48,422 bases of DNA, taken from NCBI GenBank assembly GCA_038740245.1, contig JAVYLZ010000003.1, positions 1-48,422 on the forward strand, written 5' to 3'. Positions within the stretch are counted from its first letter, which is position 1, and each line of letters starts with the position of its first letter. The translations under genes were made by a program, and so were the position numbers. The notes beneath the pieces are model-generated. The model had not been told where the DNA came from and did not search any database. It was given only the letters and a program-made list of their open reading frames with translations. This DNA is from Candidatus Micrarchaeia archaeon (lineage in GTDB: Archaea > Micrarchaeota > Micrarchaeia > CAILAH01). Of the stretch, positions 1 to 48,422 are shown in pieces.

Positions 1-1
1 A

Positions 2-112
2 TTGGCGTTCTTTATGGCTGCATATAAGGAATACCTGTCCCTCTTGAGCGAGGATCTTGCCAAAAAGGAAAAGCAGACGCCACAAAAGAAAAAGCTCTTA
101 AATGAGTTCTAA
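2..112 (+). CDS. C-terminal fragment of an unidentified protein; it runs off the left edge of the window
   Basis: The frame is open from the window edge to TAA at 110-112 (..LAFFMAAYKEYLSLLSEDLAKKEKQTPQKKKLLNEF*). No family was recognised. Confidence 0.3.
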   Translation: MAFFMAAYKEYLSLLSEDLAKKEKQTPQKKKLLNEF

Positions 113-369
113 GTGGCTTCTTTTTTCACCCATTCATATTCGGCCCAAGCCGCAGGGGTTGCGTTGTAGTATTTTAGGGAATCCTGGACGAGCCATAAAT
201 CGGTTTCGTGCATTTTGCTTATGACTTCTGAATAGCTGCGCGGCTGCGGCGCGTAATAATTGGTAAGGGCAACGATAAGCATAAGCAGCATAAGCAATGA
301 TAGCGCCGGCTCCAAGGAAATTATGAACCCGCGGCTGCACTGTTTGGCTTTAATCATATGCATCCTCAT
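109..369 (-). CDS. Small pilin-like protein with a class III (type IV prepilin-like) signal
   Basis: The N-terminus ..KAKQCSRG|FIISLEPALSLLMLLMLIVAL has a basic stretch, then Gly, then a hydrophobic helix with an early Glu. ATG at 369 overlaps the upstream stop (ATGA). It is the last of four co-directional genes with similar N-termini. Confidence 0.5.
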   Translation of the reverse strand: MRMHMIKAKQCSRGFIISLEPALSLLMLLMLIVALTNYYAPQPRSYSEVISKMHETDLWLVQDSLKYYNATPAAWAEYEWVKKEAT

Positions 370-773
370 CCGCACACCTCAAGTATTGCCGGCACACCCA
401 AATCCTTTACATACACTGCTCGAGTAACACACTGTCCGGGATGTGCACCCCCGTACAGGTAGCCCGCTGAGGTGCGCAATGAAACATTTTTTGGTGCAGA
501 TGACATTACTTTTGAGAGGACAATTTCGTTGTCACGCCCTTCCGAGAGCGAAGACACCACCTCATAACTATGTGCTATGCATGATGCCACATCCGCCTGC
601 GCATCCAAGCGGGCTGAAAGTGAATGCGATTCAGTTGCAATTATCTGTGCAGAGATATAGAATATTAGCACCACAAGCAAGAATGCCACTACAAGGTCAA
701 TGCTTATTATGCTGCTAATTGCCACCACCCTTGCGCGTGTATGCGTTTGCCGAGTACGAATTGCCCGAGTCAT
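366..773 (-). CDS. Pilin-like or N-terminally anchored hypothetical protein
   Basis: It has a basic N-terminus followed by the hydrophobic helix VVAISSIISIDLVVAFLLVVLIFYISA. The start is uncertain: ATG 773, or GTG 728/725 just upstream of the preceding stop at 715. Confidence 0.45.
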   Translation of the reverse strand: MTRAIRTRQTHTRARVVAISSIISIDLVVAFLLVVLIFYISAQIIATESHSLSARLDAQADVASCIAHSYEVVSSLSEGRDNEIVLSKVMSSAPKNVSLRTSAGYLYGGAHPGQCVTRAVYVKDLGVPAILEVCG

Positions 774-1014
774 CAGTGCACGTTATGCTGTCCGCGAGCG
801 GGCACGATATCGTTATGTTTGAGGTGCCGTGCGCAACGGCATACCTGTGCAGCGAAACAACAAGCTGCGCGGATGCCGCCCTGTCATGGAGCAGTGAGTG
901 CCTGAGATTGAAAATGGATTTTTCTGATATTTGGTCAAGCGCCGCATACAGAATATAAATTGCCGTAAACAGCATCAGGACGCACACCAATGACTCAATT
1001 GTTATGGCACCCAT
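715..1014 (-). CDS. Type IV pilin-like protein
   Basis: The N-terminus is MG|AITIESLVCVLMLFTAIYILYAAL: Gly, then Glu at +5, then a helix of about 20 hydrophobic residues. This is the classical prepilin signature. Confidence 0.55.
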   Translation of the reverse strand: MGAITIESLVCVLMLFTAIYILYAALDQISEKSIFNLRHSLLHDRAASAQLVVSLHRYAVAHGTSNITISCPLADSITCTDDSGNSYSANAYTRKGGGN

Positions 1015-1016
1015 CT

Positions 1017-1625
1017 TTACACCATGCCGATATAATCCACATCGTATATGCCGTTCGCACGGTCCGCTATTGAAATGCCGAGCACCGGGATAACCGCCAT
1101 GCCATCACTTATATTCATATCTACCGGCAGCTGGCCGCGGCCAACCGATACTTTACCTGCCTCATAATCATACACAAGCACTGATGAGCATGCCCGCATC
1201 TCAATCTCACCGCGCGGCGTAATGATTTTGATTTTGTCACGCGGCTCAAATATGCCCAATGGCTTGGGCTGGGGGGTATCTGCCTGCAAGTTAAGTAGCA
1301 ACCACTCATGCGATGGCACCGAAAGGTAGCCGCACCATATATCAATCATTCCTCCGGAGGCTGCCTCAACCGCAGCCTCATAATTGGCCAGCTTGGCAGC
1401 AGTGCTTTCTATGCAGATATAGGGATTTGTGCTGGTGCACTTCTCGGCAATGATATTCTGGATTGCGCGCTTTGCCTGCATTTTCTTAAAATATAATTCT
1501 TGCAGGTGAAGTGCCTGCTCAACTGCATAATCCGACGAGGCGGCCTGTGCATTGTAAAGCGAGTATGTGGTAAGCAGTGTTTCCGCAAGAAGCATAACAA
1601 GGAGAAATGAGAGAAGGCCCCTCAT
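1017..1625 (-). CDS. Pilin-like secreted protein, first gene of the cluster
   Basis: The internal ATG at 1625 gives MRG|LLSFLLVMLLAETLLTTYSLYN. The tracked ORF continues to 1838, but that extension is R/P-rich and overlaps intergenic hairpins. Confidence 0.5.
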   Translation of the reverse strand: MRGLLSFLLVMLLAETLLTTYSLYNAQAASSDYAVEQALHLQELYFKKMQAKRAIQNIIAEKCTSTNPYICIESTAAKLANYEAAVEAASGGMIDIWCGYLSVPSHEWLLLNLQADTPQPKPLGIFEPRDKIKIITPRGEIEMRACSSVLVYDYEAGKVSVGRGQLPVDMNISDGMAVIPVLGISIADRANGIYDVDYIGMV

Positions 1626-1771
1626 ATATGCTTTTAAACTCTTATCTTTTAAAAGCGTGCATAGCGGGGTAGGGCAGCCTGGAGTGCCCGCCGGGCTCAT
1701 AGAGCTTTTTTTGGGATGCCTAAAAAAGCTCGCAAAAAAGCTTAAGTAACCCGGAGGCCGGTGGTTCAAAC

Positions 1772-1823
1772 GAAGGGTAGGGCTCCGCCCTTCCCTTCGC
1801 AACCCAATCCCAGCATTGGATTG
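1772..1823. other. Two stable hairpins in the divergent intergenic region
   Basis: Hairpin 1 is GAAGGG-T-AGGGC-TCC-GCCCT-T-CCCTTC (1772-1798). Hairpin 2 is CAATCC-CAGCATT-GGATTG (1805-1823). There is no coding signal here. Confidence 0.35.
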
Positions 1824-1879
1824 CAACTGAAAATCCACTCCCCGCTATGCTTCTTTTGCAAATATGCCATGGCGGTTTG

Positions 1880-2497
1880 ATGGTAATGGCAAGCGTTATC
1901 GGCATTGATTTGGCGGGCAGCGAACGGCGCGATACCGGTGTGACTGTAATCAGCAACGGCAAGATTGTGTATACGGGCATTGTGCACAGGAACGGGGAGA
2001 TACTCTCGCTTGTGAAAAAGCATAAGGCAGGGCTTGTTGCCATTGATGCGCCTCTTACATTGCCGAGGGGACGGCTTGGAATCAACGACAGCAACGGCCC
2101 CCATTTCAGGGAATGCGACTTGAAATTGCGCGAGATGAAAATCCGGTTCTTCCCCGTAACACTCGGTCCGATGAGAATGCTTACTTCACGCGGTATTTTG
2201 CTGGCGCAGCTGCTTGCAAATGAATTAAATTGCAGGGCAATTGAGGTATACCCCGGTGCAAGCTATGACCTGTTGGGTGTGCCCCGGCGGGATTATGCCG
2301 GCATTATAAAAGCTGTCCGGGCGCTGGGATATCACATAAAAAACAGGGTGTATACACGCGATGAGATTGACAGCATAATGTGTGCAGTTGTCGGGGATAT
2401 GGAGATTAACGGGGTAGTCAAATCAATAGGTGGTGCAGACGGATGTATATATGTGCCAGGATATTATCACACGCACCCCAACATTGCAATCCCGTGA
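1880..2497 (+). CDS. Predicted RNase H-fold nuclease (DUF429 / COG2410-like)
   Basis: The N-terminal motif M(V)MASVIGIDLAGSERRDTGV..VAIDAPL is typical of this family. The start is ATG 1880 or 1886. Confidence 0.5.
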   Translation: MVMASVIGIDLAGSERRDTGVTVISNGKIVYTGIVHRNGEILSLVKKHKAGLVAIDAPLTLPRGRLGINDSNGPHFRECDLKLREMKIRFFPVTLGPMRMLTSRGILLAQLLANELNCRAIEVYPGASYDLLGVPRRDYAGIIKAVRALGYHIKNRVYTRDEIDSIMCAVVGDMEINGVVKSIGGADGCIYVPGYYHTHPNIAIP

Positions 2498-2548
2498 ACA
2501 GCTGCAGGAGCGCAAATAGTTTATAAGCAAACCACCCCTAATTGTGCC

Positions 2549-3034
2549 ATGAGCAAGCAACAAGTATATACTGTTGATTATGAGGGCCGGCTTGAGGATG
2601 GGACTGTTTTTGATAAGTCGGAAAAGGGCAATCCGCTCACATTCATCAGCGGCATGGGTATGGTTATACCGGGCTTTGAAAAAGGCGTAATAGGCATGAA
2701 AAAGGGCGAGCAGAAAGAGATACGCATTGAGCCGGAAGATGCGTACGGGCCGTACAGGAAGGAGCTGGTGATGGAGCTGCCGCGCTCTGTGCTTGAAGGG
2801 CTGCCTAACATCAAGGAGGGTATGGAGATTGTTGCAACGCTTGAGAGCGGCCAGCAGGTGCCCGTGAAAATTGTGAAGCTGCTCGCGGATAAAGTTGTGC
2901 TGGACTTTAACCATCCGCTCGCTGGCAAAGTGCTTATATTCAGTGTCCATCTGATTAACAAGCGTGATGCAAAGGAGGATGATTTCGGGCCCTGCAGCGG
3001 TGAATGCAGCGGCTGCGGATGCGGTTGCCATTAG
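2549..3034 (+). CDS. slyD: FKBP-type peptidyl-prolyl cis-trans isomerase (SlyD-like) with a Cys/His-rich tail
   Basis: The sequence VDYEGRLEDGTVFDKS...LTFISGMGMVIPGFEKGVIGMKKGEQKEIRIEPEDAYG matches the FKBP core. The C-terminus CSGECSGCGCGCH looks like a metal-binding tail. Confidence 0.85.
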   Translation: MSKQQVYTVDYEGRLEDGTVFDKSEKGNPLTFISGMGMVIPGFEKGVIGMKKGEQKEIRIEPEDAYGPYRKELVMELPRSVLEGLPNIKEGMEIVATLESGQQVPVKIVKLLADKVVLDFNHPLAGKVLIFSVHLINKRDAKEDDFGPCSGECSGCGCGCH

Positions 3035-3050
3035 GCAATGGAGGTCTGCA

Positions 3051-3623
3051 ATGTTGCTGGATGAGATAGCCGCACAAGTGAAGCAGTGCGATAAATGCCC
3101 TTTGCACAAAAGCAGGACCAATGCGGTGCCTGGCGAGGGCAACCCGCACGCAAAAATAATGCTTGTGGGCGAAGCGCCCGGGGAGAATGAAGATTTGCAG
3201 GGCAGACCGTTTGTTGGGCGGGCCGGCCAGCTGCTAAACGAAATGCTCAGTGAGAACGGGCTCACCCGTGATGACGTCTTTATCACGAACATTGTTAAGT
3301 GCAGGCCGCCGGGCAACAGGGATCCTGAGCCGGAAGAAAAAGCTGCATGCTCCCCCTATCTGGACCAGCAAGTTGAGGCATTACAGCCAAGGGTGATTGT
3401 GTGCCTCGGGAGGCACTCTGCGGAATACTTATTCACAAAATACGGGCTTGAGTTCCCGGGCATAACGCAGGCACGCGGCAGGCCCTACAAGGTTGATTCG
3501 CTGTTTGGGCATTTCATATTATTCCCGGTATACCATCCGGCAGCGACGATATACAACCAACAGCTGCGCCCCGTGCTCAAGGATGATTTCAGAAAACTTG
3601 CAGAGATAATAAAACTGAAATAA
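3051..3623 (+). CDS. udg: Uracil-DNA glycosylase, family 4
   Basis: Motifs present: CDKCPLHKSRTNAVPGEGNPHAKIMLVGEAPGENEDLQGRPFVGRAGQLL and FITNIVKCRPPGNRDP. ATG 3051 lies just after the slyD stop at 3034. Confidence 0.85.
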   Translation: MLLDEIAAQVKQCDKCPLHKSRTNAVPGEGNPHAKIMLVGEAPGENEDLQGRPFVGRAGQLLNEMLSENGLTRDDVFITNIVKCRPPGNRDPEPEEKAACSPYLDQQVEALQPRVIVCLGRHSAEYLFTKYGLEFPGITQARGRPYKVDSLFGHFILFPVYHPAATIYNQQLRPVLKDDFRKLAEIIKLK

Positions 3624-3627
3624 ACGG

Positions 3628-3972
3628 CTATTTTGCCGGCGCCTTCTTTTTTGGCTTGAGCTGCGGCTTTGGCGCTACCTGCCCTTCATCGTTGACGCAT
3701 TTTTCAACGCGCTCAGCAATCAGCTTTTGGTATTCCTCGCAAGCCGGCTGGTAGCCCTGCTTGCACCGGTTAATTGCGGACTTTGATTTCAATTCAAGCT
3801 GCTGGCATTCATTCTGAGGGTTGTTTTTGCTGCCTGCATTATCCGAGGGGAAGCCATTTGCAGGCCAGGCAATCATTGCGATTGCTGCGGATGTGAGTAG
3901 AAACTTCGTAAATTTGCTTGTGCGCTTGCTTGCCGACTGCGCCTGTGTATGCGACTTGGTAGATACAGTCAT
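3628..3972 (-). CDS. Small secreted or anchored hypothetical protein with 4 Cys and a Lys/Pro-rich tail
   Basis: The N-terminal hydrophobic segment is FLLTSAAIAMIAWPANG, followed by a helical Cys-containing region and the tail KPQLKPKKKAPAK. No family was recognised. Confidence 0.45.
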   Translation of the reverse strand: MTVSTKSHTQAQSASKRTSKFTKFLLTSAAIAMIAWPANGFPSDNAGSKNNPQNECQQLELKSKSAINRCKQGYQPACEEYQKLIAERVEKCVNDEGQVAPKPQLKPKKKAPAK

Positions 3973-4106
3973 TAAAGCACCGCATTACTTGGTAGAGGAA
4001 GTAATATATATACTTATCATTTCAAGAAAAGTTTATATTGGTGTTGCATTTTACCGGCCAGGTATCAAAAGCACACAGCCAAAATCAGTCGTAAGCACGG
4101 CGAGAG

Positions 4107-4118
4107 TTATATAAAGGT
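4107..4118 (+). promoter_or_regulatory. TATA-box-like element upstream of tRNA-Ile
   Basis: GTTATATAAAGG is centred about 25 nt upstream of the tRNA 5' end (4137). Confidence 0.45.
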
Positions 4119-4136
4119 TATGTAATTTAATAAAGC

Positions 4137-4420
4137 GGGCCAGTAGCTCAGCCTGGTCAGAGCGCCGGTCTTATATGGCCACGCCTGATATAACAATTCA
4201 GGTGCCAAGAGTAGCATCAGGGCTCTGAGAGAGCCGGATGTCGGGAGTTCAAAGCAGGGCCCCAGCGGGCCCCGCACCCCTTGCAACCAAGCAAGTGAGG
4301 CAGGGCCCCAGCGGGCCAGCATGCGCTTTGCGCATGTGGCCTGCAAACATTCTGTTTGCACGGCCCCGCACCCCTTGCAACCAAGCAAGAGATGCACTGT
4401 TGGATGTCTCCCCTGGCCCA
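4137..4420 (+). tRNA. tRNA-Ile (anticodon UAU) with two introns: 4176-4231 at position 37/38 and 4254-4406 at position 59/60 in the T-loop
   Basis: Hand fold: the acceptor stem GGGCCAG/CTGGCCC pairs 7/7. D-arm is GCTC-AGCCTGGTCA-GAGC. Anticodon stem is CCGGT/GCCGG with loop CU-UAU-A..A. T-stem is GGGAG/CTCCC with loop TTCAAA|intron|T. The discriminator is A. Confidence 0.75.
4254..4389 (+). repeat. Direct repeats inside the tRNA-Ile T-loop intron
   Basis: GCAGGGCCCCAGCGGGCC occurs at 4254-4271 and 4300-4317. GGCCCCGCACCCCTTGCAACCAAGCAAG occurs at 4268-4295 and 4362-4389. In the second copy the two halves are separated by a segment holding two perfect hairpins: ATGCGC-TTT-GCGCAT (4321-4335) and TGCAAACA-TTC-TGTTTGCA (4342-4360). 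Confidence 0.9.
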
Positions 4421-4437
4421 CTAAGGGTAATATCCAA

Positions 4438-4773
4438 ATGGCAAAAAAGCGCCTAAGCGCGAAGCGCCGTGAAGCCCGCGGCAGCATCGCCGCCGAGCGC
4501 GTGCATATCCTGCTGGGGATTGCCGCGGACATGCACCGCAGAGGGGACGATAAAACTGCAAGGGAATGCTGCGCACTCGCGCGCAAAATAATGCTGCGAT
4601 ACAGGATCCGTATGGGAAAAGATGCTGGCGTACGGTACTGTAAGCGGTGCTTTATGCCTTGGATAATCGGCGATACTGTCAAGGTCCGGCTTGACAGCAA
4701 CAGGCGGTGCGTTGAGTACACATGCGTGTGCGGCCACCGCAAAAGGTACGGCTATGTGAAGAGAGGTGTATAA
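4438..4773 (+). CDS. rnp4: RNase P protein component 4 (Rpp21/Rpr2 family)
   Basis: The sequence is MAKKRLSAKRREARGSIAAERVHILLGIA...ARKIMLRYRIRM..RYCKRCFMPW..V(R)L...YTCVCGHRKRY, which includes the zinc ribbon. ATG lies 18 nt after the tRNA-Ile 3' end. Confidence 0.85.
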   Translation: MAKKRLSAKRREARGSIAAERVHILLGIAADMHRRGDDKTARECCALARKIMLRYRIRMGKDAGVRYCKRCFMPWIIGDTVKVRLDSNRRCVEYTCVCGHRKRYGYVKRGV

Positions 4774-5190
4774 ATGGCAGATGTTTACGGGATTGAGCCG
4801 AATAAGCTCATAAGCGAAGTTGCAAAAAAACTGGAGGAGCGGGAGGAAATTAAGCCGCCTAAGTTTATGGCATACAGCAAAACCGGCCCACACGTTGAAT
4901 TCGGCCCGGAGAGCAAGAGGTTCTGGTACGTGCGCTGTGCATCCATACTTAGGCAGGCGTATGTGAACGGCGAGGTCAGCGTTGGCGGGCTGCGCGTGCA
5001 CTACGGCGGCAGGAAACGGCACAGGGTTGCATCCGCACACCACGTTGATGCGGGCGGCTCGGCGATACGAAAAGCGATGCAGCAGCTTGAGGCTGCCGGG
5101 CTTCTCAAGAAAGGCCAAAAGCGCGGCAGGGTCCTCACAAGCGAAGGCATAAAGCTGCTCAACTCTATTGCCAAGGGCATAAAGGAGTGA
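4774..5190 (+). CDS. rps19e: 30S ribosomal protein S19e
   Basis: Motifs present: VYGIEPNKLISEVAKKLEE..IKPPKFMAYSKTGPHVE..WYVRCASILRQ and GGSAIRKAMQQLEAAGLL. Confidence 0.9.
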   Translation: MADVYGIEPNKLISEVAKKLEEREEIKPPKFMAYSKTGPHVEFGPESKRFWYVRCASILRQAYVNGEVSVGGLRVHYGGRKRHRVASAHHVDAGGSAIRKAMQQLEAAGLLKKGQKRGRVLTSEGIKLLNSIAKGIKE

Positions 5191-5192
5191 GA

Positions 5193-5495
5193 ATGATGGA
5201 TGAGGAAGAGCTGGACGAAATCCGGAAGCGAAGGATTCAGGAACGGCTCAAGGCAGCCTACCTTGAAGAGCGCAAGAAAGAGCTCTTGGGCAAGTTCCTT
5301 GAGGGCGCTGCGTACGAGCGGATGATGAACGTCCGGCTGTCCAATCCAGAGGTTTATGACAAGGTAGTTGAGGTTATAGTCCAGCTTGCGGCGAGTGGCC
5401 GGCTGAGCAGGAAGCTCAGCGAGCGTGAGGTTCTGGCTATACTGGCCAGGGCGACCCACCGCCACGAGCCGAGCATTGAGATACGGAGGAAATGA
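5193..5495 (+). CDS. DNA-binding protein of the PDCD5/TFAR19 family
   Basis: The sequence [12 protein letters not shown]...[47 protein letters not shown] matches this family. It also sits in the conserved position between S19e and L39e. Confidence 0.8.
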
Positions 5496-5680
5496 TTATG
5501 GCAAATGTTGACATCAGGAGGAAAAAGAAGGTAATCCTTGCAAAAAAGTGCAAGCAGAACCGGCGTGTGCCTGTATTTGTCAGTGTGAGGACAAAGCGCG
5601 ATGTTGGCGACAACCCAAAGCGGAGGTACTGGCGGACCAGGAAGCTTAAGCTCAGCAAGGAGAAAGTAATGAAGATGTGA
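5492..5680 (+). CDS. rpl39e: 50S ribosomal protein L39e
   Basis: The motif [35 protein letters not shown] matches L39e. GGAGGA lies upstream. Confidence 0.85.
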
Positions 5681-5681
5681 G

Positions 5682-6092
5682 GTGCTTGATGTGGAAAGGA
5701 TATACAATGTAAGCCTTAGCAAGGTTTATTCAATCGGCAGGCACAGGGAGCGTGCACGGAAGGCAATCAAGATGGTGCGCGGCTTTGCAGCGAGGCATAT
5801 GAAAACACCCGAGGAAAAAGTTGTCATCGGGATGGACGTTAATGAGCTCATCTGGCAGAACGGCATGCAGCGGCCTCCGCGGAAGCTGCGGCTGAAGATG
5901 CTCAAGGACAAGGACGGCACTGTAATGGTCTCGCTTGAAGCGGCCGCAAAAGCGCCTGTTGTGAAAAAGGAGAAGGATGCAGCGAAGAAGCCGGAAAAGG
6001 CAGATGCGAAGGCGCCCGCTGCCGAGGAAGCAAAAAAGGGCGCTGAAAAGCCGGAAGCTGCAGCGGCAGGCGCTGCCACGCAAAAGGCATAA
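5682..6092 (+). CDS. rpl31e: 50S ribosomal protein L31e with a C-terminal tail of about 50 aa rich in Lys/Ala/Glu/Pro
   Basis: The L31e core is ERIYNVSLSKVY..RRERARKAIKMVRGFAARHMK...VNELIWQNGMQRPPRKLRLKM. It has a GTG start. The tail is AAAKAPVVKKEKDAAKKPEKADAKAPAAEEAKKGAEKPEAAAAGAATQKA. Confidence 0.85.
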   Translation: MLDVERIYNVSLSKVYSIGRHRERARKAIKMVRGFAARHMKTPEEKVVIGMDVNELIWQNGMQRPPRKLRLKMLKDKDGTVMVSLEAAAKAPVVKKEKDAAKKPEKADAKAPAAEEAKKGAEKPEAAAAGAATQKA

Positions 6093-6095
6093 AAA

Positions 6096-6770
6096 ATGAT
6101 AAAGATAAGCTACCACGGCAACCCGTACATCGGGATATACCTGCGTGCCAGCGATAAGGTGGCGCTGGTGCCGGAGGATACCCCGCACAAGCTCAGGTCC
6201 GCAATAGAGTCGCGGCTGGGCGTTGCTGCAGTGAGCACAAGCCTGTGCGGGTCGGGCCTGCTGGGCATATATTCGGCGATGAACAGCAGGGCGGTTATCG
6301 TGCCGCACATTGCATACGCATCTGAGGTCAGGCAGATACGGAATGAATGCGGGCTTGAGGTTTGCCAAATTGAAACAAAAAACACTGCAATAGGGAACCT
6401 TATTGCATGCAATGACTGCGGCGCAATAGTATCCGAGGCAATTGAGCCGACAAATGTGCGCAAGATTGCTGATGCGCTTGATGTTGAGGTTGTAAGGGGG
6501 CGCATCGCTGGCTACCTCACTGTGGGGAGCGCGTGCGCCGCAACAAACAAGGGGTTCATCATACACAACGATGCCTCCGATGAGGACTTTGAGATGGCGG
6601 AGGGCGTGCTAAAGGTGGAGGGCATAAATTCCACCGTAAACTTCGGGTTCCCGTTCCCGAGCTATGGTGTGGTAGCCAACTCAAACGGGTTTATTGCAGG
6701 TGAAAAATGCACGGGCATTGAGCTTATGAGGGCTGAGCAGGGGCTCGGCCTTTCAGGCAGGAGGATTTGA
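6096..6770 (+). CDS. eif6: Translation initiation factor 6 (aIF6)
   Basis: The sequence MIKISYHGNPYIGIYLRASDKVALVP...LCGSGLLGIYSAMNSRAVIVP... shows the repeated aIF6 pentein pattern. The gene sits in its conserved neighbourhood. Confidence 0.9.
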   Translation: MIKISYHGNPYIGIYLRASDKVALVPEDTPHKLRSAIESRLGVAAVSTSLCGSGLLGIYSAMNSRAVIVPHIAYASEVRQIRNECGLEVCQIETKNTAIGNLIACNDCGAIVSEAIEPTNVRKIADALDVEVVRGRIAGYLTVGSACAATNKGFIIHNDASDEDFEMAEGVLKVEGINSTVNFGFPFPSYGVVANSNGFIAGEKCTGIELMRAEQGLGLSGRRI

Positions 6771-6779
6771 GGTGGTTGT

Positions 6780-6953
6780 ATGAAGTATAAGGTAAGCGGC
6801 AATGTGAAGCTTAAGGGCGGGGTGCGCAAGTTCAGCATTGAGATGGATGCGGAAAGCGAGAAGCATTTGCGCGACAAGGTGCTCGCATATTTCGGTAGCA
6901 AGTACAAGGTGAAGAGAAGCGCAGTTGAAATCTCCGAGATGAAGGGTGCCTAA
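6780..6953 (+). CDS. rplX: 50S ribosomal protein LX (L18Ae/L20A family), 57 aa; absent from the ORF track
   Basis: My own translation is MKYKVSGNVKLKGGVRKFSIEMDAESEKHLRDKVLAYFGSKYKVKRSAVEISEMKGA*. It occupies the conserved slot between aIF6 and prefoldin alpha. Confidence 0.7.
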   Translation: MKYKVSGNVKLKGGVRKFSIEMDAESEKHLRDKVLAYFGSKYKVKRSAVEISEMKGA

Positions 6954-6954
6954 G

Positions 6955-7359
6955 ATGGAGATAAACCGTGAGGAAATCCAGAAGATTGCTGTTGAGGCTG
7001 AAAATCTTCAGCGCATGCACAAAATGCTGCGTGACCAAATAGTTGCGCTCAACATGTCTGCACTTGAGGCAAGTGTAACTATAAACTCACTTGAGAAGAT
7101 AAAGGGCGGCGAGCACTCGCTGGTCTCGCTTGGCTCAGGGGTTTTCGCCAGCGCATCAATGAGCAAGTCAAAGTACGTGCTGCTTGATTTGGGGGGCGGC
7201 ATATGCGGCGAAATGTCCTCTGAAAAGGCCATAGAGCTTCTTAAAAAGCGGATAGAAGACTCACGTGAAATCACCAAACGGCTTGAGGAAGACCTTAAGC
7301 GCGTCCAGAACTCGCTTATTGAGCTTGAAGGCAGGGCGCGCAGGTATATCCAGCAATAG
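6955..7359 (+). CDS. pfdA: Prefoldin alpha subunit
   Basis: The architecture is coiled coil, beta hairpins, coiled coil (..LEASVTINSLEKIKGGEHSLVSLGSGVFA...YVLLDLGGGI..EMSSEKAIELLKKRIE..). It lies in the conserved position before ftsY. Confidence 0.8.
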   Translation: MEINREEIQKIAVEAENLQRMHKMLRDQIVALNMSALEASVTINSLEKIKGGEHSLVSLGSGVFASASMSKSKYVLLDLGGGICGEMSSEKAIELLKKRIEDSREITKRLEEDLKRVQNSLIELEGRARRYIQQ

Positions 7360-7367
7360 TGGTGCCG

Positions 7368-8783
7368 ATGTGGGGCCTCCTTAAATCAAAGGTATCGGAA
7401 TTTATCTCAAAAATAACAGGGGAGGCCAAGAAGGAAGAGGGTAGCCAAACCCCTCCTGAAGAGCCAGCTGCAAAGCAGGCCGAAAAAACCGAATTGCAGA
7501 AAGTTGAAACGGCGCCCACGCCCATTGAGGGCCACGCACTGCAAGCCGGCACTGAGGGAAAAATTCAGGAAAAAACGCAAGCGCCGATTGCAAAGGATGA
7601 GAGAAAACCTCCTGAAACAGCACCTGCCCCCAGCCAGCAACAGGCCCCAACAAAAGAGGAGAAAAGGCCAGCTGCAAGCGCTTGCGCCCCCGTCCAGCGG
7701 GAGGTGGTGGAGCAAAAGCCCGCGCAAAAGGAAAAGGAACGGGCGGCTGCTGACGAGGAGGTTAAGGAAAAAGTATTGCCAAAGCCCGTTCCAGAGCAGC
7801 CCCGGCAACAACCTGCTGCTGAAGTTGTGCAGCCACCTCAACCCACTGTTGCGCCTGGCACTGGCACTCAAAAGAAAGAGGAGCAAGTCCGTGTTAAAAT
7901 AGGAATAACCGACCACCTGAAAAAGATGGTGCTGCGAAAAGTCCGGCTCAGCAGGGAACGTGTTGAGGGGATGGCGCTTGACCTTGAGTTTGCGCTCATA
8001 CAGTCGGACGTGCATCCCGATGTGGCAAAGGAGGTTTGCGAGCGCATTGTGCAGCGCATATCCGACCGCGAGTTCACAAGCAGCGAGCTGGAGAACGAGG
8101 TAAAAAATGTGCTGCGCGAGGTCCTGCGCGAGGAAGCATTTGGCGCAAACAAGCCGTTTGACATTGTTGAGCTTGCCAAATCGCACATTAAAAAGCCGTT
8201 CAAGATACTTTTTGTCGGGCCTAACGGCGCCGGAAAAACCACCACAATCGCAAAAGTGGCACACAAGCTTATGGAGGGCGGGCTTACTGTCGTGATATCC
8301 GCTTCTGACACGTTTAGGGCGGCTGCAATTGAGCAGAGCGAGGAGCACGGCAGGCGGCTGGGCGTGCGCGTAATCAGGCATAATTACGGTGCGGACTCAG
8401 CGGCAGTCGCCTTTGATGCGATAAGGCACGCCGAAGCAAACAACATTGATGTTGTGCTTATAGACAGCGCGGGGAGGCAGGACACCAATTCCAACCTGAT
8501 TCGCGAGCTTGAAAAGCTGAACCGCATCGCCGCACCCGACCTTCGCATCTTCGTGGGCGAATCGCTTGCCGGCAATTCACTCTACCAGCAGGTAAAAGTG
8601 TTCAACGATGCAATAAAGCTTGACGGCATAATCCTGACGAAGGCGGACTGCGACTCAAAAGGCGGCACTGCAATCTCAATACTCCGCGAGACCGGCGTCC
8701 CAATTATATATCTCGGGATGGGGCAAAAGTATGACGACCTTGTAAAATTTGATCCTGAGATAATAATTTCAAATATACTTTAG
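7368..8783 (+). CDS. ftsY: Signal recognition particle receptor FtsY with a long low-complexity N-terminal domain
   Basis: The NG domain shows FVGPNGAGKTTTIAKVA, DTFRAAAIEQ, LIDSAGRQ, TKADCDSKGG and PIIYLGMGQKYDDL. The first ~185 aa are rich in P/E/K/A/Q. Confidence 0.9.
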   Translation: MWGLLKSKVSEFISKITGEAKKEEGSQTPPEEPAAKQAEKTELQKVETAPTPIEGHALQAGTEGKIQEKTQAPIAKDERKPPETAPAPSQQQAPTKEEKRPAASACAPVQREVVEQKPAQKEKERAAADEEVKEKVLPKPVPEQPRQQPAAEVVQPPQPTVAPGTGTQKKEEQVRVKIGITDHLKKMVLRKVRLSRERVEGMALDLEFALIQSDVHPDVAKEVCERIVQRISDREFTSSELENEVKNVLREVLREEAFGANKPFDIVELAKSHIKKPFKILFVGPNGAGKTTTIAKVAHKLMEGGLTVVISASDTFRAAAIEQSEEHGRRLGVRVIRHNYGADSAAVAFDAIRHAEANNIDVVLIDSAGRQDTNSNLIRELEKLNRIAAPDLRIFVGESLAGNSLYQQVKVFNDAIKLDGIILTKADCDSKGGTAISILRETGVPIIYLGMGQKYDDLVKFDPEIIISNIL

Positions 8784-8788
8784 AAAAA

Positions 8789-9004
8789 TTAGGATATTGC
8801 ACTTTTAACTTCGCTCTCATTTGAGACGTCCACAATCCTGTCCATCGGCTCCAAATGCGCGATGTTGGCCCTGCGGGCACCCTTGCGCCCTGCCGAAACA
8901 ATCTTGACAAAATTATGGTCAATAACCTCAACGACGACGCATTTTGAGCCAGCGTCGCGCCCCTTCGTCTTTATGCAAACTCTTCCCGGCTCAATCCCTC
9001 TCAT
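8789..9004 (-). CDS. rpl14e: 50S ribosomal protein L14e
   Basis: The KOW-like sequence is MRGIEPGRVCIKTKGRDAGSKCVVVEVIDHNFVKI. The order L34e-cmk-L14e is conserved. Confidence 0.8.
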   Translation of the reverse strand: MRGIEPGRVCIKTKGRDAGSKCVVVEVIDHNFVKIVSAGRKGARRANIAHLEPMDRIVDVSNESEVKSAIS

Positions 9005-9008
9005 AATC

Positions 9009-9533
9009 TCACCTCTTAATCTCCTCAAGGCACCTTGCAATCATTGCAGCAATTTTATCAGGCGGCAGCAGGCCGCTGTTTATGCACAGGTGGAACTTGC
9101 CTGTATCTGCTATGTTTATGCCGTATAGCTTTAAATAGCGTTCCACATTCTGTGCATCCTTTTTGAGCATCATCTTGCGCGCTTCCTCCACAGGCATCCC
9201 GTCCCTGCCGGCCACGCGCCTGGCGCGCACCTCATCATCCGCATACAGCCACACGTTAAGGTCCGCGTCAGCAATCCATGCGCCCAGCCACGTGCTCGTC
9301 ACAAATGACTGGTGCTTCTTCATTTCCTCTTCCTGCCGCTTGTCAAACTCCAGGTCTATCCTGCTGTCACGGGCAGCTATCTCCTGCAGCTCAACTATGC
9401 TTATGCCGCGCGCCTTCGCCTCATCCTTCATGGAGAAGGCAATGTGCGGCACACCCAGCAGCTTTGCCAGGTGCTCTGCGGCGGTTGTCTTGCCGGACCC
9501 AGTAAGGCCTGATATGCAAACCTTAACCGACAT
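9009..9533 (-). CDS. cmk: Cytidylate kinase, archaeal type
   Basis: The P-loop is ISGLTGSGKTTAAEHLAKLLG, and the gene lies in the conserved context between L34e and L14e. Confidence 0.85.
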   Translation of the reverse strand: MSVKVCISGLTGSGKTTAAEHLAKLLGVPHIAFSMKDEAKARGISIVELQEIAARDSRIDLEFDKRQEEEMKKHQSFVTSTWLGAWIADADLNVWLYADDEVRARRVAGRDGMPVEEARKMMLKKDAQNVERYLKLYGINIADTGKFHLCINSGLLPPDKIAAMIARCLEEIKR

Positions 9534-9537
9534 CTAA

Positions 9538-9834
9538 TCACAGGTATTTTTGGAACTTGACAGGGACATCAACAGACCGCATGTCATTGTTCTTTACGCG
9601 TGCCCTGTACACAAAGAGCTTTTGTGTGCACGAGCTGCACAAATGGCCGCCAAAGGGGCGCTCCGGCCTGCGCTCGGTCTTCTTAAGCTTGCGTGAGCTT
9701 GACACTCCCTTAAGAGCTGCGCCGCATATCCGGCAGCTTGATGCACCCTTGCGTGCTGGTGCGGTATGCACCTTAACCTTCCCGCTTGGGGCCCTCCTGA
9801 ATATCCTTTTACTTATTCTTTTGCTTGGCCTCAT
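9538..9834 (-). CDS. rpl34e: 50S ribosomal protein L34e
   Basis: The sequence is MRPSKRISKRIFRRAPSGKVKVHTAPARKGASSCRICGAALKG.....RPFGGHLCSSC. Confidence 0.85.
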   Translation of the reverse strand: MRPSKRISKRIFRRAPSGKVKVHTAPARKGASSCRICGAALKGVSSSRKLKKTERRPERPFGGHLCSSCTQKLFVYRARVKNNDMRSVDVPVKFQKYL

Positions 9835-10321
9835 TTTTCGCACCTCCAATCTTAAACTGCGCAACTAAGCTTGAAACCATAAACGAAATCCAAAACCACC
9901 CGATAGGGCCGAACGTGTCCCTCCAGTTTATGAGATGGTCAAAATTCATCTGCGGCACCGGCAGGTGCACGGGCAGCACCATCACAAAATCCGGGAACAG
10001 CTGCATAAGCGACCCTGAGATAAGGCCCGATACAAGCAGGAGGGGGATTGTGAGTAGCATCGGCTTAACCTGCATTTTCATCAGGTCAAGCGCCATGGTG
10101 TTCATGCGCGCCTCAAGCTCGCGCAGCACCTTGTCATTGCGCGCACGCGCCGCCTCAAGGTATTCCCTGTTGAGCTTGCGCATCTCCTCCTGCATCTTCT
10201 TGTTCATCTCAAGTACCTTGCCCATACCGCCTATCTCATAAATCGTGTACCGCAAAATCAAGGAATACAGCCCGGCTACGGCCGTTATCAGCACTGCCGC
10301 CTGAACAGGGTCAAACATCAT
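9809..10321 (-). CDS. DUF106 / EMC3-TMCO1-like membrane protein (archaeal YidC/Oxa1-like insertase)
   Basis: It has a TM segment, a basic coiled coil (KKMQEEMRKLNREYLEAARARNDK..) and two further TM segments. It lies in the conserved slot after adk in the secY cluster. The ATG overlaps the adk stop. Confidence 0.7.
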   Translation of the reverse strand: MMFDPVQAAVLITAVAGLYSLILRYTIYEIGGMGKVLEMNKKMQEEMRKLNREYLEAARARNDKVLRELEARMNTMALDLMKMQVKPMLLTIPLLLVSGLISGSLMQLFPDFVMVLPVHLPVPQMNFDHLINWRDTFGPIGWFWISFMVSSLVAQFKIGGAKNEAKQKNK

Positions 10322-10869
10322 ATCCTCACGCACCGCTCAAGCTGGCCAACTGCTTCCTCAAGCAGGCCGGTTTTATTATGTATAAACTTAACGGGGGCGT
10401 TCACATACGCTGCATACGCTGACACCATCGCAAGGTTTATGCTCTCGTGCAGGCGCAACTGCTCCGGGGGCTCGGTATCACGCTGGCGTGAGGTATCCTT
10501 CCTCCTTCTCTCAATCACATCCTCGATACCTGCATAGATATATACGAACGCGTCTATAGGCAGCTCTGAAAGGACATACTGCGGAAGCCCGGGGTGATAC
10601 CCGTCCGCGGTATTGACTGACGCGTGCGTGTCTATTATTGTATTGGGCGGCATCTTCGCAATGAGCTGTGCGGCCTTGCGCTGCAGCTCGCGGTACTTTT
10701 CGCGTGGCAGCTTGCGCATATCGTCACGCCCGGCAACCCCGTATTCCTCCTTCGCAATCTCAAACATCACCGTGCCAAAATTAACGACCTTAATCTCCGG
10801 ATGCTTCGCTGCAAGCGCATTAAGCACTGTGCTCTTGCCTGCACCTGGTGTCCCCATAACAATTATCAT
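10318..10869 (-). CDS. adkA: Adenylate kinase, archaeal type
   Basis: The sequence is MIIVMGTPGAGKSTVLNAL....NFGTVMFEIAKE...RDDMRKL...IIDTHASV. Confidence 0.9.
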   Translation of the reverse strand: MIIVMGTPGAGKSTVLNALAAKHPEIKVVNFGTVMFEIAKEEYGVAGRDDMRKLPREKYRELQRKAAQLIAKMPPNTIIDTHASVNTADGYHPGLPQYVLSELPIDAFVYIYAGIEDVIERRRKDTSRQRDTEPPEQLRLHESINLAMVSAYAAYVNAPVKFIHNKTGLLEEAVGQLERCVRI

Positions 10870-10872
10870 AAC

Positions 10873-12354
10873 TCATTCCCCGCCCATTATACTCCTAAGC
10901 TGCGGATACATCTCAAACATCTGCCGCTGCTCCATCTCTTCATACATCCTGTACAGTATGCCCGCAGTGAGCAGGATACCAGTACCCGTGCCGATTGCAC
11001 CCGTAAGGTCGGCGCATGCGGCAAGAAGGCCCACAAAGCCGCTGCCAAGCACCGTGATTACCGGGATGTATTTTGAAAGTATCTTCTCAATCATGCGCTC
11101 ATCGCGCCTGAAGCCCGGCACTGACAAGCCAACGCGCTTTAGCTGGGCCGCGACGTCGCGCGCAGTCATGCCCGAGGTCTCGGTCCAGAGATAGCCGAAC
11201 AGTATTGACAACAGGACAAGGCTGGCTGCATAGATAACCGCGTGCACGTATTCAGGGACAAACACCGCGCCAACGAACGGCACAAGCAGCGTCTGGCCGC
11301 TTGTCATAATGAGGTTCATGTACACTGGCATGCCCCCGGCGATGGCAAGCGGATTGGGGAACGACGGGGTTATAAGATAAAGCAGGCCGCCGTCAAGCTG
11401 CCCTGCCATGTTGTAGTTTGCGAGGAATGCCGCCACATTCACTCCACCGAGTTCAAATGTCATGCCTGCAAGCACCCTGCCAAACAGCTGCACTGAAGAC
11501 AGGAAGGCAAATGCAAGTATCACCGGCATGTTTGAGGTGTAAAGGAACTTGATTGGGTACCTGCCGCCATAGCCGGCCGCCTTGTCAAACGCAAGCGGGA
11601 CCTCCACCTTTATGCCTTCAGCGTATACTGAAACCGCAAACACAATAAGCGTTGCTATTATCGGCGCAAGGACTATTATCGCAGACGGGATTGCGTTTGC
11701 GCCGCCCTGCAGCAGGTGGTATGCGAGCGTGTTTGACTCGGGTATGCCACCATACCCTGTAACTATGCCTATGAAGCCGGACACCACGGCGATAGAGACA
11801 CCGCCCGCGATGAACAGGCCGATGCCGCTGCCTATGCCGTATTTTGAGATTACCTCATCAAAGTAAAGCAGCAGGATTGAGCCCAGTGCAATCTGGACCG
11901 CAACGAGTATCCTGACGCCAAGCTCGCCCATAACAGGGTAAAGCGCGGTGTCAAGCTGCATCATATTTGTGTATATGAACGCCTCAAACAGCGCAAGCAG
12001 TATGGCCAGAAGCTTTTGCGTGCCCTGGAACAATGCCTTGTTGCGGGGCTGCGACAGGTCAATGTTGATTAGCTTGGCGCCCACAAAAAGCTGCAGGAAT
12101 ATTGACGCCAAAACTATCGGGCCGATACCGATTGTTATCAGCGAGCCCATTTTTGACGCAAGCACCAGCTGCAAAAACTCCGTCTTGGTATCCTTGCTTA
12201 TCACCACACCCGTCGGGTATATGTGGTACATCACAAAGAAAAGGACAAGGATGCCAAGGGTATACATCAGCCTCTGGTTAAGGGTCGGCTGCACAACCGG
12301 CATCTTCACTTCCGGCAGCTTGGCAACAACCGGCCTCAGCGGCTCAAGGTCCAT
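10873..12354 (-). CDS. secY: Preprotein translocase subunit SecY
   Basis: This is a 10-TM protein in the conserved position after L15, with typical SecY motifs (..LGILVLFFVMYHIY.., GSLITIGIGPIV, ..GTGILL..). The start is ATG 12354; GTG 12363 is an alternative. Confidence 0.95.
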   Translation of the reverse strand: MDLEPLRPVVAKLPEVKMPVVQPTLNQRLMYTLGILVLFFVMYHIYPTGVVISKDTKTEFLQLVLASKMGSLITIGIGPIVLASIFLQLFVGAKLINIDLSQPRNKALFQGTQKLLAILLALFEAFIYTNMMQLDTALYPVMGELGVRILVAVQIALGSILLLYFDEVISKYGIGSGIGLFIAGGVSIAVVSGFIGIVTGYGGIPESNTLAYHLLQGGANAIPSAIIVLAPIIATLIVFAVSVYAEGIKVEVPLAFDKAAGYGGRYPIKFLYTSNMPVILAFAFLSSVQLFGRVLAGMTFELGGVNVAAFLANYNMAGQLDGGLLYLITPSFPNPLAIAGGMPVYMNLIMTSGQTLLVPFVGAVFVPEYVHAVIYAASLVLLSILFGYLWTETSGMTARDVAAQLKRVGLSVPGFRRDERMIEKILSKYIPVITVLGSGFVGLLAACADLTGAIGTGTGILLTAGILYRMYEEMEQRQMFEMYPQLRSIMGGE

Positions 12355-12365
12355 CTTATACACAC

Positions 12366-12809
12366 CTACTGCTCAGCAGCGCCGGCCGCACCGCTTATGT
12401 TGCGGGCTTCACCGCCCACCTGCTCAATCTTGTCAACTGCTTTCTTTGAGAACGCGCGTGCCTCAACTATAGTTGGATAATACAGCTGGCCGCCGCCAAG
12501 GACCTTGCCGTCAAACCTGAAGTAGTAGACATTGTCCTTCTTGCTCACCTCTCCGGACGCGATCTTGCGCGATATGTGCGTCAGGTTGATTACCTCGGGG
12601 CGGTTGCGCACCTTGTTGACAAAGCCGTGCACACCGTAATAACCCTTCTCATACTTGAGTGTGTAGGTTTTCCTGTGCTTGAGCATGCCGCCGCGGCCGA
12701 CACCGCCGCGCGTGCCCGAGCCGCGGCCCTTCTTCTTGTTGCCGCGGCCGTGATGCCTCTTTCCAAGGAACTTGCTCTTGCTTTTTGGCTTGTGCGTACG
12801 AACCATCAA
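12366..12809 (-). CDS. rpl15: 50S ribosomal protein L15 (uL15)
   Basis: The sequence is KFLGKRHHGRGNKKKGRGSGTRGGVGRGGMLKHR.., and the operon position fits. Confidence 0.9.
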   Translation of the reverse strand: MMVRTHKPKSKSKFLGKRHHGRGNKKKGRGSGTRGGVGRGGMLKHRKTYTLKYEKGYYGVHGFVNKVRNRPEVINLTHISRKIASGEVSKKDNVYYFRFDGKVLGGGQLYYPTIVEARAFSKKAVDKIEQVGGEARNISGAAGAAEQ

Positions 12810-13264
12810 ATCATCCTCCTGAGAAGGGCATTTATCTCCTTGCCCCTATACCCGAGCGCACCTTTTGGGAACGGGCGCTTTATCACCTTGTAGCCGCCTT
12901 TCGGCGGGTTAAGGCGGAACACCTTCTTCAAGCCGGCCTCCTGCAGCGACACCTTGCCCTCAAGCACGGCTGCCGCAAGCCCGCTGAACCCCTTGTGGCC
13001 CTTTGACTGCACGTATTCCTCGGTAATGCGCTTGTTGCCGAGCAGCCTGCCCCGCTTCATTATGAGCTCGCACAGCGTGTCGCTGTCAAGCTCACCCCAC
13101 GTAACATAATCCTTGCAAAGTTGGAGCGTGCCCTTAATAGGGCCGGTTGCCGGCGCAATAACGCAATGGTTAACACGGCTGAGGTTAAGGAACCCCATCG
13201 CCTGGCTTATGTCCGGCTTTATGCCGGTCCTGCCGCGAACACGAACTACTGCATATAATTGCAT
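12806..13264 (-). CDS. rpl30: 50S ribosomal protein L30 (uL30)
   Basis: The sequence is MQLYAVVRVRGRTGIKPDISQAMGFLNLSRVNHCV. The internal ATG 13264 lies just after the S5 stop; the upstream extension in the ORF track is not protein-like. Confidence 0.85.
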   Translation of the reverse strand: MQLYAVVRVRGRTGIKPDISQAMGFLNLSRVNHCVIAPATGPIKGTLQLCKDYVTWGELDSDTLCELIMKRGRLLGNKRITEEYVQSKGHKGFSGLAAAVLEGKVSLQEAGLKKVFRLNPPKGGYKVIKRPFPKGALGYRGKEINALLRRMI

Positions 13265-13268
13265 CCAA

Positions 13269-13940
13269 TCATTCCTCCGTCCAATCCCTCTTGGAATGCA
13301 TATTGTTAAGCTTCCTGAGGGCGTTATACACCGCCATTGCAGTGTTGAACTTCGTAGACGTGCTGCCCCTGCACGAGGACCACACATCGCTAAGGCCGGC
13401 CTTTGCAAGAACCTTCTTTACTATCGCATTGCCAACTACACCGACGCCGCGCGGTGCCGGCCGCAGCGTAACAGTCACACTGCCCGACTTGCCTGAAACC
13501 TCAATCGGCAGGCTGTGCTTTGTGCCGCAGCCGCACTCCCAGGAGCCGCACCCAAACGGCACTGAGATTAAGTTGCGCTTTGCAGCACGGACCGCATTGT
13601 CAATTGCTGGGCGAGCCTCGTCCGACTTGCCCGCGCCGATGCCGATATGGCCGCGGCCGTCGCCAACCACTACTACTGCACGGAACTTTATCTTGCGGCC
13701 GGAGTCGGTCACGCGCTGTGTGGTGCCGAGCTTTATCAGGTCGTCCTGCATATCAGGCACCAGCACATCAACTATCTCCGGCTCAATTATCTTAAGGCCG
13801 TTGTTTAGTATCTCGTCAATGCTGGTTATCTGGCCGCTGGCAACGCGCTTGCCCAGCTCGGTCTTCGGAACCCATACAACTTTGGGCTCATCCCTCTGCC
13901 CCCGGAAATCCCTTTTTTGCCTGTCCCTGTTGAACGCCAT
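13269..13940 (-). CDS. rps5: 30S ribosomal protein S5 (uS5)
   Basis: The sequence is ..FRAVVVVGDGRGHIGIGAGKSDEARPAIDNAVRAAKRNLI...GSVTVTLRPAPRGVGVV... Confidence 0.95.
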   Translation of the reverse strand: MAFNRDRQKRDFRGQRDEPKVVWVPKTELGKRVASGQITSIDEILNNGLKIIEPEIVDVLVPDMQDDLIKLGTTQRVTDSGRKIKFRAVVVVGDGRGHIGIGAGKSDEARPAIDNAVRAAKRNLISVPFGCGSWECGCGTKHSLPIEVSGKSGSVTVTLRPAPRGVGVVGNAIVKKVLAKAGLSDVWSSCRGSTSTKFNTAMAVYNALRKLNNMHSKRDWTEE

Positions 13941-13950
13941 ACATCACACC

Positions 13951-14532
13951 TCAAAGCTTGCTCTTAATTGACTGAACCAGCTGCGGCAGCGATTCAGGGC
14001 TCACGCCTTTTGCAAGGTATGCCGAGAACCTCTTCTTGTACGCCGCCTCATCCGATTCCTTGAGCGATTTAGCATAATCGGCAATGTGCTTGCCGCTGAA
14101 CCTGTCCTCATTGAAAACAGAGGGGTTGTGCGGGACGTCAAGACCCGCATCTAGCGCGCCTTTCAGCACTGCAAACGCAAACGAAGATGCAACCGGCGTC
14201 CTCCTGCCCATGTCAAGTATTGCGCGCTTGACGCCCTTTGACAATGCGCGCTTTGCAAGCGCATACCCGACCAGATACGCTGCAGGAAGGCTCTTGATGG
14301 GCGGGAGCCCGTATTTCTCAAGCTCTGCAGAGCGTGCAGATGCAACAACGTTGTCCCCCTTGGGTGAATACGAGACAACCTGCGCAATTATGCTTGAGGA
14401 GGTCTTGCGTGCCACCAGACGTGCCTCACCGGACTTTATCATTGCAAGCCGCTTTGAGTAGGTGGTCCGCCCTTCCCGGCGCCTCCTGAAAGATACCCTG
14501 TACGTGCTTCTTGTCGCTTTTGCCATAAACAT
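13951..14532 (-). CDS. rpl18: 50S ribosomal protein L18 (uL18)
   Basis: The sequence is YRVSFRRRREGRTTYSKRLAMIKSGEARLVARKTSSSIIAQV.., and the operon position fits. Confidence 0.9.
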   Translation of the reverse strand: MFMAKATRSTYRVSFRRRREGRTTYSKRLAMIKSGEARLVARKTSSSIIAQVVSYSPKGDNVVASARSAELEKYGLPPIKSLPAAYLVGYALAKRALSKGVKRAILDMGRRTPVASSFAFAVLKGALDAGLDVPHNPSVFNEDRFSGKHIADYAKSLKESDEAAYKKRFSAYLAKGVSPESLPQLVQSIKSKL

Positions 14533-14969
14533 CACTTCATCAGGCCATTATCCTTAATGTAATTTGAAAGCTGTGCGCGCGACTTGAACTCGCCGCCCTT
14601 GACCTTCAAATAAAGCTGGCGGTACGCGCCCTCCTTAAGGGCGGCGCGAACCTGCCTCAAGTACGCCCTCTGCGCACGCACGTGCGACATCCACCTTTCC
14701 TTGAGGTCAACACGTGCGCCCAGCGGGCCTTTCTTGCGTCCCGCCCCTTTCCTGCCTTTCCTCCGCAGCTCATCGTTTTTCCGGCCGCGTGCACGCGACA
14801 CGCCGCGCTTGCGGACTGCAGAGATGACACCCTGCATAATGAGCATCTTGACATCATCGCGCGTCAGTGCTGATGATGCGTTTGAAAGGCGGGACGGGTC
14901 AATCCGTATCCTTGACTCGCCACACTTGAGTATGTCTGCAGCCATCCTTCTTACAGTACGTATACCCAT
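14532..14969 (-). CDS. rpl19e: 50S ribosomal protein L19e
   Basis: The sequence is RTVRRMAADILKCGESRIRIDP....VSRARGRKNDELRRKGRKGAGRKKG. Confidence 0.9.
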   Translation of the reverse strand: MGIRTVRRMAADILKCGESRIRIDPSRLSNASSALTRDDVKMLIMQGVISAVRKRGVSRARGRKNDELRRKGRKGAGRKKGPLGARVDLKERWMSHVRAQRAYLRQVRAALKEGAYRQLYLKVKGGEFKSRAQLSNYIKDNGLMK

Positions 14970-14980
14970 ACCAACACCAC

Positions 14981-15343
14981 TCAGTTAAGGAGCTTCAGCC
15001 CCATTTCGCCGGCCATCTTGGCGAGCTGCTCCCTCTTTTTCCTGCCGACAGCAGCAGATATCCTTACGGCAACATCCGCACTGCCCTTAAGTGCCACAAC
15101 GTCTTTCATGGAGCGCACCAGGACCTCGCGCCGGCCGCACGGGTGCAACCCGCGTATTGCGCGCGGGTTCTTGTAGCCGATGCGCGGCAGCGCGCCCATG
15201 TGCGCGCGCTTCAAGGCCTGCTTGTTGTCTATCCCGCGCGGCTTGCGCCACTTGTCCTCAAGGCGCTTGCGCGTATGGCCAACATTCGGCCGCCTGAACC
15301 GCGGGTGGCCCTTTTTCTTGGATTGCAACTTCTTCGGCTTCAT
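14981..15343 (-). CDS. rpl32e: 50S ribosomal protein L32e
   Basis: The sequence is HPRFRRPNVGHTRKRLEDKWRKPRGIDNKQ...PRIGYKNPRAIRGLHPCG. Confidence 0.9.
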   Translation of the reverse strand: MKPKKLQSKKKGHPRFRRPNVGHTRKRLEDKWRKPRGIDNKQALKRAHMGALPRIGYKNPRAIRGLHPCGRREVLVRSMKDVVALKGSADVAVRISAAVGRKKREQLAKMAGEMGLKLLN

Positions 15344-15840
15344 TGTTTCACCACGTAAATCCCGTCCTGGAACACGCGCTCATCCTTGCCCCTGACGCGT
15401 GTCGCCTGCCGCAGGTTGGCGGCGGTCTGGCCCACTGCATACACATCCGGGCCCTCTATCTCTATATCCTGGCCCTTGACCGTAACCTTGGTCGGGCCGA
15501 CTATTTCAGCGTGAAGGTCACGCTTGCCGCCCAGGAAATTCTTTATGGTCATGGTGCTGCCCTTGACCTCCACCTTCATGGGGAAATGCGCAAACACCAT
15601 CCGCATGGTTTTCCTGTGGCCCTCGGTAACACCTTTGAACGCATTGCTGAGGTGGGCGACTGCGGTGCCGACAAGCATCTTGCTCCCGGAAAGCACAACC
15701 TCATTGCCCGAGATGCCCGCTGAAAGCTTCCTAGGGACGCCCACACTGACCTCGCCCTTTGGGCCCTTTACCTTGATAATATCGCCCGCACGGGAAACTG
15801 AAACGCCCGCAGGCACAACTAATTTCTCTTCCATCAGCAT
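15340..15840 (-). CDS. rpl6: 50S ribosomal protein L6 (uL6)
   Basis: The sequence is ..VSRAGDIIKVKGPKGEVSV...GHRKTMRMVFAHFPMKVEVKG.., and the operon position fits. Confidence 0.9.
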   Translation of the reverse strand: MLMEEKLVVPAGVSVSRAGDIIKVKGPKGEVSVGVPRKLSAGISGNEVVLSGSKMLVGTAVAHLSNAFKGVTEGHRKTMRMVFAHFPMKVEVKGSTMTIKNFLGGKRDLHAEIVGPTKVTVKGQDIEIEGPDVYAVGQTAANLRQATRVRGKDERVFQDGIYVVKQ

Positions 15841-15846
15841 CACCAG

Positions 15847-16230
15847 CTAATATATGTATGCGATAAGCCTGCCGCCAAGGTTTCTTTGCCTTGCCTCGTG
15901 ATTGGTCATCAGGCCCTCGGATGTTGATACTATGAGCAGGCCGAAATCCTTGCTGAGCACATACCTCTGCTCCCACTTGACCCACTCGTCAGCGGACACT
16001 GAAAAGCGCGGCTTTATCACACCACACTCATTTATCGGCCCGATACCGTACACTATAAGCTCATCACCACGGCCGTCAACCTTATGCTCAAACGACTTGA
16101 TGTAGCCGTTGTCCTTGAGTATCTGCATCACACCAAGCAGCAGCTTTGATACCGGCTTTATCCGGCAGTTGCGCATGCCAACGCGCTTGTGCGTTTTTAT
16201 GACATTAAGACCCTGAGCTAGAATGTCCAT
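15847..16230 (-). CDS. rps8: 30S ribosomal protein S8 (uS8)
   Basis: The sequence is DILAQGLNVIKTHKRVG...MQILKDNGYIKSFE....GLLIVSTSEGLMTNHEARQRNLGGRLIAYIY. Confidence 0.9.
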   Translation of the reverse strand: MDILAQGLNVIKTHKRVGMRNCRIKPVSKLLLGVMQILKDNGYIKSFEHKVDGRGDELIVYGIGPINECGVIKPRFSVSADEWVKWEQRYVLSKDFGLLIVSTSEGLMTNHEARQRNLGGRLIAYIY

Positions 16231-16240
16231 GTGCACACCC

Positions 16241-16411
16241 CTAATATTTCCTGAACCCTATCTGCTCGCCGTAATCACGAAGGCATCTCCTGCATATGTT
16301 CAAGCGGTACTTGCGGATGAGCCCACGCGCGGTCCCGCAAAACCTGCACTTGCGTGTGCCCTTGCCCTTGAACTTTGATAAGTATTTCCTCTCCTCTTTC
16401 TCGTTCACCAT
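16241..16411 (-). CDS. rps14: 30S ribosomal protein S14 (uS14, zinc type)
   Basis: The sequence is ..KGKGTRKCRFCGTARGLIRKYRLNICRRCLRDYGEQIGFRKY. ATG 16411 lies right after the L5 stop. Confidence 0.85.
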   Translation of the reverse strand: MVNEKEERKYLSKFKGKGTRKCRFCGTARGLIRKYRLNICRRCLRDYGEQIGFRKY

Positions 16412-16412
16412 C

Positions 16413-16934
16413 TCACCCTTCCGCCTCTGATTCACCAAGAACCGTTACGCCCATCTGCGAAACGAACTGCTGCGCCTCCTCCTTGGTTATGAGGTGCTTC
16501 TTGCCTATCTTGGAAAAGCCAATCTTCTTGCGCGCAACCCTGTACCCGGGCCGCACAAGCGATACGCATACATCAAACCCGAGCATGCCGATCTTCGGGT
16601 CATACTTGACGCCCGGGAAGTCAATATACTCCTTCACGCCGAATGAGAAATTGCCGCGCGTGTCAAAAGAGCTCTGGCGTATTTTGTTGCCTACCGCCTC
16701 AAACGCCTTCTTAAGGAAATCGCGCGCCTTCTGGCCGCGAAGCGTGGCCATGGTCCCGATAGGAAGGCCCCTGCGCAGGCCCCATGTGGGGTTCCTGCTC
16801 CTGGACTTTGTCTGTATGGCCTTGGTGCCGGTAAGCCTCTCAAGGAACGCCTGTGCATTCTCAAGCGGCTCGCCCGCCTTGCCAACGCCTATGTTAACCA
16901 CGACTTTATCAATGCGAATATCCCTCATCGGCAT
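16413..16934 (-). CDS. rpl5: 50S ribosomal protein L5 (uL5)
   Basis: The sequence is MRDIRIDKVVVNIGVGKAGE...TKSRSRNPTWGLRRGLPIG..TLRG. Confidence 0.9.
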   Translation of the reverse strand: MPMRDIRIDKVVVNIGVGKAGEPLENAQAFLERLTGTKAIQTKSRSRNPTWGLRRGLPIGTMATLRGQKARDFLKKAFEAVGNKIRQSSFDTRGNFSFGVKEYIDFPGVKYDPKIGMLGFDVCVSLVRPGYRVARKKIGFSKIGKKHLITKEEAQQFVSQMGVTVLGESEAEG

Positions 16935-16936
16935 AG

Positions 16937-17626
16937 CTATTCTCCCCCTTCAACAAATATGTAGTCCTTGTATATGACGAACTTCTGGCCGCTGTCGGTC
17001 TCAATTGAAACCTTGGCACGCGCGTTTGGTGTGCCAGGTATCATTGATGTTATCTTGCCGTGCTCGCCGGCATGCTTGCCTTTAAGCACAACACAGCGTG
17101 AGCCCACCTCCAACGGGTAGTGGGAAATGACCTTGAACTCCGGCAGCGAGAGCTTCAGCGTATCACCAACGGAATACTTGGCATCTGAAAGCAGTGTCCT
17201 GCCGTCAGCAAGCGAAATCTGCTGCTTGCCACCCCTCACCGTCCTTTTCCCTACGATGCGGAGCAGCTTGTGCTTCACGTTCGCCCTCTTGGCGACCAGC
17301 CGCCCCTTCGCATCAAGCTCCATCCTGTAAGTCATATCAACATCAGGGATATGTATGACATCCATAAACCCGATTGGGAAATTCGGGTCCTTTACCACAC
17401 GCCCGTCCACGAGCACCTTGCCGTGCTTTACAAGTATCTTCGCCTCGCGTGCTGTGCCAGCAACCTTGAGCAGGTCCCTCAAAAATGAAAGCAGGGTTAT
17501 GCTCTCGCGTGCGGTATGCGTGCCCGCCCTGGGCTTTGCGAACCACACGTGGTCCTTGCGCGGAAGCGAAATCTTGCTTGTCGCATTCAAGCGCTTAAGG
17601 GTTGTTTCACGACCATGTTTTGCCAT
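16937..17626 (-). CDS. rps4e: 30S ribosomal protein S4e
   Basis: The sequence is KHGRETTLKRLNA...LPRKDHVWFAKPRAGTH....AKILVKHGKVLVDGRVVKDPNFPIGFMDVI. Confidence 0.9.
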   Translation of the reverse strand: MAKHGRETTLKRLNATSKISLPRKDHVWFAKPRAGTHTARESITLLSFLRDLLKVAGTAREAKILVKHGKVLVDGRVVKDPNFPIGFMDVIHIPDVDMTYRMELDAKGRLVAKRANVKHKLLRIVGKRTVRGGKQQISLADGRTLLSDAKYSVGDTLKLSLPEFKVISHYPLEVGSRCVVLKGKHAGEHGKITSMIPGTPNARAKVSIETDSGQKFVIYKDYIFVEGGE

Positions 17627-17640
17627 AAGTACACACCATT

Positions 17641-17991
17641 TTATTGCGATTGTGCCTGCTTTGCCGGCTTCTCAGCCTCAAGCCGGGTAATCATGACATT
17701 TGACGAGTCTATAAAGAGCGGCAGCTCCTTGCCATCCGCCTTCTTCACTGAAAGGCCCTCAATGGAAATCTTTCGCTTCTTAAGGTCAACCGACGTAACC
17801 TTGCCCTCCTTGCCCCTATTCTCGCCGCGGAGCACCTTCACTGAATACCCCTTCCTCACGCGCATAGTGCGCTTGCCAACCACTTTCCTGAGCTCTTTGG
17901 AAAGGTGCGCCGAAACCATATCCTGCCTCCTGTGCAGGGGCGCCCTTGCAAATGCCTTGCGCTGGCTCTTGCGTTTTCCCTTCTTCTTCAT
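17641..17991 (-). CDS. rpl24: 50S ribosomal protein L24 (uL24)
   Basis: The KOW motif is MRVRKGYSVKVLRGENRGKEGKVTSVDLKKRKISIEG. Confidence 0.9.
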   Translation of the reverse strand: MKKKGKRKSQRKAFARAPLHRRQDMVSAHLSKELRKVVGKRTMRVRKGYSVKVLRGENRGKEGKVTSVDLKKRKISIEGLSVKKADGKELPLFIDSSNVMITRLEAEKPAKQAQSQ

Positions 17992-18390
17992 CTAAACCAC
18001 CGCCAGCGCAATCGCCGCAACCTTCGGGAAGCGCTCTGCAACCTCGCGTGCGATTGCCCCCTTAATCTCACTGCCCTTGGGCAGCTTGTTATCGTCAACA
18101 AGCACCGCCGCGTTGTCCTCAAACATTACGCGGACGCCGTTCGCGCGCTTGAACTCCTTTCTCTGGCGGATTATCACCGCCTTCTCTATCTTCTTGCGTA
18201 TCTTGGGCGCGCCTTTCCTGACCGACACTATCATAGTGTCGCATATGCCGCCGCAGGGATACTTGTTCTTGGTGCCGCGGTACCCTGCCATCCCGATTAT
18301 CATAAGCTCCTTTGCGCCGCTGTTGTCATCGCAAAACAGAGTTGCGCCAACCGGCAGCGGCCTTGTTATGCTTGATGTTAATGCTCTCAT
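17992..18390 (-). CDS. rpl14: 50S ribosomal protein L14 (uL14)
   Basis: The sequence is ..LPVGATLFCDDNSGAKELMIIG..GY.G......GGICDTMIVSVRKG. ATG 18390 lies after the S17 stop. Confidence 0.9.
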   Translation of the reverse strand: MRALTSSITRPLPVGATLFCDDNSGAKELMIIGMAGYRGTKNKYPCGGICDTMIVSVRKGAPKIRKKIEKAVIIRQRKEFKRANGVRVMFEDNAAVLVDDNKLPKGSEIKGAIAREVAERFPKVAAIALAVV

Positions 18391-18400
18391 CGCATACCAC

Positions 18401-18685
18401 CTACTGCTTGCCAATCACTACCCAGTGCTTGGTCTTGCTGAGCCTCCTGCACTGCTTCAGCCGCACAACATCGCCAACCTGCACCGAAATGCATTCAGGC
18501 AGGTGCGCATGAAGCTTTGAGCGGTTCTTGGTATACCGCTCGTACTTGTGGCTGTAAAGAAGGTATTCACGCTCAACAACCACCGTTTTCTTGGCTTTGT
18601 TGCTCACAACCGTGCCCGTAACCTCAAGCCCGTGAGTGCTCAGCGTGCCGTGCATCGGGCATTTTGAATCGCTACATTCAGGCAT
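18401..18685 (-). CDS. rps17: 30S ribosomal protein S17 (uS17)
   Basis: The sequence is CSDSKCPMHGTLSTHGLEVTGTVVSNKAKKTVVVEREYLLYSHKYERY..R.SKLHAH. It is the first gene of the cluster present here. Confidence 0.9.
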   Translation of the reverse strand: MPECSDSKCPMHGTLSTHGLEVTGTVVSNKAKKTVVVEREYLLYSHKYERYTKNRSKLHAHLPECISVQVGDVVRLKQCRRLSKTKHWVVIGKQ

Positions 18686-18846
18686 AATTTCACCATCGCA
18701 AGCTCGCCCGGCGGTCTAGCTATAGATTTTGTTAATAGCTTTAGAAGTTAGCCGAGCGGCGTGCTATTTTAAACATAGTTAGTTATATAAACCTGCGCCG
18801 CAATTACGAGGGAGGCGGGCATAAGTATTTAAACCACTGCCCCCAC

Positions 18847-19923
18847 CTACAGCCATCTCCTGCGCCTGAAGTAAAGCACCATCAGCGCTGCAACGAGCAG
18901 CATCAGCAGCAGGACTGCTGGGTAGCCCCACTCGCTCTCAAGCTCGGGCATATACCTGAAATTCATGCCGTACACGCCGGCTATGAACGTAAGGGGTATG
19001 AAAACCGTTGATATGATGGTGAGCACCTTCATTATCTCATTGAGCCTGTTGCTTATGCCGGACAGGTGGACGTCAACCATCTCTGAAAGTATGTCGCGCA
19101 TTGACTCCACCATATCCATAACCTGTATTGTGTGGTCATACGCATCCTTAAGGTATATGCGCGTGCGCTCCTTTATAAGCGGCGATTCGCTGCGCTCAAG
19201 CGCGGAAAGCACCTCACGCAGCGGCCAGACCGACCTCCGCACCAGCAGCACCTCATGCTTGAGCCGGTTTATCTCATGCAGCTCCGCAGGGGACGGGTTG
19301 GCAAGTATCCTCGCCTCAAGCGTATCCACGCGCTCGCCAAGCCGCTCTAGCACGGTGAAATAGTTATCAACGATGGCGTCTATGAGCGAATACGCAAGGT
19401 AATCGGTGCCCATCTTGCGTATCTGGCCGGTGCCGCTGCGTATCCTCTCGCGGACACCGTCAAACACATCGCTCTTGCCCTCGCTTTCCTGAAATGTTAT
19501 CAGGCAGTCGCCGCGCAGTATCATGCTGACCTGCTCCTGCCGGACCTGCGCAGCCACCTCATCGTAGGTGAGCATGTTGAGGACTATGTATATGTATCCG
19601 CCCAAATCCTCATACTTTGGGCGCTGCCCCGTATGCGCAATGTCCTCAAGTATAAGCGGATGTATATCGTAATGCCTCCCTATTTCCTCTATTATGGAGA
19701 TATCATGAACCCCGTCCACGTTGATCCAAGAAGTTGTCGGCGTCCCCTTGAGCGCAAAGCATTCGCTAACTTCCTTTGCGACCTTCTCCGAGAAGGATTT
19801 TTCATCATAATCTATTACGGTAATCCATGTTTTTGCGGACTTCTTGTCACCAACATAAACAATAGTGCCAGGCGGGAGGCCTGCCTTGCCGCTGCGGCGG
19901 CCCACAACCCGTGATACGCCCAT
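18847..19923 (-). CDS. corA: Magnesium/cobalt transporter CorA
   Basis: The C-terminus has two TM segments with the YGMNF signature (FIAGVYGMNFRYMPELE). Confidence 0.9.
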   Translation of the reverse strand: MGVSRVVGRRSGKAGLPPGTIVYVGDKKSAKTWITVIDYDEKSFSEKVAKEVSECFALKGTPTTSWINVDGVHDISIIEEIGRHYDIHPLILEDIAHTGQRPKYEDLGGYIYIVLNMLTYDEVAAQVRQEQVSMILRGDCLITFQESEGKSDVFDGVRERIRSGTGQIRKMGTDYLAYSLIDAIVDNYFTVLERLGERVDTLEARILANPSPAELHEINRLKHEVLLVRRSVWPLREVLSALERSESPLIKERTRIYLKDAYDHTIQVMDMVESMRDILSEMVDVHLSGISNRLNEIMKVLTIISTVFIPLTFIAGVYGMNFRYMPELESEWGYPAVLLLMLLVAALMVLYFRRRRWL

Positions 19924-19938
19924 AATGTAGGATTGCAG

Positions 19939-19953
19939 GCATAATTTTTAAGT
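19939..19953. promoter_or_regulatory. Shared AT-rich TATA-like element between the divergent corA and HAD genes
   Basis: CATAATTTTTAAGTG is the only AT-rich element in the 52-nt gap. It lies about 25-35 nt from the HAD ATG (19976) and about 17-30 nt from the corA ATG (19923). Confidence 0.35.
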
Positions 19954-19975
19954 GTTGGCGCCCAGTGAGGAATGT

Positions 19976-20665
19976 ATGCCCGTCCGCCACATATTCCTTG
20001 ACATTGACAATACGCTGTTTCCGTCGTCAGAATTCACCGTAAAGGCGCGCCGCAAAGCGCTCCGTGCAATGATTTCAAAGGGCCTTGCGTGCACATACGC
20101 GCGCGGCGCTGAAGAGCTCCGCAGGATAATTGCAGAGCGTGGGCCAAATGACTTCAGGCACTTCAATATTCTCGTAAAGCGCATAAACGGCCGCGAGGAC
20201 CTGAAAACTGTCGCCGCAGGCATTATGGCATACCACAACTCAAAGCGCCACATCTCCCCTTACCCGGAAGTTCATAAAGTGCTGCGCTCACTTAAAAGGA
20301 AAGGATACCGGCTGTACATAGCATCTGAAGGTGTTGAGCTGAAGCAGTGGGACAAGCTTCTGCGCCTTGGCATTGACCGGTTTTTTGACGGTGTGCATGT
20401 GGCACGGCGCAAGGATGCCGCATTTTTCAGGCGGATTCTCAAATCGCTGCGGCTTCAACCAAGCGAATGCGTCATGGTAGGGGACAGGCCTGACAAGGAC
20501 ATCGCCCCCGCCATGCGTGCCGGCATGCATGCGGTGCGCATACGCCGGGGCAAATATTACAATATGCCTGGGAAAGCAAATTACAGCATCAGGTCATTGT
20601 CACAGCTTGAGAATGCAATTAAAAAAATAGAGCAAATAAATGCCCGGCCGCAGGCCGCAACCTAA
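19976..20665 (+). CDS. HAD-superfamily hydrolase
   Basis: Motif I is IFLDIDNTL, and the later motif is MVGDRPDKDI. Confidence 0.75.
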   Translation: MPVRHIFLDIDNTLFPSSEFTVKARRKALRAMISKGLACTYARGAEELRRIIAERGPNDFRHFNILVKRINGREDLKTVAAGIMAYHNSKRHISPYPEVHKVLRSLKRKGYRLYIASEGVELKQWDKLLRLGIDRFFDGVHVARRKDAAFFRRILKSLRLQPSECVMVGDRPDKDIAPAMRAGMHAVRIRRGKYYNMPGKANYSIRSLSQLENAIKKIEQINARPQAAT

Positions 20666-20862
20666 AGCCGTGCGAGCTTTATGTCCTCTTCTGTCACAGT
20701 TTTCCTGCCTGCGTGCCTGCCAAGCTTGATTGCCTGTGTTGCAATCTTTATTGCGTATTCTTCAAGGACATCTGCAAGCGCCTCAACCGCCCCGTCGCTG
20801 ACACGCTCCGCACCTGCACGCTTAATGAGCCGCTCAATGGGGGCTCTTGGAAGATCGGCCAT
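20662..20862 (-). CDS. Archaeal histone (HMf family)
   Basis: This 66-aa histone fold reads LPRAPIERLIKRAGAERVSDGAVEALADVLEEYAIKIATQAIKLGRHAGRKTVTEEDIKLA. Confidence 0.9.
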   Translation of the reverse strand: MADLPRAPIERLIKRAGAERVSDGAVEALADVLEEYAIKIATQAIKLGRHAGRKTVTEEDIKLARL

Positions 20863-20907
20863 CCACTATCACCAACCTTATTAAGGTGTGGAACTTATAT
20901 AAGAATA

Positions 20908-22404
20908 ATGGAGCTCAAGCAAGGCATAGAGCCGCGCAAATACCAAACAGAGATTGCTGAGAGCGTATTAAGGCACGGCAACACGCTTGTAGTGCTTCCC
21001 ACAGGCCTTGGGAAGACGTTGATTGCTGTTTTAGTAATGCAAAAGAAGCTTAAGGAGGGCGCAGTGCTTTTTCTGGCACCCACAAAGCCGCTGGTGAGCC
21101 AGCACGTGAAGACCATAAACGCAACGCTGGACGGTGCCGGAGCGGTTGCGGTCACAGGCGCAATGGCGAAGAGCGCACGGAAGAGCGTGTGGGACAATGC
21201 CAAAATCATTGTTGCGACCCCGCAGACCGTGCAAAGCGACCTTGAGCACATTGACCGGCACAGGTTCTCGCTTGTGGTGCTTGATGAGGTGCACCGTGCG
21301 GTGGGCGATTATGCGTACACCGCCGTGTCGCAGGCATTCAGGCCGTATTCAACCATTCTTGGGCTCACTGCATCGCCTGGCAGCAAAAAGTCCAAAATTG
21401 AGGAGATTCGGCTCACACTTGGCGTATCCAACGTTGAGAGCAGGGAGCATACCGACGATGATGTGAAGGATTACGTAAAGGAGATGGATATTGAGTGGGT
21501 AATGGTTGATGAGAAGCCTGAATATGTTGAGGCCAAGCGCAGGATTGAGGAGCTCATCGCGTGGTACCTTAATATGGTGAGGCATTACGGGTTCAGGGTA
21601 TTTTCCAGAAGCAGGAAGTCCATGATACTCGCACAGCAGGCGATTATGAAGAGCGGGCTGAAGACCAAGTACCACGCGCTCAAATACCTGAGTGCGGCCA
21701 TCAACCTTGACTATGCAGCCGAGATGCTTGAGACCCAGAGCATGGGTGCGTTCCTCGCATATGTTGAGAACTTGGGCGCACGGGAAACCAAGGGCGCACA
21801 GCTGCTTTCAAAGGACGGCCGGCTCCACGAGATAATTGAATATGTAAAGGCACACAAAGTGATACACCCAAAAATGGAGCGGCTAGTTGAGATGCTCAGC
21901 GCGGACAGGGATGCCAAGTATATAGTTTTCTCCCAGTATACGGCGCAAATTGAGTATCTTGAGCAGGCGCTTTCAATGTACGGGTTCAGGTGTAGCAGGT
22001 TCACGGGCCAGCGCAAGGGGTTCACGCGCAAGCAGCAGCTTGACATAATTGAGCGGTTCAGGAGCAGCGAGTTCAACATCCTGATTGCAAGCTCAATTGG
22101 TGAGGAGGGGCTTGACATACCGTCAGTGGATTACGTGATATTTTACGAGCCGATACCCAGCGAAATCAGGAGCATACAAAGGAGAGGCAGGGCAGGCCGT
22201 GCGAAAAAGGGGTTTGTGAGGATACTCATAACAAAAAACACGCGCGACGAGATTGCATACCGCTCCTCGCAAATGAAGGAGGGCAGGATGCGCCGCATAA
22301 TACGCAGGATGAGCAAAAAGGGCGAACCAAAGCCGGTGGGCATTGGGGGGCAGGAGGCACCGCTTTTGCGCAGGAAAACCGGCACGCTGCTTGACTTTAT
22401 GTAA
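20908..22404 (+). CDS. Hef/FANCM-like superfamily 2 helicase; helicase domains only, no ERCC4 nuclease domain
   Basis: Motif I is VVLPTGLGKT, motif II VLDEVHRA, motif III GLTASPG and motif VI QRRGRAGR. The N-terminus reads MELKQGIEPRKYQTEIAES. ATG 20908 was chosen because the tracked ORF start at 20713 overlaps the histone gene. Confidence 0.8.
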   Translation: MELKQGIEPRKYQTEIAESVLRHGNTLVVLPTGLGKTLIAVLVMQKKLKEGAVLFLAPTKPLVSQHVKTINATLDGAGAVAVTGAMAKSARKSVWDNAKIIVATPQTVQSDLEHIDRHRFSLVVLDEVHRAVGDYAYTAVSQAFRPYSTILGLTASPGSKKSKIEEIRLTLGVSNVESREHTDDDVKDYVKEMDIEWVMVDEKPEYVEAKRRIEELIAWYLNMVRHYGFRVFSRSRKSMILAQQAIMKSGLKTKYHALKYLSAAINLDYAAEMLETQSMGAFLAYVENLGARETKGAQLLSKDGRLHEIIEYVKAHKVIHPKMERLVEMLSADRDAKYIVFSQYTAQIEYLEQALSMYGFRCSRFTGQRKGFTRKQQLDIIERFRSSEFNILIASSIGEEGLDIPSVDYVIFYEPIPSEIRSIQRRGRAGRAKKGFVRILITKNTRDEIAYRSSQMKEGRMRRIIRRMSKKGEPKPVGIGGQEAPLLRRKTGTLLDFM

Positions 22405-22431
22405 ATGCATTGATGCACACAACTGCATAAC

Positions 22432-22689
22432 CTAAATCAAAAAGTCCTTTGATGCCTTGCCCTTAGGGAAGACGGATACACCTGCTGCACGCAGGGGCAG
22501 GCCAATCTCATCGGCTGCCGCAGAAAGCTCGTTTATTGGTATCTGGCGGTCGGTATCAAGAAGCTTGTATGCGCCCGCAGGCGATTTCTCGGCAAGCATC
22601 CTGAACACTATCCTCTGGTAAATGCCGCCCGCGCGCTTCACACGGAGCTGGATTGTGCCGCCCACCTTAAACTCTATTTTCTCAGCCAT
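22432..22689 (-). CDS. Hypothetical 85-aa protein, co-directional with and 8 nt downstream of the RNase HIII-like gene
   Basis: It is a clean ORF with protein-like composition, but I did not recognise a family. Confidence 0.4.
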   Translation of the reverse strand: MAEKIEFKVGGTIQLRVKRAGGIYQRIVFRMLAEKSPAGAYKLLDTDRQIPINELSAAADEIGLPLRAAGVSVFPKGKASKDFLI

Positions 22690-22697
22690 AATGCCAC

Positions 22698-23513
22698 CTA
22701 TTTGATATACGCAAGCTTGAACAGGCGGGACCGCTCGGGCAACGACATAATCTCCTGCCGCGATAACTCCGAAAAATCAATGCCCAAAGCCTTCTGCTGC
22801 GACTGGAGCCATAACTGGTATTCATGCTTGGCGCATACGCTGGCGCACGCTACCGCCGCATACTTCTCAGCGCGCGGCGTTATTATTACCTCTGCATCAC
22901 GGCATATGCCGCGCACAAATGCCCTGAGCTCATCATCGTGCTTTTTTCCGCCGAATTTGTCTATGTATACGATTGCCTCTGCACCGACTGCCTGCTCAAG
23001 CAGGGGCTCCAGCGAGGACTTGTAAAGCGATACGAGCAGGCCATTTAAGTTGTTGGAAAACTGTGCGTTGAAGTCCTGCGGGGAGAGCACACGGCCCGTA
23101 TGCGCAAGCTTGCGTATGCGGGAATGCACAAGCGAAATCTGCTGCGGGCTCATCTGCTTGCTGTCCATTGCGCCGGCAAACCGTGCGTACGCACGCTCGC
23201 GCCTGTCCTTAAGCAGGAAAGATGAGACCACTATGGGGCCTGCACGCTCACCTTTCCCCGCTTCGTCTGCGCCGATGGTTGGCACGCGCACGGCATCGCC
23301 CAATTCAAGAAACCGAAGCACATCATCGGCAAGCCGGCCTTCAGGGAAATCCGAAAACACAACCTTGCCGCTCGTGTATGCAACTATAAGCACACCGTCG
23401 CGCTTCAGCCGTGCCAGCTCGTACCTGCCGGTAGGCGTTAGCACTTCTGAGCACTTGCCCATCGCCTCCACAAACACGTGCGCCTCACTTGGCTTTAGCG
23501 CGAGAGTATGCAT
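22698..23513 (-). CDS. Type 2 RNase H with an RNase HIII-like N-terminal domain
   Basis: The catalytic motifs are IGADEAGKGERAGPIVVSS, MDSKQM, IVYIDKF and AVACASVCAK. The N-terminal ~85 aa contain LIVAYTSGKVVFSD, which resembles the RNase HIII motif ..ITAY.SGKVLFQG. Confidence 0.6.
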   Translation of the reverse strand: MHTLALKPSEAHVFVEAMGKCSEVLTPTGRYELARLKRDGVLIVAYTSGKVVFSDFPEGRLADDVLRFLELGDAVRVPTIGADEAGKGERAGPIVVSSFLLKDRRERAYARFAGAMDSKQMSPQQISLVHSRIRKLAHTGRVLSPQDFNAQFSNNLNGLLVSLYKSSLEPLLEQAVGAEAIVYIDKFGGKKHDDELRAFVRGICRDAEVIITPRAEKYAAVACASVCAKHEYQLWLQSQQKALGIDFSELSRQEIMSLPERSRLFKLAYIK

Positions 23514-23535
23514 AAAATGGATTTTGTATAAATGA

Positions 23536-24000
23536 ATTTAAGCATTAGGTATGCGCAATACAAAGGGGGGTGCGTTTGAAGCTGGCTTGATGGCATGTTT
23601 TTCATTTAAATCAATTTAATCCCGCTTTTTCTGCTAAATCACATTTAATCAAGCTGTTTTTGACTATTACGATTATTATAGTTTATTAATTCCTCAAAAA
23701 TGCTCCTTTGTTTTATTTTTTGCTAAAAAACGCTTTCTTATGTTTTTTAGCATTTATGCTTTTACCGACGTAATATGCTGTTGCAATATAAAAAAATGCC
23801 AAAATTCGTATGAAAAATCCAAAAAAATTTGAAAAGTGAATTAGGGCTTAACGGTCCTTTTTAGGCAAAAAAGGATTTGGCGTATCCAATTAAAATAAAA
23901 ATGGCAATTAAACCTTCTTTTGAAGTGAATACGAAATTTACTGGTTCTTTTTTCCAATAAACAAATCTATGGGCGTTTTTTGATAAAATCGCTTAAAAGC
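23536..24000. other. AT-rich noncoding island of about 465 bp
   Basis: No ORF of 60 aa or more lies on either strand. The region is visibly far more AT-rich than its flanks. It has many A/T tracts, a G6 run at 23565-23570 and inverted repeats. Confidence 0.6.
23721..23752. repeat. Perfect 11-bp inverted repeat with a 10-nt spacer
   Basis: The sequence is TGCTAAAAAAC-gctttcttat-GTTTTTTAGCA. A second, 8-bp inverted repeat, TCCTTTTT-aggca-AAAAAGGA, lies at about 23855-23875. Confidence 0.9.
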
Positions 24001-24059
24001 TAATGTTTAAATACGTTCAAAGCATTTACTTTGATATGGGAGTGCTTCGCTCAGTAAAA

Positions 24060-24410
24060 ATGGCACAAAAAATGGTTTTGGGTCGGCATATTATCGCTGA
24101 AATCAAGGTCGGCGATGCAGCTATCCTTAATGATGATAAGCGGCTTCTGGAAGCCATGATGCTGGCCGCACAAAAGGGAGGTATGACCGTAATAAGCGGC
24201 AATTCACACAAATTCACCCCGCACGGCACTACTGCGTTTGTTATGCTCGCGGAATCGCACATCTCAATACATACGTGGCCGGAGTACGGCTATGCCGCGC
24301 TTGACATATACACGTGCGGAAAAAACCCAGAAAGCGTGCTTGAAGAGCTTCAAAAGCTCCTCCCAATAAGCGAAATCAAGAAAGTTGTCCTCGACCGAGG
24401 CCCGCATTAG
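24060..24410 (+). CDS. speH: S-adenosylmethionine decarboxylase proenzyme (small SpeH type)
   Basis: The sequence is GRHIIAEI......LAESHISIHTWPEYGYAALDIYTCG. The start is ATG 24060; ATG 24003 is an alternative. Confidence 0.85.
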   Translation: MAQKMVLGRHIIAEIKVGDAAILNDDKRLLEAMMLAAQKGGMTVISGNSHKFTPHGTTAFVMLAESHISIHTWPEYGYAALDIYTCGKNPESVLEELQKLLPISEIKKVVLDRGPH

Positions 24411-24470
24411 TTGCCCATTACAGCCATCACGGCCAAGCGGTTCAGCGCCAGCCCATCCGACGCCCTGGCG

Positions 24471-25988
24471 CTACAGGAATGCTTCCACATCCTCTTTTTT
24501 GCGTGCCTGCTCCAGCTCATACTTCTTGGCAAGTGATTCCAGATCCACGGTATCAATGCTTATGTCCGCATTGCGCTTGCGCACGCGCACGAATATTGGC
24601 TGCACCACCGCCTCGCCGACAATAAGCGCTTCGCCAACCTTGAGCGTGGTTATGCTGTTGAGCATGTAGTTGTCTATGCCCTCACTGCTCTCACCGATGT
24701 GCTTTATGTCGTAGGGGTTTGTTACGCGCATTATAATGTGCGTGTTGCACTGCGACAGCGCGGTGGTGCTCAGGCGGACCGGCCTCTGCGAGATAAGGCA
24801 CAGCGATGCGCCAAACTTGCGCCCCTCACGGGCGATGCGCTCAAGCTCGTGCTTGGAAAGCATATCCTCGCGCTTAACGCTTTCAGCAGCAAAATTGTGG
24901 GCCTCCTCCACAACAAGCACAAATGGCGGTACCTTGCCCTTCTTAACCGCATTGAACAGCCTGCGCGCATAATACGCAACAAGCATCTGCTTCTTTTTCT
25001 CGCCGTCAATATCGCGCATGTTTATAACACTGATATGGCCCGGCTTGACAAGCGATGCTATTGACGGGTCGTCCACCTTCCCAAAAACGCGCATCTTCTG
25101 AAGCGCATCAAGGTGGTCAAGCAGTGCATCACGCGGCTTTGCGGCGCCCTTATCCTCTATTGAAGTGAGGTCCAGCATAATGTCCTTGGGCGTGAAAAAC
25201 CTGTGCTGCGCCTTTGCCTGCTTCTTCAGCTCATAAAAGGTTGATGCAAGCAGCCGCTTTTGGGTGGTGCTAAGTGAATGGTAAAACGGGAACATGTCCG
25301 GCGTTGCGTTTTTTGTGCCTATGCGTATCTTTGAGGCATCATACACTGTAACCTTGCCGGCAAGCGGGCCGGACTTCAGCATCGCATACTCGCCATGCAC
25401 ATCAATCACAACTACCCCTATACGGCCGTGCTCAGGGCTGCGCGCAGCAAGCTCCTCAAGCAGCACGCCCATAAGGTATGACTTGCCCGCACCCGACATT
25501 GCAAGTATTGCAACGTGCTTCTGGAACAGCTTTGAGAGGCCAAGCTTGACGTCAACATCATGGTTGAGCAGCTTGCCTATGTTGAGGCCGTTCTCCCTGA
25601 ACCCCAGATATTTGGCGAGCATCTGCTCATCCACCTGGTGGACATCGCTGCCGGGCGGCGGGGGGAACGAGCACCTGTGCAGCACTTTCCCGTCGTAAAC
25701 GCCCAGTATGCGCGTTTCGGCAATCGTATAGCTCCATTCATCTATGGGAAAATGGGAGGAAAGCGCGCCTGAGCGCTCGTACCCGGCAACGCTCTCAGCA
25801 CGCTCAAAATACCTGTTTGAGCGGAATATGTCGCCTATTGAGGCGATAAGCCTGCCGCCTTCGTGCCCAACCTCAACAAACTGGCCCTTCCTGACCCTGC
25901 CCAGTGCATCATCGTTTATCACGAATGCGAACTTACCTGTATTTGGGCTGTCCATCATTGAAATTATGGTGCCAAGCTTGGTAGCCAT
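24471..25988 (-). CDS. HerA-like (DUF87) ATPase of the FtsK/HerA superfamily
   Basis: It has an N-terminal HAS-barrel-like region, Walker A (HVAILAMSGAGKSY) and Walker B (FVLVVEEAHNF), and continues ..LCLISQRP... No NurA gene is adjacent. Confidence 0.8.
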   Translation of the reverse strand: MATKLGTIISMMDSPNTGKFAFVINDDALGRVRKGQFVEVGHEGGRLIASIGDIFRSNRYFERAESVAGYERSGALSSHFPIDEWSYTIAETRILGVYDGKVLHRCSFPPPPGSDVHQVDEQMLAKYLGFRENGLNIGKLLNHDVDVKLGLSKLFQKHVAILAMSGAGKSYLMGVLLEELAARSPEHGRIGVVVIDVHGEYAMLKSGPLAGKVTVYDASKIRIGTKNATPDMFPFYHSLSTTQKRLLASTFYELKKQAKAQHRFFTPKDIMLDLTSIEDKGAAKPRDALLDHLDALQKMRVFGKVDDPSIASLVKPGHISVINMRDIDGEKKKQMLVAYYARRLFNAVKKGKVPPFVLVVEEAHNFAAESVKREDMLSKHELERIAREGRKFGASLCLISQRPVRLSTTALSQCNTHIIMRVTNPYDIKHIGESSEGIDNYMLNSITTLKVGEALIVGEAVVQPIFVRVRKRNADISIDTVDLESLAKKYELEQARKKEDVEAFL

Positions 25989-26007
25989 TATCCTATCTTT
26001 GAATTGT

Positions 26008-26018
26008 AGAATATAAAA
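26008..26018 (-). promoter_or_regulatory. TATA-box-like element upstream of the HerA-like gene
   Basis: The minus strand reads CTTTTTATATTC about 20-30 nt upstream of ATG 25988. This implies a short or absent leader. Confidence 0.4.
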
Positions 26019-26059
26019 AGCAAATGTGGGGAGGTTTCCGGAATGCGCACTGCACCCCC

Positions 26060-26695
26060 TCAGCCGATAAGTTCGGCAATCTCATTGGCCGTGAGCGGCC
26101 CAACGGCGGCCTTATTGCCATACACGATTGTGGGGTACTCAGACACACCGTACTTCTTGCACAATGAAACGGCAATCGGGCTGTCAATGGTGCAGTCAAA
26201 GGAATAAACCCTGATGCGGGTGGCAAGGATGTCCTTTGCCTTCAAAAGCTCGCGGCCCTGTATGATGCACTTGTCGCCGCACTCCTTGTTGGAGTAAAAG
26301 TAAAGCACATCCTTATGGCTGCTGCCGCACGCATCGCGCATCCTGCTGCTCATCAGGAAGGACGCATACTCAAGCAGGAAATACTTGTCCTTCAATTCAG
26401 GGTCCGAAAAGCCCTTATTCTCCTCAAGGTAGGCAAGCTGGTAGCCGAGCTGCTCAGTGTCAGCATCAATCCTGCCCAGTTCCGAGCTGTAAAAATCGCA
26501 GAACTGGCTGTCATTTTCCATAAGGAAAAAAATCTGCATTGCGAGTGCATTGCTTGAGAGCTGTGATATCCTGCCCTCAATGCTTTCACCAACAATCCCG
26601 TCATATACTGTGCCAAGCATAAAGCCGACCGCAAACACCACTACGGTTATAACGAACGCAAGCACATACAGCGGCACATTCATCCTCCTTTCCAT
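26060..26695 (-). CDS. N-terminally anchored thioredoxin-fold-like protein
   Basis: The TM anchor is VPLYVLAFVITVVVFAVGFMLG. The C-terminal region has YFYSNKECGDKC and a cis-Pro-like EYPTIVYG. The CxxxC spacing is atypical, so this call is tentative. Confidence 0.45.
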   Translation of the reverse strand: MERRMNVPLYVLAFVITVVVFAVGFMLGTVYDGIVGESIEGRISQLSSNALAMQIFFLMENDSQFCDFYSSELGRIDADTEQLGYQLAYLEENKGFSDPELKDKYFLLEYASFLMSSRMRDACGSSHKDVLYFYSNKECGDKCIIQGRELLKAKDILATRIRVYSFDCTIDSPIAVSLCKKYGVSEYPTIVYGNKAAVGPLTANEIAELIG

Positions 26696-26699
26696 ATCA

Positions 26700-27905
26700 T
26701 CACCACGTCATTTTCTCCCTGAATGCCTCCTTGGCAAAGGCTGCCAGCCAAAACAGCGTCACAAGGTACGAATATGAGATTACATAAAGTATTACATCAA
26801 CGCCACTAATCCCCTCCTCCCTGAAATACTGGATGCCCATGTATATCCACCACAGGTTGATGAAGAAAAGGAGCATCCCGACAAAGGAAGTCCAGTTCAG
26901 GTTGAGCATAAGCAAAAACGCACCGGACTTGAGCGCATACGGCGGTGCAAACAGCCAGTACAACCCGACCATTATGAACACGGCAAACAGCAATGTGACC
27001 GCAACAAGCGTGAGCGGCATCACAATCATGCCCATATCACCATATCGCGGTCCGATCATCTCAAGGTATTTCAGCGAGTTGTGCAGGCCGCCCCTGTGCC
27101 ACCGTATCCTTTGCTTCAGCAGCTCGCCGAACGTATACGGGACCTCTGTGTAGACATCCGCGTCCATCGCAGAGCATATCTTCATGTTGTGCTTCTGCAT
27201 CCTCATGGCAAACTCCTGGTCCTCAAGTATATTCTTTTCATCAAAATAGCCTATGCGGTCAAACACTTTCCGCCTGAACAGGCTGAACGGGCCCGGGGTT
27301 ACATTAACAGCATCAATAAATGACAGCATCTTGCGGGAGAAAAGTGTAAATATGTATTCCGTCCGCTGTATTGAAGTTAGAAAATTGCTGCCCCTATGCG
27401 AGTAGGCTTTTACACTGGCTGTTACCGCCATAACCTCAGGGTCAGAAAAATACGGCAGCATGTTCTTGAGAGCACTTGGCGTAACATAAGAGTCGGCATC
27501 AAGCGTTGCTATTATATCCCCTGTTGCACGCTTTATGCCATAGTTCTTGGTGCCCGCAGCATTTCCCCCGTTCGGCTTTGTGAATGCGCGCACGCCCCGC
27601 TTTTCGTACTTTTTTGCAACCTCGTACGTGTTGTCCGTTGAGCCGTCGTCCACAACTATTATCTCAAGCCTGTTTTTTGGGTAATCCAGCGCAAGCAGTG
27701 ATTCTATGCACCGCGGGAGCGTGTCCGCCTCGTTGTATGCGGGCACTACCACAGATACCTTGGGCCTAAACTTGGGGTCCGCACGCGGCTTTTTCAGCAC
27801 CTGGCTCTCGTGCTTGAAATACAGCAACGCGTAAAAGACCGTTATGTACAGTGCAACGAAAAGCACCACCATCTCTATTATGCGTATCTCAGTTGGCAGC
27901 AGCAT
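26700..27905 (-). CDS. Membrane-integrated family 2 glycosyltransferase, processive type with a QxxRW motif
   Basis: Motifs present: VSVVVPAYNEADTL, VVDDGSTDNT, LDADS and QRIRWHRG, flanked by TM segments at both ends. ATG 27905 was chosen. Confidence 0.85.
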   Translation of the reverse strand: MLLPTEIRIIEMVVLFVALYITVFYALLYFKHESQVLKKPRADPKFRPKVSVVVPAYNEADTLPRCIESLLALDYPKNRLEIIVVDDGSTDNTYEVAKKYEKRGVRAFTKPNGGNAAGTKNYGIKRATGDIIATLDADSYVTPSALKNMLPYFSDPEVMAVTASVKAYSHRGSNFLTSIQRTEYIFTLFSRKMLSFIDAVNVTPGPFSLFRRKVFDRIGYFDEKNILEDQEFAMRMQKHNMKICSAMDADVYTEVPYTFGELLKQRIRWHRGGLHNSLKYLEMIGPRYGDMGMIVMPLTLVAVTLLFAVFIMVGLYWLFAPPYALKSGAFLLMLNLNWTSFVGMLLFFINLWWIYMGIQYFREEGISGVDVILYVISYSYLVTLFWLAAFAKEAFREKMTW

Positions 27906-27968
27906 CCGCACTAAATACGCAGGCAAACATTTATAATTGGGGGCGATGAATGGGGCTGCCAAATTGCA

Positions 27969-27983
27969 AATAGTTAAAAGGGG
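27969..27983 (+). promoter_or_regulatory. TATA-box-like element upstream of tRNA-Arg
   Basis: AAATAGTTAAAAGGG is centred about 28 nt upstream of the tRNA 5' end (28005). Confidence 0.4.
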
Positions 27984-28004
27984 GCGTGCACCATAATATC
28001 CTGG

Positions 28005-28185
28005 GGCCCGTGAGGTAGCCTGGATAGCCTACAGGGCTTCGAATGCCCCTCCGCACCGTGCGGAGCACGGGGGTTACCCTGGAGTATGGGTTCAAAGCAG
28101 GGGATCTGCCGCCCCTGCAACCCCAGGCAAGTGCTTGGTGTTGCGATGCGGCTGATTTGCTCATCGGAAATCCCATCGGGCCCGT
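28005..28185 (+). tRNA. tRNA-Arg (anticodon UCG) with two introns: 28044-28076 at position 37/38 and 28098-28171 at position 59/60
   Basis: Hand fold: the acceptor stem GGGCCCG/CGGGCCC pairs 7/7. D-arm is AGGT-AGCCTGGATA-GCCT. Anticodon stem is CAGGG/CCCTG with loop CU-UCG-A..A. T-stem is ATGGG/CCCAT with loop TTCAAA|intron|T. The discriminator is G. Confidence 0.75.
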
Positions 28186-28290
28186 TTCTAATTTTTGCCC
28201 GTAAATTTGTATTTCAATTCCGCGTCAGCGGAATTACCAGGGGGTGCGGGGAATGGAATGCCCCGCATCGGGCCCGTTTCTAATCTTTGT
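28175..28290 (+). repeat. 24-nt direct repeat (1 mismatch) duplicating the tRNA-Arg 3' end plus flank, with copies 92 nt apart
   Basis: CATCGGGCCCGTTTCTAAT(T/C)TTTG occurs at 28175-28198 and 28267-28290. The segment between holds the hairpins AATTCCGC-GTCA-GCGGAATT (28217-28236) and GCGGGG-aatggaatg-CCCCGC. Confidence 0.9.
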
Positions 28291-28332
28291 TACCAATTTT
28301 CGCAATTGAAGCCGTCGGGCATGTGTGATATA

Positions 28333-28342
28333 TTTATATAAT
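28333..28342 (+). promoter_or_regulatory. TATA box upstream of tfe
   Basis: TTTATATAAT lies about 30-38 nt upstream of ATG 28371. Confidence 0.5.
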
Positions 28343-28370
28343 AGCGCTGCCTAAAATAGGCGTGTGCGCT

Positions 28371-28937
28371 ATGGATGATACCAAGAAATTCATAGGGCGC
28401 GAGGGAATACAACTGTTTTTGAAATCGGTTGGAGGGGAACTCGCTCCAAAGCTCGTCGCAAATATGCTTGAGCCGATCAGCGATGAAGACCTTGCAGAAA
28501 AATGCAACATGCGCGCAGCGGATGTGCGCATGGTGTTAAATAAACTTCACAGCAAGGGCATCATTGACTACAACAGGTCCAAGGACAAGGACAGCGGCTG
28601 GTATTACTACGGGTGGTTTTTGCGGCCTGACAAACTGTTTGAGGCGTATGTTGAGCACAAGAAGCGCGACCTTGAGACCATAGAGGAGCGCCTTGAGAAC
28701 AACGAGATGTACAGCGTCTACATATGCAGGAAATGCGAGCAGACCTATGATTTTGACAGAGCTTCTGAACTGCTATACCACTGCCCCCTCTGTGAATCCA
28801 TCCTTGACAGGAGCATCACTGAGGATGACCTTAGGCGAATGTCAAAGATATCTGCGGCCATAAAGAAGGAAATTGAGGAGATAGGCAAATTCTCCTCTCT
28901 GCTTAACAAAAGATACAAGTCAACAAAAGTGCTATGA
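28371..28937 (+). CDS. tfe: Transcription factor E (TFE, TFIIE-alpha homologue)
   Basis: The winged helix reads ..ISDEDLAEKCNMRAADVRMVLNKLHSKGIIDYNRSKDKDSGWYYYGW. The zinc ribbon is CRKCEQ...YHCPLCES. Confidence 0.85.
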   Translation: MDDTKKFIGREGIQLFLKSVGGELAPKLVANMLEPISDEDLAEKCNMRAADVRMVLNKLHSKGIIDYNRSKDKDSGWYYYGWFLRPDKLFEAYVEHKKRDLETIEERLENNEMYSVYICRKCEQTYDFDRASELLYHCPLCESILDRSITEDDLRRMSKISAAIKKEIEEIGKFSSLLNKRYKSTKVL

Positions 28938-28979
28938 TTATAAATTGCACTTCCCTAACTTTCCCTGAAAGGTGTTCTT

Positions 28980-30302
28980 TTGGAACTTGACCTTGGCAGG
29001 CGCATACGCGGGGCCATTGCGGCGTTTACGGGCAAGGCGCTTATTGATGAAAAGGCGGTTAAGGAACTGGTCAGGGAGCTGCAGCGCACGCTCATAAGTG
29101 CTGATGTTGAAGTCCACCTTGTCCTGAAAATAACCAAGGAGATTGAGCGGAAGGCGCTGGAGCTTGAGGCGCACAAGGACCTTGCGATACGCGAACAGGT
29201 TGTAAAAATCGTTTATGATGAGCTTGTAAGCCTGCTTGGGGAAAGCTATGAGCCAACACTTGGCAGGAAAAAAATATTGCTTTTGGGCCTGTACGGCAGC
29301 GGCAAGACCACCACGGCCGGCAAGCTTGGCAAGTTCTACAAGAGCAAGGGCCTGCGCACCGCGGTTATATGCGCAGATACTGACAGGCCGGCCGCATATG
29401 AGCAGCTTGAGCAGGTATGTGCAAAAGCCGGCCTGCCGTTTTACGGCGAGAAAGGGCACAAGGATTCAGTAAGGATAGTGCGGAACGGGCTTGCAAAGTT
29501 TGCAGAGTACGACGTAGTAATTGTGGACTCATCGGGCCGCAGTGCGCTTGATGAATCATTAATCAGGGAGCTGAAAGCGATTGATGAGGAATTGAAGCCT
29601 GACGAGCGGCTGCTCGTGCTCAGCGCTGATATCGGGCAGGTGGCGGGCAAGCAGGCGCAGGCGTTCAATGAGAGCGTGGGGATAACCGGCATCATTGTGA
29701 CAAAGGCGGACGGCAGTGCAAAGGCGGGCGGCGCACTCAGTGCGGCGCATGTTGCCAATGCAAAAGTGATGTTCATCGGCACAGGCGAGCACCTTGACGA
29801 TTTTAGGCCATATGACAGCAAGAAATACGTCGCCAAGCTGCTCGGCTTCCCGGACCTTGAGGCATTGCTCGGCAAGGTCAAGGAAATTGAGAGCGAAATG
29901 AAGCTTGACTCCAAGAAAGTGATGGAGGAAAAGCTCACAATGAAAACGTTCCTTGAGCAGATAAAAGCCGCAAAGAAGATGGGCCCGCTCAAGGATGTGT
30001 TTGCGATGATGGGCGCGCCGGACGTCCCGCAGGAGATACTATCTCAGGGCGAAGACAAGATGAAGAAGTTTGAGTCAATAATAAACTCAATGACGCCTGA
30101 GGAGCGCGAAAACCCGGAATTGCTCAAGAAGGGCAACAGGATTGTGCGCATCGCCAAGGGTTCCGGCACGCAGGTATCTGATGTAAGGGAGCTGCTGAGG
30201 CAGTTTGACATGATAAACAGGATGGTCGGCGGGTTCAAGAGCGACCGGGGCATGCGCAGGAAGCTTGAGCGCATGCTTAAAGGAGGCCAGTTCAAGTTCT
30301 AA
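28980..30302 (+). CDS. srp54: Signal recognition particle protein SRP54
   Basis: The NG domain shows LLGLYGSGKTTTAGKL, DTDRPAAYEQL, VDSSGR and TKADGSAKAGGALS. The M domain reads ..FLEQIKAAKKMGPL... It has an apparent TTG start. Confidence 0.9.
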   Translation: MELDLGRRIRGAIAAFTGKALIDEKAVKELVRELQRTLISADVEVHLVLKITKEIERKALELEAHKDLAIREQVVKIVYDELVSLLGESYEPTLGRKKILLLGLYGSGKTTTAGKLGKFYKSKGLRTAVICADTDRPAAYEQLEQVCAKAGLPFYGEKGHKDSVRIVRNGLAKFAEYDVVIVDSSGRSALDESLIRELKAIDEELKPDERLLVLSADIGQVAGKQAQAFNESVGITGIIVTKADGSAKAGGALSAAHVANAKVMFIGTGEHLDDFRPYDSKKYVAKLLGFPDLEALLGKVKEIESEMKLDSKKVMEEKLTMKTFLEQIKAAKKMGPLKDVFAMMGAPDVPQEILSQGEDKMKKFESIINSMTPEERENPELLKKGNRIVRIAKGSGTQVSDVRELLRQFDMINRMVGGFKSDRGMRRKLERMLKGGQFKF

Positions 30303-30307
30303 AGCGC

Positions 30308-31993
30308 TTACACTTTATAGTCAATTGTGGGGTGCTCGTGGCCCATCCGTTTCCTTGCAAGCAGCTCGCGTATATGCCTCGCCTTCTCTTCTCTGAACCG
30401 CTCCTTGCTTGCACCGTGCAGCTCAATGAGTGATGATGCGTGCCGCCCGCCGAGGAAGTGCGGCATTATGACATAATCGGCACCAGCATCGTAAAGCAGC
30501 ATTGCATCGTCAATCTTGTGCGCTGTGGCTATCAGCACGCAATCCTTTGGTGCACGTGAACGTATAAAATGCAAAAGCATTATTGTGGTGGACACATCAG
30601 GAATTGTTGATACTACCAGCCGTGTTTGTGAGAAGTCAAGCTCCTCCAAAAACTCAACATCGCTCGCATCACCGTAAACAACATTAACGCCGCGCTTCTT
30701 AAGCGATGCAACGATTGCCGGGTCATAATCAACAACAAGATGCTTGCCGGGAAGGCCTTTAAACGACTTGAGCACGTCATACCCTATGCGGTTATACCCG
30801 AACAGCAGCAGCTCGGGGCCTTTGCCCGTGCGCTTTGCCCTTGCAGTGCGCACATGGAACAGCATCTGGTAAATCCCGTCACCATTCGCAATTAGATAAG
30901 ATGAAAGCGTGATTGAGATTAGGCCGACGAGCACCACAAGGACCATCTGCGGGGTGGCAATATAGCCCATCCCCATGCCCACGCCCATAAGTATGAACGA
31001 AAACTCACTTACTTGTGAAAGCGACAGCCCCGTAAGGAATGCAGTGCGCTTGCCATAGCCCATCATGAATATAGGCAATGCTGTTGAGACGAGCTTTATG
31101 AGCATAACAAGAGCGGTGAGCGCAAGTGCGGCTGGCAGCACATTGCTGAGCGACTGCGGTGTGAGCTGGAGCCCGAGCGCAACAAAGAACATTATCAGGA
31201 AGAAGTCCCTGAGCGGCTTAATCCTTGCGGATATCTCGTGCTGGAACTGCGACGTTGAGAGGCTGATGCCCGCAAGCAGCGCGCCTATCTCAATGCCAAT
31301 CCCGAGCAGGCCAAACGCTGCTGAGACCAAAAAGCACCACGCAACCGTGAATATGAATAAAAGCTCCTGCGAGCTTGCCATGCGCGTGATGAGCGGCGGC
31401 AGCACGTAAAGCGAGATTATGCCTAGGGAGGCCAGCACAGCAACCCACTGGAAGAATATGTACAGGTAGTATTCAATGCCCGCCGAGTATGCCGAACTTG
31501 CAATTATAAGCGCAAGCACTGCAACAATGTCCTGCACAAGCAAAATGCCGAGGGATACTTGGCCGTGCAGCTTCTCAGAATCGCCCATATCAGTAAGCAG
31601 CTTCACGACAATTGCAGTGCTGCTGAATGAAAGTGCAACTCCCAGCAGAGTTGATTGCACCAAGCCGATGCCCATGCCAACGCATACCACTGCAACCAGA
31701 AGCGCGGTGAGCAGCATCTGGAGCACCCCGGCAACAACCGATACCTTGCCCAATTTTCCGAGTATTCGCAGGTCTATCTTGACGCCCACGATGAACAGCA
31801 GCAACGCAACACCTATCTCTGAGAATGCGGCAACATGCTCCTGCGGGACCTCAGCAGTGCCCAGCAAAAACGGTATTGATACGCCTGTAAGCAGGTACGC
31901 GATTATTATGGGCTGCTTCAGGATGCGCATAAGCGCTGCAAGCCCTGTCGCAAGCGCCAGGATTATTGCAATATCTATGAACAGTGATTCCAT
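30308..31993 (-). CDS. Kef-type monovalent cation:proton antiporter (CPA2) with a C-terminal RCK/TrkA-N domain
   Basis: It has about 12 TM segments of a Na+/H+ exchanger fold, followed by LLLFGYNRIGYDV....VVDYDP.......G..VVYGDA. Confidence 0.85.
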   Translation of the reverse strand: MESLFIDIAIILALATGLAALMRILKQPIIIAYLLTGVSIPFLLGTAEVPQEHVAAFSEIGVALLLFIVGVKIDLRILGKLGKVSVVAGVLQMLLTALLVAVVCVGMGIGLVQSTLLGVALSFSSTAIVVKLLTDMGDSEKLHGQVSLGILLVQDIVAVLALIIASSAYSAGIEYYLYIFFQWVAVLASLGIISLYVLPPLITRMASSQELLFIFTVAWCFLVSAAFGLLGIGIEIGALLAGISLSTSQFQHEISARIKPLRDFFLIMFFVALGLQLTPQSLSNVLPAALALTALVMLIKLVSTALPIFMMGYGKRTAFLTGLSLSQVSEFSFILMGVGMGMGYIATPQMVLVVLVGLISITLSSYLIANGDGIYQMLFHVRTARAKRTGKGPELLLFGYNRIGYDVLKSFKGLPGKHLVVDYDPAIVASLKKRGVNVVYGDASDVEFLEELDFSQTRLVVSTIPDVSTTIMLLHFIRSRAPKDCVLIATAHKIDDAMLLYDAGADYVIMPHFLGGRHASSLIELHGASKERFREEKARHIRELLARKRMGHEHPTIDYKV

Positions 31994-32017
31994 AGCGGAT
32001 TACATTCATACGGAAAG

Positions 32018-32027
32018 TTTTTATAGA
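32018..32027 (-). promoter_or_regulatory. TATA box upstream of the Kef-type gene
   Basis: The minus strand reads TCTATAAAAA about 25-34 nt upstream of ATG 31993. Confidence 0.5.
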
Positions 32028-32044
32028 TAGGATGCACTAACTCA

Positions 32045-32512
32045 ATAGGCGATGACGACACCACCCCAGATGAGCGCACCCTGTCGCGGCTTGAAGCGCC
32101 GCATATGGGGGTGTTAGCAATGACTGCCGGAGTAACTTCTGAGCCCATGCGAGGATGCTCGCGATAACGCGCTGCGCCGCATTTCCGCTGACGCGGGAAG
32201 CGATGCCTTTGGCTTCGCCAAAAGTGTGCCTCACTGTCCAGCGAATTATTTTTAAAAAATGTTTCTGATAGCTTCGCTTGGTTGTATGGGTTGCGAAGCC
32301 AAGCAAACCAAAAGGTTTGCGGGCAGTGTTGCCGATGGCAACAAGTTGTAGGCATCGCCTACAACCCCTTTCGCGAATGCGAAAGTGTGGGGGCGCTGGA
32401 ACCCACAAAATACGGTTGCTGGGCGTTTTGAAATGACCTTGCAAACTGACGTTTGCTGGCCACACGTGCGGAGCACGTGGTGGACTTCTAGCCCCCTTCG
32501 TTAGGAGTTCTG
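32045..32512 (-). ncRNA. Candidate structured noncoding RNA locus (one or two transcripts); identity and strand are unresolved
   Basis: At least ten short perfect hairpins lie within about 470 nt, and there is no protein-like ORF. A TATA-like ATTATAT (32534-32540) lies just beyond the upstream stop codon. A central T5A6 tract sits at 32248-32259. Confidence 0.35.
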
Positions 32513-32552
32513 AACCAACAAGAATGTTTGCAATTATATGAAATGTACAGGG

Positions 32553-35426
32553 CTAGCCGCAATCATTGCAGGCCATCCCTGCAACATACTTGCAGGCATT
32601 ATTGCAGTGCTCTATCTCATTCCACCCGATTGGCCCCCATACGCACACAATATCGCTGCACGAATCATATAGCGCTGCTGAGCATTCACTGGCGCTTGAC
32701 CCGCTATATGCACCACCCGCAGATGGGCACCACCCAGAAATGCGGTTGTATTCTGTTCCCTCACTTATAATTCCACTTTTTCTCCCAATCTCAAGATAAA
32801 CGTTGCACTGCTGGATAAGGCACTGCGGGCTTATCTGCTTTGGCGGTGCGGCCGCCGCTGGCGGCTCATTGTAAGGGCATCCAGGATCCAGCTCAATCGG
32901 TGAGGAAATAGCAAAAATGGTTTCTTCTGAAGAACCCTTAACGTATCCCTCCCCCATAAGGTATACTGAATCGCCTGCAAGTTGTCTAAGTGCAACATTC
33001 TTGAACGTCTTTGCGTTATTCTCGCACGCCGTGTGCCTCTTGTCGCAGTTTGAATCAAACATGGGCTTTATTTGCATCCAGAATGGATCCTCCACAACAA
33101 ATACTTTTGAAGACAATTCATTGCAAACAACTGACTTGCCTCCTGAACGGCAATTGTAACTTGTGCCTGTGCAGACAGACCCAACATCAAGCGAAAGGCA
33201 TTTTGTTGAGATATTCCCTCCTATCAGATCGCATTTGCTGGAGAGAGCTGCATAACACGAATCTGCATTAGGATACCCAAGAGAAATTGGGTTCAGCCAG
33301 CACGCAATAGTTACGGCTCCAGTGCAGTTATTACGCGTATCCGTTGCGATTGCAATGCACGAGTTGTAGAAGCACTCGTTGAACATCGCTTTTTGCGAGA
33401 ACACTAGCATATTCTCAACATTTGTTGATTCTGAAACAATGACCTTGCCGGTGCACCCTTCCTCGGCGCGCATCTCAAACAGCTTGACGCGCTTATCGCC
33501 TTCACCGAGGTATGAGCACCCTGAATAGTACGTGGACTCTATGGCGGACTTTGAGCCGTATATCAGTGGCTGGCCGCGGTATACCACAAGAGGGGTGTTG
33601 GTGCCTGCAAGTGTGCGCATAATATTTGCAAGATACTTATAGCCAAGCTTCCATCCTTCAGAAGATGAAAGGCCGGCAATGAACGAGTCATATGCTGGGC
33701 GCGTTACATTCCCTTTCAAATATTTCTCAAGCAGAACTTTCTCCTCGGCGCTGAGCTCGGTTTCAGAGTTGATGCATTCGGCCGGGGGCGCAATGCTTAC
33801 CACACGGCACGAGCCGTCTGTGCACACATCCTCCATACATTTGCGGTCCTCCTCATCAACTTTGTTGTCGTCGTTGAAGTCATACCGCTTGTCAAATTGC
33901 TTGAGCGCAAGGAACTGGTCAAACAGCTGCAGGTCATAGCCGTCTATGTAGGTGTCGCCGTTGAGGTCATATGTTGCGCCGTTTGGGTTGCACTGCTTCA
34001 TGCAGTCCAAGCATATCTCAGGAGGGCCCTGCTCAAATATCTGGAGGTCAAGACCGCTTTGCAGGTATTCATTATATTCTTGCGGCACGAAAATGTTCCA
34101 ATTATAACCATCGCTCGTGCACGAATAAAGCAGTTCTCCAAGAGTACATGGTTGCTGCAGCATTATGATTTCATCGCATACGATCTCAATGCATGTGTCA
34201 TCTCCGTTTGAATCCGCAAGATTATCTGACCCAGTACCGCCGCACGTGCCTGAGCCAATTTCCATGCACTTCTCAAGCGGCCCGCACTTTGACGGGTCAG
34301 CCTTGCACTGGGGGGATGCGCACGAGTCATCGCACACGTACCCAGCGGGACACGTGTTGCACATCTGCTTGCAGGAGTATGCGGTCTTTTCTGGGGAAGT
34401 GGGCGTGCACACCGCATCAGGGCAGTTTATCTCAACTGTGCCGTCGCTTATTGTGCAGAGCTGGCCGGCCTGCTCTGCAGTGCATTCCTTATCCACACAG
34501 GATGCGCACGCGCCTGTCTTTGGGTCCTTGCACCCAGTCCCCTCACAGGACTCATCGCATACAAAGCCGGCAGGGCACTTGTTGCATACCTCCTTGCACA
34601 CAAACGCGGACAGTGAAGTGTCTGTGGGAACGCACAGCGTATCAATGCACGGGTAAGAGCCGCCCTTGTCGGATGTTATCTTGCAGTATTCGCCCGCCTG
34701 CCACTGCGCTTTTGTGCACGGCTTGTCCGTGCATACCATACAGCTGCCGTCAGAAAGGCAGCAGCCGTTCGGGCACTGCTCACACACATAAGACCCAGGA
34801 AGACCGCAGGATTGTTTGCAGGTATGCTTTTTCAGTGCAGTGTCATAAACGCACGTTGAGGGTATGAGGCAGCCTACACAGTTGCCGGAAGCATCACATA
34901 CCTCACACGGCTCGCCCGCTTTTTCACAGGGCAGTGACTCGCACGTGAGCGGCTCGCACCTGCCCTTTGAGTTGCATGCATATCCATCACAGCATGAGTT
35001 GACATCGTTGGGGTTGCACAGCATCCCCTTTTCACAGGGCTCGCACTTGGACTCGGCGTTGCAGGAGAACCCGTTACAGCAGGGGCTTGACTCGCTGCAA
35101 GTATCTGGATTTACGCATACGTTCTGCGTGCATTCCGCCGGATTATCTATTTTGCAGCATATCCCTTTTCCCTTGTCAAGGTAATATCCTGCACCACATT
35201 TTAGATAGTCGCAATATTCAACGTAATTCCCCTCTTTGTCCTGCACACAGCAGCCGCACTCGCTTGAGTACCCCGCTGGGCACTGGACCGCCTCAGGCGG
35301 GCAGCCGCTGCCGCCTACACCTTGCAGCATCCATAAAATTGCAAGCGCAATTATCACTAGGAGTATAAGCGCAATCAGGGGCCTGAAATCCGCTGTTCCT
35401 TCCTGGTCGCTTCCCATAAGCATCAA
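32553..35426 (-). CDS. Secreted or anchored hyper-cysteine protein (957 aa) with a dockerin-like Ca-binding repeat pair and a C-terminal globular domain
   Basis: The N-terminal hydrophobic segment is PLIALILLVIIALAILWML. Dense Cys modules run to about aa 545. The sequence DLNGDTYIDGYDLQLF...DFNDDNKVDEEDRKCM resembles a dockerin repeat pair. The start overlaps the upstream stop. Confidence 0.7.
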   Translation of the reverse strand: MMLMGSDQEGTADFRPLIALILLVIIALAILWMLQGVGGSGCPPEAVQCPAGYSSECGCCVQDKEGNYVEYCDYLKCGAGYYLDKGKGICCKIDNPAECTQNVCVNPDTCSESSPCCNGFSCNAESKCEPCEKGMLCNPNDVNSCCDGYACNSKGRCEPLTCESLPCEKAGEPCEVCDASGNCVGCLIPSTCVYDTALKKHTCKQSCGLPGSYVCEQCPNGCCLSDGSCMVCTDKPCTKAQWQAGEYCKITSDKGGSYPCIDTLCVPTDTSLSAFVCKEVCNKCPAGFVCDESCEGTGCKDPKTGACASCVDKECTAEQAGQLCTISDGTVEINCPDAVCTPTSPEKTAYSCKQMCNTCPAGYVCDDSCASPQCKADPSKCGPLEKCMEIGSGTCGGTGSDNLADSNGDDTCIEIVCDEIIMLQQPCTLGELLYSCTSDGYNWNIFVPQEYNEYLQSGLDLQIFEQGPPEICLDCMKQCNPNGATYDLNGDTYIDGYDLQLFDQFLALKQFDKRYDFNDDNKVDEEDRKCMEDVCTDGSCRVVSIAPPAECINSETELSAEEKVLLEKYLKGNVTRPAYDSFIAGLSSSEGWKLGYKYLANIMRTLAGTNTPLVVYRGQPLIYGSKSAIESTYYSGCSYLGEGDKRVKLFEMRAEEGCTGKVIVSESTNVENMLVFSQKAMFNECFYNSCIAIATDTRNNCTGAVTIACWLNPISLGYPNADSCYAALSSKCDLIGGNISTKCLSLDVGSVCTGTSYNCRSGGKSVVCNELSSKVFVVEDPFWMQIKPMFDSNCDKRHTACENNAKTFKNVALRQLAGDSVYLMGEGYVKGSSEETIFAISSPIELDPGCPYNEPPAAAAPPKQISPQCLIQQCNVYLEIGRKSGIISEGTEYNRISGWCPSAGGAYSGSSASECSAALYDSCSDIVCVWGPIGWNEIEHCNNACKYVAGMACNDCG

Positions 35427-37087
35427 CCTACCACTATCTCCTTCGGCGCTGTAAAGCAGTTATTAATCTTATTTAGGAGACAAAACTTTTCCAGCTTAGT
35501 GCAGAAATTCCCCCCTACTTCTTCCTTATAATTTGAGACAATATATTCATACGGAGATATCATTGAGGTATCCACCCCAAAAACCGAGCCGTCCTTCTTA
35601 TAGAAAGTATACTTGTGATTATTCGGCCCGAGCTTTTCATACTGTGCACGCAAGCATACATAAGTCAGTAAAGTAGTTCCCTTAGTGACGTAAGCATAGC
35701 CGGACTTGCATATATCCGGGGGCACTTGGAGAGCACCTGCAGGCAAACCGTCATTAGGCACTATGTAAATGCAGCATTTTGATGGGTCCTTGGTGCACGC
35801 AAACGTCCCCCATTCGCACATAAGGTTCGGCGGTGCATGGCAGAACTCCTTTTTACCGGAGGGCGTGTCAAACACCATGCACGAATCGCCCACCATTGGC
35901 GCACCGGTGCATCCCTGCGGGCACTTGAACGTGTTTGGTGGGCATACGCTTACCGTCTGCGTGCCGTATGTGCAGCACGTGCACCCCTGCACTGTTTTGC
36001 ATGGATGGCCGCCTTCACCGCACGCACACTGCCCTGTGAACGCATCACAGCACCCTGTCGGGCATTCAGCAGTGTCGCAGGCGACCTGCCCCTCCGAGCA
36101 GCCGCCCTTCGGCTTGCACACAAACTCGTTTGCTGACTTGTCCTTTGCCGCGCATACCGTATTGTCGGTGCACTTTGAGCACTTATCGCTCCCAGTAGAG
36201 CAGAGCTCGCACGGCTCACCGGGGTTTGTACAGGGAGCGCCTTCACAGTTGCCAGTATATTCACAGCTACCCATTACACACACGCCGCCCGCACAGCACT
36301 CAGAATCCTTTGAGCATGATTTTTCACAGGACTCACATACCTTCTTCTCAAAATTGCAAGCGTAGCCGTTGCAGCATGGGTTATTTTCATCACAGTACGC
36401 GCCTTCCTTGCAGCCGGCACACTTGCCGTTCACGCACTGGAACCCGTCGCACGCGCACATCTGGCCCTGTAAAGGATTGCACGATGCAACGCAGTTCTTG
36501 CACGAGCCGGAGATGCACGCCCAGCCGTCACAGCAAGCACCGGGCTCACCTGGGTTGCAGGCCTTCTCACATGAAGTGCACTTGCCAAGATAGCATTCAT
36601 ATCCGCTGCAGCAGTCCTTAGCGGCGGTCTCAAGCATGCACGGCTTTGCCTCACACGCAGCGCACTTACCGTTAAAGCAGCTCATCCCGGAGCAGCAAGG
36701 GTTCTGCTCATCGCAATATGCGCCCTGCTCGCACCCCTTGCAGTCGCCGCCCTCGCATTTGCTGCCCGCACAGCAGTCGGAATCAGATTTGCAGGGCTCA
36801 ACTGCCACACATACAGCTGGACCTGATGCACAATCCTGCGGGTTTGACAGCGAGCAGCATTTGCCGTCCATGACCGCATACCCGCTGCACGATTTGCATA
36901 TATCAACGGAGCCGTCCGCGTTCTGGACACAGCAGCCGCACGGGCTGTCCGCACACGCATACGAGCCCTCAGGGCACTGTGCGCTGCTTGATGCACACAA
37001 CGCCTGCACTATCAATAACGCAAGCACGCCCGCACCAAGCAGTGCAAGCAGTTTCAGGCCGTTGTCATCCTCATCGCCAAGAGCCAT
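35423..37087 (-). CDS. Secreted hyper-cysteine protein (554 aa) with tandem knottin-like modules; paralog of the 957-aa protein
   Basis: The signal-like N-terminus is LKLLALLGAGVLALLIVQALCASSSAQ. I hand-counted about 86 Cys. There are at least seven tandem modules of the form C-x5-8-CC-x-G-x2-C-x2-3-G-x-C. Confidence 0.7.
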   Translation of the reverse strand: MALGDEDDNGLKLLALLGAGVLALLIVQALCASSSAQCPEGSYACADSPCGCCVQNADGSVDICKSCSGYAVMDGKCCSLSNPQDCASGPAVCVAVEPCKSDSDCCAGSKCEGGDCKGCEQGAYCDEQNPCCSGMSCFNGKCAACEAKPCMLETAAKDCCSGYECYLGKCTSCEKACNPGEPGACCDGWACISGSCKNCVASCNPLQGQMCACDGFQCVNGKCAGCKEGAYCDENNPCCNGYACNFEKKVCESCEKSCSKDSECCAGGVCVMGSCEYTGNCEGAPCTNPGEPCELCSTGSDKCSKCTDNTVCAAKDKSANEFVCKPKGGCSEGQVACDTAECPTGCCDAFTGQCACGEGGHPCKTVQGCTCCTYGTQTVSVCPPNTFKCPQGCTGAPMVGDSCMVFDTPSGKKEFCHAPPNLMCEWGTFACTKDPSKCCIYIVPNDGLPAGALQVPPDICKSGYAYVTKGTTLLTYVCLRAQYEKLGPNNHKYTFYKKDGSVFGVDTSMISPYEYIVSNYKEEVGGNFCTKLEKFCLLNKINNCFTAPKEIVVG

Positions 37088-37129
37088 ACATATTGCACCT
37101 TACTATTATACATTCCAACTATCATCTTC

Positions 37130-40100
37130 CTACTTGCACTTATATTTCTTGTAAAGCGCCATCATTTTTGAGCCGTCGCACTGCGTGCCCTCCTGCCCCT
37201 CAGGCACCTTCCTGTCGCTGAATGTCAGGAGCGATTGCGGCACACCTCCGTAATAATAGCGGCCGCACTGGTCAAACCACGCGCGCGTGTAGGGATCCTT
37301 GCTGTAAGTATTCGGTGGCAACACTGCGCCCGGATCAACGCTTCCTGCACCAATGCCGCCGCCTATCCCCCCCAAGCCTGGGAGGCTGCCGCTCCCGCCT
37401 AAACCGCCCAAACCGGGTATGTTGCCCGCACCTAATACTATGCTAGAGCCTAAATTATTGCCTCCAAACAGCGAGCTAAGGCCTGACATGCCCGCAAACT
37501 GGAACCCGCCTCCTCCGCTTGTGCCACTAATATCAACCAAATTCCCATATTTAAACAGGAGAGATGCGCCCTTGTCCGAAGAGCTCTGGAATGACCAGGC
37601 GCCAACTTTCTGCGAGCCATCAACCCCACCCTGCCCAAATGGAAGCTTGTAGAAAGAAGAGGTGGTGTAATAGAGGCCATAATCACTGCCGGCAGAATAT
37701 GTTGATACGGGCGTGCACGCACCGTCTATCAGGCAGTATTGACCAATACCAATCACCCCTGAACCGGCAAGCATTATGAAGTCCTCTTCATATAGCTGCT
37801 GCACCTGTTCCATAATCTCATCGTGCGTCCAGCACGATTGCCGCTCGTCCATATTCCGGTTCAGCCCAAACCCAAGTATTATTGACGGGATGTCATAGTA
37901 TTTCATAGCATATTCTGAAACGTTGCGTATCCCGTCCAAGTAGTTTGTAAGCTTGCACTGGCCCCTGTATCCAGGCCCGGGGTCATCTATTACAATAACA
38001 AACCCTATCAGGTCTATTGATTCATTTTCTTCAGATTCCACAGCAAGCTGTATCCGAGTGCGCCTAAACGTCTCATTTATCGTCTCTTTCATTGCATTTA
38101 TTTCACGGTTCGTGAGCTTTGTCCCATTAACATGTATGTAGAACGGCAATGTGGATATGCAGCGCTGCATGCGCACGGTGTTATTGCCGGGGCAGTAATA
38201 GCTGTATTCGCATTTGGCGTTTGCATTGCTGCACTGTATTGCCCCCCCATCCTTCTTGCACTGGTCCTTTGGTATTGTGCTGTCGCACATCTTTGTTGCG
38301 CCTTCCCAGTAACAGCAGCATCCTTCTTGGTTGTAATCCTTATAGCTTATGTTCTGCTCAATGTTCTCGCTCTTCGCACCATCAGTACCATCCTTAGGAA
38401 CTTCACACAGCGAATTATCACTATACCCTGTTGCCTGCCTGCAAGTTATCTCTATAGTAGCAATTTGGCTCGCCAGGCCTTCAAACACTAATGTCTTGCT
38501 CACACCGCTTCCGGATGGATATTTTATGTGCGAATTTGGCTTGGTTGTGCTGTCTGCACCCGTACCGCCGCTCCATATGGGGGGAACTTTAACTTCAATT
38601 TCGGTAGGTGCAGAAGATTCAAATTCATTGCCAGGATATGATTCGCCCGCACCGAGCTCAACAAGGCCGTCTACACTCACAAGCTCCGCGGTTATTATTG
38701 CAGGTGTTGCCGGCGCGCGCGGATTCAATTGCAGGTTCTCATATGCGGGATTGTCATAGCCGGGCTTAGGCTCGCTGATGGCCTTGGTTATGTTGGCAAG
38801 CATATTTACTGATTCTGTGCCGCCAACACTTTCCTCGGTGGGCACAAGCCACTGTGAAGTAAGCCCATCCTTAAAGCCGGCTTTGGCATTCTCCACAGGG
38901 ATGCACTTGCGCTCGCCTTTGCTTAGCGTAATCGTTTCAGGGGATGTTCCACCTGTAACCACCTCGCGTGAGTCGCGGCTGTAATCCATATTGGTTATGC
39001 ATACGCCCGTTGTTGCACCTTGCGTTATGCTAATGCTTGAAGGGTCAAACGTGTTCATGTTAAGCGAGACCTGCGTTACAAGGCGCTCAACAAGCACGTA
39101 AATCCTCCTGCCGCTGTGCGGGTTGTAAAGCATATACTTTGCCGCCCTCTCATTAGGATTCAGCGATAGTTTCAACAAGTGGGTGTCGCCACTTGAAATT
39201 GAAGCGCGTGAATAACCATAAGAAGACATGCGTGCAGGTGAATTGAGGTAAGTGTCAATGTCCCTCGGGCTTATTGAGTAATCGTTGTAGTTATTTATGC
39301 AATTAGCATAGTTTGTGGTGCCATCAGCGTTTTTCTCACCAAAGCACGCTGCATTCATCCTGTCAGAAACCAGTTTCTGGAGGTCGTTTGATTGGCCGCA
39401 GGGGTCAACCTTGCCTAAGTACCATACTGCAGTGTCAGGCCCGATATTTCTAAGGGTAAACGACGAACCGTCTGGCACTACTATCTCATCGCCGACCACA
39501 TTCACTGTCATATTGTAAAGGTAAATTTTGACAATATCTTTTGAGATATCCGCAGAATAATTTCTGTATCTCCGTCCACCATCCGGGAATGTTGGGATTG
39601 AATAGCTTACAGAGCCAAGCTTTGTGTCTTCCAGCTTCTTCACGAAAGGCGATATGTGCGAAAACACACTGGTAGCAACTTTCATCTCTATTGTGCCGGC
39701 AGGATCTATCGGAACCTCATTATAACTGCCCACCAGCCCCGCATAATATGCCGGCTCATAAACCGCAAACGTGCCCATCACTTCAGGTGCATACTGCTTC
39801 TGGCCCAGCGGCGGTATTATGTCCTGTATGCCGTTGTATGTATCCTTGCCGTAGCACATCACTTTTATGCCTTTTTTGCTCTTTACCGTAAAGGTCTGTG
39901 TGAGCACATAACCCTTCCCCTGCTCAAGAATCTTTGCGCCTAAATACTCCGATTCGGCAAATTTGTCGGTTGCACTCTCAATGTCATTTATGAGGTAGAG
40001 ACGGCCGCCAGTGAACGCAGTTACAGGTATGCTGCCATACCTCGGCACTGCATAATTGTTTGGGTGCACGTATGTTTCTGTGCATTCGCACTTACCATTA

Positions 40101-43100
40101 TTATTGCTAGATCCAAGCTTGCACATTGAGCACGTGCTCGTAATGGTGCCGCTTACTGGGTCAAACCCGGGCAGCACATACTCATAATATGCGGGCTTAC
40201 CTGCCGGCTGGTCTACAAAATCATATATCTTGTCCTTGTTGTAGTGGGGCTCGTTTGCGTATGGTGTTGCCACAATTTTTGCGAGATCATATTCTGACAA
40301 ATCGGTTCTCGGAACTTTAACCCATACGCCATAATCATCAGACTTGTGGCCGAAAGGCGCAGGGTTTGAGCGGCACCACCACACATCATATGAGTTGCTG
40401 CAGTCTTTATGGTTCATGCAGCCATTAAAGCACTCCGCCTCACCGCTGCAAGAATCTTTGCAAAATTCCTCAAGCGTGCCGCACAAAGTTCCAAACTGGC
40501 TGTAAAATACCGAGCTACCATCTATAATATCACAGTCCTCCCCGCATTCATTGAAATCAATCTCAAGCTCGCAATAATCGTTACCACTGCCTGTATTATC
40601 ACATAGTCTATTCCCTGCTGTATCATACCCACAGAAATAGTTATCATTATTATAATCACTCATTAAGCCACCGCTACCTGGCAGGGGCTCCCATACTCCC
40701 TTATCATTAATCCATCTCTCAATCTTTGGCCCGTTATTCTTTTCGGAATCCTCGCTATAATTAAGCTGGCCCGGAGTAAACGTGAGCCCGCCTTCTGTTA
40801 TCAGCTCACCGTTTGATACACGAATCCGCCTCCAGTCTGGATTGTCCGGGTACTGGAATGTTAAGTACTGGCCGCTCTTATATACGCTAATGTCCCCAAC
40901 AATCTGCGGCAGGATTGGATATGACGGCGCACCGTTTTCTGAGGATGAATGGATGTAATCAATTTCATTAGAGTAATCAAGAGGCATTACAAGTTGGCCA
41001 CCTGAAGTTCGTGCGACTATAATTGGCCAGGCGTATGAAAAGTCCTTGGTTTTCTTTATTGTGCCGGACATATTGAATGGCACATACATGCTCTTCTTTA
41101 CAGCAGCAGTTTGATAGTCCTCCTTAGTAGCATAGTTCCACCATATCTGTGGATACACCGACCTGCTCTTGTTAATTACTATTGAGCCACGCCACACATC
41201 ATAATACTCCAGGTTAAAGAGCTCATCGTTTATGCTCCACGTTGGGTTGGGGGATGGCGGCAGCCGCCTTAACAGGACACTATAGTCCCCAACATTATTT
41301 ACCCCAAAAAGAAGATAGGGCGCGCCATCTTTGGATTTAACTTGTTGATTGCTGAACAGCCGTACCGTATACGCTGATTTTGTGTAGTTCAGGTTGCTTA
41401 TAAAGCCTGGCGCAAGCTGCAATGAACTGCCGTACACTTTTGCGTAAGTACTTTCTAAAGGAGTTCCGGAAATGAAAGGTACAAGCGCAGTAACTTCATT
41501 TTGGCCCACAAATGGCCTATTCAAGTATGCGTTTATGTTAGTGTACCCCATATTGGGCAAAAGCTCAATGTCTGCAAGCTTTTTTGCCGTGCCTACATAT
41601 TTGTCATGGTTCTCCAAAGCATCCAGTATTGCAACAGGAACTGAATAAAGCTCCATATTGTAAGCCGTGTAATAATCATTCGCACCTGCGATATTAAACT
41701 CGTTTTCAGCGTCTTGGCGGATCATTGTGCAGTATTTGGATGGATCATCAGGCCTAAGCATAATCGCACGCGGCTCAAAAGCAAGGTTTTGCACGCTGAG
41801 CGCATAATTATTACGTGATTCGGGTGGGCTAACACTATACTCATCATAAGAGAAGTTGAGCTCCTGCACGGGCTTGACTGGTTTTAAGATTATTTTCTTG
41901 GTTGCCGAACCCTTGGTTAGAGTGAACACAACTTCCTTGTCTGGCATGTCAAACTCCCAGCGCACGCATTTCGGAAACAGGAAATCTCCAACCTTAACCA
42001 TTCTTGATTCGCTGCAAGGTATCTCAGGAGACGACGACACAACTGCATTCACATCATCAAGCGTTACGTTGACAAGTGAGCCGACCACCGCACTGTAATT
42101 CTCCTCCTCAGTCGGGTTCTTCAGCACAACTTCGGCATCGCCTATCCGTGAATACAGGAACACCGGCAAGCTTTGGTGGTAGGCGAGCATTTCGCGTGCC
42201 TTCATAAGCGTATCCTCATCAGGCACACCTGATATCACCTGCACTCCGAAATCAAGCGGGCTTTCACCAACACCCTGCCGATACTCAAGCGCGCTTTTAT
42301 CAGACGGCTTTATAATCAAGAGCCCTAACTGCATAAACTGCGTTTTCTCTGTAAGCTTGATGCCAGAACCGCCGCCAATAAGCGGCCTCCCTGAAACATC
42401 ATATCCCACCGGTACGTTGCCATAATACCCTGCAACAGCTGATGTGACATTGCCTTGCAATGATTTTGTTTTCCCGCTCTCAAAGACAACCTGTGTTCTT
42501 GAAAACATTGAGCTAAAATCAACATAAGTGCTGTTTTGGTCAAAAGTGTTTTTGTTTGGGTTATTTCTACCAAGCGTAAGACGGTTGCCATCCTCCTTCA
42601 AACAAAGAGTTTTATTTTCATAAGGCAAAATATAACTCTGAGAAACAAAGCCAGATATGTAAAGTGTAACTGTCTCATTGATGTTGTTTTTAACTATGAT
42701 GCACGGGGATAACGGCTGCATATAGTTCGTTGCAAACCCGCTGTCGTAAATGTTAAGCTCGTTGTAAACAGTGTAATCATAGTCATCAACGTTCGTGACC
42801 GTAATGCTGCCATGCGAAGATGCACCGGTTATCTCTTTTGGCGGCGGGATATCAATCTCCAAATAGGATGGAATCATCTTACCGTTTACAATATACCCTG
42901 CATTGGGCGGGCCAACCGCCACAAGCACGTTGACGCCGCTTTCATTGTGCCGCATTAAGTAAAGGCCTTCTTGATCCATGGTAAAACAGGACATATCATA
43001 TGCCTTTACGGATAAGACCCTTGCACCCGTTTTTAGAAGTTCTGCCGATGTGCTTGCGAGCACTGACGACTTTGTAACTTTTATTGGCCCGATTATTGTG

Positions 43101-46100
43101 GCATCACTGTCAACTGCGTTAATGCACACATATCCTCCCGTGCCTACCCTCCCAGAAACCGGCAATGCTGCTGTGGCATATACATCCACTCTGAATACAT
43201 CACTTGTATTAACATAAAGCGTGAACTTGCCACCGGTATCAGTATCAACAAAATTGTATGTGCCATCCTCCCTCGTGAAGTTGTAGGTGCAGAACCTTCC
43301 AAGCGGGGGCACCTTAAACTCGCCAGAAACGCCGGCCGTGGAATCATAGGTTAGCGTGCGGTTTATGTTCACTGGGTTCTCAATGCACACCAAATCATCA
43401 ATCTTTGAAAGTGCTGTTGGTGGCGTGTATGCATAATCCCCTATGCGGATTGTTGAGATAAGCGAGGCAGGGTATACCACAGCATACCCGTAATTGCCCG
43501 GTATCTGGTAATCAGAGATGCGGTAAATGCCTGCACCGGGCAGGTCAAAACAGCACTCCAGCCCGTAATATGATGATTTCGCCTCAATAGGTACGTATGC
43601 ACCTGTGTAATTGAGCTTCTTCTCAAGCAGTATTGTCTTCTGCGCATTCGGGACTTCGTTGCGCACGCACAGCTTTGAGCCCTCGGCAACCTGTATCGCG
43701 CCGGGCAGGAACCACGGGCTTGCTGCAGAGCCAACCATGCGCAACACAGTGCCGTCCGCATATGCAACATATGTGAATGGATGGTCATCAACATAATCTA
43801 TGTATTCAGCAGGGGTATTGACAAGCGCTATGCGGTCGCCGCCCTTCTCCTCTATTTTCAGTACCGGATACAACTGCGCACCTTCTATTTTAATTGGGCC
43901 GCTGGGCCACACCGGCCCAGGTACGTAAAGCGTGCCCTGCGGTGTAATGCCGATTTGCACGCCGCCTAAAGAAGACTGGCCTCCTGGTGTAAGTGAGATC
44001 CCACCGATTGTTATCCCGCCTAAAAGAATTGGGGGCAACAGCGGGATGCTCTGCTCTGGGATCTGCGGGGTTACTTCAGGGGGGATATAGCCCTCCATAT
44101 ACCCTGATGCGAACACCGGATCCATCTCAATATAGCCATCGTAAAGGAATAGCGGCTTGCCATTGTATAATTTCACGATATTCCTCCCGCCAACGTTGGC
44201 TGTTGCTTTTTCAAGCACTATTTGTGCGCGTGCGTATTCGTTTTCATCCAGCCACAAAACTGAATATGTCTTGTTAATTTTCGTGTTGGGCCCGACAGGC
44301 AGGCAAACACTTTCACCTGGAGGCACCGTCACAAGCTCGCGCTTAACCGATGGCATAAGCGGCATCTCTATATCTGAAGAGGCTATCTTTATGGTGTGGT
44401 TTGAAACGCCCATATTGTTGAAGCACAGGCGTGAGCCCTCACGCACAGTTATGGCGTTTGGGTCAAACGGCAGGCCGCCGGCAGTTATCTTTACAGCTGC
44501 AGGGTCTGATGGCTGGCACAGGCTGCGTGCTATCAAGTAGTCATCAAAAGTCGGCCCCTGCCCAATCATAAACATTGGTATTTTAGTATCCCTGCTTTCA
44601 AGCAGTGCTTTGAACACACCGCCCGTGAAATTGTGCACCTCATACAGATAGCCGCCCTGTGAAGACGTGTCTGCTATGCGCTCACACTGTGTATAGTAAT
44701 ACTTGGTCGGGTTGCCGGGCCGTGTGCACTCATACGTTGCATATATCGGCTTGGCGCACGCGCACTGGCACACAAAATACCTGATATTTGCATCGTTCAA
44801 ACTTCCTTTATCGCAAACCTTAACCGTTTTTGAGCTCACGCATTTGCACTTATCTTCGTTCTCCTCACAATATTTGCACTTGGCTGGCTCTGAACTGCAT
44901 GAGAACAATTGGCTTGGGTTTGTCACATTGCGGTATACCAAACATTCCTCCTTGGTCATAAGCTTCCCGCTAATTGCACGGTCAATCTCAACACAGGGGG
45001 TGAGTCCCGTGCAGCAGGGTGCTTTGGTTTCAGTTGAAGTTGAGGTGTCATCACTTTCGCAGGCATTATCAGGGTTCAACTCCGCTTGCGTGTAGCCACG
45101 CTCACTAACTTCACTCGCTTCACTGCCCATCGTTGTCTTCTTCTTTGCAGCTTCCTTTTGTGTGCACTCGTTGCAGGCATCAACGCTTGACTTGACGCCT
45201 TCCTCCGCAAGGCTCTCAAGCGACTGCTGCTCCTGCTGGCACACATCTTCACACCCCTTAATAATGCCGCTTTCTTTTTGTGCATTCTTCTCATAGCTAC
45301 TCGCTGGCTCTGTAAGCTTCTTGTAATCCAAAGAGAGGTCCCGTATCACAACTGAGGGATTAGTGTCGGCATTAACAACTGGATTGTACTTGAAATTCAT
45401 TGCATTGTAGGGGTATTCAATGGGCATTGCGGCCTTGCACTGTTCTGGGAGGCCTGCAATAAGTATCCCCCCGTCCGCACACGTCCTGCACCCGTTTTCA
45501 ACATCGCAGTTATCAAGCGAGTATGTGCCGCTGCGTTGCATGCTTGAGATTGCATTGCATATGAACTGACCAGAGCTCGTCTCAGTATTGCCTGAATCCA
45601 GCTTGACCTTGCCCATTGAGCCGATGCCATCGTAATACTGGCCGGTTATTGCGTTCTCGGCTGGATAGAATGTGAGGTACGCATACAAATTACCTTCAAA
45701 TGGGCAAGCCGCATCGCCAGTGTAGTATAGCGCGGAATCCCCGCTGCAGTCATATTCAAGGCATAGGGTATCAGGGTATTCAAGCTCTCTGCACTCATCA
45801 CCATAGAGGGAATAGTACTTGTTGCCCTGCGGGTCATCATTTGCGCCTTTGAATGCAGGCGAGCATTCCCAGCGCACGTTGCTCTGATACTGCTGCTGTG
45901 CAATCGCCATACACGTGGCTGCCTTGCACTCCACGTCCGGCGCCTCCACACACTTATGAGTAAGCTGGTCGCACATCATGTTGGGGCTGCAGCCCTCAAT
46001 GTTTTGGCATTGCGCATCCGTAAGGCAGCCGATATCACACTTGGCTTTTTCTTTCTCAACGGTAATGCTTTTCGGGAGCTCGCTTCGCCCATAGTATTTC

Positions 46101-46159
46101 AGGCAGCCAGCGAGCACAAGCAGGCCCACAATGAAACATACGAACAATGCCCTGCGCAT
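37130..46159 (-). CDS. Giant (3009 aa) putative surface lipoprotein or adhesin
   Basis: The frame is uninterrupted for 9 kb. The N-terminus MRRALFVCFIVGLLVLAGC is a signal peptide with a lipobox. A Cys-rich head is followed by many beta-rich modules with paired Cys. A Gly-rich tract lies near the C-terminus. Confidence 0.8.
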   Translation of the reverse strand: MRRALFVCFIVGLLVLAGCLKYYGRSELPKSITVEKEKAKCDIGCLTDAQCQNIEGCSPNMMCDQLTHKCVEAPDVECKAATCMAIAQQQYQSNVRWECSPAFKGANDDPQGNKYYSLYGDECRELEYPDTLCLEYDCSGDSALYYTGDAACPFEGNLYAYLTFYPAENAITGQYYDGIGSMGKVKLDSGNTETSSGQFICNAISSMQRSGTYSLDNCDVENGCRTCADGGILIAGLPEQCKAAMPIEYPYNAMNFKYNPVVNADTNPSVVIRDLSLDYKKLTEPASSYEKNAQKESGIIKGCEDVCQQEQQSLESLAEEGVKSSVDACNECTQKEAAKKKTTMGSEASEVSERGYTQAELNPDNACESDDTSTSTETKAPCCTGLTPCVEIDRAISGKLMTKEECLVYRNVTNPSQLFSCSSEPAKCKYCEENEDKCKCVSSKTVKVCDKGSLNDANIRYFVCQCACAKPIYATYECTRPGNPTKYYYTQCERIADTSSQGGYLYEVHNFTGGVFKALLESRDTKIPMFMIGQGPTFDDYLIARSLCQPSDPAAVKITAGGLPFDPNAITVREGSRLCFNNMGVSNHTIKIASSDIEMPLMPSVKRELVTVPPGESVCLPVGPNTKINKTYSVLWLDENEYARAQIVLEKATANVGGRNIVKLYNGKPLFLYDGYIEMDPVFASGYMEGYIPPEVTPQIPEQSIPLLPPILLGGITIGGISLTPGGQSSLGGVQIGITPQGTLYVPGPVWPSGPIKIEGAQLYPVLKIEEKGGDRIALVNTPAEYIDYVDDHPFTYVAYADGTVLRMVGSAASPWFLPGAIQVAEGSKLCVRNEVPNAQKTILLEKKLNYTGAYVPIEAKSSYYGLECCFDLPGAGIYRISDYQIPGNYGYAVVYPASLISTIRIGDYAYTPPTALSKIDDLVCIENPVNINRTLTYDSTAGVSGEFKVPPLGRFCTYNFTREDGTYNFVDTDTGGKFTLYVNTSDVFRVDVYATAALPVSGRVGTGGYVCINAVDSDATIIGPIKVTKSSVLASTSAELLKTGARVLSVKAYDMSCFTMDQEGLYLMRHNESGVNVLVAVGPPNAGYIVNGKMIPSYLEIDIPPPKEITGASSHGSITVTNVDDYDYTVYNELNIYDSGFATNYMQPLSPCIIVKNNINETVTLYISGFVSQSYILPYENKTLCLKEDGNRLTLGRNNPNKNTFDQNSTYVDFSSMFSRTQVVFESGKTKSLQGNVTSAVAGYYGNVPVGYDVSGRPLIGGGSGIKLTEKTQFMQLGLLIIKPSDKSALEYRQGVGESPLDFGVQVISGVPDEDTLMKAREMLAYHQSLPVFLYSRIGDAEVVLKNPTEEENYSAVVGSLVNVTLDDVNAVVSSSPEIPCSESRMVKVGDFLFPKCVRWEFDMPDKEVVFTLTKGSATKKIILKPVKPVQELNFSYDEYSVSPPESRNNYALSVQNLAFEPRAIMLRPDDPSKYCTMIRQDAENEFNIAGANDYYTAYNMELYSVPVAILDALENHDKYVGTAKKLADIELLPNMGYTNINAYLNRPFVGQNEVTALVPFISGTPLESTYAKVYGSSLQLAPGFISNLNYTKSAYTVRLFSNQQVKSKDGAPYLLFGVNNVGDYSVLLRRLPPSPNPTWSINDELFNLEYYDVWRGSIVINKSRSVYPQIWWNYATKEDYQTAAVKKSMYVPFNMSGTIKKTKDFSYAWPIIVARTSGGQLVMPLDYSNEIDYIHSSSENGAPSYPILPQIVGDISVYKSGQYLTFQYPDNPDWRRIRVSNGELITEGGLTFTPGQLNYSEDSEKNNGPKIERWINDKGVWEPLPGSGGLMSDYNNDNYFCGYDTAGNRLCDNTGSGNDYCELEIDFNECGEDCDIIDGSSVFYSQFGTLCGTLEEFCKDSCSGEAECFNGCMNHKDCSNSYDVWWCRSNPAPFGHKSDDYGVWVKVPRTDLSEYDLAKIVATPYANEPHYNKDKIYDFVDQPAGKPAYYEYVLPGFDPVSGTITSTCSMCKLGSSNNNGKCECTETYVHPNNYAVPRYGSIPVTAFTGGRLYLINDIESATDKFAESEYLGAKILEQGKGYVLTQTFTVKSKKGIKVMCYGKDTYNGIQDIIPPLGQKQYAPEVMGTFAVYEPAYYAGLVGSYNEVPIDPAGTIEMKVATSVFSHISPFVKKLEDTKLGSVSYSIPTFPDGGRRYRNYSADISKDIVKIYLYNMTVNVVGDEIVVPDGSSFTLRNIGPDTAVWYLGKVDPCGQSNDLQKLVSDRMNAACFGEKNADGTTNYANCINNYNDYSISPRDIDTYLNSPARMSSYGYSRASISSGDTHLLKLSLNPNERAAKYMLYNPHSGRRIYVLVERLVTQVSLNMNTFDPSSISITQGATTGVCITNMDYSRDSREVVTGGTSPETITLSKGERKCIPVENAKAGFKDGLTSQWLVPTEESVGGTESVNMLANITKAISEPKPGYDNPAYENLQLNPRAPATPAIITAELVSVDGLVELGAGESYPGNEFESSAPTEIEVKVPPIWSGGTGADSTTKPNSHIKYPSGSGVSKTLVFEGLASQIATIEITCRQATGYSDNSLCEVPKDGTDGAKSENIEQNISYKDYNQEGCCCYWEGATKMCDSTIPKDQCKKDGGAIQCSNANAKCEYSYYCPGNNTVRMQRCISTLPFYIHVNGTKLTNREINAMKETINETFRRTRIQLAVESEENESIDLIGFVIVIDDPGPGYRGQCKLTNYLDGIRNVSEYAMKYYDIPSIILGFGLNRNMDERQSCWTHDEIMEQVQQLYEEDFIMLAGSGVIGIGQYCLIDGACTPVSTYSAGSDYGLYYTTSSFYKLPFGQGGVDGSQKVGAWSFQSSSDKGASLLFKYGNLVDISGTSGGGGFQFAGMSGLSSLFGGNNLGSSIVLGAGNIPGLGGLGGSGSLPGLGGIGGGIGAGSVDPGAVLPPNTYSKDPYTRAWFDQCGRYYYGGVPQSLLTFSDRKVPEGQEGTQCDGSKMMALYKKYKCK
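37343..37516 (-). repeat. Gly-rich low-complexity tract within the giant protein
   Basis: The tract reads GGGGFQFAGMSGLSSLFGGNNLGSSIVLGAGNIPGLGGLGGSGSLPGLGGIGGGIGAG and lies about 70 aa before the C-terminus. Confidence 0.8.
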
Positions 46160-47005
46160 TTACACATTCCCCACACTAACTAATTCCATGCTAATGCTTT
46201 TATTCGTGCCGTCATCGGCAGTTCCACTGGCATCCATGCGGAAAAGAATGGGTATATCGCTGCCAACCCATGCCTCCATCGTGCCGCTCCTGTATACCTT
46301 CACCGCATACTTCTTGCCGCCAAGAGCCACAGCATCATCACGGACAAACGCGCTTTCGCTTGCGAGCTCGCTGCACACAAACCATATGGGATAGGAATTG
46401 CATTGTGCGCGCTTAGTGTCGCCATAGGGAAAAGAATACTCAACCTGCACGCATTTTCCGTCAAGGCCATACGTATACCTCGCATTTGTGGATATCTTCT
46501 CACCGTTATATATAGCCCGCGTGCTCACTGAATGCACTGCCGTTGTGCCGTAATACCCCTGAAACGTGCTCTGCGTGTAAATGGGTGTGCCGTCATAGAT
46601 TATCCTGTAGGTAGTGTCAAGGGACAGCAAGCGCACCGGATCGCCGAGAGGGGTGCACGAATAGTTGTATGAAGGGGGGCCCTGCTCTGTTTGGTTGCCC
46701 TGCAAAAAGCCTCCTCCCAGGCCGACAATCTGGGGAAGCGTGCCGTTTGGCTGGTATGCCGGGAGATTGCTTAACTTATCAGTGGCGGCAGTTGCAGCTG
46801 TCTCAATAAAATCAATTTTTGGGGATGGCTGCGGGAGAATGTAGTTAAGGGCGATAACCACAATGAATAGGATTGCAATCGCCAGGGCGAGATTTTTGGC
46901 CTGCGGTGCAGAACTTTGCGGGGCACTGGTGTGGCCGGCAATTGCACGCGCGACCCAATATGCATCACGTGCCTTTCCAATGTGTCCCTTGCCAATATCC
47001 TTCAT
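46160..47005 (-). CDS. Bitopic membrane protein with an N-terminal TM anchor and a beta-rich extracellular domain
   Basis: The TM segment is LALAIAILFIVVIALNYIL. The stop abuts the start of the giant gene with 0-nt spacing. The start is ATG 47005; TTG 47017 is an alternative. Confidence 0.55.
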   Translation of the reverse strand: MKDIGKGHIGKARDAYWVARAIAGHTSAPQSSAPQAKNLALAIAILFIVVIALNYILPQPSPKIDFIETAATAATDKLSNLPAYQPNGTLPQIVGLGGGFLQGNQTEQGPPSYNYSCTPLGDPVRLLSLDTTYRIIYDGTPIYTQSTFQGYYGTTAVHSVSTRAIYNGEKISTNARYTYGLDGKCVQVEYSFPYGDTKRAQCNSYPIWFVCSELASESAFVRDDAVALGGKKYAVKVYRSGTMEAWVGSDIPILFRMDASGTADDGTNKSISMELVSVGNV

Positions 47006-47020
47006 CAAAGCCACCAACCG

Positions 47021-48133
47021 CTATATTACGCGCACCATCCCGCGGCCTATGTCCGCAATGTTGCCCCCAAGTATCTGCGTTAGCGAGCGCGCAAACAGGA
47101 ACGTGCCAACCATCGCAACAAACGGGTAGAAATATGCATACAGCCGTATACGGCCGGCAGTATCCTGTGAGAACCCGCCAACATCGCTGGAGATGAGCTT
47201 GCCGTAGCCGCTTGAGCCTGCTGGCTTATTGCCCTGCGACTCCTCAATCAAGGATTCAATTGCCGTGGGGTCCGCAGGGCACATCTTCTTGCCCTCTTTA
47301 ACTGTTTCCTCCTCTTCCTCAACAATTTCAACGGCAACCGAGCACTTGTCCGGAAGCGGGGGAGCATTCACGAACAGCACTGTAAGCAGGAACGGGTATA
47401 CAAAATAAAGCGAGATCGCAATGCCCATAATCGCTGCACCGCCCCCGCGCGTGTACGGGAATGCGCGGAGCAGAATTCCAAGTGGTAGATATACGGTAAC
47501 CATTGACGCCTCAATCCACTGCAGGAAATTAATCTGGAAATAGGCGGCAAGCGAAAGCCACAGTATTTCTTCTGCATCCATTATGGCAACCATAAGCTTT
47601 CCCCAAGCGTCGGTTGCAAGATCAAGTATTACGGGGATTGGCAACGGTACTAATGCACCCATCACATTGAGACTTACGCCCATACGCGGTATCATCTCAT
47701 AAGCCTGCAGCTTAAGCAGCCGGTTATATTCGGACTTGAGGCATTTCAGCGAGCTCAGCAGGTAAACGTATGAGACATCAAATATGTTTACTTGGTAACC
47801 GGTCTTGCCAAGTATCTGCTCTGCTGCTGCACCGCCTATCATATCCCTGAAATCCTTGTTGCCTGCGATTATGAAAGATTCTGTTGTTGCAAAGGCCATA
47901 AGAAATGTTATGAGAAGCACCGTGGCCGCCAGCTGGAAGAACTCGCGTCTTACAGCCATCTCAAGAGTGCGCGAGCTGAATATCTTTGATGCCATATAGA
48001 GTATTATGAGCATGAAGGCGATTATCATTACCACTGACATTGCTATACCATACCACTCAAGTGGCATGTTCTGGGCCAATACCTGTGCAGAAGTTTCCCA
48101 TGGCGAAAGTGCAACATCTATGCTCGTCATCAT
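47021..48133 (-). CDS. Polytopic integral membrane protein of 370 aa with about 7 or more TM segments
   Basis: It has multiple long hydrophobic segments and an acidic loop (EIVEEEEETVKEGKK). Its start overlaps the upstream stop (ATGA). No family was recognised from sequence alone. Confidence 0.6.
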   Translation of the reverse strand: MMTSIDVALSPWETSAQVLAQNMPLEWYGIAMSVVMIIAFMLIILYMASKIFSSRTLEMAVRREFFQLAATVLLITFLMAFATTESFIIAGNKDFRDMIGGAAAEQILGKTGYQVNIFDVSYVYLLSSLKCLKSEYNRLLKLQAYEMIPRMGVSLNVMGALVPLPIPVILDLATDAWGKLMVAIMDAEEILWLSLAAYFQINFLQWIEASMVTVYLPLGILLRAFPYTRGGGAAIMGIAISLYFVYPFLLTVLFVNAPPLPDKCSVAVEIVEEEEETVKEGKKMCPADPTAIESLIEESQGNKPAGSSGYGKLISSDVGGFSQDTAGRIRLYAYFYPFVAMVGTFLFARSLTQILGGNIADIGRGMVRVI

Positions 48134-48422
48134 ATCGCCCTCATTATGCCGGAGATGTCAATCTCAGAGCCAAGCGTGCCGGCCAGACTGCGCACCAGCG
48201 CCGCGGTTATAAGCACCTGCAGTGCGGGTATGAAGAACACAAGCAGCATCACCGAGCCGTAGGCATTGTAAACATCAATGAAATACTCATTAATGCTTGC
48301 AGTATCCATGCCTGAGGACAGCCCTAGTGCTGTGAGCCCTAATAAACCACTAACACCTGATACTATAAGACCTGTAACACTTGCCATTCCGGCTAGGGCG
48401 CCTGCAAACATCACTGCAAGCA
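48130..48422 (-). CDS. Small two-TM hairpin membrane protein; possibly truncated by the window edge
   Basis: The first hydrophobic helix is GALAGMASVTGLIVSGVSGLLGLTALGL, followed by a polar loop and the second helix SVMLLVFFIPALQVLITAALV. The frame stays open upstream to the window end. Confidence 0.5.
   Translation of the reverse strand, partial: LAVMFAGALAGMASVTGLIVSGVSGLLGLTALGLSSGMDTASINEYFIDVYNAYGSVMLLVFFIPALQVLITAALVRSLAGTLGSEIDISGIMRAI

Follow-up and report, generated by a model that had tools for sequence, protein, structure and literature searches.

Two archaea outside the lineage studied here, Nanoarchaeum equitans and Korarchaeum cryptofilum, encode a tRNA-Ile with a UAU anticodon, and they are the sole two to do so among 167 genomes (PMC6000648), a count that is so low because DPANN MAGs were unsampled in that set. 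In Korarchaeum the tRNA-Ile(UAU) gene is interrupted by one intron and is similar to the tRNA-Ile(GAU) gene found in that genome (PMC6000648). ARMAN-2, -4 and -5 also have a tRNA-Ile(UAU) and are without TiaS and tRNA-Ile(CAU) (Fujishima et al. 2011, PMC3239211), so that the earlier note on the present sequence, which listed Nanoarchaeum and Korarchaeum as precedents, was incomplete for ARMAN/Micrarchaeota. The pre-tRNA-Ile(UAU) of ARMAN-2 has an intron of 25 nt at position 37/38, which the epsilon2 EndA splices out in vitro (PMC3239211). ARMAN-2 also has introns at the T-loop position 59/60, one of 13 nt in tRNA-Cys(GCA) and one in tRNA-Pro(GGG), which is interrupted at both 53/54 and 59/60, and the Cys precursor with its 59/60 intron is cleaved by the epsilon2 EndA (PMC3239211). 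The anticodon, the absence of TiaS and both intron positions described below are therefore already published for ARMAN/Micrarchaeota (Fujishima et al. 2011, PMC3239211).

The movement of tRNA introns has been described in Thermoproteales, in which very similar introns are found in different isoacceptors (Fujishima et al. 2010, summarised in PMC4090602). This distribution implies that introns were gained by copying after the divergence of the tRNAs, by a mechanism that is unknown (PMC4090602). A 2026 census of tRNA introns in Asgard archaea found no general copying route and left the route of arrival open (bioRxiv 10.64898/2026.10.13.758758).

The window analysed here is the whole stretch of 48,422 nucleotides taken from contig JAVYLZ010000003.1. 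It belongs to an assembly of Micrarchaeia (DPANN) of 688 kb in 41 contigs, with 52% G+C and a completeness of 81%. The tRNA-Ile(UAU) gene is confirmed at positions 4137-4420 of the window, and its exons 4137-4175, 4232-4253 and 4407-4420, like all features given here for the locus, lie on the + strand and form a class I cloverleaf of 75 nt when spliced. Exon 1 (4137-4175, GGGCCAGTAGCTCAGCCTGGTCAGAGCGCCGGTCTTATA) covers tRNA positions 1-37 and contains the 5' strand of the acceptor stem, the D arm, the 5' strand of the anticodon stem and residues C32, U33, U34, A35, U36 and A37. Exon 2 (4232-4253, AGCCGGATGTCGGGAGTTCAAA) covers positions 38-59 and contains A38, the 3' strand of the anticodon stem, the variable region ATGTC (5 nt), the 5' strand of the T stem and T54 to A59. 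Exon 3 (4407-4420, TCTCCCCTGGCCCA) contains T60, the 3' strands of the T and acceptor stems and the discriminator A73 (A4420), is identical to the 3' exon of the tRNA-Ile(GAU) of genome G008, and is followed by no encoded CCA. The acceptor stem GGGCCAG/CTGGCCC has 7 of 7 Watson-Crick pairs, the D stem GCTC/GAGC 4 of 4 pairs and the T stem GGGAG/CTCCC 5 of 5 pairs, and the anticodon stem CCGGT/GCCGG contains a single G-U pair. The anticodon loop, CTTATAA, has 7 nt, with U33 and a purine at position 37, and the T-loop reads TTCAAAT.

In the native DNA of the window, neither ARAGORN nor Rfam at its gathering threshold gives a tRNA match at the locus, and a permissive Rfam scan of 4000-4500 returns a chance match to mir-345 alone. 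The spliced 75-mer is tRNA-Ile(tat) according to ARAGORN, and when 4254-4406 alone is deleted the program detects the gene with an anticodon-loop intron of 56 nt. The failure of the standard tRNA finders to call the native gene would fit a dead tRNA pseudogene, with a small MITE-like repeat inserted in its T-loop and AUA decoded by other means, as would two observations given below, the multicopy 90-nt repeat held by the insert and the lack of a detectable EndA in the assembly. The conservation of the gene, its splice-site structure, the decoding of AUA and the other tRNA genes of the genome all bear on this possibility.

Enumeration of the registers leaves UAU as the sole sensible reading of the anticodon from the sequence; other single-deletion registers in the anticodon loop were rejected, as each has G33, A34, or a Ser/Leu anticodon in a tRNA that lacks the long variable arm required for it. 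Of 41 genomes of the class, 22 contain the 33-nt core of exon 1, the 5' half of the tRNA ending in CTTATA, with no more than 3 mismatches. Three relatives have uninterrupted orthologs that read ...CTTATAAGCC... and ...GTTCAAATCTC..., which are exactly the two predicted exon joins, and these genes score 68-71 bits on the Rfam tRNA model and are tRNA-Ile(tat) according to ARAGORN. The earlier note had proposed a tRNA-Ile(UAU) that folds into a canonical cloverleaf on removal of 4176-4231 and 4254-4406, with introns of 56 nt at 37/38 and 153 nt at 59/60; its coordinates are exact, and both junctions match the three uninterrupted genes.

Seven orthologs have the 37/38 intron only, with a length of 14-50 nt. 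Five further orthologs are interrupted at both sites, their T-loop inserts measuring 31, 43, 66, 139 and 236 nt, and an insert also follows TTCAAA at a minimum of two partially parsed loci, those of G007 and G003. Across the orthologous tRNA-Ile(UAU) genes the T-loop intron is thus 0, 31, 43, 66, 139, 153 or 236 nt long, and the 37/38 intron lies at the same position in 13 parsed orthologs, with 14-56 nt. Exons are 85-100% identical to those of this gene across the class, with 100% in one congener. Introns are 17-61% identical among orthologs, except for the 37/38 intron of the congener (80%), and the T-loop introns of this gene and of the congener are unrelated and unalignable despite the exon identity of 100%.

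When the nine distinct spliced sequences of the orthologs are set on the cloverleaf, 100% of the cells are paired, and 8 of the 21 pairs show compensatory changes; the exon parser demanded stem pairing in the intron-bearing orthologs, which inflates the percentage for those rows and leaves the three uninterrupted genes unbiased. Since the uninterrupted orthologs match the junctions and none of 500 shuffles reaches the observed pairing and covariation, the cloverleaf is beyond chance, and slid registers drop to 25-50% paired. Exons that are identical to those of a congener and that covary across the class are not expected of a pseudogene.

[quoted passage not shown] Both introns have 3-nt bulges, a 4-bp helix and a flanking exon helix. 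In intron 1 (4176-4231, 56 nt at the canonical position 37/38) the central helix is formed by 4170-4173 (C32-A35) and 4226-4229, the bulges are 4174-4176 (UA/U, the slash marking the cut) and 4230-4232 (AG/A), and the inner helix is formed by 4177-4180 and 4221-4224, with C4225 unpaired. The 4-bp central helix of this intron, which is single-copy in the genome, keeps 4 of 4 pairs in the orthologs, and 3 of 4 in one. In intron 2 (4254-4406, 153 nt at T-loop position 59/60) the central helix is formed by 4248-4251 (TTCA, T54-A57) and 4401-4404 (TGGA), the bulges are 4252-4254 (AA/G) and 4405-4407 (UG/U), and the inner helix is formed by 4255-4257 and 4397-4399, with T4400 unpaired. Each motif is slightly relaxed, since one extra unpaired base (C4225 or T4400) lies opposite its 5' bulge. 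The folding check suggested in the earlier note was run, and it bears out that a 4-bp helix and 3-nt bulges can form at both junctions. The BHB-constrained fold is feasible (-128.9 kcal/mol, inner helices of 3-4 bp), and the unconstrained fold (-141.7 kcal/mol) exceeds it in stability by 12.8 kcal/mol, so that hairpins within the intron compete with the splice-site structure. The T-loop boundaries 58/59 and 60/61, inspected by hand, were rejected, as the central helix is lost in both.

The same motif recurs among the T-loop introns of the genome. The 59/60 central helix is complete in 19 of the 26 that were found at the BHB register and in 0-2 of 26 at other offsets, and it covaries with position 57, as TTCG is found with CGAA or CGGA, and TTCA with TGAA, TGGA or TGAG. 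Pairing at the splice site persists at precisely the BHB register, which argues against an inactive insertion.

With 46.8% of Ile codons and a frequency of 31 per 1000 codons, counted in ORFs no shorter than 250 codons, AUA is the commonest isoleucine codon of this genome, and a decoder for it is therefore indispensable. TiaS (PF08489, TiaS_FLD) is found in none of 31 genomes of the class, of which 23 have a completeness of 90% or more, and the four archaeal control genomes matched. The CAU tRNAs of the genome are only an initiator type (1663-1847) and an elongator type (C32, acceptor GCCAAGG), and the custom scanner, which misses genes with introns in the 5' half, found no third CAU tRNA, that is, no tRNA-Ile2(CAU), in this 81%-complete genome. 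Two loose CAU candidates, C4:5746 and C14:11243, were rejected, as they lie within coding sequence and are without a T arm. The earlier note had named a tiaS gene together with a separate CAU tRNA-Ile2 as the pair that would speak against its call, and neither was found. Judged from this gene content, the tRNA-Ile(UAU) gene is the only candidate AUA decoder in the genome. A dead locus would leave 47% of the Ile codons with no decoder found and no TiaS.

Charging of the UAU tRNA by IleRS is predicted, indirectly, from A73, from A37 and from an acceptor stem and T arm that match tRNA-Ile(GAU) exactly. This second gene, G000 C27:8965-9299, lies at a contig end and has the same acceptor stem GGGCCAG and T arm as the UAU gene. 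It has an anticodon-loop intron of about 275 nt, and the contig ends inside a T-loop intron that starts with GCAGGG.

Although nearly all tRNA genes of this 81%-complete assembly would need to be spliced, EndA was not detected in it, with the Pfam catalytic domain or with the protein of the congeners as query, and we assume that its absence is most likely an assembly gap at this level of completeness. All 30 relatives, both congeners included, have an EndA ORF of about 385-480 aa with two tandem EndA domains, which is the three-unit epsilon2 type. The earlier note had argued that T-loop introns need a splicing endonuclease of relaxed BHB specificity, and the enzyme of the relatives agrees with this, with none detected in the assembly itself. 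The ligase RtcB is present (PF01139 at C6:25708-27012, E = 3.3e-175).

About 33 tRNA genes were recovered with the custom scanner and inspection by eye, from a genome that is 81% complete and with a scanner that misses genes with introns in the 5' half. Among 27 genes examined, 26 have a 59/60 intron of 36-198 nt, which is usually accompanied by a 37/38 intron of 22-287 nt. The length of 153 nt, which the earlier note regarded as very long for the T-loop, is unexceptional in this genome and is exceeded by the 236 nt of one ortholog. The 26 genes with a 59/60 insert cannot all be dead, and the 90-nt repeat of the Ile intron lies at this site in tRNA-Lys(UUU), in both tRNA-Gly genes found and in tRNA-Arg(GCG). 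A pseudogene is thus extremely improbable at this locus. The comparisons make it very probable that 4137-4420 is a real and almost certainly functional tRNA-Ile(UAU) gene, with two introns of the EndA type and a predicted role as sole AUA decoder.

Intact GGTTCRAATCC T-loops, counted as a crude proxy, occur 6 times in this genome, while most of the family have 7-12 of them and most other families of the class 12-32. ARAGORN reports 13 tRNA genes in the genome and none in the window, which holds at least three. Double interruption affects nearly all tRNA genes here, and most of them are in consequence overlooked or wrongly assigned by standard finders. ARAGORN also gives wrong isotypes to intron-bearing genes (G000 C2:53850-53993 and C7:24567-24781; L024), calling Phe(aaa) for Thr(GGU), Thr(tgt) for Ser(UGA) and Tyr(ata) for Ile(UAU), so automatically generated tRNA annotations of these genomes cannot be relied on.

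Two further tRNA genes of the window are on its + strand. The initiator-type tRNA-Met(CAU) at 1663-1847 has the acceptor stem AGCGGGG/CCCCGCT and a G-C-rich anticodon stem, with introns of 47 nt at 37/38 and 63 nt at 59/60; it is overlooked by ARAGORN and Rfam and is overlapped by spurious ORFs. The tRNA-Arg(UCG) at 28004-28184 has introns of 33 nt (37/38) and 74 nt (59/60), the second of which has 98.6% identity with the T-loop intron of tRNA-Arg(UCU) on contig C40. At G000 C40:5750-5950 and C26:230-390 the 3' end of a tRNA-Arg and its downstream flank (TCCCATCGGGCCCGTCCCTAATTTTTGCCCGATGACAC...) are repeated about 70-130 nt further on, like the footprint of an att site or a MITE. Repeated introns were considered as a major cause of the fragmented assembly and rejected, as only 5 of 82 contig ends resemble pre-tRNA.

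The T-loop intron of tRNA-Ile(UAU) is a mosaic of short modules. It is laid out as module A (18 nt), module B (24 nt) and TGAG, followed by A, X (48 nt) and B, and then by a tail of 17 nt. Unit 1 (4254-4299), an internal repeat, consists of module A at 4254-4271, which is a hairpin GGGCCC-CAGC-GGGCCC, module B at 4272-4295 and the linker TGAG. The 90-nt repeated element (4300-4389) consists of A at 4300-4317, X at 4318-4365, which is a double-hairpin insertion, and B at 4366-4389. The tail AGATGCACTGTTGGATG (4390-4406) provides the 3' bulge and, for both the inner and the central helix, the 3' strand, and it is homologous to the tail TGATGCAATGCTGGAAA of the T-loop intron of the G008 tRNA-Ile(GAU).

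Other copies of the 90-nt element, 96.5-100% identical, lie at C5:11648-11737, C34:3793-3882, C8:15083-15172 and C6:19232-19317. Five tRNA genes, which serve four amino acids (Ile-UAU, Gly-CCC, Gly-UCC, Lys-UUU and Arg-GCG), contain the element, always at 59/60 and each time immediately 3' of the GGTTCAAA of a different tRNA gene; the copies thus share this 8-nt 5' flank, and they also share the 3' flank TC(C/T)C. Each copy has private substitutions, of which one is a compensatory pair in the module-A hairpin of the C8 copy, and the copies are therefore separate loci and no assembly artefact. The full-length element was found in no other of the 41 genomes searched, including two congeners, and GCAGGG follows 10 T-loops in this genome and 0-4 in each relative. 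Sharing extends beyond the element, as the entire T-loop intron of 193-198 nt is common to Gly-CCC, Gly-UCC and Lys-UUU. Further introns are common to the different anticodons of Arg-UCG and Arg-UCU, of Arg-CCU and Glu-UUC and of Gln-CUG and Val-GAC, and some of these are present as tandem triplications.

The modules are also found in related genera. In sister genera G006 (L028, G006:C2 about 11900-12200) and G008 (L032, G008:C7) T-loop introns repeat a unit of about 42 nt two or three times in tandem and continue with one unit that has an X-like double-hairpin insertion. The body of the T-loop intron of the G008 tRNA-Ile(GAU) is a single 42-nt A+B unit, plus the tail, and in G003 (L027, G003:C1) A+B units lie inside the anticodon-loop intron of tRNA-Gln(CUG). 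The hairpin of module A covaries across copies and genera, with the pairs GGGCCC/GGGCCC, GGGACC/GGTCCC and GGGGCC/GGCCCC.

Near-identical introns across isoacceptor families, together with presence/absence or replacement among orthologs, are the signature of copied introns. The 153-nt T-loop intron most likely stems, as the comparison of copies suggests, from copying at the DNA level, or from gene conversion, that took place recently between tRNA genes and was followed by tandem duplication. A wider reading has about an even chance of being right. It would make the T-loop intron a member of a modular family of BHB introns that has been copied very recently between tRNA genes at 59/60, with tandem amplification of 42-nt units and nested hairpin insertions, and that occurs as an anticodon-loop intron in a sister genus.

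The shared intron could also have been inherited vertically in a real gene and kept similar by concerted evolution, with gene conversion through the GGTTCAAA...TCCC flanks and no RNA-level mobility by reverse splicing and reverse transcription; we place this explanation a little below an even chance. The 8-nt 5' flank and the 3' TC(C/T)C that all copies carry would offer the required homology, tRNA-Ile(UAU) and tRNA-Ile(GAU) have acceptor stem, T arm and intron tail in common, and the whole intron of 193-198 nt shared by Gly-CCC, Gly-UCC and Lys-UUU fits conversion as well, a DNA-level process being favoured in the review literature (PMC4090602). However, homologous recombination would have to act on very short flanks of 4-8 nt, the tandem arrays and nested insertions require extra mechanisms, and the A+B module of G003 lies in an anticodon-loop intron, where the T-arm flanks offer no homology.

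Conservation of the 90-nt element for a function of the excised and probably circularised intron, for example as a structured small RNA, is improbable. Some archaeal tRNA introns carry C/D box sRNAs, the copies of the element are 96.5-100% identical while other T-loop introns diverge fast, and the covariation of the module-A hairpin between copies and genera would be expected of a structured RNA. On the other hand, no C/D box motifs were seen in the intron, and it has no Rfam match, since the one hit, by chance to a miRNA, scores 21.5 bits where the gathering score is 65. Recent copying alone explains the high identity, and the lack of the full element in the two congeners fits a recent burst better than conserved function.

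The gene is followed closely by protein-coding genes. The gene for Rpp21/Rpr2, a protein subunit of RNase P (4438-4773, +; Pfam PF04032, E = 3.4e-9), starts 18 nt 3' of the tRNA and is followed by those for S19e, a dsDNA-binding (PDCD5-like) protein, L31e and eIF6 (cluster 4438-6770, +). This is a conserved cluster for translation and RNA processing. The relatives of its S19e bear the names Candidatus Micrarchaeota, Micrarchaeum and Micrarchaeia. The order tRNA-Rpp21-S19e is kept in named Micrarchaeota MAGs, and co-transcription of the tRNA with Rpp21 is possible, since only 18 nt separate them. Upstream of the gene, a TATA-like box read from the sequence (TTATATAAA, 4107-4115, +) has its centre about 26 nt before tRNA position 1 and is a putative promoter element; the tRNA-Lys(UUU) gene on C8 is likewise preceded by an AT-rich TATA-like stretch at similar spacing.

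By analogy with ARMAN-2, transcription from this box would yield a precursor of 284 nt. The precursor would fold into two BHB motifs, in which the anticodon stem is extended by C32-A35 and the T stem by T54-A57, each paired with the 3' end of an intron. The three-unit epsilon2 EndA of the lineage would cut inside the 3-nt bulges at 37/38 and 59/60, RtcB would join the three exons, and CCA would be added later. Splicing of this kind, charging with isoleucine and some modification of U34 that blocks the reading of AUG are presumed for the mature tRNA.

These observations bear out a published rule and widen it to more genomes, namely that Micrarchaeia decode AUA by a genome-encoded tRNA-Ile(UAU) and not by an agmatidine-modified CAU tRNA and, in its second part, that the epsilon2 EndA of Micrarchaeia permits T-loop introns. 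What goes beyond the report of Fujishima et al. 2011 (PMC3239211) is the occurrence of 59/60 introns in 26 of 27 tRNA genes examined and of a 90-nt element common to five tRNA genes. The intron copies at one site, the 42-nt tandem arrays and the replacement of introns between congeners are direct sequence traces of recent copying. If the T-loop introns are a family that has recently copied itself, the Micrarchaeum-like lineage would be a natural system in which to study the arrival and the spread of archaeal tRNA introns. A lineage seen while copying is under way is useful because the Asgard census left the arrival route open (bioRxiv 10.64898/2026.10.13.758758). The repeated, modular T-loop intron is the part of the locus most worth following, beyond the tRNA itself.

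Among the described systems, the tRNA-Ile(UAU) of ARMAN-2 (Candidatus Micrarchaeum acidiphilum) is similar to the present gene in its lineage (Micrarchaeia), its UAU anticodon, the lack of TiaS and tRNA-Ile(CAU), its 37/38 intron and its epsilon2-type EndA, which is known here from relatives. While the ARMAN-2 gene has a single 25-nt intron and a strict hBHBh' motif, the gene described here has introns of 56 and 153 nt, and both of its motifs are slightly relaxed. The 59/60 introns of ARMAN-2 share the non-canonical T-loop site and a relaxed BHB with intron 2, but the latter is about 12 times longer than the 13-nt intron of tRNA-Cys, is modular and repetitive, and belongs to a genome in which 26 of 27 tRNA genes examined are interrupted at 59/60. 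The genes of Nanoarchaeum and Korarchaeum belong to unrelated lineages and are without a T-loop intron; as in Korarchaeum, tRNA-Ile(UAU) and tRNA-Ile(GAU) are alike here, sharing the acceptor stem and T arm. This genome resembles Thermoproteales in having very similar intron sequences across isoacceptors. Thermoproteales, however, belong to Thermoproteota and have an (alpha-beta)2 EndA, whereas the present lineage belongs to DPANN, with an enzyme of the epsilon2 type, and its intron copies are concentrated at 59/60, are up to 100% identical and include 42-nt tandem arrays and nested hairpin insertions.

Follow-up and report, generated by a model that had tools for sequence, protein, structure and literature searches.

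The window, a 48,422-nucleotide stretch of DNA from a Candidatus Micrarchaeia archaeon, contains a hairpin-rich gap between a Kef-type gene and a Cys-rich operon. This gap is best explained as a small RNA gene followed by a spacer between convergent units, the spacer having acquired, in this lineage only, a filling of hairpins that is partly tRNA-intron-like; we put the probability of this composite reading at about 0.7. Judged by its anatomy and conservation, the segment 32048-32145 on the plus strand is a conserved box C/D small RNA (sRNA) gene of 98 nt with its own TATA box, and its product probably guides rRNA methylation. The remainder, 32148-32552, appears from locus alignments to be a lineage-only spacer, composed in part of hairpin units shared with one of the genome's tRNA introns; it does not amount to a conserved RNA machine with a sequence-specific function. 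An earlier sequence-only reading of the gap had proposed one or two structured RNAs. One conserved small RNA is indeed there, and it proves to belong to the C/D-box class that this reading had been unable to match, whereas the multi-hairpin core from 32148 to 32552 is not conserved.

The putative promoter of the sRNA is an A/T-rich BRE/TATA element (AAAGTTTTTATAGATA, 32014-32029), which would drive transcription of the 98-nt RNA. Within this element TTTTTATA is invariant in the alignment of the sRNA locus, and the distance from the TATA box to the GGC at the 5' end of the RNA is the same, about 22 nt, in all homologues, whichever way the sRNA is oriented with respect to the neighbouring genes. 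To judge from its distance, the same element is probably also the promoter of the leaderless Kef-type gene, which begins on the minus strand with an ATG at 31993. In the predicted plus-strand transcript, a GGC/GCC terminal stem (32048-32050 with 32143-32145) encloses, in order, a C box AUGACGA (32052-32058), a D' guide CACCACCCCAG (32059-32069), a D' box AUGA (32070-32073), a kink-turn hairpin (32074-32118), a C' box AUGACUG (32120-32126), a D guide CCGGAGUAACUU (32127-32138) and a D box CUGA (32139-32142).

The sRNA is kept in every related Micrarchaeota locus found. Homologues are present in L081/82, L084/85, L086, L087, L094, L097 and L100, with a compact 57-nt version in L088/89, and among the syntenic loci nhmmer and blastn find only window positions 32009-32151 to be conserved. 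Every homologue can be parsed as GGC, C box, 11-12 nt, D' box, hairpin, C' box, 12 nt, D box and GCC. In nine distinct homologues the boxes and terminal stem (GGC-G-AUGACGA ... CUGA-GCC) are invariant, C-box position 5 alone varying, and the alignments show the TATA box and the guides to be invariant as well. The spacer between C and D' measures 11 nt (12 in L088) and that between C' and D, with C' counted as a 7-nt box, 12 nt. The insert between D' and C' ranges from 4 to 45 nt among the homologues and folds as a hairpin in all of them, six of its base pairs showing compensatory changes. D' takes the form AnGA (CUGA in L088) and C' the form nAUGA, with invariant GA dinucleotides; the two are arranged as GA-GC(stem)GC-nAU-GA, a standard kink-turn whose stem covaries. 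The unit made up of the sRNA and its TATA box is inverted in some relatives (L081, L084) and is still intact there. A metagenome scan with the 3' motif of the sRNA recovered four true homologue loci (L087, L088, L089 and L094) alongside six chance matches. The hairpin also bears on a proposed pairing of the two ends of the gap, 32107-32117 with 32488-32496. Such a helix can be drawn on paper, yet its 5' arm pairs locally (CACCC/GGGUG) within the sRNA hairpin, with the support of covariation; the long-range pairing is thus probably coincidental, and a closing helix of this kind was rejected.

Archaeal box C/D sRNAs work as 2'-O-methylation guides in complex with L7Ae, Nop5 and fibrillarin. If the RNA described here behaves like those of other archaeal C/D RNPs, its two kink-turns, the terminal C/D motif and the internal D'/C' motif, would each be a binding site for L7Ae, after which Nop5 and fibrillarin would be recruited. 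The two invariant guides, of 11-12 nt, would direct 2'-O-methylation of domain V of the 23S rRNA, near the peptidyl-transferase centre. For this class one expects 9-10 nt or more of pairing between a guide and rRNA or tRNA, the target nucleotide being the fifth from D or D'. With no rRNA in the window or the fetched loci, guide targets were scored on E. coli rRNA as a proxy. The D guide is complementary to 11 of 12 nucleotides at E. coli 23S 2434-2445 (domain V), a match equalled by 19 of 2000 shuffled guides (p ~0.01). The D' guide is complementary to 10 of 12 at the P loop, 2248-2259, which is non-significant alone, being reached by 449 of the 2000 shuffles. In E. coli numbering, these methylation targets, which we infer from guide complementarity, would lie at about U2438 for the D guide and at P-loop G2251/G2252 for the D' guide, and the target of the guides is probably the peptidyl-transferase centre. 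Pattern scans of viral contigs for the archaeal 23S target site found none.

In its layout the RNA resembles archaeal box C/D sRNAs such as the Pyrococcus sR families, with which it shares a 5' C box AUGAnGA, a 3' D box CUGA, a 3-bp terminal stem, internal D'/C' boxes, guides of 11-12 nt, its own TATA promoter and, as far as the predicted targets go, dual guides pointing to one rRNA domain. The L088 homologue is a textbook 57-mer of the class. The clade of the window differs in having a true kink-turn hairpin of 11-45 nt in place of the usual K-loop of 3-8 nt, as a result of which the sRNA is 64-98 nt long in this clade, and in its degenerate D' box (AnGA). It also differs in matching no Rfam family above threshold, even in a relaxed search with the sRNA alone; the sub-threshold plus-strand matches in that search were to CD-box families.

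Beyond the sRNA the picture changes abruptly. The closest relative is L100, whose Kef protein is 90% identical at the amino acid level. Its locus aligns to window positions 28266-32147 (84.6%) and 32554-34022 (79%), with nothing between: similarity ends at about 32147, two bases past the sRNA, and restarts where the Cys-rich gene has its stop codon. At the position of the spacer, L100 has 147 unrelated nucleotides as against 406 in the window; the spacer is missing altogether from L084, and a KaiC-like gene occupies the position in L081 and L097. The gap was searched for a decayed KaiC-like gene, and this candidate was rejected, as tblastn gave no match and tblastx against all loci was likewise empty. 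No homologue of the hairpin core was found in the 100 fetched loci, none of the metagenome loci recovered with the sRNA 3' motif carries the block, and a profile of three hairpin units detected no copy outside the window in any fetched locus. BLAST of the island against plasmids and phages gave no match, and a pattern for the two-hairpin module gave, in viral contigs, a single chance match inside a coding region. The sequence-only reading had named a lack of conservation or covariation in related genomes as fatal to its idea, and the core fails on this count: neither L100 nor any other syntenic locus contains it, so that neither property can be shown for it. The Cys-rich operon itself, on the minus strand, is syntenic in all relatives. 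A scan of GTDB genomes with the Kef protein returned homologues of at most 43% identity, from CPR and DPANN lineages, which were of no use for synteny. Exact look-ups found neither the Kef nor the SRP54 protein of the window on record.

The hairpins for which the gap had been singled out are nevertheless real. All those listed in the sequence-only reading are present, with coordinates correct to within 1 nt, and the perfect stems were found again mechanically. Between 32041 and 32545 there are 12 calls, representing seven distinct hairpins (stem of at least 6 bp, loop of 3-6 nt), as against a mean of 0.57 +/- 0.84 calls and a maximum of 5 in 1000 dinucleotide-preserving shuffles, and a rate of 0.93 per 505 nt across the whole window. 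Perfect hairpins are thus about 20 times commoner in the gap than in shuffled sequence, and the densest 250-nt bin of the entire window starts at 32250. Relative to shuffles, the whole gap folds with z = -6.9 on the minus strand and -3.4 on the plus strand, and 32253-32515 with z = -6.5 and -5.2, respectively. Watson-Crick pairing is perfect throughout these palindromic stems, G-U pairs being absent, and because perfect palindromes fold on both strands, fold scores alone do not identify a strand. The absence of a protein-like ORF was also borne out: the long ORFs that cross the gap translate to non-protein-like sequence, and tblastx and tblastn against relatives reveal no coding remnant in it.

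The non-conserved stretch immediately past the sRNA, 32146-32248 on the plus strand, contains hairpins at 32149-32162, 32183-32199 and 32208-32222 and folds weakly above shuffles (z = -2.5 on both strands); it probably represents a 3' trailer of the sRNA up to the first T run. That run belongs to a T5A6 tract at 32249-32259, read from the sequence as T5 on the plus strand and T6 on the minus strand. Oligo-T termination is established for archaea, and the equivalent spacer of L100 carries an A7/T7 tract; the T5A6 tract is likely a two-way oligo-T terminator for the sRNA (plus) and Cys-rich operon (minus) units. This tract had been noticed before, as had an ATTATAT motif, which is present at 32533-32539. 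Three stem-loops within 32345-32407, at 32345-32365 (9 bp), 32368-32385 (7 bp) and 32389-32407, have no detectable paralogue; 32367-32389 is similar to 32206-32228, and a G/C exchange between their stems is compensatory. For 32146-32248 and 32351-32415, about half of the spacer, no paralogue was identified.

Two other blocks of the spacer are homologous, on the minus strand, to an intron of a tRNA gene some distance away in the window. Unit I2 (32262-32350), with the hairpins UGUUGCC-AUC-GGCAACA, GCAAACC-UUUU-GGUUUGC and GCUUCGC..GCGAAGC, matches the 3' part of the 59/60 intron of tRNA-Ile, with a local alignment score of 52 against 15.6 +/- 2.9 for shuffles (z = 12.5; blastn E = 3.7e-4). Unit I1 (32416-32500), which comprises GAAGGGGGCUAGAAGUCC, a bulged 11-bp hairpin CCAC-CACGUGC-UCC-GCACGUG-UGG and a hairpin GCAAAC-GUCA-GUUUGC, matches the 5' and middle part of the same intron, scoring 49 against 16.3 +/- 3.1 (z = 10.5; blastn E = 0.016). 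In the reverse orientation the z values are 1.3 for I2 and 1.8 for I1, and the segment between the two units does not resemble the intron significantly. By eye, a third and degenerate GCAAAC hairpin can be made out at 32510-32539 on the minus strand, overlapping ATTATAT; it includes UGCAAACAUUCU, identical, again by eye, to 12 nt of the intron. Copies of the units are accordingly found at two loci in the 48 kb window, in addition to tandem copies within the tRNA-Ile intron itself.

The reference copy of the hairpin units is the 153-nt T-loop (59/60) intron at 4254-4406, part of a tRNA-Ile(UAU) gene at 4137-4420 on the plus strand with exons at 4137-4175, 4232-4253 and 4407-4420. Once both of its introns have been removed in silico, ARAGORN calls tRNA-Ile(tat); ARAGORN and Rfam both miss the unspliced gene, the disrupted tRNA yielding a sub-threshold Rfam tRNA match, and a custom acceptor/T-arm scan recovers the intact locus. 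A tRNA-Arg(UCG) gene in the window is built in the same way: each of the two has an intron in the 37/38 region and another at 59/60, removal of which restores a canonical tRNA, and standard tools miss both. At the tRNA-Arg locus the 3' end is duplicated, and there is a hairpin almost the same as that at 32183-32199. Non-canonical bulge-helix-bulge (BHB) introns at 59/60, cut by the epsilon2 splicing endonuclease, have been described in the tRNAs of ARMAN-2, a member of the Micrarchaeota (PMC3239211), and the introns of the window occupy similar positions, although at 74-153 nt they are much longer than the examples of 13-25 nt given there. One such intron is homologous in sequence to I1 and I2, which, unlike it, stand outside any tRNA, with no flanking exons and no recognisable BHB boundary. 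In the tRNA-Ile orthologues of L098 and L099 the exons and the 37/38 intron are kept and the 59/60 introns are unrelated; therefore both loci would have gained the units after these lineages diverged. The earlier advice to look for multi-intron tRNAs thus paid off indirectly: the gap holds no tRNA, but it shares homology with a non-canonical intron of a tRNA gene in another part of the window.

The homology, which is to a tRNA intron specifically and in one orientation, might be taken to mean that the hairpin block is the remnant of a decayed tRNA gene, a 3' part with its 59/60 intron and no present function, left for example as the duplicated attachment site of an integrative element or by rearrangement. 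Reading along the minus strand one meets a T-arm-like GGUUCAGAA ahead of unit I1, and the duplicated 3' end of tRNA-Arg, with its hairpin like 32183-32199, indicates that tRNA-associated rearrangements do occur in this genome. Yet no acceptor, D-arm or anticodon-arm remnant and no partner for the T-stem is found on either strand. ARAGORN finds no tRNA in the gap, and the custom scan, which looks for an acceptor stem and a T arm (TTCRA loop) and recovers both control tRNAs, is empty here on both strands of 31900-32760 with introns of up to 450 nt allowed. There is no sub-threshold Rfam tRNA match of the kind that the disrupted tRNA-Ile gives, the block is flanked by neither an integrase nor foreign genes, and the adjoining operon keeps its synteny, which makes a tRNA origin of this sort quite improbable. 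A functional tRNA, disrupted or split, or a divergent housekeeping RNA (RNase P or SRP, permuted or intron-split) occupying the whole gap is close to refuted. The genome has genes for SRP54 (28980-30302) and for an RNase P protein of the Rpr2/Rpp21 type (about 4438-4773), neither of whose partner RNAs is detected by Rfam in the window, the lineage tolerates non-canonical BHB introns (PMC3239211), and a permuted SRP RNA is mentioned for Thermoproteus in work cited by PMC7994747. Against this, 4227 Rfam models, those for RNase P, SRP and tRNA included, give no match in the whole window at gathering thresholds, and even at E <= 10 the 801-nt region 31900-32700 yields a chance match to a Drosophila lncRNA fragment alone. 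Moreover, a relative with flanking genes 79-85% identical in DNA sequence has unrelated DNA where the spacer would be, and an essential RNA at this locus cannot be reconciled with that.

It is rather improbable that the block is a young, lineage-specific structured RNA gene with a function of its own, about 255 nt long on the minus strand, running from the TATA-like sequence at 32533-32545 to the U6 run at 32253-32258 and built of exapted tRNA-intron hairpin units. Its folding on the minus strand (z = -6.5), the plausible distance of the TATA-like motif, the oligo-U tract at its end and the common orientation of the units would all suit minus-strand transcription. The plus strand folds nearly as well, however, the stems being perfect palindromes, and the block is missing from the closest relative, all syntenic loci, the fetched loci and the plasmid and phage collections. 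The supposed promoter lies about 10-20 nt past the operon stop codon, so near that read-through from the operon would explain transcription equally well. Nor do the palindromes look like DNA-level protein-binding sites, whether an operator array, a replication origin or the recombination or transposition sites of a hairpin-recognising transposase. Perfect Watson-Crick stems lacking G-U pairs are what DNA symmetry would predict, and there is a central A/T tract, but that tract is just 11 bp long, the neighbourhood has no Orc1/Cdc6 gene, no ORB-like repeats and no transposase or integrase, and the units are homologous, strand-specifically, to an intron that is transcribed and spliced. The palindromes differ in sequence, GCAAAC..GTTTGC alone recurring (three copies, one degenerate), and therefore do not form the array of protein-binding palindromes once suggested for them; in view of the missing repeated boxes, the missing Orc1/Cdc6 and the short A/T tract, origin and operator array were discarded, and DNA-level sites of any kind are very improbable.

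A tentative and unlikely proposal is that T-loop (59/60) tRNA-intron sequences form a mobile family, of which the hairpin block would be either a free-standing copy or the donor. Bacterial REP/BIME extragenic palindromes and MITE-like repeats in 3' UTRs offer one parallel: they too are short, stable palindromic stem-loops that cluster where an operon's last gene ends, differ from one close relative to the next, are not confined to a single locus and may stabilise 3' ends. The island differs from them in that its units occur at two loci only in 48 kb, with a consensus of at most about 60 nt at about 75% identity, and in its archaeal host; the window holds no terminal inverted repeats, target-site duplication or defined ends for the units and no transposase, of RAYT or IS200 type or otherwise. 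Fujishima et al. 2010 reportedly proposed that tRNA introns are gained in Thermoproteales by transposition of conserved intron sequences. The present case is similar in that related intron sequences are found at different loci of one genome and turn over rapidly between close relatives; it differs in the position of one copy, which sits in an intergenic spacer and not in a tRNA gene. To our knowledge, such a copy in an intergenic spacer has not been described before.

In the composite reading preferred here, transcription, its termination and the manner in which the units were copied are proposed from motifs, with strands and ends read off promoter-like sequences and T runs. The 406-nt spacer would separate two convergent units, the sRNA on the plus strand and the Cys-rich operon on the minus strand, both probably terminated at the T5A6 tract. 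In this lineage alone it would have come to be occupied by short stem-loops of great stability; on the operon strand, at least two blocks of these would be copies of the hairpin units that make up the hypervariable T-loop intron of tRNA-Ile. As these copies are read on the operon strand, the hairpin block is most likely transcribed as the 3' UTR of the operon, and any function it has would be generic, for example protection of the 3' end or insulation of the two units.

A hairpin island that folds with z of about -6 may, then, still be non-conserved spacer, which calls for caution with structure-only scans. We know of almost no annotated small RNAs in the Micrarchaeota, a DPANN lineage, to which the sRNA would add a conserved methylation guide of unusual architecture, its K-loop having grown into a long kink-turn hairpin. 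The strand-specific homology between spacer and tRNA intron is a lead on the turnover of archaeal tRNA introns. If the proposed mobility is true, BHB introns of Micrarchaeota would move as hairpin units between tRNA genes and intergenic or 3'-UTR DNA, and the spacer and the hypervariable tRNA-Ile intron would together record a recent transfer, a case from which the mechanism of archaeal tRNA-intron gain could be worked out.

The source of the window is a Micrarchaeota (DPANN) archaeon; its SRP54 (28980-30302) shares 70-78% identity with proteins labelled Candidatus Micrarchaeia or Micrarchaeota. The gap of interest is 559 nt long and lies between two minus-strand genes: a Kef-type antiporter gene, which starts with the ATG at 31993, and the gene for a 957-aa Cys-rich protein, which ends with its stop codon at 32553. 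A sequence-only reading had described it as a hairpin-dense island lacking any protein-like ORF. The observation is confirmed: every hairpin that it listed was found in its place, and none of the ORFs inspected resembles a protein. Its interpretation, one or two structured RNAs or an array of protein-binding palindromes, was borne out only in part. With perfect hairpins defined as stems of at least 6 bp and loops of 3-6 nt, 32041-32545 gives 12 calls (7 distinct), against a mean of 0.57 +/- 0.84 and a maximum of 5 in 1000 dinucleotide shuffles, and the 250-nt bin from 32250 has the highest hairpin density in the entire window. Folding beats shuffles on either strand: z is -6.9 (minus) and -3.4 (plus) across the full gap, and -6.5 and -5.2 across 32253-32515. 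These values do not assign a strand, since most of the stems are perfect palindromes.

The left end of the gap very probably holds a conserved small RNA gene, a candidate box C/D sRNA (32048-32145, plus strand). Contigs were fetched around relatives of SRP54 (L081/L082, L084/L085, L086 and L097), and the order SRP54, Kef-type gene, Cys-rich operon is kept in all except L086, which stops shortly past SRP54. When these loci were searched with the gap (blastn, nhmmer), only window 32009-32151 matched. In the resulting alignment TTTTTATA is invariant upstream of the sRNA, and is followed after about 22 nt by the consensus GGCGAUGAnGA-ACCACCCCAG-AnGA-GC[variable]GC-nAUGA-nnn-CCGGAGUAACUn-CUGA-GCC. 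Scanning metagenomes with the 3' motif added homologues in L087 and L094, together with a compact 57-nt version in L088/L089 (GGC-U-AUGAUGA-AACCAUCCCAGU-CUGA-UAG-UGUGAUGA-CCGGAGUAACUG-CUGA-GCC) that has the textbook form of an archaeal box C/D sRNA. The nine distinct homologues share one parse, in which a terminal stem encloses the C box, an 11-12-nt guide, D', the insert, C', a 12-nt guide and D.

The insert, of 4-45 nt, folds as a hairpin in every homologue. The arrangement at its base, GA-GC[stem]GC-nAU-GA, has standard kink-turn geometry, so that in the window's clade a true kink-turn on a long canonical stem has taken the place of the usual C'/D' K-loop. Across four long versions, RNAalifold found six pairs changed on both sides, all within this hairpin (for example CACCC/GGGUG vs AGCAGC/GCUGCU and GCGGC/GCCGC vs GCAAC/GUUGC). 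The sRNA and its TATA box, which are inverted relative to the Kef-type gene in L081/82 and L084/85 yet intact, behave as a single unit. The plus strand of this segment has sub-threshold Rfam matches to the CD-box families SNORD95, sR39 and sR38, and no Rfam family was matched above threshold by the sRNA, which is a new box C/D family member with an unusual expanded C'/D' kink-turn. The first hairpin of the earlier list (32086-32102) is the upper stem of the kink-turn hairpin. A long-range helix had also been proposed to close the island from 32107; it is probably coincidental, because GGGGGTGTTAG at that position already pairs as the 3' arm of the lower stem.

As rRNA was present neither in the window nor in the fetched loci, E. 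coli rRNA was taken as a proxy in predicting targets. With 23S 2434-2445 the D guide, CCGGAGUAACUU, can pair at 11 of 12 positions, a match equalled by only 19 of 2000 shuffled guides. The D' guide can pair at 10 of 12 positions with the P loop (23S 2248-2259); 449 of 2000 shuffles reach as much, and this match is not significant alone. Both candidate sites lie in domain V, near the peptidyl-transferase centre. The N+5 rule would place the targets at about U2438 and G2252 (E. coli numbering), a prediction that is suggestive, not proven; in L088 the second would, just as provisionally, be G2251, the site of a widely conserved Gm. The window and L088 guide variants alike place an A opposite position 2254, which would fit a U at 2254 in these archaea.

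The claim of structured RNA holds for the sRNA and fails for the hairpin core (32148-32552), which in all likelihood is not a conserved structured RNA, its hairpins being unconserved in relatives, an outcome that the earlier reading had itself named as refuting. A search with the Kef-type protein retrieved a 90%-identical relative, P0242, on the 5.6-kb contig L100, which aligns with window 28266-32147 at 84.6% identity and with 32554-34022 at 79%. The sRNA is identical at 96 of 98 positions; similarity ends 2 bases past its 3' end and restarts where the Cys-rich gene has its stop codon, and the intervening 147 nt in L100 and 406 nt in the window have no similarity. L084 has no spacer at all, and L081/82 and L097 carry a KaiC/RadA-like ATPase gene between the sRNA and the operon (233-241 aa; L081 13342-14067, L082 13482-14207, L097 14022-14723). 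This gene is missing from the window, L100 and L084, and no remnant of it was found in the window's spacer; its presence in some relatives only makes the intergenic position a hotspot of gene gain and loss. Missing from all of these relatives, the hairpin block is, on this comparison, specific to the window's lineage, and parsimony points to a recent gain. Such lineage specificity excludes a housekeeping RNA.

Rfam gave no matches in the whole window at gathering thresholds, and a single match, judged to be chance, at E <= 10 on 31900-32700. The possibility of a tRNA with multiple introns inside the island had been raised. ARAGORN called no tRNA in the window, and a scan of 31900-32760 on both strands for a T arm and acceptor stem, allowing introns of up to 450 nt, returned nothing, while recovering both positive controls, tRNA-Ile and tRNA-Arg. 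The Rfam tRNA model matches weakly at the disrupted tRNA-Ile and not in the island. An Rpr2/Rpp21-type RNase P protein gene (4438-4773, plus strand) lies directly 3' of the tRNA-Ile gene, and Rfam detected no RNase P RNA anywhere in the 48-kb window.

A different connection with tRNA genes emerged when the island was compared with the rest of the window by blastn, which gave a match at 4316-4386 on the opposite strand. It falls within a tRNA-Ile(UAU) gene (4137-4420, plus strand; exons 4137-4175, 4232-4253 and 4407-4420) overlooked by ARAGORN and by Rfam at gathering thresholds. Of its two introns, the first (4176-4231, 56 nt) lies at 37/38 and the second (4254-4406, 153 nt) at 59/60 in the T loop. 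A tRNA-Arg(UCG) gene (28004-28184, plus strand; introns 28044-28076 and 28097-28170) has the same layout and was likewise overlooked by standard tools; with the introns deleted in silico, ARAGORN calls both. ARMAN-2/Micrarchaeum is known to have non-canonical introns at 59/60 and an epsilon2 splicing endonuclease of broad specificity (PMC3239211).

Two minus-strand blocks of the spacer, 32500 to 32416 and 32350 to 32262, align with the tRNA-Ile 59/60 intron with scores of 49 (z = 10.5) and 52 (z = 12.5); shuffles average about 16 +/- 3, and reversing the orientation lowers z to 1.3-1.8. Island and intron share a bulged hairpin of about 11 bp with compensating changes (stems CAUGCGC/GCGCAUG vs CACGUGC/GCACGUG); after it come UGGCC, then a GCAAAC-N4-GUUUGC hairpin and last a CGCAnCCC..CAACCAAGC tail. 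By eye only, the GCAAAC hairpin was spotted a third time, as a degenerate copy at 32510-32535. For 32146-32248 and 32351-32415 no paralogue was detectable except one hairpin pair (32206-32228 and 32367-32389), alike but for a compensatory G/C swap. The tRNA-Ile T-loop intron is itself an internal tandem duplication, in which the second copy is longer by a two-hairpin module of about 48 nt with GGCC on either side. No copies of the spacer units were found in other fetched loci, plasmids or phages, and no transposase or integrase lies near the island.

In the closest relatives (L098, from the same sample of origin as L100, and L099), the tRNA-Ile orthologues keep the exons and 37/38 intron, and their 59/60 introns, of 45 nt and about 140 nt respectively, are wholly different from the window's; therefore the window's two loci gained related units after divergence. 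The 59/60 introns turn over extremely fast (L098 1064-1107; L099 9494-9636 and 2869-2921). The tRNA-Arg 59/60 intron opens with a related GCAGGG..CCCCUGCAACCCC motif, and over its first 54 nt it matches an intron-like sequence of L099 at 98% identity; in L099 the matching unit is also tandemly repeated and appears to sit in a different tRNA-like context. The tRNA-Arg 3' end and trailer (ATCGGGCCCGTTTCTAAT) recur about 90 nt downstream, extending the locus to 28291, with a hairpin (AATTCCGC-GTCA-GCGGAATT) between the repeats; the repeated 3' end may be a scar left by integration or rearrangement, or else an alternative 3' exon. TFIIE-alpha, a glycosyltransferase, a gene of about 215 aa and SRP54 lie in this order on one strand in L081, L084 and L097; in window 26060-28361 the glycosyltransferase and a 211-aa gene are inverted and lie upstream of TFIIE-alpha, and the tRNA-Arg locus marks the junction. 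Window 23520-24040, between an RNase HII gene and an SpeH-like gene, is about 500 nt of non-coding DNA of about 30% GC (window average about 52%) with many A and T runs; it may be foreign DNA, a stretch rich in promoters or a replication origin.

The gap would part two convergent units, the sRNA on the plus strand and the Cys-rich operon on the minus strand (32553-46159). The latter encodes very large secreted or surface-type proteins (3009, 554 and 957 aa) with weak Pfam matches only (Dockerin, Cupredoxin); its position is kept in L081, L084, L097 and L100, and it diverges fast (79% DNA identity to L100). The T5A6 tract (32249-32259) would offer both units an oligo-T terminator, and L100 has an A7/T7 tract at the equivalent place. 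Given this arrangement, and intron-like units that read in the same sense as the operon, the hairpin block would most simply form a 3' UTR of the operon, running for about 300 nt from stop codon to U6 run, with 32146-32248 as a trailer on the sRNA precursor. Protection of 3' ends and insulation of the two units are possible roles for the stable stem-loops, and there is no sign of a sequence-specific function. Bacterial REP-type extragenic palindromes resemble the spacer in position and variability, but their defining features are missing from it. We place the probability of the composite reading, an sRNA with an unconserved spacer serving as 3' UTR and trailer between convergent units, at about 0.7; we are much less sure of the roles as 3' UTR and terminator than of the sRNA and the unconserved core.

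The locus overall is ordinary to moderately interesting. We know of no earlier description of an intergenic spacer homologous in sequence to a non-canonical tRNA intron, and the homology seen here, from two loci of one genome, is the one lead with some novelty.

Follow-up and report, generated by a model that had tools for sequence, protein, structure and literature searches.

A conserved cluster of at least 12 genes

The stretch of DNA analysed here (the window) comprises 48,422 nucleotides from a MAG of Candidatus Micrarchaeia, a small-genome DPANN archaeon; a first-pass annotation had surmised a small-genome archaeon as its source. The minus-strand open reading frames that this annotation placed between positions 32,553 and 48,422 were all recovered there, and all six genes (g1 to g6 in transcription order) are called "hypothetical" in the MAG. 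That these are real genes is shown by more than 15 other loci in which they are conserved and syntenic. They are closely spaced: g1 and g2 overlap by 4 nt (ATGA), g2 and g3 lie 3 nt apart (15 nt if the ATG start of g3 is used), g3 and g4 abut (TAAATG, 0 nt), g4 and g5 are separated by 42 nt, and g5 and g6 overlap at TTGA, or by 1 nt with an ATG start. The NCBI models start g3 at the ATG at 47005, giving 281 instead of 285 aa, and make g6 956 instead of 957 aa long. The earlier view of a single tightly packed unit is upheld by relatives, with gaps of -4 to 57 nt, and the loci of relatives likewise confirm that the unit continues past the right edge of the window with further components upstream.

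What had been described as a six-gene operon makes up the two-thirds farthest from the promoter in a larger gene cluster, which is conserved in Micrarchaeota and at least 12 genes long. A divergently transcribed, coiled-coil-rich lipoprotein of ~1100 aa with a lipobox-like motif is followed by six genes of a membrane family that we call HEX, then by the bitopic protein g3, the giant lipoprotein g4 and the Cys-rich proteins. The same gene order is present in L004, L006, L009, L012, L013, L014, L016, L018, L020, L021, L025 and others (L numbers denote loci of relatives), and wherever an examined locus of a relative is long enough, the components co-occur in this order. A search upstream for an ATPase, proposed in the first-pass annotation, yielded in these loci five more HEX paralogs and the divergent lipoprotein, with no P-loop protein. 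Neither a VirB4/CedB-type ATPase nor a coupling protein nor a VirB2/CedA1-type pilin is conserved in or beside the cluster. The window does encode a HerA-like DUF87 protein, which is soluble and whose linkage to the cluster is confined to L035, the closest relative.

The HEX membrane proteins

In the loci of relatives, g2 and the five genes directly upstream of it are six paralogs of one 5-TM family, with intergenic gaps of -4 to 11 nt, and both g1 and g2 are members. In place of the supposed trio of hairpin, polytopic and bitopic proteins there are six 5-TM paralogs and, after them, one bitopic protein; of the paralogs, number 6 lies wholly in the window and number 5 is represented there by its end. 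The six are tandem, positionally orthologous and anciently diverged in every relative: in comparisons between loci, 209 of 252 best hits link paralogs in the same position, against ~42 expected by chance, and paralogy within loci is detected at E-values of 1e-5 to 1e-28. The g1 frame (48130-48414+, minus strand), first taken for a small 2-TM hairpin protein, is open to the window edge and encodes the C-terminal ~95 residues of a polytopic protein of ~367 aa; it is the 3' end of HEX paralog 5 (48130..48422, minus strand; last ~96 codons). A stand-alone hairpin is ruled out, since g1 is 72% identical to the L009 ortholog (367 aa) over residues 306-367 of the latter, and it also matches the C-termini of position-5 proteins in L004, L006 and L001.

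HEX paralog 6 (g2, QXU54_00920; 47021..48133, minus strand) has 370 aa and orthologs in Micrarchaeota at 31-90% identity. Family-wide hydropathy and K/R profiles and an AF2 model of g2 (pLDDT 81, pTM 0.76) give five TM helices in N-out/C-in orientation; TM2 and TM3 are connected by a large ectodomain, which is helical in g2 (residues ~86-190). In the model, long helices are bundled and the ectodomain is extended; a transporter-like repeat fold is not seen. Paralog 1 of L018, L021 and L022 carries a Cys-rich ectodomain fused to its N-terminus, and these fusions support both the N-out orientation and a physical link between HEX and the Cys-rich proteins. The family signature, VYLPLGILLRAFPYTRGGG (g2 residues 214-232; 47438..47494, minus strand), covers the last part of TM3 together with the cytoplasmic loop. 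Across 134 family members, conservation reaches 97-99% at its residues P217, G219, R223, R229 and G232 and 100% at P247, a short way downstream; an acidic residue at the start of TM2, E64, is 96% conserved, and the cytoplasmic loop contains conserved arginines. HEX is an uncatalogued family: Pfam contains no match, nor does the PDB at the level of either sequence or fold, although a profile search recovered 2,444 representative clusters.

Giant and cysteine-rich surface proteins

Between HEX6 and the giant lies g3 (QXU54_00915, 285 aa; 46160..47017, minus strand), in which a single hydrophobic segment (residues 43-61) forms one TM helix joined to an ectodomain of ~200 aa. All 13 members of its family occupy this position and share two invariant ectodomain cysteines, C185 and C211; g3 has no PDB match and no similarity to VirB8. 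The giant surface lipoprotein g4 (QXU54_00910, 3009 aa; 37130..46159, minus strand) has orthologs of 1,888-3,131+ aa at the same cluster position in 11 loci. Its signal peptide ends in the lipobox L-A-G-C, MRRALFVCFIVGLLVLAGC (residues 16-19; 46103..46114, minus strand), in agreement with the earlier prediction, and among the 12 giants compared, 90% or more keep G18 and C19. Searches of Pfam, NCBIfam and PDB gave g4 no match above threshold, and the protein has no Walker A motif, ATPase domain or C-terminal TM helix. A cupredoxin-like beta-sandwich module (residues 548-645; 44225..44518, minus strand) scores 19.8 bits against Pfam Cupredoxin_1, under the cutoff of 27; its ortholog profile matches plastocyanins at E ~0.01, and its consensus shows no evident Cys/His/Met copper site. 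An HMM of this module built from 12 orthologs finds two weaker copies (residues 815-847 and 902-945; 43325..43717, minus strand; iE 2e-4 and 1e-2) and a fourth copy (residues 2363-2425; 38885..39073, minus strand; iE 3e-7) with equivalents in the L004, L006, L013 and L016 orthologs. The motif F-x-P-x-x-I-x-V-x-x-G-x-x-L-C-x-x-N recurs in g4 at residues 565, 817 and 911.

The two remaining proteins are as rich in cysteine as first reported, and both have even Cys counts. In g5 (QXU54_00905, 554 aa; 35423..37087, minus strand), where ~15% Cys had been noted, 86 cysteines make up 15.5% of the residues; an N-terminal hydrophobic anchor or signal precedes a disulfide-rich ectodomain in which five matches to the pattern C-x5-8-CC-x-G-x-x-C-x4-6-C-x2-C, knottin-like by spacing alone, stand in series (residues 99-254; 36326..36793, minus strand). 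Orthologs with 41-53% identity come straight after the giant in L004, L006, L013 and L014. g6 (QXU54_00900; 32553..35426, minus strand), with 98 cysteines (10.2%), consists of an N-terminal anchor, a Cys-rich N-terminal third that is paralogous to g5 (31% identity over ~380 residues) and a less Cys-rich C-terminal half, and L035 encodes a g6-like protein of 925 aa. The dockerin-like motif reported for g6 is present as a pair of Ca-binding-type loops, DLNGDTYIDGYD ... DFNDDNKVDEED (residues 486-528; 33843..33971, minus strand), but its Pfam Dockerin_1 score of 20.2 bits is below the cutoff of 22.9, and no cluster protein contains a cohesin. Residues 604-675 give a weak, repeat-type match to the adhesin-like beta-sandwich 6xi1. 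The first reading had singled out the pairing of dedicated membrane proteins with extracytoplasmic ones, a giant lipoprotein and proteins rich in disulfides, and this is borne out.

Similarity of HEX to VirB6 and CedE

At curated thresholds none of the proteins can be assigned to a characterised family, as was originally stated; below those thresholds this does not hold for HEX, which recurrently resembles CedE and CedA. CedE is a 5-TM structural homolog of VirB6 that is required for DNA import and export (PMC11868833), and CedA and TedA are also VirB6-like (PMC9905601). Among 18,950 NCBIfam models, CedE matches 13 of 134 HEX members (best 1.2e-5) and CedA six (best 2.8e-5), and the next most frequent family matches three; the CedA model also matches one of 34 HEX paralogs at 8.5e-5. 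The CedE match falls on the conserved TM3-loop-TM4 core of HEX, at the same relative position in both proteins. All these scores, ~14-30 bits, are far under the NCBIfam cutoffs (400 bits for CedE), and composition bias could contribute to matches between membrane families.

Structure comparison points the same way within non-significant matches. TrwI/VirB6 gave the best TM-scores in a Foldseek search of the PDB, and a TrbL protein is the top match of the confident HEX model in BFVD (E 0.08, probability 0.51); in the PDB this model has a best E of 0.42, and VirB6 is not among its best 50 matches. The best local hhalign pairing sets the HEX signature on the invariant VirB6 loop GP...W-x-P-T, at a probability of 0.2% whether HEX is aligned to a VirB6 sequence or to an eight-sequence profile, and Pfam TrbL matches 0 of 168 HEX members. 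On balance we consider HEX proteins to be, somewhat more probably than otherwise, very remote members of the VirB6/TrbL-CedA/CedE superfamily.

Discussion

These findings lead us to propose, at a probability of roughly 45%, that the cluster encodes a T4SS/Ced-derived, hetero-oligomeric membrane platform with giant surface proteins for host contact or transfer. How such a platform might operate is more doubtful. We envision a scenario in which the six non-redundant HEX paralogs would assemble into one hetero-oligomeric membrane channel or platform, for which the VirB6 pentamer and the CedA-CedE pair are precedents, and in which the helical HEX ectodomains and g3 would dock the lipid-anchored giants and the disulfide-stabilised proteins to build an extracellular stalk or adhesin. 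This structure may touch the host archaeon and serve adhesion, possibly also macromolecule transfer. The energising ATPase, if any, would be encoded elsewhere, as CedB is in Sulfolobales.

It is also possible that the cluster is an envelope-building or adhesin module without T4SS kinship, in which HEX would be a novel family of membrane proteins that anchor or help to assemble large lipoproteins of an S-layer-like or adhesin kind, and the system would decorate the surface with no channel or transfer role; the CedE/CedA likeness would then stem from composition bias or from a short TM-loop motif that arose convergently. Consistent with this, a confident HEX model lacks a significant PDB fold match to VirB6 or anything else, the hhalign probability for HEX and VirB6 is 0.2%, neither ATPase nor pilin is conserved nearby, and the partner genes all encode surface proteins, marked by lipoboxes, Cys-rich modules, beta-sandwich repeats and the dockerin-like loop pair; in L024, CARDB-domain surface proteins come after the hexad. 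However, the recurrence of CedE and CedA is specific (CedE matches 13 members and CedA 6, and no other NCBIfam model matches more than 3), the CedE match lies on the most conserved core of HEX, and weak structural pointers lead independently to VirB6/TrbL. In addition, the retention of six non-redundant paralogs in fixed order would be more expected of a defined hetero-oligomer than of simple anchors.

We find it improbable that HEX forms a permease-like complex for nutrient or substrate uptake, with the lipoproteins and Cys-rich proteins capturing host-derived compounds. DPANN archaea rely on hosts for metabolites (PMC8784108), lipobox proteins beside polytopic membrane proteins are typical of uptake systems, and the conserved E64 and cytoplasmic-loop arginines of HEX would fit this idea, but HEX resembles no Pfam or NCBIfam transporter family, its model is unlike the transporter repeat fold, no ABC ATPase lies nearby and proteins of 3,000 aa far exceed substrate-binding proteins in size. 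Far less probable still is an integrated conjugative or viral element with its own transfer apparatus. The remote VirB6/Ced-like similarity of HEX would suit such an element, as would the small PhageMetallopep-domain gene that adjoins the cluster in three relatives and the GC content of central g4 (0.46-0.48, slightly under the window mean). Against it, the examined loci contain no integrase, relaxase, VirB4 or coupling protein, and no HEX match occurs among 2.9 million viral contigs. Moreover, housekeeping genes flank the cluster in the window, L004 and L006 share an upstream chromosomal neighbourhood of Trm56 and a small metallopeptidase gene (the latter also in L009), and paralog order is kept even where the g2 orthologs of relatives share no more than 31-33% identity with g2 itself.

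The platform that we favor makes the cluster a concrete candidate for the machinery by which Micrarchaeota contact their hosts. Cryo-ET of Micrarchaeota co-cultures has revealed intercellular proteinaceous nanotubes and contact filaments at the host interface, the genes for which are unknown (PMC11329633, PMC8975820); the cluster occurs in the same phylum, including a MAG assigned to the genus Micrarchaeum (L017), a purely circumstantial link. A second point of comparison is SPEARE, the giant surface proteins of nanohaloarchaeal DPANN symbionts, which carry a VirB4/TraG-like ATPase domain and have a proposed role in host interaction (PMC10266531). Both systems couple a giant, Sec-exported, cell-anchored beta-sandwich ectodomain protein of a DPANN symbiont to T4SS-type parts (PMC10266531). 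Unlike SPEARE, to which it has no detected sequence similarity, g4 lacks a C-terminal TM helix, an ATPase domain and a Walker A motif and is followed by no VirB4-like gene, and the T4SS-like element here is a channel subunit, present six times, rather than an ATPase.

Bacterial VirB6/TrbL proteins (Pfam PF04610) share with HEX the five TM helices, the N-out/C-in orientation and the large extracytoplasmic TM2-TM3 loop, together with a conserved Pro/Gly and aromatic-x-P-T-basic loop that hhalign places at the equivalent position, and HEX gives weak Foldseek matches to TrwI and phage TrbL. They differ in that Pfam TrbL and hhalign detect no relationship (0/168 and 0.2%), no structural match is significant and the cluster has no equivalents of VirB2-5 and VirB7-11. 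At the base of the T4SS stalk, VirB6 forms an oligomer (7o3v). The Rickettsiales, which are obligate symbionts, have four to five tandem, size-variable VirB6 paralogs.

Also close in kind is the Ced/Ted DNA-transfer machinery of Crenarchaeota, which is composed of a channel (CedA/CedE/TedA), a pilin (CedA1/TedC) and an ATPase (CedB/CedD/TedB). The HEX cluster has six tandem paralogs instead of one or two, its neighbourhood lacks both a pilin gene of the CedA1/TedC type and a conserved CedB/CedD/VirB4 ATPase, it includes giant lipoproteins and hyper-cysteine proteins that are absent from Ced/Ted, its host is a DPANN symbiont instead of a free-living crenarchaeon, and its scores, far under the cutoffs, place HEX in neither NCBIfam family. 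Nevertheless, both are archaeal, chromosomally encoded and, for the HEX cluster by our interpretation, T4SS-derived; both have a 5-TM polytopic protein, the channel protein CedE in Ced, and functionally distinct paralogs side by side (CedA and CedE); the ATPase gene need not adjoin those of the channel; and the recurrent sub-threshold matches of HEX to the CedE and CedA models converge on the TM3-loop-TM4 core (PMC11868833, PMC9905601).

Results

The six minus-strand open reading frames (g1-g6) that the first-pass annotation placed at 32553-48422 are all there and are as tightly packed as it described: g1 and g2 overlap at an ATGA, g3 and g4 abut (TAAATG), g4 and g5 are separated by 42 nt, g5 and g6 overlap, and the gap between g2 and g3 is 3 nt, or 15 nt if NCBI's ATG start is used. 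The proteins of this region are 100% identical to QXU54_00900-00920 of a Candidatus Micrarchaeia MAG, all of them annotated as 'hypothetical protein', and their neighbours in the window (SecY, FtsY, SRP54, TFE, CorA and a HerA-like ATPase) are encoded by archaeal housekeeping genes. Searches of the six window proteins against Pfam, NCBIfam, PADLOC and PHROGs returned nothing above curated thresholds. The earlier statement that none belongs to a characterised family is thus correct at that stringency but not below it, where the membrane proteins of the cluster, a family that we call HEX, have remote similarity to CedE and CedA. Scans for tRNAs and Rfam families found none, and a scan with bacterial sigma-70 promoter and terminator models gave counts at or below shuffled expectation, a result that is uninformative for an archaeon. 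Directly downstream of g6, at 31975-32465 on the minus strand, small ORFs of 126 and 142 aa overlap as alternatives to each other; neither has a family match, and one of them, if real, might end the operon. FtsY (7359-8783, plus strand), SRP54 (28980-30302, plus strand) and SecY (10873-12363, minus strand, apparently inside a run of small co-directional genes) place export machinery within 20-40 kb of an export-dependent cluster, a proximity that is probably coincidental.

What had been read as a small hairpin protein, g1, is instead a truncated HEX paralog. Its 96 residues align with the C terminus of a protein of ~367 aa, with 72% identity to residues 306-367 in the related locus L009 and equivalent alignments in three others (L004, L006 and L001), which shows that the edge of the window has cut the gene short. 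The cluster does continue past the right edge, as suspected: in every relative more genes lie upstream of the g2 ortholog. The source contig is 55,362 bp long, and the ~6.9 kb that it holds beyond the window, compared with ~5.5 kb for five missing HEX genes, fits an upstream part that we infer from the relatives.

Gene maps of 17 loci revealed a recurrent order: a divergently transcribed protein (~1100-1400 aa), six HEX proteins, a bitopic protein of the g3 family (~250 aa), a giant (1,900-3,700 aa) and one or two Cys-rich proteins. Homologs of the components co-occur in this fixed order across relatives, in keeping with the idea of a single unit; intergenic distances within the hexad range from -4 to 11 nt, and in four relatives the gene right after the giant is a g5 ortholog. 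In the divergent protein we find a signal peptide that includes a lipobox-like A-G/S-C and, at most, weak coiled-coil-type Pfam matches. These maps replace the proposed six-gene operon with its membrane trio by a conserved, operon-like Micrarchaeota cluster of at least 12 genes, comprising six ordered 5-TM paralogs, a bitopic partner, two large lipoproteins and disulfide-rich surface proteins.

In each relative, similarity to g2 extends to all five of the proteins encoded upstream (within-locus E values of 1e-5 to 1e-28), which makes these genes a tandem set of six paralogs from a single polytopic family. Cross-locus best hits fell on the same paralog position in 209 of 252 cases, against ~42 expected by chance, and this positional orthology holds even where identity between g2 orthologs is as low as 31-35%. 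Duplication to six copies, and the order of those copies, must thus be old and have been kept, an argument for six subunits that are not redundant. A HEX profile search of 1.84 billion representatives recovered 2,444 clusters at E<=1e-3 and 1,144 at E<=1e-10; a word-index profile search with the paralog alignment added almost no further members. Close orthologs among GTDB species representatives were all from Micrarchaeota (14/14), including a Micrarchaeum MAG (L017). There was no consistent Pfam match among the 168 members scanned, and profile searches of PDB sequences found nothing for HEX and no or marginal matches for g3 and the giant.

Family-wide hydropathy and K/R charge profiles, together with the secondary structure of an AF2 model based on 134 sequences (pLDDT 81, pTM 0.76), indicate five TM helices in an N-out/C-in topology, in which TM2 and TM3 are separated by a helical ectodomain (residues ~86-190). 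The cytoplasmic loop is short and basic, and the outer loop between TM4 and TM5 is acidic and contains Cys. The family carries the signature [Y]LPxGxxLRxFPxTRGxG, in which P217, G219, R223, R229 and G232 are 97-99% conserved, and P247 is invariant (100%). HEX is an uncatalogued 5-TM family without a Pfam entry, and it always comes as an ordered set of six paralogs.

Each of the extracellular components (g4, g5 and g6) has a hydrophobic N-terminal segment of the export or anchor type. The N terminus of the 3009-aa giant g4, MRRALFVCFIVGLLVLAGC, is a signal peptide ending in the lipobox that had been reported: LAGC occupies residues 16-19, and at least 90% of 12 orthologs retain G18 and C19. On the strength of L-[ASV]-[GA]-C after an N-terminal signal peptide, g4 is predicted to be a lipoprotein. 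A word-index homology search with its core (41210-44722, minus strand) gave no hits, probably an artefact of a saturated candidate cap and no sign of an orphan, since g4 has orthologs. BLAST detects no repeats within the protein. With an HMM of the module that is best conserved (residues 548-645), further copies appear at 815-847, 902-945 and 2363-2425, and orthologs have equivalent ones. This module looks like the N-terminal half of plastocyanin/cupredoxin (Pfam 19.8 bits against a cutoff of 27; PDB profile E ~0.01). Its consensus conserves H588 but shows no C-x-x-H-x-x-x-x-M; no His/Cys/His/Met copper site is evident, and the likeness is one of fold only.

The extreme Cys content noted earlier was borne out, with 86 Cys (15.5%) in g5 and 98 (10.2%) in g6. 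The g5 protein carries five tandem C-x5-8-CC-x-G-x2-C-x4-6-C-x2-C modules, and the N-terminal third of g6 is paralogous to it. The dockerin-like motif ascribed to g6 is real to the extent that two Ca-loop-like segments are present, but the Pfam score (PF00404) of 20.2 bits falls below the 22.9-bit threshold; none of the cluster proteins scanned contains a cohesin domain. In addition, g6 has a weak match to adhesin-type repeat structure.

In some relatives the disulfide-rich domains are covalently joined to the membrane proteins. In L018, L021 and L022 a Cys-rich domain is fused to the N terminus of HEX paralog 1 (up to 1,310 aa, 12% Cys), and in L007 (4929-7796) paralog 3, 955 aa long, carries a fused domain that matches NCBIfam NF033662, 'acidic double-disulfide repeat-containing protein' (E 6.5e-21). 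Disulfide-rich ectodomains are therefore physically tied to HEX proteins. The Cys-rich module of the L007 protein differs from those in g5 and g6.

Several loci vary the gene content around the hexad. A gene of 125-129 aa with a PhageMetallopep domain (PF18894) adjoins the divergent lipoprotein gene in L004 (250-633), L006 (542-931) and L009 (50-427), and in the first two it also lies next to Trm56; its product could be a processing peptidase of the cluster or a mere neighbour. A more distant genome, L024 (GCA_020056635.1, 1-21047), has a six-paralog array and a divergently transcribed giant of >2,341 aa. Downstream of that array, in place of the g3/giant/Cys-rich set, are a DUF1405 membrane protein and three proteins with CARDB domains, a run into which a family-B DNA polymerase gene intrudes. 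Different surface proteins can thus accompany the hexad. The distant HEX protein P0147, encoded in L027 (1-17293), has a 228-aa N-terminal extension, and its neighbours are proteins of 398, 336, 1178, 813 (CARDB), 355 and 1476 aa. Rearrangement or reduction of the cluster might explain this locus.

VirB6 proteins have five TM segments, an external N terminus, an internal C terminus and a large extracytoplasmic loop after TM2. HEX shares this topology in every one of these respects. Direct comparisons with this family yielded little. Pfam TrbL (PF04610) matched 0 of 34 paralogs at E<=1 and 0 of 134 representatives at E<=0.01. Profile-profile alignment (hhalign) of HEX with TrwI, and with an 8-sequence VirB6 profile made from TrwI and seven diverse plasmid VirB6 proteins, gave a probability of 0.2%; the best local pairing, which spans 18 columns only, lays the HEX signature on the invariant GP...W-x-P-T-basic loop of VirB6. 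In Foldseek searches a first, lower-confidence HEX model had its best TM-scores (0.28/0.36) to TrwI/VirB6 chains of R388 (7o3v, 8rtd) at E ~4, with no significant PDB match. The confident model matched generic helical bundles in the PDB (best E 0.42), with VirB6 absent from the top 50, and its top match in BFVD, a library of viral structures, was a phage TrbL of the VirB6 family (E 0.08, probability 0.51, TM 0.22).

The most informative comparison was with NCBIfam. Among the 134 HEX representatives, NCBIfam models (NF041796 and NF053657 for CedA/CedE) matched CedE in 13 (best 1.2e-5) and CedA in six (best 2.8e-5), with the next family at three; one of the 34 paralogs matches CedA at 8.5e-5. 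Residues 165-232 of the HEX protein P0041 align with positions 132-198 of the 260 in CedE, the TM3-loop-TM4 core, which has the same relative position in both. None of the proteins reached the curated CedA/CedE cutoffs (P0041 scored 13.6 bits against 400 for CedE), and g2 itself matched neither model. The similarity to CedE and CedA nevertheless appears specific and recurrent at the superfamily level.

The first-pass annotation expected an ATPase upstream, and no VirB4/CedB-type ATPase proved to be conserved in or beside the cluster. The same is true of a coupling protein, relaxase or pilin in the loci examined. No P-loop protein lies within 10 kb of the cluster in L003, L004, L006, L009, L024 or L025, and a DUF87/AAA_10 gene occurs three genes downstream in L007/L008 only. 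A two-helix pilin of the CedA1/CedA2 or TedC type was likewise not found: no small genes were called in the clusters, where the spacing between genes leaves no room for one. A hidden ATPase in the giants or in the divergent protein was rejected in the absence of a Walker A motif, bar one isolated regex match in the L025 giant, and the candidacy of g3 as a VirB8-like protein was dismissed at an hhalign probability of 0.07%.

The window itself encodes a HerA-like DUF87 ATPase at 24471-25988 on the minus strand, a soluble protein of 505 aa with no TM segment. HerA models fit it best (HerA_Thermprot, 169 bits), and CedD scores 95.5 bits against a cutoff of 600. Among 68 metagenomic loci with DUF87 relatives, a g6-like gene was near the DUF87 gene only in the closest (L035, 74% identity) and not in 25 other loci of sufficient length. 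The DUF87 protein accordingly lacks support as a conserved motor of the system, and its proximity to the cluster in the window is local synteny. Just upstream of it, where a NurA partner might be expected, is a 211-aa protein without a Pfam match (26060-26695, minus strand). An ATPase serving the cluster may be unlinked to it.

Discussion

A central question about DPANN archaea is by what means they recognise their hosts, attach to them and obtain resources from them, and to our knowledge no molecular components of host interaction are known for Micrarchaeota, even though intercellular tubes and filaments have been imaged. The cluster described here is a concrete candidate for host contact. 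It is conserved among all the Micrarchaeota that we sampled, and it joins three features: an ordered HEX hexad, a remote VirB6/CedA/CedE link, and coupling to giant lipoproteins and hyper-cysteine proteins. Our literature search found no description of the cluster or of the HEX family, and neither is mentioned in the Micrarchaeota co-culture papers, the archaeal dark-matter survey or the Ced/Ted papers. Micrarchaeum is a genus with a cultured member. Because a Micrarchaeum MAG has the cluster, the host-contact hypothesis may be directly testable if cultured strains carry it.

We favor a model in which HEX is a remote member of the VirB6/CedA/CedE superfamily, a relationship that the sequence comparisons make probable (about 0.55-0.6) but do not prove, since all scores are far below curated cutoffs. 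Weak scores have precedent here: TedA and CedA were tied to VirB6 solely through profile-profile methods (PMC9905601), and extreme divergence is therefore normal in this superfamily. We infer a HEX channel or platform and a host-contact assembly that goes with it. The hexad would form one hetero-oligomeric membrane channel or platform of the VirB6/CedA type, and this platform would carry an extracellular assembly for host contact, possibly with transfer of macromolecules.

The shortage of conserved T4SS parts around the hexad, set beside its surface proteins, favors a second explanation, that the cluster is an envelope or adhesin assembly module unrelated to T4SS; we consider this somewhat less likely, with the recurrent CedE/CedA similarity on the other side. 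An uptake system is decidedly unlikely in our judgement. A viral or mobile origin is unsupported: 2.9 million viral contigs gave no HEX hit, and the stable chromosomal context also speaks against a mobile element, which makes that explanation very improbable. Within the superfamily reading, one could envision a DPANN-specific, T4SS-derived, hetero-hexameric (or 5+1) HEX channel that, together with the giants and the disulfide-rich proteins, constitutes the intercellular tube or bridge seen by cryo-ET in Micrarchaeota co-cultures (PMC11329633, PMC8975820) and imports host macromolecules (DNA, nucleotides, lipids or proteins). Such a structure would be a descendant of a conjugation machine turned into an organelle of feeding or contact, and it would work with no VirB4 ATPase of its own encoded next to it. 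We offer this as a speculation that is unlikely to be correct in full.

Two known systems invite comparison. The SPEARE giants of nanohaloarchaea, also DPANN, carry a VirB4/TraG-like domain (PMC10266531). [quoted passage not shown] CedE is a five-TM paralog of CedA, and both are structural homologs of VirB6 that act in DNA import/export in Sulfolobales (PMC11868833). DNA import/export with DNA-damage induction is the reference function of CedA and CedE. On the model that we favor, the cluster would be a T4SS/Ced-derived system that joins a channel module of six paralogs to giant surface proteins. Should the link to CedE/VirB6 fail, this surface apparatus would belong to a wholly new category; if the link is true, T4SS-derived machines would become known in archaea other than the Crenarchaeota.

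Follow-up and report, generated by a model that had tools for sequence, protein, structure and literature searches.

Knottins and other disulfide-rich mini-domains

In toxin biology as in drug design, knottins rank among the major scaffolds. They are defined by the inhibitor cystine knot (ICK), in which six cysteines pair I-IV, II-V and III-VI, with the III-VI bond threading a ring. The knottin fold was reported absent from archaea as of 2017-18. The granulin framework (PF00396) holds twelve Cys with four CC doublets (C-x5-6-C-x5-CC-x8-CC-x6-CC-x5-CC-x4-C-x5-6-C), and the EGF-like domain has six Cys, none of them in a CC doublet (C-x-C spacing), connected I-III, II-IV, V-VI. Dockerin type I modules are recognized by duplicated Ca2+-binding loop-helix segments of ~22 aa matching PF00404. 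In class III signals a hydrophobic helix follows a [KR]-G/A cleavage site, and they work together with a matching prepilin peptidase and an assembly ATPase. DPANN archaea, among them the Micrarchaeota, are host-dependent and must manipulate the host envelope (PMC11329633). For Ca. Micrarchaeum harzensis a surface protein has been described, SLP_Mh, which has almost no sulfur-containing residues and carries the S-layer domains TIGR01564/TIGR01567 (bioRxiv 10.1101/2021.04.28.441871).

Two cysteine-dense paralogues in a conserved operon

The locus considered here lies in a 48,422-nucleotide stretch of a Candidatus Micrarchaeia archaeon (GCA_038740245.1, JAVYLZ010000003.1:1-48422), which was analyzed whole and is called the window below. 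Neighboring genes for S19e, L31e, S4e, L34e, eIF6, TFE, prefoldin, SecY and SRP54 confirm that the setting is archaeal. Two adjacent genes, A and B, encode the Cys-rich proteins, and their segments are as follows.

35423..37087, minus strand: ORF A, 554 aa, 86 Cys (15.5%)
36992..37063, minus strand: A residues 9-32, single hydrophobic helix at the N-terminus, either a signal anchor or a signal peptide, helical in the AF2 model
36812..36976, minus strand: A residues 38-92, Cys-rich N-domain common to B (CPxG...CGCCV...CC..NP..C), from BLASTP and invariant Cys
36263..36811, minus strand: A residues 93-275, seven tandem six-Cys ICK-type modules with 2-aa linkers, from spacing, HMM, AF2, Foldseek and Pfam
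35771..36262, minus strand: A residues 276-439, further Cys-rich units, from sequence comparison with B
35426..35770, minus strand: A residues 440-554, Cys-poor C-terminal domain, predicted β-rich (AF2, pLDDT ~52-83 per 10-residue block)
32553..35426, minus strand: ORF B, 957 aa from TTG (956 aa from ATG at 35423), 98 Cys (10.2%)
35325..35381, minus strand: B residues 16-34, N-terminal hydrophobic helix with R15 just before it, from sequence
34956..35117, minus strand: B residues 104-157, two ICK-type modules, from sequence and Cys spacing
34302..34742, minus strand: B residues 229-375, two ~72-aa Cys-rich repeats ending CNxCPAG(F/Y)VCD(E/D)SC, from repeat alignment
33807..34013, minus strand: B residues 472-540, dockerin type I-like module bracketed by Cys, from Pfam Dockerin_1 and the B-family alignment
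32556..33806, minus strand: B residues 541-957, C-terminal region with scattered conserved Cys, from PDB search and B alignment

The initial annotation had counted about 86 Cys in A by hand, which proved exact; the mean Cys content of 11 ordinary proteins of the same window is 0.86%. The N-terminal region it had described as shared reflects paralogy of A and B over ~160 aa (BLASTP E 5e-12 with compositional adjustment), and two units from A residues 276-439, 'C..PC...GEPC..C' and 'GCCD..TG.C', also occur in B. The ~70-aa unit reported twice in B is likewise present, at ~72 aa per copy, and the copies align to each other with a score of 192, against 42 +/- 7.5 for shuffles. The description of both proteins as made of tandem modules holds in part: the arrays are there, but modules make up only about a third of A and ~6% of B, the rest being other Cys-rich units and Cys-poor C-terminal domains. 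Full-length A matched no Pfam (E<=1) or NCBIfam family, and phmmer of B against the PDB gave one weak repeat-protein match only. The full-length A model gave zero PDB matches below E 0.1 in Foldseek, a null that is uninformative because A is a multi-mini-domain protein; the same search returned no recognizable relatives of its C-terminal domain (440-554).

The view that such arrays are unusual in archaea is supported by the rarity of both families: 1.8 billion representatives contain ~16 clusters of the A type and ~11 of the B type, the named ones all from Micrarchaeota. Orthologues of A (P0002-P0007 and P0014-P0019) share 31-46% identity, and the named ones come solely from that phylum. A profile search of genome contigs with a 5-sequence alignment recovered three loci only, and we found no description of A, B or their operon in the literature.

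A and B are the last two genes of an operon of at least 10 genes. Ahead of them come the genes for six polytopic membrane proteins that are paralogues of one another, for a small anchored protein and for a lipoprotein-like giant of ~3000 aa. The upstream genes that fall within the window are these.

37130..46159, minus strand: giant ORF, 3009 aa, directly preceding A in the operon, from sequence and synteny
46160..47017, minus strand: 285-aa ORF with one N-terminal TM segment and a basic N-side, from sequence
47021..48133, minus strand: 370-aa polytopic membrane protein, last of the six paralogues, from paralogue comparison
48130..48422, minus strand: 3' part of the paralogue before it, truncated at the edge of the window, orthologue of a 367-aa protein of locus L006

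The start of B overlaps the stop codon of A (TGATG), the stop of the 285-aa ORF directly adjoins the ATG of the giant (TAAATG), and the truncated paralogue ends within the start codon of the 370-aa gene (ATGA); these junctions are compatible with translational coupling. Gene order is identical in all four loci that include the position of A (L001-L003 and L006). Locus L004 has a 598-aa, presumably A-type gene there, running off the locus, and L005 ends inside the giant. In L008, from distant Micrarchaeota, the position is taken by an 806-aa protein with 16% Cys and a different Cys repeat of ~43 aa. The giant is syntenic in L001-L004, L006 and L008, begins with an RR and lipobox-like N-terminus containing an invariant G18-C19, and has Cys-rich ends and a Gly-rich C-terminal tract; Pfam and NCBIfam gave it a weak Cupredoxin_1 match only. 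The same databases gave no match for the 285-aa and 370-aa proteins. The six membrane proteins are related to one another at E 1e-6 to 1e-12 for most pairs, and a profile of their family found nothing in the PDB or Pfam, leaving a VirB6/TrbL-like or pilus-platform identity unsupported. Scanning the whole window with Rfam (gathering threshold) and for tRNAs gave no matches.

Six-cysteine modules in tandem

All seven strings that the initial annotation had quoted as consecutive ~24-aa modules were found in A, at residues 99-275. Its pattern, C-x5-8-CC-x-G-x2-C-x2-3-G-x-C, thus describes real strings, but the natural unit has six Cys and includes the second Cys of the CxxC between modules. The best register is C-x3-5-C-x5-8-CC-x4-C-x4-6-C, with modules of 22-26 aa set head-to-tail. 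Cys-Cys spacings are (5,5,0,4,4,2)(5,5,0,4,4,2)(4,8,0,4,4,2)(3,7,0,4,4,2) for modules 1-4 and (3,7,1,4,4,2)(5,5,0,4,6,2)(3,5,0,4,4) for modules 5-7. The strict six-Cys pattern occurs 6 times in A; 2000 shuffles that preserved composition gave 0.22 occurrences on average and never more than 3. The module was also correctly said to occur twice in the 957-aa protein (B residues 104-157), and the ICK spacing C-x(3-7)-C-x(3-8)-C-x(0-7)-C-x(1-4)-C-x(4-13)-C is present in these two modules and in the seven of A, which together fit C-x3-5-C-x5-8-C(-x0-1-)C-x4-C-x4-6-C. Across 43-71 orthologue modules, all six Cys are invariant or nearly so (>=90%), and the aligned modules share CCxG[YFW]xC, in which the Gly is strictly conserved and the next position is aromatic. 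Cys positions are retained in orthologues at 31-46% identity, and module number differs among orthologues as well as between A and B.

Resemblance to inhibitor cystine knots

A 23-position HMM of the module, searched against 177,635 PDB sequences, gave 28 matches at E<=10, all of them spider ICK toxins, the best being the double-knot toxin Hi1a (E 1.3e-3). Full-length A retrieved from the PDB sequences only PcFK1 and SHL-I, both ICK peptides. In Pfam, Toxin_12 was matched by 29 of 71 single modules, all below threshold (best E 8.5e-4), and every single-module match was to a disulfide-rich secreted family. A significant match to a curated knottin family, such as the Toxin_12 gathering score, was reached neither by A nor by any of the 71 modules.

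Structure modelling, suggested by the initial annotation, predicts a knottin-like shape. The AF2 model of one module (pLDDT 82) places strands 21-24 and 27-30 in a C-terminal β-hairpin bearing Cys5 and Cys6, and the model of full-length A has the same hairpin in every module. Foldseek against the PDB ranked mostly ICK peptides at the top, with rmsd 1.0-2.2 Å over 25-30 residues, TM 0.57-0.76 and E values of 0.4-8, which are so high because the domain is tiny. The best neighbors were Tsp1a (rmsd 1.0 Å, TM 0.67/0.73), asteropsin F (1.1 Å), aptotoxin VII (1.3 Å) and ProTx-I, and DkTx was also among the fold matches. AlphaFold may, however, just be mapping the Cys framework onto knottins of its training set. 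When the non-Cys residues of the profile were shuffled, 13 of 16 matches were still spider toxins (best E 0.054), so that the sequence similarity is largely that of the Cys framework. On the basis of this control, homology to spider toxins was set aside as unproven, and convergence is the simpler reading.

The initial annotation had likened the Cys spacing to both ICK and granulin-like domains. The first likeness is upheld by the framework and, below threshold, by the HMM, Toxin_12 and AF2/Foldseek. The second is not: each module holds a single CC among its six Cys and the array repeats regularly every ~24 aa, and PF00396 was matched neither by the protein nor by the 71 modules at E<=10. An EGF-like identity was likewise rejected, as no EGF family was matched by the protein or its modules and EGF chains were weak Foldseek neighbors (TM ~0.4-0.47). 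The module thus appears to point to ICK knottins and away from granulin and EGF.

Given this framework, with a few extra residues as in ion-channel-blocking spider toxins, A and B could be polyprotein precursors or carriers whose modules, released or tethered, act on a host or on competitors. Channel blockers, protease inhibitors or antimicrobials are the activities that come into consideration. Tandem double-knot toxins are known, as Hi1a and DkTx illustrate, and the host dependence and envelope manipulation of DPANN archaea (PMC11329633) would suit such an agent. However, the two-residue linkers contain no conserved cleavage motif, the modules are flanked by a membrane helix on one side and by conserved C-terminal domains on the other, and their surfaces are free to vary among orthologues, where only Cys and Gly are fixed. 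The different Cys repeat at the same operon position in L008 and the small non-Cys similarity to toxins in the shuffled control also speak against precursors, which we consider very unlikely.

A dockerin-like module in ORF B

Between its Cys-rich repeats and its C-terminal region, B carries twin Ca2+-loop motifs, DLNGDTYIDGYD and DFNDDNKVDEED. The window copy falls slightly short of the Pfam Dockerin_1 cut-off (E 6.9e-4, 20.2 bits vs 22.9), and Dockerin_1 is matched by 7 of 11 B-family members, with a best E of 7.9e-7. The loops DLNGDxxLDxxD and DFNxDxxVDxxD are conserved in the family, and the module is among its best-conserved non-Cys segments. No cohesin partner was found in the Pfam/NCBIfam searches.

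Membrane topology and cellular location

The region before the N-terminal helix is acidic in the A family, where the motif DEDDNG is conserved in the alignment, and contains a basic residue in the B family. The acidic N-terminus means that the topology of A is not secure. From the helix, the dockerin-like module of B and the secreted or membrane neighbors, extracellular oxidative folding of A and B is nonetheless a reasonable expectation. Against it count the absence from the window of a gene for a secreted thiol oxidoreductase and the probably anoxic sediments that are the source of some relatives. N-glycosylation sequons number 0 in A, are below expectation in B and are not enriched in the giant; sequon density is uninformative as a proxy for surface exposure. 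Cys-count parity is equally uninformative about full disulfide pairing, being inconsistent among orthologues.

The acidic n-region, unlike a classical Sec signal, also bears on whether the Cys residues bind metals (Zn, Fe-S or Cu, in the manner of metallothioneins) instead of forming disulfides, either in the cytoplasm or as an extracellular metal sponge in metal-rich habitats. The cytoplasmic variant presumes export of the acidic N-tail, with the C-terminus left inside. Metal binding would agree with the CxxC pairs at every module junction, with a Cys content of up to 15.5%, with the origin of some relatives in hot-spring or sediment MAGs, and with the lack of a nearby oxidoreductase gene. 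However, A residues 93-275, the module array, contain no His. Each module has a conserved Gly, an aromatic position and a predicted β-hairpin, an order that metallothioneins are not known to have. Zinc-finger, Fe-S and other metal-binding families in Pfam were unmatched at E<=1, whereas module-level matches were all to disulfide-rich secreted families. The B family has a basic residue before its helix (N-in) and a dockerin-like module of extracellular type, and every operon partner is membrane-bound or secreted. We regard metal binding as highly improbable.

The same helices could belong to pilin-like subunits, with a (degenerate) class III signal and a fibre based on the six-paralogue membrane complex. 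A conserved G followed by a hydrophobic helix, as in EDTG-MELIAILLIG of P0003, P0014 and P0017, resembles prepilin sites, and two archaeal proteins with ~20 of the same modules, P0033 (MRGQGATDYLLLV) and P0046, begin with a clear class III signal. In A and B, however, the residue before the G is D, E, T or N and never K or R, and the motif varies; genes for a prepilin peptidase, a PilB/FlaI ATPase and PilC/FlaJ are absent from the operon, and the membrane paralogues match no pilus family. A pilin-like role therefore seems unlikely.

A candidate knotted stalk

The sequences and models instead favor, somewhat better than evenly in our judgment, paralogous surface proteins with knotted stalks that are parts of one micrarchaeal envelope or attachment complex. 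A single N-terminal hydrophobic helix would hold A and B in the membrane, or pass through it, and beyond it would extend a long, Cys-dense stalk of very small disulfide-locked units. The core of this stalk would be the seven consecutive ICK-type modules in A, two residues apart, and the two modules in B. Three predicted disulfides per ~24 residues with almost no linker would make a stiff rod able to withstand heat, acid and proteases, on which the Cys-poor C-terminal domains would stand clear of the membrane, joined in B by a Ca2+-dependent dockerin-like docking module. A and B would most likely be stoichiometric parts of one envelope complex, and a surface or attachment apparatus of a host-dependent archaeon is suggested. 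Disulfide bonding, extracellular location, the stalk role, complex formation and host contact are what we infer for these proteins. A scaffold seems favored over a specific activity because L008 substitutes another Cys repeat and module number varies.

A bolder reading, possible although we hold it doubtful, is that these are the first archaeal knottins, independent of animal toxins, and serve as stalk beads of a hitherto unrecognised, Micrarchaeota-specific envelope machine for host attachment or exchange. That machine would comprise the six polytopic paralogues, the 3000-aa lipoprotein and a pair of anchored proteins knotted by disulfides, of which one bears a dockerin. If so, the seven-knot protein would extend the knottin fold to the third domain of life and provide a natural poly-knottin architecture, and it would raise the question of how a minimal-genome organism oxidises >40 disulfides per chain. 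For the question of how DPANN archaea grip or exploit their hosts, this conserved operon, which consists wholly of uncharacterised membrane and surface proteins, offers a concrete candidate, and Micrarchaeota co-cultures exist.

Comparison with known systems

SLP_Mh comes from the same phylum and, as proposed for A and B, lies at the cell surface and begins with a signal or TM segment, but A and B are its opposite in composition. Neither matched S-layer models in Pfam or NCBIfam, and their identity as the micrarchaeal S-layer protein was rejected, that protein being Cys-poor.

Most weak matches of the A profile among the representatives are bacterial four-Cys repeats (C-x4-DC-x2-G-x2-C-x2-G-x-C; e.g. 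P0022, P0031 and P0040) of large secreted proteins or lipoproteins, picked up weakly over the module array (P0022 at E 1e-43, others at ~1e-13 to 1e-3). They share the 'DC..G..C..G.C' half and the tandem layout with the A modules. They were rejected as the same module, since four Cys per unit without a CC doublet make a three-disulfide knot impossible.

The module of B resembles the dockerin type I modules (PF00404) known from cellulosomes and from other secreted proteins in its duplicated loop-helix motif, predicted to bind Ca2+. It differs from them in lying mid-protein, bracketed by disulfide-type Cys, just under the curated cut-off and with no cohesin partner found.

Huwentoxin-1/Toxin_12 knottins of spiders (PF07740) have in common with the A modules the framework C-x3-7-C-x5-8-CC-x4-C-x4-13-C, the core CD...CC.G(Y/L).C and, as predicted for the modules, a hairpin with Cys5 and Cys6, and the predicted backbone superposes at 1-2 Å. 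Hi1a and DkTx further resemble the array in joining two knots in tandem. The archaeal array, in contrast, sets seven knots with 2-aa linkers inside a 554-aa protein predicted to be membrane-anchored; spider toxins are free secreted peptides of 30-40 aa, whereas the archaeal modules have neither propeptide nor cleavage sites and score below Pfam cut-offs.

In proposed architecture, a rigid, disulfide-locked, protease-resistant ectodomain on a single anchor, A and B are comparable to EGF tandems, the cysteine-rich domains of TNFR and the variant-specific surface proteins (VSP) of Giardia. TNFR1 and factor VII EGF chains were weaker Foldseek neighbors of the module (TM 0.4-0.5), and Pfam EGF, TNFR or VSP families were unmatched by A, B or single modules. 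The archaeal proteins differ from these eukaryotic stalks in a framework that combines a CC doublet with knottin spacing, in an anchor that is N-terminal and not C-terminal, and in their prokaryotic host.

Cysteine Content and Repeats of A and B

Two adjacent surface-protein candidates, A and B, are exceptionally rich in cysteine compared with the ordinary proteins of the window (mean 0.86% Cys in 11 of them). Their features are as follows:

35423..37087, minus strand: A, 554 aa, 86 Cys (15.5%)
32553..35426, minus strand: B, 957 aa counted from TTG and 956 aa from the next codon, ATG; 98 Cys
Residues 472-540 of B: module resembling type I dockerins; its two Ca2+-loop motifs are DLNGDTYIDGYD and DFNDDNKVDEED

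Most of the initial annotation stood on recount. Its hand count of 86 Cys in A was exact, all seven module strings that it quoted were found in A, and the two further copies reported for B lie at residues 104-157. The paralogy of A and B over the N-terminal region was confirmed (about 160 aa, E 5e-12), and the two units of about 70 aa in B are repeats of ~72 aa, with an alignment score of 192 against 42 ± 7.5 for shuffles. Downstream of the N-terminal region, A and B have two further Cys-rich unit types in common. The proposed module pattern described a real repeat but lacked one Cys. If each CxxC between modules is split, so that its second Cys opens the following module, the natural unit is a self-contained six-Cys module, C-x3-5-C-x5-8-CC-x4-C-x4-6-C, separated from its neighbors by two-residue linkers; at the sequence level, this spacing is that of the inhibitor cystine knot (ICK, or knottin) framework. 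Across residues 93-275 of A, the Cys-Cys spacing has a near-perfect period, with (5,5,0,4,4,2) twice, (4,8,0,4,4,2) and (3,7,0,4,4,2), the remaining modules being spaced (3,7,1,4,4,2), (5,5,0,4,6,2) and (3,5,0,4,4). The strict pattern occurs six times in A, while 2000 shuffles of A gave a mean of 0.22 and a maximum of 3. When 43 modules taken from A, B and orthologous proteins were aligned, five of the Cys columns proved invariant and the sixth was conserved in >90%; the Gly two residues past the CC doublet is kept in at least 70%, and the position following it is frequently aromatic.

The dockerin-like module of B scores 20.2 bits in the window's protein, just under the Pfam cut-off of 22.9, and a dockerin match was obtained in 7 of 11 B orthologues (best E 7.9e-7). 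Cys aside, it is one of the best-conserved stretches in the B family. No cohesin partner was detected.

Relation of the Module to Knottins

A scan of full-length A against Pfam and NCBIfam returned no family, even at E<=1, and the A modules did not fall within a curated knottin family. Searches against structures and with single modules nonetheless favored ICK peptides, albeit with weak scores, upholding the knottin-like spacing noted initially. Comparison of A with all PDB sequences by phmmer retrieved two chains only, the spider ICK peptides PcFK1 (E 0.08) and SHL-I (E 0.46), and all 28 PDB matches (E<=10) of a 23-position module HMM were spider ICK toxins, led by the double-knot toxin Hi1a (1.3e-3) and hainantoxin-3 (3.9e-3), followed by Tsp1a and heteropodatoxin-2. 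The modules and these top toxins share the core CD...CC.G(Y/L).C. Among 71 single modules scanned against Pfam, 29 matched Toxin_12 (best E 8.5e-4), 16 Dickkopf_N and 8 Toxin_23. Of the knottin, granulin and EGF families against which a module search had been proposed at the outset, only knottins were thus recovered, weakly and through Toxin_12; neither granulin nor EGF matched any of the 71, and the granulin-like alternative was not supported.

In structure prediction, an AlphaFold2 model of the single module, built from the 71-module alignment, reached pLDDT 82 with a C-terminal beta-hairpin, and its Foldseek neighbors in the PDB were predominantly ICK peptides (E values 0.4-8), including Tsp1a (rmsd 1.0 Å, TM 0.67/0.73, TM-scores over ~30 residues being weak evidence), asteropsin F (1.1 Å), aptotoxin VII (1.3 Å), ProTx-I, conotoxin TVIIA and DkTx. 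The model of full-length A (overall pLDDT 67, array blocks mostly 64-83) has the same hairpin in every module. A control profile, in which all non-Cys residues were shuffled and the Cys framework was kept, still recovered spider toxins in 13 of 16 PDB matches, with a best E of 0.054 compared to 0.0013 for the real profile. The sequence signal is therefore mainly that of the Cys framework, with ~5 bits from other residues. Overall, the modules have the framework of ICK knottins and, according to the models, probably their fold. Homology with animal toxins is not established, as the framework-only control recovers the same toxins, and convergence is a simpler reading than shared descent.

Distribution of A, B and the Module

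A word-indexed search of 5.8 billion clusters found relatives of both proteins, six for A and five for B, and those with a taxonomic name come from Candidatus Micrarchaeota/Micrarchaeia MAGs. When 1.84 billion representatives were searched exhaustively by profile, 147 matched at E<=1e-3; about 16 of these were judged by inspection to be A-type and 11 B-type, and most others were set aside as bacterial proteins whose repeat differs, having four Cys and no CC doublet. In a scan of GTDB species genomes, all three loci found belong to Micrarchaeota MAGs, whose names indicate a hot spring, a 'Dive96' sample and lake sediment. The six-Cys module occurs in a few further proteins: P0078, from a Micrarchaeota MAG, and P0033 (locus L012, 5174-7660) and P0046, which are presumably archaeal. 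The latter two start with a class III-type (pilin-type) signal peptide, which in P0033 reads MRGQGATDYLLLV..., and have arrays of roughly 20 CC-type six-Cys modules (21 CC doublets were counted in P0033, which also has a faint precomputed Toxin_12 match). Judging from these arrays, the module seems to be used repeatedly as a building block, outside the A and B families as well.

Operon and Chromosomal Setting

The window is core archaeal chromosome, encoding ribosomal proteins, SecY, SRP54, FtsY, eIF6, TFE and prefoldin, along with CorA, a GT2 glycosyltransferase and a HerA-type ATPase. Between the latter two lies a 211-aa ORF (26060-26695) with no Pfam match, whose equivalent in the related loci L001-L003 is a 216-217-aa gene adjoining the GT2 gene. 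A and B form the 3′ end of a long co-directional gene string, which in the window comprises a membrane protein cut by the window edge, a 370-aa membrane protein, a 285-aa anchored protein, a 3009-aa giant protein, A and B. Upstream features include:

37130-46159, minus strand: giant, 3009 aa, with an MRRxLF...GC N-terminus (twin-Arg-like and lipobox-like)
47021-48133 and 48130-48422 (window), and 4276-11083 of the related contig L006: polytopic membrane paralogues

On longer related contigs (L006; also L004, L005 and L008), six polytopic membrane proteins, 301-472 aa long, open the string. These are mutually paralogous (BLASTP E 1e-6 to 1e-12 for most pairs), have in common LPxGxxLRxxxFxRxxG and a C-terminal LGxxxDISGxxRxx tail, and found no relative in Pfam, NCBIfam or PDB; they appear to be an undescribed, Micrarchaeota-specific membrane-protein family. 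Neighboring genes of the string overlap or adjoin directly (TGATG, TAAATG, ATGA), as would be expected for translational coupling. In L001-L003, giant, A and B come in the same order, and a Na+/H+ exchanger and SRP54 follow. In the giant, the lipobox-like G18-C19 is invariant and preceded by an RR-containing signal; both ends are Cys-rich, a long Gly-rich tract lies close to the C-terminus, and no domain was recognizable except a weak cupredoxin-like stretch.

In the distant Micrarchaeota locus L008, a 1888-aa giant is followed by a gene (17484-19904) for an 806-aa protein that has 129 Cys and is built from the repeat CP.ER.C.PSAYPATCPSSGCCP.GT.WN.TQNCC...; a separate A/B pair and the dockerin motif are absent. 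In the window, 560 nt (31994-32552) separate B from the Na+/H+ exchanger gene, versus ~150 nt in related loci. The tested part of this gap (32020-32520) folds as a chain of perfect hairpins with a stability far beyond that of shuffles, at -200.8 kcal/mol and z -5.9 on the minus strand and z -4.6 on the plus strand. The gap had no Rfam match even at E<=1 and no tRNA, and may be an unannotated structured RNA.

Proposed Role and Comparison With Known Systems

We propose that A and B are surface proteins anchored by a single helix, in which disulfide-locked mini-domains of the Cys-dense N-terminal ~430 residues, with a core of knottin-like beads, would make up a stiff and chemically robust stalk. 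Such stalks would display the C-terminal domains and the docking module of B, and the two proteins would join the giant, a putative lipoprotein, and a base of the six membrane paralogues as stoichiometric components of a larger envelope complex. We lean modestly towards this reading as a whole, the best supported of those considered; the case for A and B rests wholly on sequence analysis and prediction.

The Cys-rich region might instead bind metal, a reading that we consider improbable. The modules might alternatively be bioactive knottins, tethered or released, which we regard as a poor prospect. Processing sites are missing from the two-residue linkers, Cys and Gly stay fixed on modules whose surfaces are otherwise free to vary, and module number varies (seven in A, two in B, and also among orthologues). 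Moreover, the same operon position in L008 is taken by a 16%-Cys protein made of a different ~43-aa repeat. A scaffold is therefore favored over a specific module activity. Pilin-like fibre subunits are a further alternative that we think rather unlikely. At the N-termini of both families (36992-37087 in A, 35325-35426 in B), a conserved short acidic segment, (D/E)(D/E)xG or EGAD(I/Y)R, lies immediately before the single hydrophobic helix, in place of a basic n-region, and it loosely resembles a prepilin-type site. For anchored, disulfide-locked stalks, this acidic rather than basic segment in the A family fits poorly, as do the lack of sequons in A, the lack of a thiol oxidase gene nearby, and the origin of some relatives in probably anoxic sediments. 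Since cultured Micrarchaeota are obligate episymbionts (PMC8784108, PMC11329633), A and B may have a role in host attachment.

Knottins were reported absent from archaea as of 2017-18, and a literature search returned no later paper on archaeal knottins or on proteins of the A/B type. The predicted arrays would place ICK-type modules in another domain of life, in a new architecture (a seven-fold tandem array within a putatively anchored protein) and in what appears to be a new genomic setting. Archaeal arrays of this type would surprise knottin specialists, and the operon is a concrete candidate for DPANN surface biology. Among known systems, spider ICK toxins (Toxin_12), double-knot toxins especially, are closest to the modules by framework and predicted fold, and eukaryotic Cys-rich repeat stalks, such as those of EGF or TNFR repeats and Giardia VSPs, are closest to A and B by proposed function.

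What the first reader, a model, noticed from the sequence alone, without database searches (positions are those of the whole stretch)
37130..46159. 3009-aa lipobox giant protein built from repeated beta-rich modules with conserved Cys pairs
This single 9-kb ORF begins with a signal peptide plus lipobox (LVLAGC). A Cys-rich head follows (..CDIGCLTDAQCQNIEGCSPNMMCDQLTHKC..).

The body contains at least six divergent modules that share a cupredoxin/Ig-like strand pattern around a Cys. Examples are ITVREGSRLCFNNMG, IQVAEGSKLCVRNEV, SKIDDLVCIENPV, GTGGYVCINAVD and ISITQGATTGVCITNMD. Each has a partner Cys about 30-45 aa downstream.

A 58-aa Gly-rich tract (37343-37516) precedes a short Cys-containing C-terminal tail. 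Proteins of this size are rare in archaea, and in small-genome episymbionts they are prime candidates for host-interaction surfaces. Lipobox-type anchoring in an archaeon is itself worth testing.
Basis: partly seen in the sequence, partly recalled or inferred. Interest (0 to 1): 0.6.

Follow-up and report, generated by a model that had tools for sequence, protein, structure and literature searches.

The report
Giant split-domain surface lipoprotein of Micrarchaeota
This 3009-residue gene of a tiny symbiotic archaeon (Micrarchaeota) most likely encodes a lipid-anchored cell-surface protein whose membrane-side domain is interrupted by about 2,000 residues, including five disulfide-stapled cupredoxin-like modules; no function is known for it or for any gene in its operon.

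Summary
The ORF 37130-46159 (-) is real. It is intact and colinear with full-length orthologues in all five searched genomes of the same Micrarchaeia family, so it is not an assembly chimera.

The lipobox N-terminus (LAG-C19) is conserved across the whole superfamily. They lack the copper site and share only a Cys-Cys pair and a Pro. They make up about 16% of the protein, so it is not "built from" them.

The new result concerns two segments conserved across the class:
- N-block, about aa 460-548.
- C-block, aa 2668-2835, plus tail, aa 2945-3009.

These are two colinear pieces of one roughly 400-aa alpha/beta domain. That domain is contiguous in 650-1000-aa lipobox paralogues, one of them in this genome. 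In other Micrarchaeia families the paralogues are fused to SLT and M23 hydrolase domains. The giants form one clade.

Giant and compact forms sit beside six paralogous polytopic membrane proteins. The domain has no PDB, Pfam or NCBIfam relative.

Both AlphaFold jobs failed (pLDDT about 30) and read mapping was closed. The fold and the function as a host-contact projection are therefore inferred.

Archaeal lipobox anchoring is already known. Earlier notes of this scan had flagged this operon.

The parts
46103..46159 (-). Signal peptide with lipobox, aa 1-19: MRR, then the h-region, then L16-A17-G18-C19.
   Evidence: It is the only hydrophobic segment in the protein. The Cys and the following L-K-Y-x-x-R-x-E-L-P motif are conserved in orthologues and, in variant form, in all giants and compact paralogues. 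Cys is enriched at this position genome-wide.
45950..46039 (-).
   Evidence: It is present only in this protein and in P0002. None of its Cys is conserved in the family alignment.
44825..45934 (-). Family-specific Cys-rich N-terminal region (aa 76-445; motif WECSPAFKGANDDP).
   Evidence: The region aa 76-548 holds 33 Cys, 18 of them invariant in the six homologues. The HMM of aa 76-300 matches only family f1 strongly. There is no Pfam or PDB hit.
44516..44782 (-). N-block of the split alpha/beta base domain (aa 460-548; FMIGQGPTFDDYLIARSLC).
   Evidence: Four results support this:
- The compact-domain HMM, positions about 55-143, matches here in all giants, with E from 1e-10 to 1e-4.
- hhalign gives 95-172 against 514-592, E 1.6e-4.
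- Searching this genome with alignment A6 gives E 6.3e-5.
- The block is conserved across the class.
44198..44512 (-). Cupredoxin-like module A, the 'exit' module (aa 550-654; Cys579/Cys619).
   Evidence: Pfam Cupredoxin_1 gives E 8e-4, which is below its cut-off. The module HMM gives E 4e-24. Its closest relative inside the protein is module F, with probability 95% and E 1.6e-8.
43874..44092 (-). Variable Pro/Gly-rich linker (aa 690-762).
   Evidence: The segment has 14 Gly and 13 Pro in 73 aa. Conservation is low and gaps are many in the family alignment.
42899..43762 (-). Cupredoxin-like modules B, C and D in tandem (aa 800-900, 901-988, 989-1087). Their Cys pairs are 831/869, 925/957 and 1012/1058.
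   Evidence: The module HMM gives E 6e-20 to 8e-20 for B and C and 2e-20 for D. The modules are mutually related by hhalign. Their Cys are invariant.
39851..42898 (-). Non-repetitive middle of the insertion (aa 1088-2103). It includes a conserved stretch at aa 1296-1480 and a variable Cys-rich stretch at aa 1840-1930.
   Evidence: There is no internal repeat and no Pfam, PDB or NCBIfam hit. The region is conserved within family f1 only, apart from weak matches of aa 1300-1370 in G116 and G209.
39095..39850 (-). Possible degenerate modules (aa 2104-2355).
   Evidence: The only evidence is a weak self HMM-HMM match, 2104-2440 against 727-1080, E 2.9e-4 and probability 41%. The module HMM does not detect anything here.
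38822..39094 (-). Cupredoxin-like module F, the 're-entry' module (aa 2356-2446; Cys2387/Cys2419).
   Evidence: The module HMM gives E 5.7e-17. In four of the giants outside this family (G178, G209, G039, G116) the last detected module likewise ends within about 45 residues of the start of the C-block.
38678..38704 (-). Conserved PATPAIITAEL motif (part shown: aa 2486-2494). It probably corresponds to the GPVIxTxE strand of the compact domain.
   Evidence: The motif is conserved in all giants. It aligns with the compact-domain strand only weakly, at E 0.03-0.3.
38159..38443 (-). Family-specific Cys-rich segment with a CCC triplet (aa 2573-2667).
   Evidence: It holds 11 Cys, 3 of them invariant. 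It is absent from giants outside this family.
37655..38158 (-). C-block of the split alpha/beta base domain (aa 2668-2835; IDLIGFVIVIDD, IPSIILGFG, GSGVIGIGQYC).
   Evidence: Four results support this:
- The compact-domain HMM, positions 238-369, matches own aa 2692-2833 at E 2.5e-14.
- hhalign gives probability 96.7% and E 4e-10.
- Searching this genome with alignment A6 gives E 1.8e-12.
- The low-confidence AF2 model shows alternating strand and helix here.
37328..37609 (-). Gly/Ser-rich insert (aa 2851-2944).
   Evidence: The tract is 43% Gly. The insert is present only in family f1. In other giants and in compact forms the tail follows the C-block directly.
37133..37327 (-). Conserved three-Cys C-terminal tail that closes the base domain (aa 2945-3009; KDPYxRAWFDQCGRYYY...CDxSxxMALYKKYKC).
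   Evidence: It matches in all giants at E 1e-10 to 1e-15. It corresponds to compact-domain HMM positions 369-411.

Best explanation
The gene encodes a Sec-exported protein that is probably anchored to the outer face of the cytoplasmic membrane through a lipid on Cys19.

**Architecture**
- Its membrane-side part is a Cys-stabilised alpha/beta 'base' domain found only in Micrarchaeia.
- In most members of that family the base domain is a contiguous block of about 400 aa.
- Here, and in a single clade of giants, the chain leaves the base after its first strand-helix unit (aa ~548). It runs through about 1,900-2,100 extra residues and returns to complete the base (aa ~2486-2835, plus the tail at 2945-3009).
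- The excursion starts and ends with cupredoxin-like beta-sandwich modules (A and F) that are each other's closest relatives. Three more such modules (B, C, D) and about 1,000 residues of unknown fold lie between them.
- Each module is stapled by one conserved Cys pair and lacks a copper site.

**Inferred shape and role**
- Because both ends of the excursion are held by one domain, the insertion should form a long hairpin-like projection from the cell surface.
- It is co-transcribed with six paralogous polytopic membrane proteins, a bitopic protein and two knottin-like Cys-array proteins.
- I infer that it is the outward-reaching part of a conserved envelope assembly, most likely for contact or adhesion with the host or partner cell.

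**Shown:** the ORF, the orthologues, the lipobox conservation, the module homology, the split colinear match to the compact domain, the operon context, and the giants forming a single clade.

**Inferred:** lipidation, disulfides, the folds, the hairpin geometry, and any role in host contact.
For: **ORF and orthologues**
- The ORF and its translational coupling are shown.
- Full-length colinear orthologues of 2785-2948 aa occur in 5 of 5 searched genomes of the same family and in two metagenomes.

**Lipobox**
- The lipobox is conserved across giants and compact forms.
- Cys is enriched 8.6-fold at the lipobox position in this genome.
- Archaeal and DPANN lipoproteins are established (PMC12462473).
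- No TatC was found, and SecY lies in the window.

**Modules**
- The modules are related to each other.
- The module HMM finds 5 copies here and 2-7 in distant giants.
- The module profile matches cupredoxin 4hcf at E 0.0017 and several plastocyanins at E 0.4-1.5.
- Foldseek on the low-confidence model lists tandem beta-sandwich chains.

**Split domain**
- The compact-domain HMM matches every complete giant as colinear N- and C-blocks.
- hhalign gives probability 96.7% for the C-block and 50% for the N-block.
- In this genome the same profile matches the 666-aa C7 paralogue contiguously and matches the giant in two pieces about 2,150 residues apart.

**Evolution and context**
- The 16 giants form one clade against 31 compact forms, with support 0.98.
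- Operon context is shared by giants and compact forms.
- 41 of 95 Cys are invariant, which is consistent with extracellular disulfides.
Against: **No usable structure**
- Both AlphaFold2 jobs used 3-sequence alignments and gave mean pLDDT of 31 and 30.
- The alpha/beta fold, the beta-sandwich fold and the reunion of the N- and C-blocks are therefore not shown.

**Gaps in the split-domain match**
- Compact-domain HMM positions about 133-189 (the IPxYIYYT strand and its helix) have no significant counterpart in the giants. Two candidate sites score only E 0.07-0.08. The base domain may therefore be incomplete or remodelled.
- The N-block match in this protein alone is modest, at E 1.6e-4.

**Weak cupredoxin evidence**
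- The cupredoxin match is below Pfam's cut-off.

**Missing experimental and genomic evidence**
- There are no expression, localisation or lipidation data.
- The lipid-attachment gene (AliA) was not sought in this 81%-complete genome.
- Compact paralogues carry hydrolase domains, so an enzymatic role for the base domain cannot be excluded.
Confidence: 0.55

Rival explanations
1. It is primarily an enzyme. The alpha/beta base domain would be a glycoside-hydrolase-like (possibly TIM-barrel-like) catalytic domain acting on envelope glycans of the host or of the cell itself. The inserted beta-sandwich modules would serve as substrate-binding or reach modules.
For: - In other Micrarchaeia families, compact paralogues fuse the same domain to SLT lytic transglycosylase (at Pfam threshold), to Peptidase_M23 (E 1e-25) and to a GDSL-like domain.
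- The domain shows about seven or eight alternating strand and helix motifs, and one invariant Glu (TxE).
- The low-confidence AF2 secondary structure is beta-alpha-beta-alpha-beta-alpha across aa 2670-2791.
Against: - Profiles of 13-15 sequences give no hit to any glycosidase or other enzyme family in PDB or Pfam.
- Only one acidic residue is invariant.
- The strand before the putative catalytic region is not detectable in the giants.
- Fusion to hydrolases fits a docking or carrier domain equally well.
Confidence: 0.17
2. It is the main S-layer or another bulk structural envelope protein of the cell.
For: - It is a large, secreted, beta-rich protein with 29 N-glycosylation sequons.
- Foldseek on the weak model also lists an S-layer chain, HPI 8cka.
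- A Micrarchaeota S-layer exists (10.1101/2021.04.28.441871).
Against: - The identified Micrarchaeum S-layer protein is 101 kDa with almost no sulfur-containing residues. This protein is about 325 kDa (my estimate from its 3009 residues) with 3.2% Cys.
- The number of sequons is close to my own estimate of what its composition alone would give (about 24).
- The giant form was found in only 27 of 401 sampled Micrarchaeia genomes, which is too patchy for a core wall component.
Confidence: 0.07
3. It is a redox protein that carries copper in its cupredoxin modules for extracellular electron transfer.
For: - There are weak cupredoxin matches.
- Module A keeps a His (H588) at the position of the first copper-ligand His when aligned to plastocyanin.
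Against: - The modules share only two Cys and one Pro as invariant residues.
- The C-terminal Cys-X-His-X-Met ligand loop is absent from all five modules. The single His/Met combination in module D is not conserved.
Confidence: 0.03
4. It is an artefact: an assembly chimera, or a read-through of several genes.
For: - The genome is a 41-contig MAG.
- An N-run interrupts a neighbouring gene just past the window end.
Against: - The same architecture, end to end and without stops, occurs in independent assemblies: P0003 on two contigs of 66 and 137 kb, and in G030, G238 and G335. G170 matches as far as its contig end.
- Base composition is uniform across the ORF.
- The flanking operon is conserved.
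Confidence: 0.01

Closest known systems
Compact Micrarchaeia lipobox proteins with the same alpha/beta domain. Examples are the 666-aa paralogue on contig C7 of this genome, and the 745-aa protein of genome G025 that also carries an SLT domain. All are annotated 'hypothetical protein'.
   Same: - They share the lipobox N-terminus, the Cys framework and the sequence blocks FMxGQG..YC, VDxIGxG, KPTIWLY, SGVIGxxxY and WFxxCxxY.
- The one compact gene whose neighbours were read through (genome G025) lies beside the same six paralogous membrane proteins.
   Different: - In the compact forms the domain is contiguous.
- It is followed by SLT, M23 or GDSL-like domains, or by degenerate C-terminal regions.
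- In the giant the domain is split by about 2,000 residues and has no appended hydrolase.
Cupredoxin fold proteins: Pfam PF13473 Cupredoxin_1, PDB 4hcf, and plastocyanins.
   Same: The N-terminal strand pattern (x-F-x-P-x-x-v-x-v-x-x-G-x-x-v-x-f-x-N) and a length of about 95 aa are shared. The profile matches are E 0.0017 for 4hcf and 0.4-1.5 for plastocyanins.
   Different: - The match is below Pfam's cut-off.
- There is no Cys/His/Met copper loop.
- A conserved Cys pair, presumably a disulfide, takes its place.
- The modules are used as repeats inside a giant surface protein.
Giant surface proteins made of tandem beta-sandwich domains: the Salmonella adhesin SiiE and the Aureispira grappling-hook protein GhpA.
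   Same: It is a very long secreted protein containing strings of beta-sandwich modules. Both named proteins are among the Foldseek matches to the weak model. This is what it most plausibly works like.
   Different: - There is no sequence relation, and no Big, cadherin or RTX domains.
- It is anchored by an N-terminal lipid rather than through a secretion-system plug or outer-membrane anchor.
- Its modules are an insertion inside another domain rather than a linear stalk.
Archaeal lipobox lipoproteins processed with AliA and AliB (Haloferax volcanii; PMC12462473).
   Same: It has the [L/V/I][A/S/T/V/I][G/A/S]C motif after an h-region. DPANN genomes are reported to be rich in such proteins.
   Different: - It is predicted only.
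- Export is by Sec rather than Tat.
- Its size is far beyond that of typical substrate-binding lipoproteins.
- AliA was not sought in this genome.
SPEARE giant proteins of Nanohaloarchaeota. This comparison is from my own knowledge of Hamm et al. 2019 (PNAS) and was not checked here.
   Same: They are giant proteins of a DPANN episymbiont that have been proposed to mediate host interaction.
   Different: As I recall, SPEARE proteins carry protease, adhesion and restriction-endonuclease domains. None of these is detectable here, and there is no sequence relation.

Membership tests
Lipobox lipoprotein (archaeal or bacterial type) | A positively charged n-region and a hydrophobic h-region, followed by [LVI][ASTVI][GAS]-Cys. 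| tested here: met
   The sequence is MRR + ALFVCFIVGLLV + L-A-G-C19. It is the only hydrophobic segment in the protein.
Lipobox lipoprotein (archaeal or bacterial type) | The lipobox Cys is conserved in homologues. | tested here: met
   The Cys is present in all homologues with a complete N-terminus, both giants and compact forms. Cys is enriched 8.6-fold at this position genome-wide.
Lipobox lipoprotein (archaeal or bacterial type) | The lipidation machinery (AliA, arCOG02177) is present and the Cys is actually lipid-modified. | not tested
   No profile or accession for AliA was available to me, and modification needs mass spectrometry. The literature says AliA occurs in DPANN with gaps.
Cupredoxin (PF13473 / plastocyanin-like) | A sequence match above the curated threshold. 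| tested here: not met
   The score is 19.8 bits against a cut-off of 27. The profile against PDB gives E 0.0017 at best.
Cupredoxin (PF13473 / plastocyanin-like) | Type-1 copper ligands: His, then Cys-Xn-His-Xn-Met. | tested here: not met
   Only two Cys and one Pro are conserved across the modules. No C-terminal ligand loop is present.
Cupredoxin (PF13473 / plastocyanin-like) | A Greek-key beta-sandwich fold. | tested here: inconclusive
   The AF2 model has mean pLDDT 31. Foldseek on it lists beta-sandwich chains including NirK and a multicopper oxidase, but with TM-scores below 0.2.
Micrarchaeia lipobox alpha/beta-domain family (unnamed) | A match to the family profile over the domain. | tested here: met
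   The N-block and C-block plus tail match colinearly. On the C-block tree the giants form a clade beside the compact forms.
Micrarchaeia lipobox alpha/beta-domain family (unnamed) | A complete and contiguous domain, with all strand-helix units present. | tested here: not met
   The domain is split by about 2,000 residues. HMM positions about 133-189 have no significant counterpart.
Micrarchaeia lipobox alpha/beta-domain family (unnamed) | A gene neighbourhood with paralogous polytopic membrane proteins. | tested here: met
   This is seen in this operon, in those of P0002 and P0003, in the giants of G178 and G211, and in the compact form of G025.
Archaeal S-layer protein | Few Cys and Met residues, 40-200 kDa, and a core, abundant component. 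| tested here: not met
   It has 95 Cys (3.2%) and 3009 aa. It was found in only 27 of 401 genomes searched. The comparison is with SLP_Mh at 101 kDa.
Bacterial giant adhesins (Big / cadherin / RTX type) | Recognisable Big, cadherin or RTX repeats. | tested here: not met
   Neither Pfam nor NCBIfam gives such a hit.

The most novel reading that the evidence does not exclude
The giant lipoprotein would be one part of an undescribed Micrarchaeia-specific envelope apparatus. The other parts would be the six paralogous polytopic membrane proteins, the bitopic protein and the knottin-array proteins.

In this reading, the split alpha/beta base domain docks on a hetero-oligomeric membrane ring. The roughly 2,000-residue hairpin insertion reaches through the S-layer to hold or probe the host cell. 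In this picture the compact paralogues would mount wall-cutting SLT/M23 heads on the same base domain.

That would make this the first candidate gene set for the symbiont side of the Micrarchaeota-host contact.
Probability: 0.2. Interest if true: 0.85.

Novelty: new variant of a known kind. Interest (0 to 1): 0.6.

Why it matters
Micrarchaeota and other DPANN archaea live attached to host cells. No symbiont-encoded contact structure was named in the Micrarchaeota papers I read. In the one system imaged by cryo-tomography, the nanotubes were assigned to the host (PMC11329633).

This work defines a lineage-specific protein family with a clear and testable architecture. It has a lipid anchor and a base domain that occurs either whole or split by a giant beta-sandwich-rich insertion. 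It also has a conserved operon of membrane partners, none of which has any annotation.

It offers three concrete targets for the cultivated Micrarchaeota co-cultures:
- antibodies against the protein;
- proteomics;
- cryo-ET.

It is also an extreme natural example of domain insertion: about 2,000 residues inside a domain of about 400 residues.

The lipobox itself is not new.

Tried and rejected
- **AlphaFold2, aa 440-1639 and aa 1810-3009.** The tool admits only a restricted set of sequences, so the alignments had 3 sequences. Mean pLDDT was 31 and 30, which is unusable.
- **Foldseek on those models.**
  - The C-terminal model gave nothing below E 1e-3.
  - The N-terminal model gave generic tandem beta-sandwich chains with TM-scores below 0.2. 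I treat that as a hint only.
- **Family searches.**
  - Pfam, NCBIfam and PDB sequence and profile searches of the giant, its family profile (A1, A7), the C-terminal unit (A5) and the compact domain (A6) gave nothing except the weak cupredoxin match.
  - Searches of the other operon genes found no family either; their only matches are weak, far below cut-off and look like chance.
- **BLASTP self-comparison.** It found no repeats. Only profile comparison shows them.
- **The search for homologous proteins.** It returned only 2 giant homologues and 8 compact ones.
- **The search for related loci.** It returned few loci because its patterns were narrow. The genome search was far more productive.
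- **Representative search with the compact paralogue.** It found only 73 proteins among 1.84 billion, all of 193-1094 aa. The family is small.
- **Placing the missing strand-helix unit of the base domain in the giant.** The result is ambiguous, with three sites at E 0.03-0.08.
- **Origin of the insertion from a neighbouring gene.** I tested whether it came from the roughly 1,800-aa gene next to compact forms. There is no similarity, so I rejected the idea.
- **Tat export.** I rejected it. The RR pair is not conserved and no TatC was found.
- **Copper binding and S-layer identity.** I rejected both; see the rival explanations.
It has no sequence support. The genes turn out to be six paralogues.

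Full report
**1. The observation**

The window is most of a 55-kb contig of a 0.69-Mb, 41-contig genome. Its nearest named relatives are Candidatus Micrarchaeota MAGs.

An uninterrupted ORF runs from 46159 down to 37130 on the minus strand and encodes 3009 aa. Its ATG directly follows the TAA of the upstream gene. The next gene starts 42 nt after its stop.

The only hydrophobic segment is the N-terminus, MRRALFVCFIVGLLVLAG-C19. The protein has 95 Cys (3.2%). Its 29 N-x-S/T sequons are close to my own estimate of about 24 expected from composition.

These are the six-Cys head (aa 41-70), the five quoted strand motifs with partner Cys 32-46 residues downstream, the Gly tract (aa 2882-2939, 43% Gly) and a Cys-containing tail.

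**2. A real gene, not a chimera**

Among 5.8 billion clustered proteins only two homologues appeared. One is a partial Micrarchaeota protein at 56% identity. The other is a 2948-aa protein at 33% identity covering 99% of the query, and it is present on two independent contigs of 66 and 137 kb.

A six-frame search of 401 Micrarchaeota genomes found colinear orthologues without internal stops in 5 of 5 genomes of the same family. Four have open frames of 2785-2891 aa. The fifth, a genome of the same genus, holds its copy in two contig-end fragments. That search also found more distant giants of 1724-3199 aa in other families; a 3447-aa frame with the C-block turned up in a later search.

Composition is even across the ORF. 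The colinear orthologues make a chimera very unlikely.

**3. The N-terminus**

The motif of an h-region followed by x-[AGS]-G-C is conserved in all giants with a complete N-terminus and in about 28 compact paralogues. A conserved short motif follows it: LKYxxRxELP in this family and LxMTPRxxxP in others.

In this genome, 19 of 105 signal-like N-termini carry a lipobox-like tripeptide followed by Cys. Cys is the residue most enriched at that place, at 8.6-fold over background.

The RR pair is not conserved and no TatC was found. SecY, SRP54 and FtsY lie in the window. Sec export of an unfolded chain is therefore the likely route.

Lipobox lipoproteins in archaea are already published. So are their predicted abundance in DPANN and the lipidation proteins AliA and AliB (PMC12462473). 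This part of the finding is therefore not new. I did not test whether AliA is present here.

**4. The repeated modules**

Plain self-BLAST finds nothing. I cut sub-alignments from the seven-sequence family alignment and compared them by HMM-HMM.

- The five segments A (aa 548-655), B (800-900), C (901-990), D (991-1086) and F (2355-2445) give the ten best scores of all 120 pairs. Probabilities run from 14% to 95% and E from 1.6e-8 to 1.9e-3.
- Nine control segments score no better than probability 9%, and then only against one of the five modules.
- A joint alignment of 33 module copies has just two invariant Cys and a nearly invariant Pro.
- Its profile finds cupredoxin 4hcf (E 0.0017) and four different plastocyanins (E 0.4-1.5) in the PDB.
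- Pfam Cupredoxin_1 matches module A below its cut-off, at 19.8 against 27 bits.
- None of the modules has the Cys-His-Met ligand loop.

I therefore read them as copper-free cupredoxin-like sandwiches, each held by one disulfide.

An HMM built from this family alone finds five modules here and 2-7 in every distant giant, down to E 6e-13. A weak long self-match (2104-2440 against 727-1080, E 3e-4) may hide one or two degenerate copies.

The five clear modules cover about 16% of the protein. Residues 1088-2103 are non-repetitive and match nothing known.

**5. The unexpected part: a split domain**

Distant giants share only three stretches with this protein: about aa 450-590, about 2700-2830, and 2940-3009. 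The same motifs lie next to each other in small lipobox proteins of other Micrarchaeia.

- That compact form was found in 156 of 401 genomes.
- It occurs in this genome too, as a 666-aa protein on contig C7.
- A 416-position HMM of the compact domain, built from 30 sequences, matches all 17 giants examined. Each giant with both ends complete shows two colinear blocks.
- For this protein, positions 94-143 match aa 516-564 (E 1.6e-4), positions 238-369 match aa 2692-2833 (E 2.5e-14), and positions 369-402 match aa 2950-2984.
- For giants of other families the N-block reaches E 1e-10. The contiguous C-block reaches E 1e-20 to 1e-43.
- HMM-HMM comparison agrees, at 96.7% and 50% probability.
- In this genome the same profile hits the C7 paralogue contiguously, and hits the giant in two pieces about 2,150 residues apart.

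The Gly/Ser-rich tract is a family-specific insert between the C-block and the tail.

One unit of the compact domain, HMM positions about 133-189, has no significant counterpart in the giants. The base domain may therefore be remodelled.

On a tree of the C-block the 16 giants form one clade against 31 compact forms, with support 0.98. Genomes with a giant also keep a compact paralogue. This points to one old duplication followed by one origin of the split form.

The compact domain has no relative in PDB, Pfam or NCBIfam. Its public homologues are all 'hypothetical protein' of Micrarchaeota. Only 73 representatives among 1.84 billion proteins match it.

**6. Context**

The operon continues beyond the window.

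- It begins with six paralogous polytopic membrane proteins. One is split only by an N-run in the assembly.
- A bitopic 285-aa protein follows, then the giant, then two Cys-array proteins that an earlier follow-up report of this scan called knottin-like.
- The same order is seen around P0002 and P0003 and around the distant giants of G178 and G211.
- A compact gene in G025 also lies beside six such membrane paralogues.
- The membrane family is nearly universal in the class, at 337 of 401 genomes.
- No gene of the operon has a significant Pfam or NCBIfam match.
- In other families, compact paralogues end in SLT lytic-transglycosylase, Peptidase_M23 or GDSL-like domains.

**7. How it most likely works**

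Shown:
- a signal-like N-terminus with a conserved lipobox;
- a base domain split by a very large insertion;
- an insertion that begins and ends with modules A and F, which are each other's closest relatives;
- in G178, G209, G039 and G116, a module directly after the N-block and another ending within about 45 residues of the C-block.

Inferred: the two blocks reunite at the membrane, so the insertion forms a hairpin-like projection. The conserved Cys would stabilise it through disulfides (41 of 95 are invariant). It would work together with the membrane proteins of its operon, most plausibly in contact with the host.

Rivals:
- An enzymatic base domain is favoured by the hydrolase fusions, but there is no family match.
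- An S-layer role is disfavoured by Cys content, size and patchy distribution.
- A copper protein is disfavoured because the ligands are missing.
- An artefact is disfavoured because orthologues are colinear.

**8. Limits**

Both structure predictions failed. Fold assignments therefore rest on weak profile matches and on a Foldseek run with a poor model. That run lists tandem beta-sandwich proteins such as GhpA, PirB, alpha-2-macroglobulin, NirK and SiiE, with TM-scores below 0.2.

There is no evidence on expression, localisation or modification. The papers I read on Micrarchaeota surfaces and host contact name no protein of this size or kind.

**9. Verdict**

The protein is a new variant of a known kind, the giant beta-sandwich-bearing surface protein of an episymbiont. 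It is built in an unusual way on a lineage-specific domain of unknown fold, inside an entirely unannotated and widely conserved operon.

Noticed in passing
L004 (G000:C3:46000-55362) 1022-8048, which is contig C3 47021-54047 and lies partly beyond the window end: Six paralogous polytopic membrane proteins (434, 314, 497, 352, 277+94 and 370 aa) head the operon. They share an LLRAFxxTRxxGG motif and a similar C-terminal motif. None has a significant Pfam match; the two tested against NCBIfam (370 and 497 aa) have none either. The family was found in 337 of 401 Micrarchaeia genomes, often in several clusters per genome.
   Followed up: partly
window 48130-48420 and L004 2412-3245: The '94-aa' and '277-aa' membrane ORFs are one gene of about 367 aa in relatives. 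Here it is broken only by a run of N at about C3 48419-48431. This is an assembly gap or masked stretch, not a real split.
   Followed up: partly
G000 contig C7, 27955-29952, minus strand (L086/L087): This is a 666-aa lipobox protein (MFSGC) carrying the contiguous form of the giant's base domain. Its C-terminal half has no Pfam hit, but it sits where relatives carry an SLT domain.
   Followed up: partly
Loci L056-L085, for example L075 (G178) and L079 (G386): Compact paralogues in other Micrarchaeia families combine the alpha/beta domain with SLT lytic transglycosylase, Peptidase_M23 (E 1e-25) or GDSL-like domains. These are murein-hydrolase-type lipoproteins in archaea whose known hosts are archaea.
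   Followed up: partly
L090 7551-13124 (G025) and L091 11368-16752 (G136): A protein of about 1,800 aa directly precedes the compact gene in two genomes. The two are related to each other (E 2e-22) but not to the giant's insertion.
   Followed up: partly
G391:C55:4063-4713: A 3447-aa open frame carries the C-block. It is a still larger member of the giant clade and was not examined.
   Followed up: no
window 24471-25988 (-): A HerA/DUF87-type ATPase gene lies 6.5 kb downstream of the operon end. No ATPase is encoded inside the operon itself.
   Followed up: no
whole genome G000: No TatC (PF00902) was found in this 81%-complete genome. Lipobox-like signals are common, in 19 of 105 signal-like N-termini.
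   Followed up: partly
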